A DNA stretch of 25,662 bases from Deinococcales bacterium (GTDB taxonomy: Bacteria > Deinococcota > Deinococci > Deinococcales > JAAFIG01), in NCBI GenBank assembly GCA_043778225.1, contig JAYWGM010000043.1:1-25662 (forward strand). Reading direction: 5' to 3'. Below are positions 1 to 25,662 of the stretch, one piece after another; positions within the stretch are counted from its first letter, which is position 1, and every line of letters starts with the position of its first letter. A program made the position numbers and the translations under genes. Under the pieces are notes generated by a model. It had not been told where the DNA came from, did no database searches, and worked only from the letters and a program-made list of their open reading frames with translations.

Positions 1-894
1 ATGCCAGTGGCTTGCGTCAAACTGCATAGTATCCCAGCCTTGTGGCTCGAGCCTTGCATCAAAAGTTTCGCCCATTAAAAAATCGGAAGCCCGAATCGCG
101 CCTGTGCTGACTTTCCATTTGTCCCATTCGCCACTCGAGGTGATGATTTGCTTTGAGCCGTCGGTCAGTTCAAGCTCGAGTTGCGCCAATAATTGCGGCA
201 GTGCGCCGTAATGCCGACGTTGGTGTTTGTAGCCGATAAACCCCGCAAACCAACCCTCGCCAAGAATTGCACCCAGAACATTCTGACCAACTTGAATATG
301 TTTGGTTACATCAAGCGTTTGGTATTCGATACGCTTGGCATAATCCGTCCAACCGGGCGCAAGGGCTGCGTCTCCAATCCGCCTCCCGTTCAGACTGGCG
401 ATATACAAACCTCGGGCAGTGATGTACAAACGTGCGCGTGTTACCGCATGACCGACCTGAAAAGTAGACCTTAAATACGAGGCTGGTGATGGCTGGTCAG
501 CACTGACAGCATTTGTCGAGTCAAAACCAACCCATTGGGCTTGCCAATCGCTAGAATCCAGCAAACCCATTTCCCAGTGTGCCGATTCACTCCAATCAGA
601 GGGCTGACCAGCTTCGTCCCAAACGCGAACGCACCAATGACAAATCTGCCTCGAAACGAGCGGCACACCCGCATAGGCAATGTGTGCCATTGCGCTCAAA
701 GCAACCCGTCCGCTGTCCCATAAATCGCCCTGACCATTGACTTGGCTCGAGACAAAAACTTGGTAGGCGCTTTGGCGAACATTGCGGCGTTGCGACTCAA
801 TCACCCACGATAAGCGCGGTTCGTGTTCATCAATGCCAAGCGGATTCTCGAGGTACTCGCAACGTAAACCAGTGGGCTGTAGCAAATCAATCAT
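1..894 (-). CDS. Alpha-L-rhamnosidase (GH78 family), N-terminal part; runs off the left edge of the window
   Basis: Not in the ORF track because it has no stop in the window. Translated by hand from ATG 894 (GGAG RBS): MIDLLQPTGLRCEYLENPLGIDEHEPRLSW...QSAYQV...LWDSGRV...APGWTDY..RIEYQTLDVT...FDARLEPQGW. These are typical GH78 N-terminal motifs. Confidence 0.9.
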   Translation of the reverse strand, partial: MIDLLQPTGLRCEYLENPLGIDEHEPRLSWVIESQRRNVRQSAYQVFVSSQVNGQGDLWDSGRVALSAMAHIAYAGVPLVSRQICHWCVRVWDEAGQPSDWSESAHWEMGLLDSSDWQAQWVGFDSTNAVSADQPSPASYLRSTFQVGHAVTRARLYITARGLYIASLNGRRIGDAALAPGWTDYAKRIEYQTLDVTKHIQVGQNVLGAILGEGWFAGFIGYKHQRRHYGALPQLLAQLELELTDGSKQIITSSGEWDKWKVSTGAIRASDFLMGETFDARLEPQGWDTMQFDASHWH

Positions 895-972
895 TGAAAC
901 TCCATCAATTTTGCAAGAAGGGTGTGTCCGCAAGGCACAAAAGAACCACCTGTCCGCAATCCAAAAAAACGC

Positions 973-1788
973 TTAAATTATTGTGTAAACCCGTTGAACG
1001 GTATGCCCAAAAATAAATTTCGCACTGTCAGCCTCACAGTGTTGCTCGAGCATCCGAACCGTGTCGGCGTACTGCCCGCCAAGCCTACAGACGGGATGGT
1101 CGCTGCCAAACATCAGGCGGTTTGCACCGAACAACTTTACGGCGGTTTGAAAGAAGCGCTTAAAAACGTCTGGCTCGAGCGGTTTGGATTTCGCAGCCGT
1201 CAGAAATCCAGAGATTTTTAGGTTGACATGACTCAAATCTGCAAAGCCTGCAAGAGAAGTTGCCCATGACCCATGATTCTCGAGTGCAAGCTCGATTCCA
1301 GCAAAGTGGTCGAGAATAAATTCGACCCGAGGGTGAGCGCTGACGAGTTTGTGTAAACGCGGCGATAAATGGTCTTGAATCAGCAGGTCACAGGTGAGGT
1401 GGTGTTGCTCGAGGATGCTCAGTCCATTGTGCAGTGCCTCCCAGTCGCTATTTGGGGCTTCGGCGCTTGGAATTCTTGGACGTACCCCCTTAAATTTCTG
1501 GTGAGCCATCAATGATTCAAGCTCTTGCTCGAGGGTCGGTGAGGTCAAGTCACACCAGCCAACTACCCCCAGTATTTCTGGATGTGCATTGGCAACCTCG
1601 AGCAACCACCGATTTTCCCCGAGCGAACTGTCTGCCTCCACCAGCACGGCATTCTGAAGGTTGTTGGTGTGCAGTAACTCAAGAGCTTGTTGAATCGTGT
1701 GGTCTCGGTGCAGCACTCCTAACTCCGAGGTGATCCACGAATACTTGAAGCGCTCGAGTTCCCAGATGTGCAGGTGCGAATCGGTCAT
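973..1788 (-). CDS. Amidohydrolase_2 family protein, probable sugar lactonase (L-fucono/L-rhamnono-lactonase-like)
   Basis: DSHLHIW N-terminal metal motif, ILDH, KISG and RLMFGSDHPV. Start overlaps the stop of the upstream RraA-like gene (ATGA). Confidence 0.85.
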   Translation of the reverse strand: MTDSHLHIWELERFKYSWITSELGVLHRDHTIQQALELLHTNNLQNAVLVEADSSLGENRWLLEVANAHPEILGVVGWCDLTSPTLEQELESLMAHQKFKGVRPRIPSAEAPNSDWEALHNGLSILEQHHLTCDLLIQDHLSPRLHKLVSAHPRVEFILDHFAGIELALENHGSWATSLAGFADLSHVNLKISGFLTAAKSKPLEPDVFKRFFQTAVKLFGANRLMFGSDHPVCRLGGQYADTVRMLEQHCEADSAKFIFGHTVQRVYTII

Positions 1789-2567
1789 TTGAGGCTCGAG
1801 GCTTTGAAGGTTTCGTACTCGAGTCTGCCTTCGTCAGAAAGCGGATAATACTTCCAAATCGAACCGCCTTCAGCCAGTTTTTGGCGGCTAAACGATTCCC
1901 AGTCTTCATGCTCTAAGGTTAGCTCGAGCAGTTTTGGCACGAGCTTAATCGGTATCAGCACCACGCCGTCATCGTCGGCAATGATGATGTCTCCGGGCAG
2001 CACCAGTACATTGGCGCAGTCCACAGGGACATTGTGCGCCCACGGAAACAAACCCGCTTGCGAGGCGTAATTCGGGGTCAGTCCACGCACCCACAATGGC
2101 AGACCGATGGGTTGAACGTGCGTCCAATCCCGAATTCGTCCGTCCACGACTGCGCCAATGCCTCCCCGTCCTTTGAGGTAGGTGATTAGCATTTCGCCAA
2201 GACAGCCCGAATGGGTATCGCCTTTGGCGGCAATCACCAGCACATCGCCGTTTTGAATGGTGTCCAGCACGTGCCATAAGGCGCTGCGTTTCTCAATTTC
2301 TTCTTGTGCCACGCCCGAGGCGATGTCCTCGCGTTGCGGCATGAATTGCAGGGTCACGGCGGGTCCGACAATTTTTGTTCCGAGTATGGTCGGGCGTGGA
2401 CCTTCGATGTACGTTTGGCGAATCCCGAGTTTGTGCAGGTAGGCGCTGGCGGTTGCGCTGCTGACCTTATAAAGTTGTTGAATCATGCTTGGGTCTGGGC
2501 GCGTCCAAGCCGCCCCAGCGATGGGCAATTCGATGCCCGGATTGGGCAGTTCAAAGGTTTCATTCAT
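1785..2567 (-). CDS. RraA-like / HMG-CHA aldolase family protein
   Basis: GPAVTLQFMPQRED, GCLGEML, GAVVDGRIRD and VLPGDIIIADDDGVVLIP. ATG 2567, overlapping the end of the upstream gene, is preferred over TTG 2585. Confidence 0.85.
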   Translation of the reverse strand: MNETFELPNPGIELPIAGAAWTRPDPSMIQQLYKVSSATASAYLHKLGIRQTYIEGPRPTILGTKIVGPAVTLQFMPQREDIASGVAQEEIEKRSALWHVLDTIQNGDVLVIAAKGDTHSGCLGEMLITYLKGRGGIGAVVDGRIRDWTHVQPIGLPLWVRGLTPNYASQAGLFPWAHNVPVDCANVLVLPGDIIIADDDGVVLIPIKLVPKLLELTLEHEDWESFSRQKLAEGGSIWKYYPLSDEGRLEYETFKASSLK

Positions 2568-4857
2568 GGTGGTTTCCCGAGTCAATCGCCGTTAGCTCGA
2601 GCCGCCATTGACCAGCCCTGAGGTTCGTTCCTAAAAAAGTGTTGCGACGTGCGGTTTGCGGTTCGGTGTCTCGAGTCATGGGCAGCAGTTCAACAATTTT
2701 TTGGTTGACTCGAGCGGTGGGGAATTCTGCGGCAATCTCGAGTGGCACGCCGATTCTGGCGGTTGTGCCTGTTGGAACGTTGATTTGAATAGAAAAACCT
2801 GTTTTGGAACGGTTGACCTCGAGATTTATCAGTCCGTGCGGTGTAGGTGTGGCAAGTTCTAAGCGTTCGAGCGAACCCAAGTCTGGACAGCAGTCAAAGG
2901 TTTCCCATGCCAAATTGGTGGGGTACAGTCCTGCCACGTATTGGGAAATCAGTGTCAGTGGTCCACCAGACCAGCCGTGGTTGTACGTGCCTCCGCCGTA
3001 GGTGTGCGAACCGATTTCCCATCCCTCCCATAAGGTACTGAGTGGACTTTCGACCATGTTGGTGTAGCGCCGCCTCATGCGGGTCAGAGCAATGTCGGTG
3101 TCACCCATGAACAACAGCGCTTCGAGAACATACTTTTCCATGTACGGACCGGCGTGTTCGGTGGTCTCGAGCAGCGCCCGAATTGCGGGGTACTGCTCGG
3201 GCGTTACAAAGCCAGTCAGTACCGCCAGTCCGTTGGCGCGGTCATCGTAGCTGGTTTCCGAGCCAGCGTAGGCTACCGAACGAAACCCCGTACCTGTCCA
3301 GAATTCTTTGGCAAAAACCTGTTGGACTCGAGCAATTTCTGTGGCGTACCCAAGCGCATCCCCGCTCAGACCCAACTGGGTTGCACTGCGCCGCGCCCCC
3401 TCGAGTGCCAGCGCGTACCAAGCGTGTTCAAGGACTGGAACATCGCAGTGGCTGCCCCAATCGTACCAATCCCAGTCTCCTGCCCGATGCTCGAGTAAAC
3501 CGTCCTGTCCCCAGCGCCACAACCTCAGGTAATCGCGCACTGCTGGGTAGGTGTGGCGCAGCGTCTCGAGGTCGCCGGTGTACCACGTGTACGTCCAGAA
3601 TCCGTAGACTCCAATGGCAGAGAGCATCTGCGCGGGCAGTTCATTGACCCAGTTTCCCGGCACGGGCGAGAACAGCACGCCATCGTCGCGCCGCCAGTCC
3701 ACAAGGTTGCGAATGGCTTTGCGGATGGACCCGTGGGCGTTTTGGTCGCAACTGTAAAGCATCATGCCGAGCAGAATTACCGCGTCACCCCACCACTGGG
3801 CGCGTTCGCGGTCTGGGTCTTGAATGCCGTCGCGCAAATTGACCAGCATGGTGTTGACGCATTTTTGCCAAAGTTGCTCGAGGAACGGATCGTTGCAGCT
3901 TAAACGCCCAAGCACTTCGGTCGGAAAGCGGCTTTCGCGGTAGCCGAGCGCATGAACCGTCACACCGGCAGGAATGGTGTACTGCACCTCATGACCGTTC
4001 AGGTAGCCGATGTACTCGAACGATTGCCGCCCCGATTTGGTGATGTACTGACCGCGTAAATTCGGTTCAGAGCCGCCTCGGTAGTTGTCGGTTTGAAGGT
4101 AAATTGTTTGCCCTTTGATCGCCTCAATCTCAAAGTACGGACTGATGGTTAAATTGCCCGGTAGCTGTCCGCGCAGGGTTTCGCCAGAACTGAGCCACGG
4201 CAAGGGCGGAGCGCTCGAGTAGGGCAAAATAGCGCTTGTGTGCCACTGTGGAAACGGGCGCGGCTCGAGGACACCCCACGGCGCACAGGGCGGCACGCCA
4301 AAGGTGCTACAGGTTTGCCAATCACGATCATCAAAGCCAGACTGCTGCCACTCTGGACTATCGGCTCGAGCATCGAAATGCAAATTGAATTCGGGCAGGC
4401 GGTAATTCGGATGTGGTTCGCCCGTGACCCCAAAAGCGGGATGAACCCGACAGCGCCAAGTTTCGTCGCTGTGCAACGCCAAGCCGTCCGCCTCGAGTTC
4501 AAATACCAGTCCCGCCAGTCCACTCGATTTGTGCGAGAAGCCATCGCGTCCAAAGTACCAAACCAGCACCGCCAAAGTGTTCTCGCCCTCAAGCAGATGT
4601 TGGCTCAACTCGAGCGGGTCGAAATACGAACCGGTCGGGGTTGGACCGCGTTTGAGTTGCCCTTCGATGACCACGGGTTTTCCGTTCAGCCAGAGCCAGT
4701 ATTTGGAATCCACTGCAATTCGAGCCAATGCCGTGGCTGGGAGTTGCTCGAGCCTAAACGACTTGCGGTAACACAACCACAGGTTTGAACTCGGGAAAGA
4801 AGAAGCTACGGGCGCAGGTGCAATCCATTGCGCTTGCCAAGGTTGCTCGAGTGTCAT
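2560..4857 (-). CDS. Alpha-L-rhamnosidase-related glycoside hydrolase (GH78-like)
   Basis: 765 aa. IAVDSKYWLWLNG, DPDRERAQWWGD catalytic-region motif, STLWEGW and TYNHGWSGGP. Confidence 0.85.
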   Translation of the reverse strand: MTLEQPWQAQWIAPAPVASSFPSSNLWLCYRKSFRLEQLPATALARIAVDSKYWLWLNGKPVVIEGQLKRGPTPTGSYFDPLELSQHLLEGENTLAVLVWYFGRDGFSHKSSGLAGLVFELEADGLALHSDETWRCRVHPAFGVTGEPHPNYRLPEFNLHFDARADSPEWQQSGFDDRDWQTCSTFGVPPCAPWGVLEPRPFPQWHTSAILPYSSAPPLPWLSSGETLRGQLPGNLTISPYFEIEAIKGQTIYLQTDNYRGGSEPNLRGQYITKSGRQSFEYIGYLNGHEVQYTIPAGVTVHALGYRESRFPTEVLGRLSCNDPFLEQLWQKCVNTMLVNLRDGIQDPDRERAQWWGDAVILLGMMLYSCDQNAHGSIRKAIRNLVDWRRDDGVLFSPVPGNWVNELPAQMLSAIGVYGFWTYTWYTGDLETLRHTYPAVRDYLRLWRWGQDGLLEHRAGDWDWYDWGSHCDVPVLEHAWYALALEGARRSATQLGLSGDALGYATEIARVQQVFAKEFWTGTGFRSVAYAGSETSYDDRANGLAVLTGFVTPEQYPAIRALLETTEHAGPYMEKYVLEALLFMGDTDIALTRMRRRYTNMVESPLSTLWEGWEIGSHTYGGGTYNHGWSGGPLTLISQYVAGLYPTNLAWETFDCCPDLGSLERLELATPTPHGLINLEVNRSKTGFSIQINVPTGTTARIGVPLEIAAEFPTARVNQKIVELLPMTRDTEPQTARRNTFLGTNLRAGQWRLELTAIDSGNHHE

Positions 4858-5007
4858 GGTGCAACCTTGGTGTGAAAACGAATTTCAGAATAGATTATCA
4901 AAGTTTTCATATAAATTGCCTCTCGAGGATGTAAGGAATTGAACAAAACTATCATGCAGCAACAGTTTAGGTCTTAAAATTTCTAAGTCTGATAAAAAGA
5001 TTCTATG

Positions 5008-5037
5008 GTGCGCCTCGAGACAAAACTCGAGGCGCAC
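5008..5037. terminator. Perfect 12-bp stem-loop downstream of the beta-helix gene (terminator or mRNA stabiliser)
   Basis: GTGCGCCTCGAG-ACAAAA-CTCGAGGCGCAC, 11 nt past the stop at 5049. The U-tract on the minus strand is weak. Confidence 0.6.
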
Positions 5038-5048
5038 GTTTTATTGGT

Positions 5049-7796
5049 TTAGTTCTGAGTCAAAGTGAAATCATCGCAAAACGAATTACCTGCTCCAGCC
5101 GCCTTATAACAATAAATCTTGGCACTGGTACTCGAGCCTCCCGTGGTAAAATTGATTGAGATTTGCGTGTACGTGGTGCTGGTTGAGGCTTGATTAACTT
5201 CTGAACCACCGTAGTCTTTCACGCCGATATAAGTTTGGTCACTCGAGGAGCCTGTTTTGACCCATCCGCGCAGGGTGTAACTTTTATTGGCGATTAAGCC
5301 AGAAATGACTTGTTCCGTGCCACTGCCCGAACCGCTCAAACGCATCGAATTTGTACCGGCACGGGCATCGGAAGCCACCACCAAAGTTGTTCCAAAGTTT
5401 GTCCAAGAGGTGCTGCCGCTCTCAAAGCTCTGGTTGCCAAAAGCCACATTACTAGAAGCATCGGCTGGTACGACTTCAAAGTCGTCGCAAAAAGAATTGC
5501 CTGTTCCCGCCGCTTTGTAACAAAAAATCTTGGCGCTGTTACTCGAGCTTCCAGTTGTAAAATTCATCGAGAGTTGGGTGTATGCAGTGCTGGTCGTTGA
5601 TTGATTGATTTCGGCACTCCCAAATTCTTTCACGCCAATATAGGTTTGGTCACTCGAGGAGCTTGTTTTGACCCAACCGCGCAAGGTGTAAGTGGTGCTG
5701 GCGGTCAAGCCAGAAATCACTTGTTCGCTGCCACTTCCCGAGCCGCTCAAGCGCATAGAATTGCTACCACTGCGAGCGTCGGAAGCCACCACAGAAGTTG
5801 TGCCAAAACTTGTCCAAGAACTTGCACCACTCTCGAAACCGGGGTTGCTAACAGTTCCACTCGAGGGTGGGGTGCTATCCGAAGGGTCACTCGGGGCGCT
5901 GACGGCGGGTCGGCAGCCAGTCAACGAACAGCCCGGAATCCAGTCTGTTCCACCATTTTCGTATGCTCCCGAGTCGGGCGCACTGCCAGCGAATCCATCG
6001 GTGAAGCCACTGAAAACAGCCCCAGCATTGATGGCGGGCGAATTGTTGTTGAGTCGAAAATTGGCAGTTGCCGCATCCATAAATTGTGGATTAACCGAAG
6101 ACCCAATATTGTTTCCTGCCGTAAAATTCGTACCACCAAAAGAGATGTTGCCTCGAGCGATGTTGTTAAAAATGGCTGTTCCACTGGCACTACCGATGTT
6201 ACCCATGTTGATGCTATTTTTAGAGATACCTTTGCCTACGGTGTTGTTGTACACCTTATTGCCGGTACTCGAGCCACCGTTGCCGTGCAGGTAAATACCA
6301 TGTCCTTGAATGTTCCAGACAACATTGTGGTCTATTGTGAAATTGAAGTTCCCATTGTCTATGTAAACCCCTGCGTGCGAAAAACCACCGTTGTTGTACA
6401 AACTATCGTAAATCCAATTGTGATTAATACGAACACCTGCACCATTTGCAGTGCAGCAAGTGTAAATACCACCGAGGTCAGAATTGAGAACCCCAAAGTT
6501 GGCAATGCGGTTGTAACTAACATTATTGCTCGAGTTTGGAGTGATTTGAATGCCATCACGTCCAGTCTTATAAATGCTGTTGTTAGTGATCGTCAAGTTG
6601 CTTCCATCCATAGAAATTCCAGTGGTGTAGCCCGCCGTGTAATTGGTGTTCTCGATCAGGTTATTGGTCACAGTGATGTTTGTTCCCTTGGCTCGAATAC
6701 CGTGACCAGCGCTGTTGCGAACAGTGCTATTTTTGAAGGTGTGACCTGTTCCGTTGAGGATAATTCCAGTATCCTCCTGATGAGAACAGTAAATACTACA
6801 AGTCACCGTTTCGGGCATGGTGATAAAGTGCGTAATATAATTGGCATTGATACCATCTATCGTTGCCGAACTGCTGCTGCTGTTGGTGTTGATGGTTGCT
6901 GCAAACAAGGATAAACCTTTGACCACCACACCACTTTTACCCGCCAAATCAAAGGCATTGGTGCGTTTTTTAGCCTCGACCGTCAAGCTGCTTGGATTGG
7001 CATTGTTGGCAGCCCAAAGGTAAATTTTATTTTGTGCGCCGTCGTAAAACCATTCACCTGCCGAGTCCAAAGCAGCAAGTTTACCGACCAAATAGAACTG
7101 GCTGTTCTGATTGGCACAAAGATTGTTGCAATCAGGTCCCGCCGAGGCAAGGGTCACACTGCCGCTCGAGGAACTAGAAATGGTGCGGGTATGAGCCGTC
7201 CATTTTTGCCCACCGCGAATGTGCGCCGTTGCTCCTGTCCAGTTGATGTTCTGGATGCTCGAGTTGACCAGCGTGGTGCTGTTTGTACCACTGGCGGCGG
7301 TCGCATCGGTACGAAAGAGCGGGTCGCTGCCCGTGTTGGGCCAACGCGCCTCGTTTTGCATCACGCCACCGACAAAAAGCTGATTAGCAAAAAAGCCTGT
7401 ATTGGCAAAACCATTGACTGGCAAGGTGACGGTGGCTTGATAAATACTGCCACTGTAAACGCTCCAACCACTGACCAAATCTGCGCCACTGACGGTCACG
7501 GACGCAGTGCCGTTGGGTTGGAAAATCACCCCTGAGTTTGGTGTGACAGTTTCACGGTACGTGCCAGCCCCGATATTGCAAATGTCACCTGAACCCGAGA
7601 CTGTACCGCATTTTTGAATTGTGCGGTAAGGACTTGCCGATGTGCCAGCATTGGTGTCTGCGCCGTTGGTTGCGACATAACGATTGACTCCTGCTTGAAG
7701 TTGCAATGGTGCGTTTGGAGCTTGATTACATGATGTTACCAAGATGGCGATCAACGAAATGCAGACGGACAACTTTGTGATTGGAGATGATTTCAT
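5049..7796 (-). CDS. Secreted lipoprotein: right-handed parallel beta-helix (GH141-like or pectate-lyase-like fold) with two C-terminal carbohydrate-binding modules
   Basis: ATG 7796 with AAGGA RBS. Lipobox-like LVTSC, YVATNGADTNAGTSASPYRTIQ, QLFV...EARWPN, LDSAGEWFYD, Asn-rich beta-helix repeats (DLGGIY, GVYIDNG), Pro/Ser linker and two NxxFES...DDF modules. Confidence 0.8.
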   Translation of the reverse strand: MKSSPITKLSVCISLIAILVTSCNQAPNAPLQLQAGVNRYVATNGADTNAGTSASPYRTIQKCGTVSGSGDICNIGAGTYRETVTPNSGVIFQPNGTASVTVSGADLVSGWSVYSGSIYQATVTLPVNGFANTGFFANQLFVGGVMQNEARWPNTGSDPLFRTDATAASGTNSTTLVNSSIQNINWTGATAHIRGGQKWTAHTRTISSSSSGSVTLASAGPDCNNLCANQNSQFYLVGKLAALDSAGEWFYDGAQNKIYLWAANNANPSSLTVEAKKRTNAFDLAGKSGVVVKGLSLFAATINTNSSSSSATIDGINANYITHFITMPETVTCSIYCSHQEDTGIILNGTGHTFKNSTVRNSAGHGIRAKGTNITVTNNLIENTNYTAGYTTGISMDGSNLTITNNSIYKTGRDGIQITPNSSNNVSYNRIANFGVLNSDLGGIYTCCTANGAGVRINHNWIYDSLYNNGGFSHAGVYIDNGNFNFTIDHNVVWNIQGHGIYLHGNGGSSTGNKVYNNTVGKGISKNSINMGNIGSASGTAIFNNIARGNISFGGTNFTAGNNIGSSVNPQFMDAATANFRLNNNSPAINAGAVFSGFTDGFAGSAPDSGAYENGGTDWIPGCSLTGCRPAVSAPSDPSDSTPPSSGTVSNPGFESGASSWTSFGTTSVVASDARSGSNSMRLSGSGSGSEQVISGLTASTTYTLRGWVKTSSSSDQTYIGVKEFGSAEINQSTTSTAYTQLSMNFTTGSSSNSAKIFCYKAAGTGNSFCDDFEVVPADASSNVAFGNQSFESGSTSWTNFGTTLVVASDARAGTNSMRLSGSGSGTEQVISGLIANKSYTLRGWVKTGSSSDQTYIGVKDYGGSEVNQASTSTTYTQISINFTTGGSSTSAKIYCYKAAGAGNSFCDDFTLTQN
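5067..5846 (-). repeat. Internal tandem duplication of a CBM-like domain (period 411 nt, 137 aa)
   Basis: Copies at about 5478-5846 and 5067-5435: NPGFESG..VVASDARSGSNSMRLSGSGSG..YTLRGWVKT..DQTYIGVK..CYKAAG.GNSFCDDF. Confidence 0.9.
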
Positions 7797-7860
7797 GAAC
7801 ACATCCTTCAAAGTGGTGCGAGAATTTTGTCTCCCGAACAGAATTTATTTTTAGCAATGT

Positions 7861-8835
7861 TCACCGAGCAGATACTGCCTTTGCAGTCTGCAAGAATTGC
7901 TTGCCACCTCCTACCAATTGCTCTATCGGTATTGGAGCGTTTGGCTCGAGCCAAGCTGTATTTCGTAAGGCTTGCCAGTACGCCTTTGGGATGTTGACCG
8001 CCAGTGCAGCCAGACTGGACTCGAGTTCAACCACCGATGATGCTCCGAGCATTAAGACACTTGCGGCAGGGTGAGCTAAACAAAACTGTAAAGCGGCGGC
8101 TTTGAGCGGTACATTAAATTGCGTGCCAATGTCCTCGAGTTGACGCACACGCTCAAGAATATGATTTGAAGCGTTTTGATAATTAAATTTGGCTGCGTTT
8201 TGTGAGCCTGTTGCTAAAACACCACTGTTGAACACCCCTCCCAGAAAAACCTTGGTGTGTTTGGCATGGCATTGGTCTAAAAAATAGAGTCCAGATTGGT
8301 CGAGCAGGGTATAACGACCTGCCAATAAAAAACATTCAAATTTGTTGTTTTGGGCAAAGCGATTAAGCATTTGCCATTGGTTCATGCCAACCCCAATTTG
8401 TTTGACCATGCCTGCTGCCTGTAACTCGAGTAGTGCTGGAAGTGCCTCGTTCAAGGCTTGCTCGAAATGCTCGTCAGGGTCGTGCAAATAGACAGTATCT
8501 AAGTAATCAACGCCAAGTCGCTCAAAACTCTGGCTGATACCGTGCAAAATTGCTTGGCGGCTAAAGTCGTGCTTGGTTATGGTTGCCGTTCCAGCCCAAC
8601 CAACTTTGCTCGAGAGCCAGTAATCGCTGCGTGGCACGCCCTTGAGTGCCAAACCAAGGCGCTGTTCGCTTTGCCCTTGTCCATAGCGCGGAGCAGTATC
8701 AAAATAGCGAATGCCGTACTCGAGCGCTTTGTCTATGGTTTGGAGCGCCTGAGTCTCGCTGACCGAATGATACAAATGACTGAGTGAAGCTGTGCCGAGT
8801 CCAAGACGTTGCCGTGTCTGTAACGGAAGTTTCAT
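7861..8835 (-). CDS. Aldo/keto reductase, D-threo-aldose/L-fucose 1-dehydrogenase-like
   Basis: GIRYFDTAPRYGQGQSEQRLG, SSKVG, YLHDPD, IGVGMN and LLAGRYTLLDQ. Confidence 0.85.
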   Translation of the reverse strand: MKLPLQTRQRLGLGTASLSHLYHSVSETQALQTIDKALEYGIRYFDTAPRYGQGQSEQRLGLALKGVPRSDYWLSSKVGWAGTATITKHDFSRQAILHGISQSFERLGVDYLDTVYLHDPDEHFEQALNEALPALLELQAAGMVKQIGVGMNQWQMLNRFAQNNKFECFLLAGRYTLLDQSGLYFLDQCHAKHTKVFLGGVFNSGVLATGSQNAAKFNYQNASNHILERVRQLEDIGTQFNVPLKAAALQFCLAHPAASVLMLGASSVVELESSLAALAVNIPKAYWQALRNTAWLEPNAPIPIEQLVGGGKQFLQTAKAVSAR

Positions 8836-9137
8836 GGGGCTAAAGCCGAGAATCGATAAATTTCATTGGCATCTTGCCAAGGTGTAGCAAAACACGGTTC
8901 GGTTTGTTTGCGCCACGCTTCGGCGGCTTCGGTAAATTCTGTTAAGGATTTGATGTCTTTGCTGTCATCAGACTCGAGCAACATAATTAAAGTGTTTCCT
9001 GCACGCAGAATTTCCATGCGCTGATAACCACCTTCGGTCATGTGACGTTCATTGATTTTAGGAATTTCGCGGTGTAAACGCTCGTACTCGAGTAAATGCT
9101 CTGGGTGGAGTGTGGCAATCTTGACTTTTACTTTCAT
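8832..9137 (-). CDS. L-rhamnose mutarotase family protein
   Basis: 101 aa with EYERLHREIP motif, W..QTEPCF and EIYRF end. Overlaps the AKR start; GAGG RBS. Confidence 0.7.
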   Translation of the reverse strand: MKVKVKIATLHPEHLLEYERLHREIPKINERHMTEGGYQRMEILRAGNTLIMLLESDDSKDIKSLTEFTEAAEAWRKQTEPCFATPWQDANEIYRFSALAP

Positions 9138-9155
9138 TGCAACCTCAAACTTAAA

Positions 9156-9188
9156 TTGGGTAGCCTAGAAATATCCTAAGCTACCCAA
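9156..9188 (-). terminator. Stem-loop after the solute-binding protein gene
   Basis: TTGGGTAGC...GCTACCCAA, extendable by G-U pairs on the minus-strand RNA and followed by UUUAAGUUU. Confidence 0.7.
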
Positions 9189-9194
9189 AGCGTT

Positions 9195-10673
9195 TTAGCG
9201 CTTACTTGCTAACCAAGCATTGACTTGACGTTGTTCTTCGGCAATTAAACGATCTTGACCTGCTTGTTTTAGGGCAGCTTGAAGTGCGTCTAATCCTTTT
9301 TCGACATCGATATTACCGCGCTCGAGTGGGTTGGCTTTTTCTTTAAGAACAGCCGAAATCTGGGCAATTTCAGTTTTAACTGGGGTTGGGTCAAAGACAA
9401 ACCCGAGTAAAACCGAAGGTGTAGCTGATTGGTTTGAACGACGGCTTGATTCCCATGCACCAACTTGACTTGGGGTTACATAATGGGCGTTGAATTGATT
9501 GCCAAACATCCAATCGGTGTTGGGATTATAACCACTGCTTTCAGCAGTTACACCTTGTGGGAAGCCAATTAAGCGTTGGGCGCGATTAACCCATGCCCAG
9601 TGCTGACCTTCGATACCTTTAGCAAGCAAGTTATAAACGGTACGGTCAGTGTTCAGTAACTCGAGGAACATCAGTGAACGCTCTGGATTTGGGCTGCTCT
9701 GACAAACGGCATTCAAGGTGGCAGTCACACTACCGGTGGTCAGGATTGCCTTAGCAAGTGGAATTTCGATAAAGTCAAACCCAAATTGGGCTTTGCGTTC
9801 GCTTGCCCCGCCTGGTTTAATAAAGTGAACAAAACCAGCGTACTTACCATCTTTCATTGCCGCCGTTGCATCCGAGCCAGAAAGCGGGTTGGTGGTGTAG
9901 AAGCCCGACTGGGCGAATTTACGTTGTACCTCGAGTAAACGCTTGTATTGCGGGGTGTCGTAGGGACTAAAAATTTTGGCGGTTTTGTCGTTATGACCAA
10001 CTGCTCCTAAAACACTGATGGTATCGAGGTCAAGTAATTTTTCAGCAATCAATGTGCCGTAGAATTGATCATCGGACAATAATGGTGTGACTCCAGGCTC
10101 ACCTTTTTTAACGGCTGCCAGAAAATCGGCAATGTCGTCAATGCTGTTGATTTTACTTTGGTCAAGTTTATATTTCAGCACCAAATCACGACGCAGGAAC
10201 AGCCCGACGCGATTGGCAAAATTTTGCTGATTGATAACCGCACTGATTTTGCCATTAACTTTGGCGGTTTCCCACACGGCTTTGGACATACTGCGGTAAA
10301 GACGTGGCGCATATTTAGGTAGCAAGGTATCCAAAGCAGCAAAGTTGCCTTGTCTCGAGTTGCGGTAAAAATCGTTAATCCAAGGTGCGGTAAACACCAT
10401 GTCGCATTTTTCGCCAGCCGCAAATCCAAGGTTCATTTTTTGATCAAATGCACCCCAGTCAATTGGCTCGAGTTTAATGGTTGCGTTGATTTTTGGTTTG
10501 ATGTACGCATTCAGGGCAGCTTGAATTTTAGCCACGTCTTTTGGAACAACACCAGGGTAGCTGTAGGTCAGTTCGACTGGAGCAAGGGTTGTTTGAGCTT
10601 GTACTTGTAAGGCAGCCGCGCCAAGTACCACAGCCCCAAGCCCAACCGAGAGTAATTTAATTTTTGCTTTCAT
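9195..10673 (-). CDS. Carbohydrate ABC transporter substrate-binding protein (LplA/DUF3502-like)
   Basis: Signal peptide ending VQA, KINATIKLEPIDWG, NPERSLMFLELLNTD, GIEGQHW and LGFVFDPTPVKTEIAQ. GGAGG RBS. Confidence 0.9.
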   Translation of the reverse strand: MKAKIKLLSVGLGAVVLGAAALQVQAQTTLAPVELTYSYPGVVPKDVAKIQAALNAYIKPKINATIKLEPIDWGAFDQKMNLGFAAGEKCDMVFTAPWINDFYRNSRQGNFAALDTLLPKYAPRLYRSMSKAVWETAKVNGKISAVINQQNFANRVGLFLRRDLVLKYKLDQSKINSIDDIADFLAAVKKGEPGVTPLLSDDQFYGTLIAEKLLDLDTISVLGAVGHNDKTAKIFSPYDTPQYKRLLEVQRKFAQSGFYTTNPLSGSDATAAMKDGKYAGFVHFIKPGGASERKAQFGFDFIEIPLAKAILTTGSVTATLNAVCQSSPNPERSLMFLELLNTDRTVYNLLAKGIEGQHWAWVNRAQRLIGFPQGVTAESSGYNPNTDWMFGNQFNAHYVTPSQVGAWESSRRSNQSATPSVLLGFVFDPTPVKTEIAQISAVLKEKANPLERGNIDVEKGLDALQAALKQAGQDRLIAEEQRQVNAWLASKR

Positions 10674-10715
10674 AATAATGCCTCCTGAAACTATAAAACT
10701 ATTTTGTTGAGTAAG

Positions 10716-10733
10716 AAAACCGATTTAGTAAAA
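10716..10733. promoter_or_regulatory. Putative LacI-family operator upstream of the SBP gene
   Basis: AAAACCGATTTAGTAAAA; its reverse complement contains TTTACTAAATCGGTTTT, found at 12817-12833. Confidence 0.7.
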
Positions 10734-10762
10734 TGCAATTGTGTAGTATCTTGTTGACCCCC

Positions 10763-11686
10763 TTATCCTTTGACCGAACCAAGCGTCAAACCACGCACGA
10801 AATACCGTTGAAGGATTAAAAAAGCAAACGCCATTGGACCAGTTGCCAGCACCGCCATTGCCATACGAACACTTTGGGTCGGAACATCCACCGCACCAAG
10901 TTGACTCGAGGCTTGTTGGTTAGAGGTTAAGAAATTGATGTTATTAAGGATATTAAACATCAGCAGTTGCAATGGGTATTTTTCGGGGCTTTTTAAGTAC
11001 AACAAACCAAGGAAATAATCATTCCAGTACACCAAAAGCATCAGTAAGCCAACCGTTGCTAAAGCGGGCAGAGAAAGCGGTAAAGCAATACTAAAAAAAA
11101 TTCGCCATTCACTCGCCCCGTCAATTCGGGCTGCCTCGAGAATTTCATTGGGTAAACTTGAAAAATAAGTACGCAGCAGCAAAACGTAAAATGGCACAAC
11201 CAAGTACGGTAATATCAGGACAGGAAAACCATCCGAAAGCCCTAAATAACGGGTATTGAGAATATAACTAGCCACAATTCCACCATTAAAAAGCATCGTA
11301 AAAAAGACCATAAACGAAAGGGCTTGGCGGTATCGAAACTCGACTCGAGACAGTGCATACCCTAGCAGTGCCATAATCAGTAAACTCAGGCTTGCGCCAA
11401 TTGCCGAAACGCCTATTGAAACGCCATATGAACGCAGGATTTGGGTTGGGTCACGCAGAATATAGTTATAAGCCTCGAGACTAAAAACAGTTGGAATAAA
11501 CTGATAACCATAACGCGAAATACTTCTGTCATTGGTAAACGAGGCAGCCACAATCAGCAGCAAAGGCAGCAAGAAACACAAGCTAACCACAAACAAAAAA
11601 CCGTGTAAAGCAATTCTCGAGAGCAGCAAAGGTTGTTTTTTACGAACCAAGCCTTTTGAGGAACGATTGATAACAGTTACAGACAT
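10763..11686 (-). CDS. Carbohydrate ABC transporter permease (LplC-like)
   Basis: Multiple hydrophobic segments, EAA loop EILEAARIDGASEW and QRYFVRGLTLGSVKG C-terminus. Confidence 0.92.
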   Translation of the reverse strand: MSVTVINRSSKGLVRKKQPLLLSRIALHGFLFVVSLCFLLPLLLIVAASFTNDRSISRYGYQFIPTVFSLEAYNYILRDPTQILRSYGVSIGVSAIGASLSLLIMALLGYALSRVEFRYRQALSFMVFFTMLFNGGIVASYILNTRYLGLSDGFPVLILPYLVVPFYVLLLRTYFSSLPNEILEAARIDGASEWRIFFSIALPLSLPALATVGLLMLLVYWNDYFLGLLYLKSPEKYPLQLLMFNILNNINFLTSNQQASSQLGAVDVPTQSVRMAMAVLATGPMAFAFLILQRYFVRGLTLGSVKG

Positions 11687-11697
11687 AAAATCCTTCC

Positions 11698-12645
11698 TTA
11701 AAAGAGGGCGCGTTCAGGGTCGCGCCAACGGACAATCCAATTGGCAACAACAATCAATACAAAGCCAATCACAGACTGATAAAACGCGGCTGCGCCAGCC
11801 ATTCCAAAGTCGCCCAGATTGCGTAATGCCCGAAATACAAAGGTGTCCACAACATCGGTTGTTGGATAAAGCAGACTTTGGTCTCTTGGGACAAAATAAA
11901 ACAATCCAAAGTCAGCAAAGAAAATTCGTCCAATCGCCAGCAGCACCGTCATGATTACAAGCGGCATTAAAAAAGGCAGGGTGATAAAACGAATTTGCTG
12001 CCATTTTGTAGCCCCATCTATCTCGGCGGCTTCGTAATAGGTGTGGTCAATGCTGAGTAGTCCAGACAGGTAAATAATCACCGAGAATCCAACCGTTTTC
12101 CAAAGGTTGGTAATAACCAGAATGACCGTCCAATACTGCGGTGAGGCATACCAGTTGATTGGCGCTTGTCCAAACGAGATTAAAATTCGATTGATCATGC
12201 CATTGTCTGCGTCGAGCAAAGCAAACATAAAGTAACTGACGATCACATACGAAATAAAGAATGGGAAAAACAAGGCGGATTGATAAAAACTCGAGAGGGT
12301 TTTTCCGACCCGACTGCGCGATTGAGATTCGCCAATCATAATCGCCAGGGTCAAAGCCGCCACCGTTGAAGTGATAATAAATAAGCCATTGAGATACAGT
12401 GTGTTCCAAGTAATGCGCCAAGTTGATTCTGAGCCAAACAAAAATTCAAAATTCTTAAAACCAACCCAAGCACTGCCAAATAAACCATCCAATGGACGGT
12501 ATTCCTTAAAGGCAATAATCATCCCGACCAATGGAATATAACTAAAAATCCCAAGCAAAATCAGTCCTGGTATGGTCATGGCAATAAATTGCCAAGTTAT
12601 AGCGCTATCAAAACGACCACGGCGCTTGGTAGGGGTGCGAATCAT
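11698..12645 (-). CDS. Carbohydrate ABC transporter permease (LplB-like)
   Basis: WVGFKNFEFLF, YYEAAEIDGATKWQQ and TDVVDTFVFR. GGAGG RBS. Confidence 0.92.
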   Translation of the reverse strand: MIRTPTKRRGRFDSAITWQFIAMTIPGLILLGIFSYIPLVGMIIAFKEYRPLDGLFGSAWVGFKNFEFLFGSESTWRITWNTLYLNGLFIITSTVAALTLAIMIGESQSRSRVGKTLSSFYQSALFFPFFISYVIVSYFMFALLDADNGMINRILISFGQAPINWYASPQYWTVILVITNLWKTVGFSVIIYLSGLLSIDHTYYEAAEIDGATKWQQIRFITLPFLMPLVIMTVLLAIGRIFFADFGLFYFVPRDQSLLYPTTDVVDTFVFRALRNLGDFGMAGAAAFYQSVIGFVLIVVANWIVRWRDPERALF

Positions 12646-12722
12646 GATTGTCCTCCCAGCCAGACAGCCATAGAGCTTGCCTTGGGTGGTATCTCGAGTA
12701 ACTTGGTTTGCTCTAAATTCAT
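12642..12722 (-). CDS. Putative 26-aa leader/small peptide MNLEQTKLLEIPPKASSMAVWLGGQS
   Basis: AAGGA 5 nt before ATG 12722; its TGA overlaps the permease ATG (ATGA). Confidence 0.35.
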   Translation of the reverse strand: MNLEQTKLLEIPPKASSMAVWLGGQS

Positions 12723-12810
12723 GCTGTCCTTTGATAACTTAATCCGCACAAGGTTATTCCCAGAATTTGCCGCCATAAAATGGACGATGCAAATCTTGTT
12801 TGGCTAGAAG

Positions 12811-12833
12811 AATCGGTTTACTAAATCGGTTTT
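12811..12833. promoter_or_regulatory. Tandem putative LacI operators
   Basis: AATCGGTTTA followed by CTAAATCGGTTTT: AAAnCGnTTT pseudo-palindrome with central CG, directly downstream of the leftward -10 box. Confidence 0.7.
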
Positions 12834-12836
12834 GTA

Positions 12837-12866
12837 ATCTTAATCCTAGGCTTTTGCAATTGTCAA
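12837..12866 (-). promoter_or_regulatory. Sigma70-type promoter of the sugar operon
   Basis: TTGACA (12866-12861)-N18-TAAGAT (12842-12837). Confidence 0.6.
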
Positions 12867-12897
12867 GCCTTCCTCGAGAAATCCTAAATCGCCCAAG

Positions 12898-12954
12898 TTG
12901 ACACCACCAAAGCGCTTAACGTATCCTCGAGCAATCTGATACTAAATCGGTTTA
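12898..12954 (+). promoter_or_regulatory. Promoter and autoregulatory operator of the LacI gene
   Basis: TTGACA (12898)-N18-TATCCT (12922), then TACTAAATCGGTTTA at 12940-12954. Confidence 0.65.
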
Positions 12955-12986
12955 TCTTTGATTAACTTTTACAAAAGGGGATTGAT

Positions 12987-14012
12987 ATGTTGGTCACAAC
13001 CATGATGCACGTTGCACAAAAAGCTGGGGTCAGTAAATCCACTGTTTCACAAGTGCTTAATGGACGTGCCAAAGATTTCAACATCAGCAACGCAACCATT
13101 GAACGAGTCAACCAAGCCGCCCTTGACTTAGGCTATGTTCCCAACACCGTGGCACGCAACCTACGCGCTCAGCGCACTGGACAAATTGGTGTGGTGGTGG
13201 CTGCCCTGACCGACATGGAACAATCCTTACAACTGACCTTTGATGGCGCATGGTTACTCGGTATGAGTACCGCCGCTCGGCAACATGGGTTTACATCGGC
13301 GCTGCTGCTCGAGCAACCCGAGAGCGAACCGAATCTTAATTTATATTACGATGGACGCATCGAAGGCTTGTTGTTACGCTGTGACCCGCGCCATCCACAT
13401 CCGCTTCTGGCTAACCTAACCCCAGCCCGTATTCCTATGGTTGCCGTTTGGACCCAAGAAGCCCCAATTGGCATTGGTTATGCCGACGTGGACCACTTTG
13501 GTGGTGCAGAAATTGCCATTCATCATTTACTCGAGTTAGGGCATCAAAAAATTGCATTTTTAGATTCAGACTCGGACGAAAATAACAATCATTTTCGTTT
13601 GCGCTACAATGGCTACAAAGAAGCCCTTGAGGAAGCAGGAATCCGTGTTAAAACCAATTGGCATCAACGCAGTGTCAGCGCTATTCTCGAGTTAATTCGT
13701 GGTAAAACCCCAGTCACTGCCGTATTCGCCGCCAACGATGTGCGCGGCGTAGAACTGGTACGGGAATTAACTCGAGTTGGAATTCGTGTTCCTGAAGATA
13801 TTTCGGTGATTGGTTTTGACAACATCATTGGAGCAGCTTTCCTCGATGTCGAACTGACAACCATACATCATCCGATACGAGAAATGGCACTCGAGGCAGT
13901 CAAGAATCTGGCTGATTTAATCCAAGGTAAACCCTATCAGGACTGCCGTTCAATCGTACCGACCTACTTGGTTAAGCGCAAAACCTGTGCGCCTGTCAAG
14001 AAACTAAAATGA
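12987..14012 (+). CDS. LacI-family transcriptional regulator
   Basis: HTH TMMHVAQKAGVSKSTVSQVLN, hinge LGYVPNTVARNL, LGHQKIAF, VPEDISVIGFDN and LTTIHHP. Confidence 0.95.
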   Translation: MLVTTMMHVAQKAGVSKSTVSQVLNGRAKDFNISNATIERVNQAALDLGYVPNTVARNLRAQRTGQIGVVVAALTDMEQSLQLTFDGAWLLGMSTAARQHGFTSALLLEQPESEPNLNLYYDGRIEGLLLRCDPRHPHPLLANLTPARIPMVAVWTQEAPIGIGYADVDHFGGAEIAIHHLLELGHQKIAFLDSDSDENNNHFRLRYNGYKEALEEAGIRVKTNWHQRSVSAILELIRGKTPVTAVFAANDVRGVELVRELTRVGIRVPEDISVIGFDNIIGAAFLDVELTTIHHPIREMALEAVKNLADLIQGKPYQDCRSIVPTYLVKRKTCAPVKKLK

Positions 14013-14063
14013 CTGGGCGCTAGTAATCAACATCAAAAAGTATTTCTTGGGAAAGTGCCCAAA

Positions 14064-14417
14064 TTAAGAACCAATGCCCCAAGTGCTTGCCCAGTGGCTA
14101 ATGGCAATAAAAATCGGGCGTAAGGCATCGCCTTTGGCAGTCAGGCTGTATTCAACTCGGACTGGTGTCTCTGGGATAACATTGCGTTGTATCAGCCCTG
14201 CTGTCTCGAGTTCTTTAAGGCGTTCTGAAAGCATTCGGCTAGAAAGTCCGGGTATCGAAGTCTCGAGGTCACTAAAACGGGTTGTTTCATGAAATAAACT
14301 GTAAAGAATAGCGGCTGTCCAGCGTTTGCCAATTAGCTCAGTAGCCGTATGAAACATTGGGCTGAATGGTCCGTGGGTGAATTTTTTGTCGGGTTCAATG
14401 GGAAGTTTTTTGTCCAT
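14064..14417 (-). CDS. HxlR/DUF24-family winged-helix regulator
   Basis: ELIGKRW, RFSDL..IPGLSSRMLSERLKELE and PVRVEYSLTAKG. Confidence 0.93.
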   Translation of the reverse strand: MDKKLPIEPDKKFTHGPFSPMFHTATELIGKRWTAAILYSLFHETTRFSDLETSIPGLSSRMLSERLKELETAGLIQRNVIPETPVRVEYSLTAKGDALRPIFIAISHWASTWGIGS

Positions 14418-14425
14418 ATTCTATT

Positions 14426-14491
14426 GTTACTAAAAATAAGTGACTTGACAAGAGTAACCATGTGGGATTATCCTTACTTACGAATAATAAG
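14426..14491. promoter_or_regulatory. Pirin-MFS promoter with putative HxlR-type operators
   Basis: GTTACT-N7-AGTGAC (14426-14444), GTGACT-N7-AGTAAC (14440-14458) and weaker CTTACT-N7-AATAAG (14473-14491). TTGACA (14445)-N18-TATCCT (14469). Confidence 0.7.
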
Positions 14492-14519
14492 CTGCTTATT
14501 ATGCAGGTAGGAGAACATC

Positions 14520-15368
14520 ATGCAAACCCAAAGAAGTCTTCGTTCTAACGCAATTATGCCGCAACACCATATGAACCAGTACCTCAGTACCTACAGTCCA
14601 CGCGGCACAATTCCCGATAACCTCGACCCATTCCTGACCTTCGACGAATTCCACATGAGCCGCCCAGTCTTCCCACCACATCCGCACGCTGGATTCTCGG
14701 TGCTGACTTATGTTTTCGAGGATTCCCAAGGCGCAATTATCAACCGCGACAGTTATGGCGACCACAGCCGCATCGCCCCCGGTGGACTGCATTGGACTCA
14801 AGCTGGACGCGGCGCACAACACGAAGAAAATCCTGAACGACCTTACCAAGACACGCACGGACTGCAATTCTGGGTTAATCACTCGAGCGCAAACCGTTTA
14901 ATTGACCCTAAAGCCATTCATGCCGAACCAAACGAAATTACCGAAACCTTCCCAAGTGCAGGTTCTCGAGTTCGAGTGCTGGCTGGACAAGCCTACGGAG
15001 TTCAAGCGACCTTTACCCCAGTCACGCCAATCGTGCTGCTCGAGCTTCATTTAGAAGCCAACGCCAGCCTGACCTTAAACGCCCCTCGAGACCACACCGC
15101 GCTTTTAACAATTGTGCGTGGCAGTGCCAAGATTGGGAATTCTTGGCTCGAGACGCACACTATAGCCACTTTTGAAACAGATGGGGATACAATTGACCTT
15201 GTGGCTGGTACAAACGGCTTAAATGCCTTATTTGCCAGTGCCAAACCGCTCAATCAAGCAACGGTTTTTGGAGGACCTTTTGTGATGGACAACCAACAGC
15301 AATTGCAAGAAGCCCGAAATCGTTTCCAACGTGGCGAAATGGGCTTGTTAGACTCGAGTGCTGAATGA
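14520..15368 (+). CDS. Pirin family protein
   Basis: DPFL..DEF, FPPHPHAGF, WTQAGRGAQHEE, GLQFWVN and GGPFVM. Confidence 0.93.
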   Translation: MQTQRSLRSNAIMPQHHMNQYLSTYSPRGTIPDNLDPFLTFDEFHMSRPVFPPHPHAGFSVLTYVFEDSQGAIINRDSYGDHSRIAPGGLHWTQAGRGAQHEENPERPYQDTHGLQFWVNHSSANRLIDPKAIHAEPNEITETFPSAGSRVRVLAGQAYGVQATFTPVTPIVLLELHLEANASLTLNAPRDHTALLTIVRGSAKIGNSWLETHTIATFETDGDTIDLVAGTNGLNALFASAKPLNQATVFGGPFVMDNQQQLQEARNRFQRGEMGLLDSSAE

Positions 15369-16519
15369 ATCCATCACCGCTACTTCGGGCTACTCTGCTG
15401 GCAATCTCGACTTTAACAATCATGGCAGGCGCAACCATTGCCCCCGGACTGCCACGAATGCAAACGCATTTTGCTGATGTTCCAGACGCTGGCTTACTGG
15501 TGCGTTTGGTACTGACCATCGTGGCGCTTTCGGTGGCGGTATTCTCGCCAATCGCGGGTCTGGTTGCTGATAAATTTGGGCGTAAACCATTGCTTATCTT
15601 TGGCTTAATTCTTTATGCTGTGGCTGGTACAAGTGGACTGTACCTCGAGACACTGCCAACACTGCTGCTTGGGCGGGTGCTGCTGGGCATTGCTGTCTCG
15701 AGCATTTCTACGGCACTGAGTGCCTTGGTTGCCGATTACTTTGAAGGTATAGCTCGAGGTCGTTTTATTAGTTTGCAAAGTGCTTTTACCAGTTTCGGTG
15801 GCGTGATTTTCTTACCGCTCGGTGGTGTCCTTGCCGATATTGGTTGGCATATGCCCTTTGCGGTTTACTTTGCATCGCTGATGATTTTGCCCTTTGCTTG
15901 GAATGCTCTGACCGAACCGATTCGTGACCGCAAAAAAAGTACCTCGAGCCAAGCCGCCCCACCACTTATTTGGGTCATTTATGCGCTGGCGTTTATCAAC
16001 TTTGTGGTTTTTTACCTTGGACCAACCCAAATGCCATTTTTCTTACAAAATGTAGTTGGACTCAAACCAAGCGTGACTGGCTATGTTGTGGCACTGTTTA
16101 CGCTTTCGGGTGCAATAGTGGCACTGCAATACTCGAGATTACGCCAACGTTTTAACGAACCAACCCTGACAGGTATTGGTTTTACTTTGCTCGGCGCTGG
16201 TTGGCTCTTATTTGGAAGCACCCAAAACCTTTGGATTATTTTGCTGGGCATGGTTATTTCAGGGGCTGGCGGCGGCATTCTCAACCCAAACTTTGCCACT
16301 TGGTTAGCCAATCTAGCCCCAATAGAAGCTCGAGGACGAATTTTAGGGGGTTTAGGCACAGCCATTTTTCTGGGACAATTTGTATCACCCATTCTGGCAC
16401 AACCGATTGTGGCTGCTTGGGGCTTAAATTCTGTCTTTAGTGTTGGTGGTTTGATTGCGCTTTTGACTGCGACGATTGTGATGGTTGGCTTTTGGATGCA
16501 GGGCAGTAAAACGGCTTGA
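15365..16519 (+). CDS. MFS transporter
   Basis: Many hydrophobic segments, motif A GLVADKFGRKP and GRVLLG. Overlaps the pirin stop. Confidence 0.93.
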   Translation: MNPSPLLRATLLAISTLTIMAGATIAPGLPRMQTHFADVPDAGLLVRLVLTIVALSVAVFSPIAGLVADKFGRKPLLIFGLILYAVAGTSGLYLETLPTLLLGRVLLGIAVSSISTALSALVADYFEGIARGRFISLQSAFTSFGGVIFLPLGGVLADIGWHMPFAVYFASLMILPFAWNALTEPIRDRKKSTSSQAAPPLIWVIYALAFINFVVFYLGPTQMPFFLQNVVGLKPSVTGYVVALFTLSGAIVALQYSRLRQRFNEPTLTGIGFTLLGAGWLLFGSTQNLWIILLGMVISGAGGGILNPNFATWLANLAPIEARGRILGGLGTAIFLGQFVSPILAQPIVAAWGLNSVFSVGGLIALLTATIVMVGFWMQGSKTA

Positions 16520-16527
16520 GTATTCTT

Positions 16528-16712
16528 ATACCAAATTTCGGAAGTTCGTAAGAACTTCTTGACCCCAAAGATAGCACCTTCGGGCTTGGGTCGCTTCTCG
16601 ACCAACGGGAGTGGAAAAAAGACCGTCTTTGACGGATACGGCGTATTTCGCGCTTTTTGGGAAATACAGAGTATCTATATAAAGACGGTCTTAGCCGTGA
16701 AATTCGCGGCTA
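16528..16712 (+). repeat. Multi-hairpin intergenic element (small dispersed repeat, MITE-like element or structured RNA)
   Basis: GAAGTTC-GTAA-GAACTTC; GACCC..CC-TTCG-GG..GGGTC; nested hairpin AAGACCGTCTTT(16619)...AAAGACGGTCTT(16692) with inner GATAC/GTATC and GTATTTC/GAAATAC; TAGCCGTGA-AAT-TCGCGGCTA. Confidence 0.6.
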
Positions 16713-16876
16713 TCGGTTGGTGCTTGGTCACGTTCAAACATTACGTAATCCCGAATCACTCCAGCTATTCGCAGTCGGTAATCCTCAAAAATTGAAACTC
16801 GTCCTTTGGCTTGTGCGCCTCGGTGTTGCTCGAGTGACCGCTGCGATTTCGTCACGAAAAAACGAGAGCGATATTT

Positions 16877-16953
16877 TGGTGGGTCCACGGGGACTTGAAC
16901 CCCGAACCTAAGGTTTATGAGACCTCCGCTCTAACCGATTGAGCTATAGACCC
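16877..16953 (-). tRNA. tRNA with CAT anticodon, probably tRNA-Ile2 (lysidine-modified) rather than Met
   Basis: GGGTCTA/TGGACCC acceptor stem, TAGCTCAATCGGTTAGAGC D-arm, loop CTCATAA, GGTTCAAGTCC T-arm and encoded CCA. The G1-C72 pair excludes initiator tRNA; G3-C70 favours Ile2 (inference). Confidence 0.93.
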
Positions 16954-16962
16954 GAACAAGAT

Positions 16963-16992
16963 AGTCTAATCAATAACTCGCTTAGCTGGCAA
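16963..16992 (-). promoter_or_regulatory. tRNA promoter
   Basis: TTGCCA-N18-TAGACT, 9 nt upstream of the mature 5' end. Confidence 0.55.
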
Positions 16993-17004
16993 GTGCAAAA
17001 TAGC

Positions 17005-17856
17005 TTAGGTGGGCTGACACTCGAGAATCACCAATTCGGCAGGGCAAAATAGCCGTAGCGGAACTCCGCCGCAACCCAAACCCCTCGAGACAAAGCCAAG
17101 TGTGGTTTCTTGAATAAAGCCTTGCTGATACCGCTCGCCGTACCTAGTGACACTGGCTAGTGCGCCAATTCCCGGAAGGCGGATTTGTCCTCCGTGGGTG
17201 TGTCCAGAGAGCATTAAACCAACTCGAGCTGATAGTTTGGGCAGAATATCAGGGTTGTGCGACATCAGCAATACAGCTTGGTTATTACTCGCTCCAAGAA
17301 TCGCAGCCCGACTGTTGACTTTGCCATGCCAATAATCGTCTACGCCGCCGAGGTAAAGGTCTGGGCGCAAGGTTTTTCCAGCATTGACCAGGATTGGAAT
17401 ACCGTGCTGCTCGAGGTTGCGAATCAGGTCGGGAATTCCGGCTGCACCGCTCCAACGCAAAGAATAATCATGATTGCCCAAGCTGGCATAAGCCCCGAGC
17501 GGCACATTTTTGAGTGGCTCAAGGGCTTTGGCAAACTGCTCGAGCATCGCATAACCGCGCTGTCCGTGTTTTTGGAAAGCATCACCATGTACCAAATCGC
17601 CAGTGATTAACACCAAATCAGGTTTTTGCTCGAGGGTGGCTTTAACCCACGCTTCTGCATGGCTCAGCCCGTGCGATGCGCCAAAGTGTAAATCGGTTAA
17701 ATGGGCAATTCGTACAGGGGCGGTCAGTTTTGCGAGTGGCAGGGTGTGTTTTGAAACCACAAAACTCATGGCTTGGGCGTATGCCCCAGCTATGGTTATG
17801 GGCGGTACAGCCAAGCCCGTTAGCAGCAAATTGCGTAAAAAAGTACGGCGGTTCAC
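17005..17856 (-). CDS. Calcineurin-like metallophosphoesterase (YkuE/YaeI-like) with twin-arginine-like N-terminus
   Basis: RRTFL, TDLH, TGD, GNHD, SHNPD and SGHTHGGQ. Confidence 0.92.
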   Translation of the reverse strand: MNRRTFLRNLLLTGLAVPPITIAGAYAQAMSFVVSKHTLPLAKLTAPVRIAHLTDLHFGASHGLSHAEAWVKATLEQKPDLVLITGDLVHGDAFQKHGQRGYAMLEQFAKALEPLKNVPLGAYASLGNHDYSLRWSGAAGIPDLIRNLEQHGIPILVNAGKTLRPDLYLGGVDDYWHGKVNSRAAILGASNNQAVLLMSHNPDILPKLSARVGLMLSGHTHGGQIRLPGIGALASVTRYGERYQQGFIQETTLGFVSRGLGCGGVPLRLFCPAELVILECQPT

Positions 17857-17883
17857 TCGAGCAGCCTAAAGCTACCTCATGAG

Positions 17884-17946
17884 ACAAGATGTGATTTTCT
17901 TGGATGCAACAAGATGTGATTTTCTTGGATGCAACAAGATGTGATT
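17884..17946. repeat. 25-bp tandem repeat, about 2.5 copies
   Basis: ACAAGATGTGATTTTCTTGGATGCA twice, plus ACAAGATGTGATT. Confidence 0.95.
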
Positions 17947-17997
17947 CTCGAGATTGCCGAACCAAAGTAACCCCAAGATGTTTTATAATTATCCTTC

Positions 17998-19782
17998 ATG
18001 AGCCAAATTCAATTGCCGCAGTGGAACACCAGCGCTTTTTACCCCAGTCTCGAGTCAGCCGAATTCATCGCCGATTTTCAAGGGCTGTTTGTCGATTTAA
18101 GCAGCCTCGAGACACTTTTTGAGCAGCACCAAATTGCACGGCTCGAGTCTGCACCAGACCCAAGCAACAGCGCCCAAGCGCTTGAGGCAATTTTAAGCAG
18201 CATGAATGCACTTATCAACCAAGTTCGTTTGGTGCAGGGGTTTATCAGTTGTTTTACCAGTACCGATTCACGCAACGACCAAGCCCAAGCCAAAGCCTCG
18301 GAGTTACAACTTTTTTATGTGCGGCAATCTAAACTTGGTACACGCTTAGCCAGTTGGGTCGGGAGCATTGATTTGGCTGGCACATTGCAATACTCAAGCA
18401 TGGCTCGAGATTACCAATTTACTTTAGAAAAAATGCAGTTTGCCGCCAGCCACCAAATGAGTCCTCTCGAGGAAGACCTGAAAAGCAGCCTTGCGCCCAG
18501 TGCTTCAAGTGCTTGGGCAAGACTACACGGCAATATCGTCAGTCGGCTCGAGGTGGTGGTGCAGGGTGAGCAAATCCCGATGAGCGCCACCCGAGCCGCC
18601 GCTCGAAGCCCCGACGCAGCTAAGCGCCAAGCGGCTTACTTGGCAGAACTCGAGGCTTGGCAAACCGTTGAAGTGCCTTTGGCGGCTGCCCTGAACAGCA
18701 TTAAAGGCGAAGTTGGTTTGGTCAATGCGCGGCGCGGCTACAGCGACTTTCTCGAGCCAAGTTTACAGGGTGCGAATATCGACCGAGCCACCTTAAACGC
18801 CATGCACCAAGCCTGCACCGAATCGTTTCCAGATTTTCGGCGTTACTTAAAAGCCAAAGCCAAGTTCTTAGGTTCGAGTGCCTTAACTTGGTGGGATATG
18901 CTCGCGCCGGTTGGCAATCCCGGGCGGTCATGGGAATGGGCAGAAGGCACAGAATTTATTGCCCAGCAATTTGGCACATACAGCCCAAAACTCGAGGCGT
19001 TTGCACGGCGCAGTTTATCCCAAGGCTGGATAGATGCTGCCCCACGCCCCGGTAAGCGCGATGGGGCGTTCTGCATGGGTGTTCGCGGCGATGAAAGCCG
19101 TATTTTAATGAACTTTGAACCGAGTTTGGATAGTTTATCCACTTTGGCACACGAACTTGGGCATGGGTATCACAACCTCTGCCTCAAAGACCGAGCCGCA
19201 CTGCAACGCCAAACCCCGATGACCCTTGCCGAAACCGCCAGTATTTTTTGCGAAACGATCGTTTCAAATGCTGCTCTAAAAACCGCTTCTGGACTCGAGA
19301 AACTCTATATCCTAGACACCGAACTGCAAGGGCAAGCCCAAGTCGTGATGGATATTCACAGCCGCTTTTTGTTTGAATCCGAAGTTTTTAAGCGCCGCCA
19401 AGCCCGTGAGTTATCGGTCGCTGAATTCAAAAATCTGATGCTCGAGGCACAAGCCCAGACCTACGGTGACGGTTTAGACCCCAGCACCTATCACCCCTAT
19501 ATGTGGGCGGTCAAAGGGCATTATTACAGTGCTGGTCTAAGTTTTTACAACTATCCCTACACCTTTGGCTTGTTGTTTGGTTTAGGGTTATATGCCCAGT
19601 ATGAGCAAACCCCAGATGATTTCAAAACCAAATATGACACCTTGCTCTCGAGTACCGGACTTGCCGATGCCGCGACGCTTGCCAGTGGCTTTGGGATAAA
19701 CATTCGCACCCCAGATTTTTGGCGTGCCAGTCTTGGACAAATTCGCAATCGGATAGACGAATTCTGCGCTTTGGTTGGCTAG
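17998..19782 (+). CDS. pepF: Oligoendopeptidase F (peptidase M3B)
   Basis: WIDAAPRPGKRDGAFC, zinc motif TLAHELGHGYH, LAETASIFCE and FYNYPYTFG. Confidence 0.93.
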   Translation: MSQIQLPQWNTSAFYPSLESAEFIADFQGLFVDLSSLETLFEQHQIARLESAPDPSNSAQALEAILSSMNALINQVRLVQGFISCFTSTDSRNDQAQAKASELQLFYVRQSKLGTRLASWVGSIDLAGTLQYSSMARDYQFTLEKMQFAASHQMSPLEEDLKSSLAPSASSAWARLHGNIVSRLEVVVQGEQIPMSATRAAARSPDAAKRQAAYLAELEAWQTVEVPLAAALNSIKGEVGLVNARRGYSDFLEPSLQGANIDRATLNAMHQACTESFPDFRRYLKAKAKFLGSSALTWWDMLAPVGNPGRSWEWAEGTEFIAQQFGTYSPKLEAFARRSLSQGWIDAAPRPGKRDGAFCMGVRGDESRILMNFEPSLDSLSTLAHELGHGYHNLCLKDRAALQRQTPMTLAETASIFCETIVSNAALKTASGLEKLYILDTELQGQAQVVMDIHSRFLFESEVFKRRQARELSVAEFKNLMLEAQAQTYGDGLDPSTYHPYMWAVKGHYYSAGLSFYNYPYTFGLLFGLGLYAQYEQTPDDFKTKYDTLLSSTGLADAATLASGFGINIRTPDFWRASLGQIRNRIDEFCALVG

Positions 19783-19802
19783 GATTTTTTTTGAATAATG
19801 CT

Positions 19803-21152
19803 ATGCAAAATCGTTTGCTCGAGACCATTCAATCTTTAGGGGGTCAACTCTATTTGGTTGGTGGCTCGGTGCGTGATGGCTTGCTTGGGCTTTCGGTTAA
19901 AGATGCCGATTATGTGGTCACGGGAATTAAATTCTCGAGCCTCAAAAGTAACCTCGAGACATGGGCGCAAGTCAATGTGGTTGGAGCAAGTTTTGGGGTC
20001 TTAAAAGTCTCGAGCCAAGGCAGCACCATCGATGTTGCCTTGCCGCGCACCGAGCGCAGCACTGGCATTCATCACCGAGATTTTGAAGTCAGTTTTGACT
20101 CGAGTTTGCCAATACAAGCTGACTTGGCACGGCGCGATTTTACAGTCAACGCTATGGCGCTGCGCTTGTCGGACAACGTGCTGATAGACCCTTTTGGTGG
20201 TCAATCCGACCTCGAGCAAAAAATTCTAAAAGCCGTCGGCAATCCTTTTGATCGTTTTACCGAAGACCCCTTACGAATGTTGCGCTTGGCGCGGTTTGTG
20301 GCAAAACTGGGTTTTACGGTCGAAACCCAAACCAAAAAAGCCACCCAAGACTTGGCACATTTGGTCAGCAGTGTGGCGGCAGAGCGAATTCAATCCGAAT
20401 TACTGGGGCTGCTTAGCAGTCAAAAAAATCTTTTAACCGCCTTGCGTTTACTGCGCGATACGGGTTTACTCGAGCAGATTATTCCAGAATATGCGGTTTG
20501 TATCGGTTTTGAGCAGCAAAACCCGCATCATCATTTGACCCTCGATGAGCATCAGTTTGTCACCGTGCAGTTTGCCCAAAATGCCAGCCTCGAGACCAAA
20601 CTGGCTGGCTTATTGCACGATATGGCTAAGCCAGCCACCCAAGTTTTTGGTTTGGATGGTGTGGCGCATTATTACCATCATGAAACCCGAAGTGCAGATA
20701 TAACTCGAGAAATTTTGCTGCGCTTAAAATGCAGTCATCAAATGCTCGAGACGGTGGTCAAACTGGTAGGCAATCATATGCGCCCACCGATTCCAAGCAG
20801 CCAAAAAGCTTTGCGTAAATTTGTCAACGACCTTGGGCTGTCTTGGGGAGATGCCCTTGAGTTACGCCGTGCCGACCGCTTAGCCCATGCACCAGAAGAT
20901 TGGGATGCCGATGTCTGGCTCGAGGAAACACGGCAGCTTTGCGCCAGTTTTCCAGCCGACCTTGAAATGTTTGACGAACGGCAACTGGCGGTCTCTGGCA
21001 TAGAACTGATCGAGCGTTTTGGGCTGTCGGGCGCTAAAATTGGCGCTGCTAAAAAAGCGGCTGCCAGCGCGATTATTGAGGGCGAACTCGAGAACGAAAA
21101 AAGTGCTATTTTGGCTTGGCTCGAGACACAATTGCAAAAAGAAGACGCTTAA
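19803..21152 (+). CDS. CCA-adding/poly(A) polymerase family tRNA nucleotidyltransferase with HD domain
   Basis: LVGGSVRD..DADY, DLARRDFTVNAMA, EDPLRMLR, ERI..E and LLHDMAKP. ATG 19803 is preferred over 19719, which lies inside pepF. Confidence 0.92.
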   Translation: MQNRLLETIQSLGGQLYLVGGSVRDGLLGLSVKDADYVVTGIKFSSLKSNLETWAQVNVVGASFGVLKVSSQGSTIDVALPRTERSTGIHHRDFEVSFDSSLPIQADLARRDFTVNAMALRLSDNVLIDPFGGQSDLEQKILKAVGNPFDRFTEDPLRMLRLARFVAKLGFTVETQTKKATQDLAHLVSSVAAERIQSELLGLLSSQKNLLTALRLLRDTGLLEQIIPEYAVCIGFEQQNPHHHLTLDEHQFVTVQFAQNASLETKLAGLLHDMAKPATQVFGLDGVAHYYHHETRSADITREILLRLKCSHQMLETVVKLVGNHMRPPIPSSQKALRKFVNDLGLSWGDALELRRADRLAHAPEDWDADVWLEETRQLCASFPADLEMFDERQLAVSGIELIERFGLSGAKIGAAKKAAASAIIEGELENEKSAILAWLETQLQKEDA

Positions 21153-21171
21153 TTTGAAGCGTCTTCTTTTT
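21136..21171. terminator. Bidirectional intrinsic terminator
   Basis: AAAAAGAAGACGCTT-AATTTG-AAGCGTCTTCTTTTT, a perfect 15-bp inverted repeat between convergent genes. Confidence 0.9.
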
Positions 21172-21180
21172 ACAAAATTT

Positions 21181-21315
21181 AAGTATCTCCCGTCTACATT
21201 TTAGAATTTTCAAGAATCGGCAATTCTGTCATTACGACGGCAGATACGTCGTCCCCACTCCTTCTAGTCGCAAAATATTTTAGCAAAAAGCGCTAAAATA
21301 TTTCGGGATGTACTT
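21181..21315 (-). repeat. Second multi-hairpin element, with imperfect terminal inverted repeats
   Basis: Ends AAGTATCTCCCG (21181) and CGGGATGTACTT (21304-21315) match 10/12. Perfect hairpin AAATATTTTAGC-N7-GCTAAAATATTT (21273-21303). CGAC-N5-GGAGTGG on the minus strand. Confidence 0.6.
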
Positions 21316-22267
21316 AGAATTGAAAAGCGGCTGGAATAAATTCGTAGCCACCAAAATTGCGGCGGCGGATGTAGCCAACTCCCGGGAATGGAAAATGGTA
21401 GCCCGTGACCAGCATTTTTTCGGCTGCCACCCGACGGAAAATCTCGGCTCGAGTTTTGACCGCTTGTGGTTTATCGCTGTCAAAGCCAAGGTAAGCACTT
21501 GGATAATTGAGGCTTAACAAAAAGTGTCCGGCGGCATCGCCCATCAGCATCATCTGGCTTGTGCCACTCGAGACCAATACACTTTGATGCCCAAGGGTGT
21601 GACCGGGTGTGCCAACGGTGGTCAGTCCGGGTACGATTTCTGCGCCATTGCCAATCAGTTTAAGTTTAGCGCTCTGTGAAACAATGTTTTTGACGATTCC
21701 AGCCCCAACCGCGCCAGTGGCTGGTTTGGTCCAGAAGGTGTGTTCGGTTTCGCCAGCGATTAACTGGGCTTTTGGAAAAACAGCTTGGGTTTGGGCATTG
21801 GTCAGACCATTGATGTGGTCGCCGTGAAAATGGGTCAGGTAAACGGTATCAATATCTTCTGGTTTATAACCCGCCAGAGCCAAGTGGTTCAGTAAGCGCC
21901 CAGTTGGTGCATTGGCATTGACTCCGTTGCCTGAATCTATCAAGACTTTATTTTTTCCAGTGTCCACCAAAACCGGATGAAAATTGTTGCGAACGGCTGC
22001 CACATCAATATAATTGGCTTTGAGCGTGGCTTTGAATTCGTCTTGGAGTTCTGGATTTGCGCCCCAGTTTGGCAACAGCGCCGCAGGGTTGCCTTGACCA
22101 TCGGACAGCACCACAACTGTAAACTCGCCAACCTTGATGCGGTTAAAACCAGCCCCGTTAGGAATAACCAAGTTACTTTGTGCGTTGCTCACACTGATTC
22201 CACCGATGCTGGCGGCTGCACCAGCCAAGCCAAAAGTCTTTAATGCCTCGCGTCTCGAGATACCCAT
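21314..22267 (-). CDS. Tat-exported MBL-fold metallo-hydrolase
   Basis: SRREALK Tat motif, THFHGDHING, TPGHTLGH, GDA and YHFPFPG. AAGGAG RBS. Confidence 0.92.
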   Translation of the reverse strand: MGISRREALKTFGLAGAAASIGGISVSNAQSNLVIPNGAGFNRIKVGEFTVVVLSDGQGNPAALLPNWGANPELQDEFKATLKANYIDVAAVRNNFHPVLVDTGKNKVLIDSGNGVNANAPTGRLLNHLALAGYKPEDIDTVYLTHFHGDHINGLTNAQTQAVFPKAQLIAGETEHTFWTKPATGAVGAGIVKNIVSQSAKLKLIGNGAEIVPGLTTVGTPGHTLGHQSVLVSSGTSQMMLMGDAAGHFLLSLNYPSAYLGFDSDKPQAVKTRAEIFRRVAAEKMLVTGYHFPFPGVGYIRRRNFGGYEFIPAAFQF

Positions 22268-22368
22268 AGTTGCTCCTTTTATTTCTATTAGAAGTTACTC
22301 GAGAAAACAATTTGGCACTGCTTTACAGAATACCTTAAAGCTGTGCCTCTGACCACGATTAGGCAGCA

Positions 22369-22917
22369 TCACAAACTCAGAATTGGTAGGGTTTGCATCA
22401 CCGCAATCTCTATTTTTGGTTGTCCATGACTAAACGCCGCTACCCGCCCGTGTGGTTTTCCGCCAGCCCGCAAAATCATTTTCTCGAGCGACAAAACTGT
22501 ACCACCACTTGCCACCACATCCAGCACAATCGTGACTTTTTTGCCACGCAGTTTCTCGGCATGGCGCAAATCCAACCACAGGGTTTCGCCAACCCCAAGG
22601 GTCATGCTTTGGACATCTTGAATAATCGGGTCGTGCATATACGGACGACGGCGTTTACGCGCCACTTCGTAGGGCAAATCCATCATTTCTGCCAGCGAAT
22701 GCACATAAGGAATACTCGAGGTTTCACAAGTAAACAGGATTTGAGTCCCTTCTGGAATCAAATTCACCGTGGCTTTAGCCGCCGCCAAAGCCAATTGGGT
22801 ATCGCCCAGAAACTCAACCAAGGGCAAACGAGTGGTTGGTGTGGGTCGCACCAATGGTAATTCACGGCTGAGGTGTCCAATCGTTAGGGTAAAAGTTTCT
22901 GTCGGGCTGGCGGTCAT
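22369..22917 (-). CDS. Adenine phosphoribosyltransferase homolog, possibly non-catalytic
   Basis: LPLVEFLGD, VARKRRRPYM and a degenerate PRPP loop VLDVVASGGT. AAGGAG RBS. Confidence 0.8.
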   Translation of the reverse strand: MTASPTETFTLTIGHLSRELPLVRPTPTTRLPLVEFLGDTQLALAAAKATVNLIPEGTQILFTCETSSIPYVHSLAEMMDLPYEVARKRRRPYMHDPIIQDVQSMTLGVGETLWLDLRHAEKLRGKKVTIVLDVVASGGTVLSLEKMILRAGGKPHGRVAAFSHGQPKIEIAVMQTLPILSL

Positions 22918-22947
22918 AAAACTCCTTTTGAACTTGAGAAATATTTT

Positions 22948-23481
22948 CTACTCGAGGTACAACGGTAAATGCCCAAGCGCAATCACATCATCTCGAGGGT
23001 CGCCCTCGGTAAAGACTGCCAAAGTGGCATTGACCGAGCCGCCAATTTCGGTAATTAACGCCGTTAGGCTACGCAATGTCCCGCCAGTGCTGACCACATC
23101 ATCAATCACGGCTACGCTTTTACCCTTAATTTTTGGAATATCAAAACCATCAATCACCAAGAGTTGCGGTTTACCAGTGGTGATGCTTAAAACTTCTCGA
23201 GTGACTGGATTGTGCATATAGGGCTTTTGGGTTTTACGCGCCACAATGTAGGGAATCCCCAGAATTCTCGAGATAACGTGTGCCAAGGTGACAGCTTTGA
23301 CTTCCGGTGTGACCAAGACTTCTACGCCGCTTGGAATCAGGGCAGCCAAGGTTTTACCAGCTTCTTCGGTCAATTCGGTATCGCCAAGCAGATTTAAGAG
23401 TGCCACCGAGACACCGGGCGCAACGCTAATCACGGGGAGTTCACGGTGTAACGAACCAATTTGTACAGAATGAGTTTTCAC
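22948..23481 (-). CDS. Adenine/purine phosphoribosyltransferase
   Basis: Canonical PRPP loop [11 protein letters not shown] and [13 protein letters not shown] 23481 is preferred as start (TACAAT 8 nt upstream). Confidence 0.88.
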
Positions 23482-23580
23482 GATTTTGTATTGTACCGCG
23501 TTCGGCTGCAAAAATTGTGGGTATGAGCCTCATGGGCTTCTTAGCGTATAATACCTGATGCACCCAACGAAGGAGACCCC

Positions 23581-24189
23581 ATGAAATACCCAAATGCACT
23601 GATTCAACTTATCCGCGAACTCTCGAGATTGCCCGGCGTGGGTCCAAAAAGCGCCCAACGCTTGGCATTTCATCTGTTTGCGAGTCCCAAAGAGGATGTC
23701 GAAATTTTGGCGCAAGCCCTGCTTGAGGCAAAAACCCAGTTAAAACTCTGCCCAGTTTGCTTTAACATCACCGATAAAGAACTCTGTGCCGTTTGCGAAG
23801 ACACCAAGCGCGACCAAAACACGATTTGTGTGGTCGAAGAACCCGGCGATGTGATTGCGATTGAGCGCAGTGGCGAATTTGACGGGCTGTACCATGTGCT
23901 GCATGGCGTACTTAGCCCAATGAACGGAGTCGGACCAGACCAACTTAAAATAAAATCTTTAATCGAGCGCACCAAAAAGTTTCTTGAGGCAGGCACACTC
24001 GAAGTTATTTTAGCCACCAGTACCACAGTCGAGGGCGATGCCACCAGCCTCCACATACAGCGCAACCTCGAGCCACTGGGCGCAAATGTGACTCGGATTG
24101 CGTATGGCTTACCCGTGGGCGGTTCGCTCGAGTATGCCGATGAGATTACGCTTGGCAGGGCGATTGCTGGGCGGCAAAAAGTGCGCTAA
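23581..24189 (+). CDS. recR: Recombination mediator protein RecR
   Basis: LPGVGPKSAQRLAFHL, C4 zinc finger CPVC..CAVC, Toprim YHVLHG and RIAYGLPVGGSLEYADE. AAGGAG RBS. Confidence 0.98.
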   Translation: MKYPNALIQLIRELSRLPGVGPKSAQRLAFHLFASPKEDVEILAQALLEAKTQLKLCPVCFNITDKELCAVCEDTKRDQNTICVVEEPGDVIAIERSGEFDGLYHVLHGVLSPMNGVGPDQLKIKSLIERTKKFLEAGTLEVILATSTTVEGDATSLHIQRNLEPLGANVTRIAYGLPVGGSLEYADEITLGRAIAGRQKVR

Positions 24190-25370
24190 TCTTTTTTCTC
24201 GAGCGCATCAAATAATTTATCCAAATCGGTTTTGGTGCTGTAATGCCCAATGCTGGCACGAATTGCCCCAGTTGGATATAAGCCCAGTGCGCTCATCGGC
24301 AGCATTGCGTAATAATGCCCACCCGCCACGCCAACGCCTTGCTGTCCAAGGTATTTAACCACCTCGAGCGGGTCTGCGCCAATGTTAAAGCAGAACGTGC
24401 CAACGCGGTTTTGGCTGCTTGGTTCGCCGTAGAGCGTAGCATTTGGTAAGGCTTTTAAGCGCTCCAAAGCATACTCGAGCAAGGGTTTTTCGATGGCTTC
24501 GATGCGCTCGTAAGCTCGAGCCAAGCCGCTTCGAGCCGTTAGACCATCGCCCAGTTCTTGGCGCAAATACGACAGCGTGCCAAGCCAGCCAGCCATGCCT
24601 TCATAATTGTTTGTGCCGGGTTCAAATTTTAAGAGGCTGTCGTCGGGGATAAAGTGCAGTTTTTGGGCTGGCAGTTGCTCGAGTAAGTTCTGGCGGATGT
24701 ACATAAACCCAAGGTGTGTGCCAAAAACCTTGTATGCCGAAAAAAACGCAAAATCCACATCGCTGGCTTTAACATCGGGCAGATGATGCGGACTGTCATG
24801 CACTAGGTCGTTGACCACCCAAGCCCCAACACTGTGCGCCAGTGCGGTTGCGCCAGCCACATCTGGGCGGTTGCCAAGGCTGTTGGCTGCGCCCGTGATG
24901 GCGAGTAATCGAGTGCGCTTGGTTAGTAATTTCTCGAGTTGGCTCAGTTCAAGCCGCCCCTCAGACCACGTAGCCCGCCAGATTTTGACCACACAGCCAA
25001 TTTGCTCGAGTTCGCGCCACGGACTGGCATTACACTCATGCTCAAGTTCAGAAATAATAATTTCGTCACCAGCCTTAAAAAGCCTCGAAAAGGCGCTCGA
25101 GAGCCGAAAAGTCAGGGCGGTGGCACTCGGACCAAGCACCACTTCGCTGGGGCTGCAACCAAAAAATTCGGCAGTCTCGACTCTGGTTTGGTCGCGGACG
25201 GCAGTCGAAAGCTCTGAACCCGCATAAGGCATTCCGATGTTGCAACTGGCGGACTCGAGAAAAGCCGTAATACCGGCAATACAAGCCCGTGGCACTTGTG
25301 CGCCAGCCGCGTTATCCAAAAAAGAAAACCCAGAAGCCAAAGCTGGAAAATGCTGCTTAAAATTGTCCAT
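24186..25370 (-). CDS. Class V aminotransferase / cysteine-desulfurase-like protein
   Basis: FLDNAAGAQVP, EHECNASPW, DLVH, PLP lysine FSAYKVFG, FEPGT and IRASIGHY. Confidence 0.88.
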   Translation of the reverse strand: MDNFKQHFPALASGFSFLDNAAGAQVPRACIAGITAFLESASCNIGMPYAGSELSTAVRDQTRVETAEFFGCSPSEVVLGPSATALTFRLSSAFSRLFKAGDEIIISELEHECNASPWRELEQIGCVVKIWRATWSEGRLELSQLEKLLTKRTRLLAITGAANSLGNRPDVAGATALAHSVGAWVVNDLVHDSPHHLPDVKASDVDFAFFSAYKVFGTHLGFMYIRQNLLEQLPAQKLHFIPDDSLLKFEPGTNNYEGMAGWLGTLSYLRQELGDGLTARSGLARAYERIEAIEKPLLEYALERLKALPNATLYGEPSSQNRVGTFCFNIGADPLEVVKYLGQQGVGVAGGHYYAMLPMSALGLYPTGAIRASIGHYSTKTDLDKLFDALEKKD

Positions 25371-25385
25371 GGGCAAGTTTAGCGC

Positions 25386-25433
25386 TTATTGATTGCCAAT
25401 GCCAAAAAATTTATTGAGTGCCAATGCCAAAAA
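25386..25433. repeat. 25-bp-period tandem duplication of a gene end
   Basis: TTATTGATTGCCAATGCCAAAAA (25386) versus TTATTGAGTGCCAATGCCAAAAA (25411), 22/23 identical. Confidence 0.85.
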
Positions 25434-25662
25434 TATTTTCTGGGTCAAGCTGCTGCTTTGCGCCTTTAATCCACTCGAGTCCAGCGCTGCTTTTGACATC
25501 CTTGACAAAGCTGGCTCTGAGTTTACCAATGCCATGATGATGCGAAATCGAGCCACCATGCTCGAGAATTGTTTCGCGGGCCGAATGCTCGAGAACCGCA
25601 AATTGCTCGGCTGGGTTTTTAACGCCAGTCGCTAGGGTCGCCAAGTAAAAATAAACGGCTGC
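25411..25662 (-). CDS. C-terminus of an FAD-linked oxidase (alkyl-DHAP synthase/GlcD-like); starts beyond the window
   Basis: VYFY, GGSISHHHGIGKLR and KQQLDPENIF. Confidence 0.85.
   Translation of the reverse strand, partial: AAVYFYLATLATGVKNPAEQFAVLEHSARETILEHGGSISHHHGIGKLRASFVKDVKSSAGLEWIKGAKQQLDPENIFGIGTQ

Follow-up and report, generated by a model that had tools for sequence, protein, structure and literature searches.

CTCGAG is about 27-fold over-represented, in genes and spacers alike, across an uncultured family of Deinococcales

CTCGAG copies in the window

The window (the whole stretch of DNA that was analysed, 25,662 bases) includes genes for a beta-helix/CBM protein, an ABC permease, a LacI-family protein, a peptidase M3, and an aminotransferase, and copies of the palindromic hexamer CTCGAG are scattered throughout it (Table 1). 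An exact search returned 146 copies, the first at 46 and the last at 25588, which agrees with the hand count of about 145 and the coordinates given in the original prediction. Across 100 dinucleotide-preserving shuffles of the window, the mean was 3.24 copies (SD 2.08) and the maximum was 12, and none of the 100 matched the observed number. The longest gap between copies, after the site at 7258, is 687 bp.

Relative to the open reading frames, 81 copies fall as CTC-GAG, 18 as xCT-CGA-Gxx, and 34 as xxC-TCG-AGx, and a further 13 lie outside the frames in about 2.1 kb, or one per 161 bp. This tally bears out the earlier claim that the word occupies all three codon phases as well as non-coding DNA. 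The individual examples put forward then also hold on these frames: 18106 encodes Leu-Glu, 5242 and 5653 read TCG-AGx, 13771 and 15753 contain the codon CGA, and 4922, 5014, 5026, 12873, 12926, 16829, and 17947 are all outside the frames.

Table 1. Coordinates of CTCGAG copies and examples in the window
Feature	Position	Strand	Context
146 dispersed CTCGAG copies	46..25593	.	mean spacing about 175 bp
Phase 0 example, CTC-GAG (Leu-Glu)	18106..18111	+	in peptidase M3 gene 17998-19782
xCT-CGA-Gxx example (Arg CGA)	13771..13776	+	in LacI-family gene 12987-14012
xxC-TCG-AGx example (Ser, then Ser/Arg)	5242..5247	-	in beta-helix/CBM gene 5049-7811
Three copies (4922, 5014, 5026)	4922..5031	.	spacer between genes ending at 4857 and 5049
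Three copies (12693, 12873, 12926)	12693..12931	.	divergent spacer, ABC permease gene / LacI-family gene
Three copies (25474, 25561, 25588)	25474..25593	.	3' of aminotransferase gene, outside the frames used

Genome-wide excess and distribution among relatives

The genome that contains the window (G000; 4,029,277 bp in 107 contigs, 48.7% GC) carries 24,877 copies, one per 162 bp; the figure is 161.7 bp for coding DNA and 162.2 bp for non-coding DNA. The original prediction had named confinement to this contig as one of two refuting outcomes; instead, all 27 contigs longer than 60 kb are equally dense, at one copy per 150 to 198 bp. The observed-to-expected ratio (O/E) is 26.7, 47.5, and 15.1 under Markov models of order 0 (base composition), 1, and 2, respectively, and only 1.16 under a fourth-order model, because CTCGAG itself supplies most of its own sub-words. 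As much as 68% of all TCGA in the genome falls within CTCGAG. Spacers of 20 to 300 bp contain 1,203 copies, against 44 expected from base composition, and 51 of the 63 other palindromic hexamers stand below 0.3 of expectation. The copies share no common flank, the composition from −10 to +10 being near background genome-wide. Only 19 gaps longer than 1.5 kb occur in 4 Mb, and 12 of them have a low GC content (31 to 39%, vs. 48.7% for the genome). Foreign DNA lacks the word.

All 18 other genomes of the same uncultured family, from five genera, hold between 12,028 and 35,442 copies. In three family genomes with 45 to 59% GC, the spacer O/E is 27 to 33, and family genomes of 45%, 49%, and 59% GC carry one copy per 177, 162, and 213 bp. 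The excess is thus about 27-fold, equal in genes and spacers, and family-wide. In sister families of the same order, it is weaker and graded across the order, with a spacer O/E of 2 to 6 that codon usage does not explain; one family of the comparison avoids the word. The earlier description of CTCGAG as frame-independent, present in spacers, genome-wide, and lineage-wide, like the cyanobacterial HIP1 word, is supported on each count. The accompanying suggestion that Meiothermus DNA is also rich in the hexamer fits the weaker same-order excess, which gives no tie to that genus itself. We found no published report of a genome-wide CTCGAG excess in the literature.

Preference for the complete hexamer and turnover of sites

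The 18 one-letter variants of CTCGAG occur 132 to 1,387 times each in G000, where about 880 to 1,040 are expected, and they stand at or below the expectation from base composition. CTCGAG exceeds each of them 18- to 188-fold, and the ten commonest 18- to 32-fold. Only the complete hexamer is favoured, in an all-or-none manner.

Individual sites turn over between genomes. Two family genomes, G006 and G013, differ from G000 at 59% and 65% of four-fold sites, respectively. At conserved Leu-Glu pairs, the probability of a site in G006 is 0.735 given a site in G000 and 0.426 given none; in the same comparison, other six-letter codings of the pair are shared at 17%, vs. 73.5% for CTCGAG. For G013, the corresponding values are 0.442 and 0.417. 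We attribute the sharing of sites between genomes to convergent re-creation. Between genera, the presence of the word at a conserved Leu-Glu is almost independent of the state of the other genome. With sites turning over and density constant, the earlier suggestion of a genome-wide process gains support.

We consider it very likely that CTCGAG is a HIP-type word under a directional force that is read by a protein, which would make it the denser counterpart, in this family, of cyanobacterial HIP1. All six bases of CTCGAG would be recognized together by a protein, and the word would be created and re-created by a fixation bias that acts throughout the genome.

Spacing and possible selection for density

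CTCGAG sites interfere with one another within about 30 bp. Occupancy of Leu-Glu pairs depends on the distance to another site, at 37% for 7 to 15 bp, 59% for 15 to 30 bp, and 78 to 79% for 90 to 300 bp, and spacers show a 0.64 deficit at 7 to 15 bp. Gaps longer than 180 bp occur at 1.02 times the frequency of a permutation null. Since long gaps are no rarer than in the null, the evenness of spacing stems solely from the avoidance of close pairs. We saw no helical periodicity in the short-range spacing in the 107 contigs of G000.

These observations bear on a different reading, in which density itself is selected: CTCGAG would be a mark or binding site for an abundant chromosomal system that needs about one site per 150 bp and is indifferent to the exact place, such as a hemimethylation mark like E. 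coli Dam-GATC or a nucleoid-organizing protein. The uniformity of the distribution, with so few long gaps, and the similar density at three GC contents agree with this proposal, as does the short-range interference if overlapping footprints bring diminishing returns. GATC is avoided in G000 (0.13 of expectation), so that tetramer cannot serve, and a role for HIP1 in chromosome structure has been argued by Xu et al. 2018 (PMC5861425). On the other hand, the interference could equally well come from avoiding the hairpins that two copies of the palindrome would form, long gaps are not depleted, the spacing lacks a helical period, and the candidate reader protein is only hypothetical. We regard selection for density as unlikely.

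Possible roles of methylation, DNA exchange, and repair

The directional force on CTCGAG may be linked to methylation, a part of the HIP-type reading that we judge to be evenly poised. In its favour, SMRT sequencing found m6A at CTCGAG in three cultured Deinococcota (Blow et al. 2016, tables S3 to S5; PMC4752239): Marinithermus hydrothermalis (M.Mhy14884I, Marky_0034, 94.6% of sites), Meiothermus chliarophilus (M.Mch9957IV, MeichDRAFT_0814, 94.1%), and Meiothermus ruber (M.Mru1279II, Mrub_2385, 99.5%). All three enzymes are type II methyltransferases with no cognate restriction enzyme listed (PMC4752239), making them candidate orphans for the same word in the same phylum. Their differing annotations (Eco57I-type, type I M-like) make it improbable that they form a single orthologous family. 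The study does not mention a genome-wide excess; in its main text, CTCGAG appears only in connection with origin clusters in Nocardia (PMC4752239). An XhoI/PaeR7I-type restriction-modification site would be expected to be avoided or neutral, whereas CTCGAG is enriched; a search for the corresponding nuclease family (PF04555) had no match in G000, and its control search likewise matched no genome. CTCGAG is probably methylated in the uncultured family as well.

Against the link, methyltransferase orthologues are patchy, and no orthologue group spanning the family was found. Eleven of the 17 intact methyltransferase candidates of G000 were compared with the other genomes, and each had a patchy distribution. 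For each of the main Pfam classes, some genome that is more than 90% complete has either no match or weak ones: PF01555 had no match in G013 (a single contig), PF00145 had none in G010, and the PF02384 matches in G006 were weak only. Because PF00145 is absent from G010, C5 methyltransferases are not family-wide. Gamma-class candidates, whose sequences do not reveal their specificity, are present in G000 and 17 of the 18 other family genomes. G025, a high-GC relative, has an M.TaqI-like enzyme without a close homologue in G000, where the best matches are 21 to 23% identical. The methyltransferase association raised in the original prediction is thus partly supported: m6A at the word is documented in cultured relatives, and no co-distributed orthologue was found in the family.

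If the reader is a methylation system, as CTCGAG m6A in relatives with no nuclease listed suggests, methylated CTCGAG could mark the DNA of kin, and DNA that carries it could be favoured in natural transformation or recombination. With word-bearing DNA so favoured, CTCGAG would spread by molecular drive until balanced by mutation and protein constraint. There are precedents in cyanobacteria, where one proposal treats HIP1 as an uptake sequence (PMC13756078), methylated HIP1 raises transformation of Synechococcus PCC 7002 (bioRxiv 10.1101/2024.09.10.611283), and a model of kin-marking and drive by exchange has now been proposed for methylated HIP1. For CTCGAG, we offer this uptake or recombination version tentatively. 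With a word of 6 bp, discrimination is only about 25-fold, and interference over about 30 bp matches a protein footprint or hairpin in size, not an uptake fragment. ComEC, the uptake channel, is present in G000 and 17 of the 18 other family genomes, but it does not discriminate: all 12 genomes from other families have it too, the word-avoiding family included.

A repair ratchet that depends on methylation, as Elhai (2015) modelled for HIP1 (PMC4390886), would need no DNA exchange: a system reading methylated CTCGAG would resolve mismatches in or near the word toward the strand that completes it, and copies would build up by replication and repair only. It would account equally for the turnover of sites, the matching densities of genes and spacers, and the absence from low-GC islands, it too draws on m6A in the cultured relatives, and each alternate HIP has been linked with a methyltransferase specific for it (PMC4390886). 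The repair genes argue against it, since searches of the 19 family genomes found canonical Vsr (PF03852) in none and MutH (PF02976) in two, as does the finding of no family-wide methyltransferase, C5 or other. The pattern of variants is also unfavourable. T:G-specific repair predicts that one transition class should be affected, whereas all 18 variants are outnumbered; the commonest of them are the transition neighbours of CTCGAG, and the lean of one-letter deviants toward the outer positions is weak (6,184 vs. 3,503 and 4,106). We think it improbable that such a ratchet is the main force.

Effects on codons and proteins

CTCGAG overrides codon choice and has enlarged the Leu-Glu content of the proteins. 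In G000, CTC-GAG encodes 69% of Leu-Glu pairs, vs. 2.1% expected from the use of the two codons when non-adjacent, where they are minor codons (9% and 22%). The word takes a similar share of the other compatible peptides, at 56% of [SPTA]-R-[VADEG] and 42% of x-S-[SR]. No dipeptide is more over-represented than Leu-Glu (O/E 2.30), next to 0.96 for Glu-Leu, 0.71 for Val-Glu, and 0.52 for Met-Glu. The O/E of Leu-Glu is 2.15 to 2.30 across family genomes at any GC and 1.04 to 1.24 in three other families. In aligned orthologous columns, G000 has 694 Leu-Glu pairs where G019 has 420, and 715 where G021 has 477.

Could the word nevertheless be a by-product of codon, dicodon, or amino-acid usage? 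The CTC-GAG phase is indeed the largest, with 13,140 of the 22,045 coding sites in G000 (4,415 and 4,490 in the other two), and in G021 and G025, two relatives of high GC, coding copies lie almost all in this phase and both codons are preferred. The original prediction had proposed codon-shuffled nulls split by frame as a check and a loss of the enrichment under a dicodon-preserving shuffle as a refutation; codon and dicodon nulls leave the excess in place. For the three phases, a synonymous-codon shuffle predicts about 1640, 380, and 304 sites, and a dicodon-Markov null, which is informative only where the site spreads over three codons (the latter two phases), predicts 2,676 and 2,168. All three phases are filled beyond these expectations, and the equality of spacer and gene density, together with the codon-context test above, refutes this extremely improbable reading. 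An assembly, binning, or cloning artefact (CTCGAG being the XhoI site) is more remote still and is likewise refuted, as we found nothing in its favour, the density is equal on all large contigs and recurs in the 18 other genomes, including a single-contig genome of 5.1 Mb, the sites sit in reading frames and alter protein sequence, and two sequencing runs from one study, one of which may be the source of the assembly, each contain 96% of the words sampled over an 8.7 kb stretch.

Comparison with known repeated words

Uptake sequences, such as the DUS of Neisseria and the USS of Pasteurellaceae, are non-palindromic words of 9 to 12 nt that occur about once per kb and do not need methylation. 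Their over-representation is kept by drive; they lie inside genes, affect peptides, are scarce in foreign DNA, and are over-evenly spaced. CTCGAG is similarly genome-wide, within genes with an effect on peptides, scarce in foreign DNA, and more even than chance. It differs in being palindromic, only 6 bp long, and present once per 162 bp with flanks near background, not an asymmetric word of 9 to 12 nt.

The Dam-GATC site of Enterobacteria is a methylated palindrome found every few hundred bp, a density that a tetramer reaches by chance. CTCGAG has a comparable density, but as a hexamer it requires about 27-fold enrichment, and MutH is not family-wide here. Very-short-patch repair in E. coli, which needs a C5 methyltransferase and Vsr, shapes the counts of CCWGG and CTWGG. 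There, a methylated palindrome gains in number through a bias of repair coupled to it, as would a repair-driven CTCGAG; in contrast, Vsr was found in none of the 19 genomes of the CTCGAG-rich family, C5 enzymes are not family-wide, and all one-letter variants are disfavoured instead of one. Origin clusters of the Dam-GATC type have been described (PMC4752239).

The closest likeness is to HIP1 (GCGATCGC) and the alternate HIPs, which are also short, GC-containing palindromes that are hyper-abundant genome-wide. HIP1 is over-represented 15 to 300 times (Xu, Lawrence and Durand 2018, PMC5861425), compared with 15 to 47 times for CTCGAG, depending on the null. Both words occur in all gene frames and in spacers, are lineage-wide, are scarce in imported DNA, and are associated with methylation of the word, for CTCGAG at least in cultured relatives. 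Unlike HIP1, CTCGAG is a hexamer instead of an octamer, belongs to another phylum, and shows only a weak outer-position bias in its one-letter deviants; in contrast to the HIPs, no methyltransferase orthologue was found to span the family that is rich in it. From one genus to another its positions change, in contrast to HIP1, whose conservation Xu et al. take as selection on sites. Its density is also about six-fold that of the HIPs, for which Elhai gives roughly one per kb (PMC4390886), and, unlike HIP1, it adds an amino-acid pair to proteins at a large scale.

CTCGAG is enriched throughout the genome in all three codon phases

The window contains 146 exact copies of CTCGAG, with the first starting at 46 and the last at 25588. 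Dinucleotide-preserving shuffles of the window gave a mean of 3.24 copies (sd 2.08, maximum 12), and none of 100 shuffles reached 146. When placed against the open frames, 81 sites read CTC-GAG (Leu-Glu, phase 0), 18 xCT-CGA-Gxx, and 34 xxC-TCG-AGx, with 13 more in approximately 2.1 kb outside open frames. Every example site by which the original prediction had illustrated a frame-independent, highly iterated palindrome (HIP) lay in the phase or spacer that it had assigned.

The source genome, G000 (4,029,277 bp, 107 contigs, GC 48.7%), of which the window forms contig C43, carries 24,877 copies, or one per 162 bp. CTCGAG is its commonest hexamer, followed in ranks 2 to 7 by its own overlapping shifts, and the most frequent unrelated hexamer has 5,347 copies. 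Observed/expected ratios (O/E) under Markov orders 0 to 4 were 26.7, 47.5, 15.1, 3.6, and 1.16; the high orders swallow the signal, as CTCGAG contains 68% of the TCGA tetramers in the genome. The flanks of the sites are near background, except that CCTCGAGG, at 243 copies, falls about six-fold short of the remaining 15 NCTCGAGN octamers (1,117 to 2,203 each). A C or G flank on one side alone brought no depletion, and CCTCGAGG could be an 8-bp site avoided in its own right.

The original prediction had allowed that the excess might vanish under a dicodon-preserving null or prove to be an artefact of this contig; it did neither. Genes were called as open reading frames passing a codon-score filter (3,540 genes, 88.7% of the genome), and the density was one site per 161.7 bp in coding and one per 162.2 bp in non-coding DNA. 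The coding sites numbered 13,140, 4,415, and 4,490 by phase, compared with approximately 1,640, 380, and 304 after shuffling synonymous codons within genes and approximately 650, 225, and 172 after shuffling codon order. The dicodon-preserving null retains phase 0 by construction and is informative for the two three-codon phases, in both of which an excess remained (dicodon-Markov expectations of 2,676 and 2,168). Spacers of 20 to 300 bp held 1,203 sites against 44 expected from base composition, and all 27 contigs longer than 60 kb carried one site per 150 to 198 bp. Therefore, the excess does not stem from codon or dicodon usage, nor is it confined to this contig, and we exclude codon usage and artefact as its causes.

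CTCGAG escapes a general avoidance of palindromes

Palindromic hexamers are broadly scarce in G000: 51 of 64 reach less than 0.3 of their expected count, and 31 number no more than 52 copies each. GGCC occurs 131 times in 4 Mb, GATC stands at 0.13 of expectation, and the degenerate families GGNNCC, GRCGYC, RCATGY, RGATCY, and GWGCWC are almost missing; in the window, GAGCTC, GGCC, and GATC have 0, 2, and 15 copies. Such avoidance points to a long history under numerous restriction systems. CTCGAG is the only strongly enriched palindrome. The genome is therefore unusually restriction-shaped, with this word escaping. Permanent methylation would protect the word and is in keeping with its escape, yet by itself such protection accounts for neutrality, not for a 27-fold excess. 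A phage link was rejected: the viral contigs with three sites within 72 bp, among the matches listed, were mostly of 53 to 72% GC, and GAGCTC and GGCC are also common in them, so the signature of the source family is missing there.

The excess is graded across the order

G000 belongs to an uncultured family, f1 (19 genomes, 5 genera). All 18 other f1 genomes, spanning the five genera, contain 12,028 to 35,442 CTCGAG sites, and 12 genomes from four other families of the order contain 128 to 7,001. As a phylum-wide proxy, we counted CTCGAG pairs exactly 40 bases apart in 201 genomes, finding 90 to 116 in three f1 genomes, 0 to 35 in families f2, f4, and f5, and any at all in only 2 of the 92 genomes of family f3. 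In sequence samples, spacer O/E was 27 to 33 in three f1 genomes (G000, G006, and G013) and 2.2 to 5.9 in four genomes outside f1 (G021, G025, G019, and G030), and all three codon phases were filled in f1 only. Taken together, the counts, the proxy, and the spacer ratios make this a graded trait, extreme in f1, weaker in sister families, and absent or reversed in f3, which bears out the expectation that it would extend beyond the source genome.

Within G000, 19 stretches longer than 1.5 kb (1.5 to 5.6 kb) lack the site, 12 of them at a GC of 31 to 39%. These are probably imported islands, and missing CTCGAG offers a practical marker of foreign DNA in f1 genomes.

Density is maintained while individual sites turn over

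Same-genus genomes share only 66 to 86% DNA identity with G000 over matched gene stretches, against 99% over the tRNA, with synteny broken; a metagenome scan for close relatives returned only 45 to 54% identical ones and short fragments, and two sequencing runs contain the stretch, as contigs only. Reciprocal best hits paired 140 genes with G006, of the same genus and at a median identity of 78%, and 187 with G013, of another f1 genus and at 65%. In these pairs, four-fold degenerate sites outside CTCGAG differ at 59% and 65%, near saturation. At conserved Leu-Glu pairs, CTCGAG was present in G006 with a probability of 0.735 where G000 carries it and 0.426 where G000 does not, and in G013 with probabilities of 0.442 and 0.417; other Leu-Glu codings were identical to those of G000 in 28 of 162 and 5 of 156 cases. 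Measured against control words, CTCGAG therefore seems strongly conserved, but for the most part the site has been re-created wherever the sequence is compatible. What is kept is the density and not the individual positions. Applied to CTCGAG here, a conservation test like that used on the cyanobacterial palindrome HIP1 (Xu et al. 2018, PMC5861425) would leave site selection and replenishment unseparated.

All 18 one-letter variants are outnumbered by CTCGAG, the ten commonest by 18 to 32 times, and the higher ratios belong to variants containing other avoided words. Because the variants (132 to 1,387 copies each) lie at or under the base-composition expectation of approximately 880 to 1,040, the advantage is all-or-none for the complete hexamer. 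This is as expected of recognition by a site-specific protein, and is not bound to one type of mismatch.

Gaps between sites have a coefficient of variation of 1.00. The site hazard was 0.0022 per bp at 6 to 15 bp, climbed to a plateau of approximately 0.0075 at 90 to 250 bp, and then fell in a tail. In a null that fixed the protein sequence and permuted the occupied compatible positions, 775 gaps of 7 to 15 bp and 1,683 of 15 to 30 bp arose, against 373 and 1,379 observed. Leu-Glu occupancy rose over successive distance bins (37%, 59%, 68%, 71%, and 75%), reaching 78 to 79% with the nearest site 90 to 300 bp away. In spacers, depletion was found in the 7 to 15 bp bin only (ratio 0.64). A gap of exactly 6, which would make GAGCTC (24 copies genome-wide), is never seen in G000, and its gaps revealed no helical period. 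Site pairs separated by one base (CTCGAGNCTCGAG) numbered 123, against 30 to 53 for gaps of 8 to 11, with the four middle bases equally used.

CTCGAG has altered protein sequences

Outside adjacent pairs, 9% of the Leu codons in G000 are CTC and 22% of its Glu codons are GAG. From this usage, 2.1% of Leu-Glu pairs are predicted to be CTC-GAG, against 69% observed (13,140/19,027); occupancy is 56% at [SPTA]-Arg-[VADEG] and 42% at x-Ser-[Ser/Arg]. Leu-Glu is also the most over-represented dipeptide of G000, with an O/E of 2.30 (Glu-Leu 0.96, Val-Glu 0.71, Met-Glu 0.52). Aligned columns of orthologues contain 694 Leu-Glu pairs in G000 where G019 has 420, and 715 where G021 has 477; Glu is scarcer in G000 and Leu equal, yet Leu-Glu is higher. 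The O/E was 2.21, 2.30, and 2.15 in f1 members of 45%, 49%, and 59% GC, and 1.04 to 1.24 in genomes of three other families. On samples of 94 to 400 kb per comparison genome, it holds that CTCGAG has altered protein sequences, and approximately one in three Leu-Glu pairs of f1 appears to be extra. The case shows how strongly proteins can be shaped by a word that acts in the DNA.

The tRNA genes resist the site: the 68 genes of G000 (5,286 bp) hold 6 copies against 32.6 at genome density, a five-fold shortfall, yet over the base-composition expectation. We also observed spurious long open frames opposite real genes, such as window 5601-6914 (+), of 437 codons, within the gene at 5049-7811 (-). 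CTCGAG is stop-free in every frame and may help to keep such antisense frames open.

Methyltransferase candidates

Among the genes of G000 are 17 intact candidates for DNA methyltransferases, and one more is interrupted by a TGA. The original prediction had proposed looking for an orphan methyltransferase co-distributed with the motif, and among the 11 intact candidates compared with other genomes none had orthologues across f1. L003, L004, L018, L019, and L021 were left out of this comparison, and the Dam family (PF02086) lay outside the search; L008 and L009 came up solely as weak matches to other queries. As a shared enzyme, L010 (with a TaqI_C domain), L012, and L002 were rejected for want of an orthologue in G012, G009, G010, and G015, from the other four genera; in the same-genus genome G007, L002 was matched at 85% and L010 and L012 were unmatched. 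L001 had only partial matches at 30 to 53%, the C5 enzymes L015, L016, and L017 were confined to one genus or patchy, the type ISP-like L011 and L022 had matches in 8 of 18 genomes, and L007 was patchy and located in a type I-like operon. Eco57I-family matches clustered into many small patchy groups, in which L012 shares 41% identity with a G006 gene. By domain, PF01555 had no match in the single-contig genome G013, PF00145 none in G010, and PF02384 only weak matches in G006. The XhoI nuclease domain (PF04555) had no match in G000 in a search whose control was uninformative.

Outside f1, G025 (family f4) encodes a near full-length, 479-residue M.TaqI homologue (E 1.7e-126 to PDB 2ibs) with 51 to 54% identical relatives in two f5 genomes. 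The occurrence of such an enzyme within the order agrees with the label Deinococcales. In G000 the proteins closest to the G025 enzyme are L012, 23% identical in the catalytic part, and L010, which reaches 21% across 455 residues that take in the specificity domain and carries Pfam TaqI_C. These two lead the gamma-class candidates for a CTCGAG enzyme.

In cultured relatives, m6A at CTCGAG has been assigned to Marky_0034 of Marinithermus hydrothermalis (94.6% of sites, annotated Eco57I), MeichDRAFT_0814 of Meiothermus chliarophilus (94.1%, annotated type I M subunit), and Mrub_2385 of Meiothermus ruber (99.5%), with no cognate nuclease listed for any of them in tables S3 to S5 of the source (Blow et al. 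2016, PMC4752239); in the accessible part of its main text, CTCGAG appears only for Nocardia origin clusters. The annotations of the three disagree, which suggests that enzymes of unlike ancestry have this specificity in common. Therefore, the lack of a shared orthologue becomes a weaker argument against methylation in f1.

Two type ISP-like proteins, at C99:49951-52971 (1,006 residues) and C1:34616-37834 (1,072 residues) of G000, unite an N6 methyltransferase domain with a type ISP specificity domain, with a type ISP coupler in the C99 protein only and no nuclease or helicase part by Pfam in either. Their orthologues are patchy, with one at 52% identity in another family.

Putative mechanisms

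A directional force acts across f1 on the complete site and is blind to coding. Mutation and constraint balance it, and over short distances it interferes with itself. Its agent we infer. Natural competence is known in the phylum Deinococcota, and ComEC was found in 18 of the 19 f1 genomes. Because of these two points and the new HIP1 results (PMC13756078; bioRxiv 10.1101/2024.09.10.611283), we rank first, as a tentative choice that we hold at rather less than an even chance, a drive through methylation-tagged uptake or recombination. The footprint-scale interference between sites is best matched by selection on how densely a chromosomal mark or binding site occurs, an explanation that we consider doubtful and place second. 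A methylation-dependent repair ratchet is unlikely and ranks third, as all one-letter variants are equally disfavoured and its expected partners are lacking, with Vsr not found in any of the 19 f1 genomes and MutH found in 2 (completeness 57 to 94%).

A wider picture, which we think possible but would not bet on, is that of a second, independent HIP invention outside cyanobacteria, in which Deinococcales methylate CTCGAG and the methylated word is a genome-wide mark of self or kin. The mark would have a part in DNA uptake and recombination, or else a hemimethylation role like that of Dam. The uncultured family f1 would have pushed a hexamer to tetramer density, with part of its proteome rewritten meanwhile, and the cultured relatives (Meiothermus, Marinithermus) would carry a weaker form alongside their known candidate-orphan CTCGAG methyltransferases.

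The function of HIP1 is a thirty-year question, now being linked to methylation-dependent transformation in recent work (bioRxiv 10.1101/2024.09.10.611283), and gene families whose occurrence follows HIP1 have been sought by phylogenetic profiling (PMC13756078). CTCGAG differs in being another word in another phylum, with a graded series from approximately 2- to 6-fold up to 30-fold across related families. If the picture is true, the HIP problem could be tested in another phylum that is open to genetics, and a second case would part general from cyanobacteria-specific features. Candidate general features would be complete-site reading, site turnover at constant density, scarcity in imported DNA, and a link to methylation that has no nuclease. 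In literature coverage that excludes most subscription journals, and so is no proof, we found no published genome-wide CTCGAG excess and no HIP outside cyanobacteria. Searches pairing CTCGAG with Deinococcus, Meiothermus, Thermus, Truepera, or methylomes gave nothing on a genome-wide excess among the matches listed, and none linked HIP1 with Deinococcota.

Other features of the window and of G000

Features of the window and examples of CTCGAG-free stretches of G000 (16 more of the latter were found)
Feature	Location	Remarks
Sugar-utilisation cluster	window 1-12645	Two alpha-L-rhamnosidase genes, aldo-keto reductase, ABC sugar transporter
Second short dispersed repeat	window 16555-16695	Upstream of tRNA gene 16880-16953 (-)
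Dispersed repeat, ~138 bp, without CTCGAG	window 21180-21317	Between CCA-adding enzyme gene and next gene
CTCGAG-free stretch	C44:57430-63067	
CTCGAG-free stretch	C41:55253-59553	
CTCGAG-free stretch	C40:7694-11074	Holds methyltransferase gene L004 without any CTCGAG

The sugar-utilisation cluster is ordinary, and also includes a beta-helix/CBM protein with a GH141-like insertion and a divergently transcribed LacI-family regulator. The 138-bp repeat has approximately 25 more copies in G000, at a median identity of 83%, and dozens in each same-genus genome. The second repeat has a 42-bp core approximately 90% identical at many places in the same genus, and 96-bp copies in G000.
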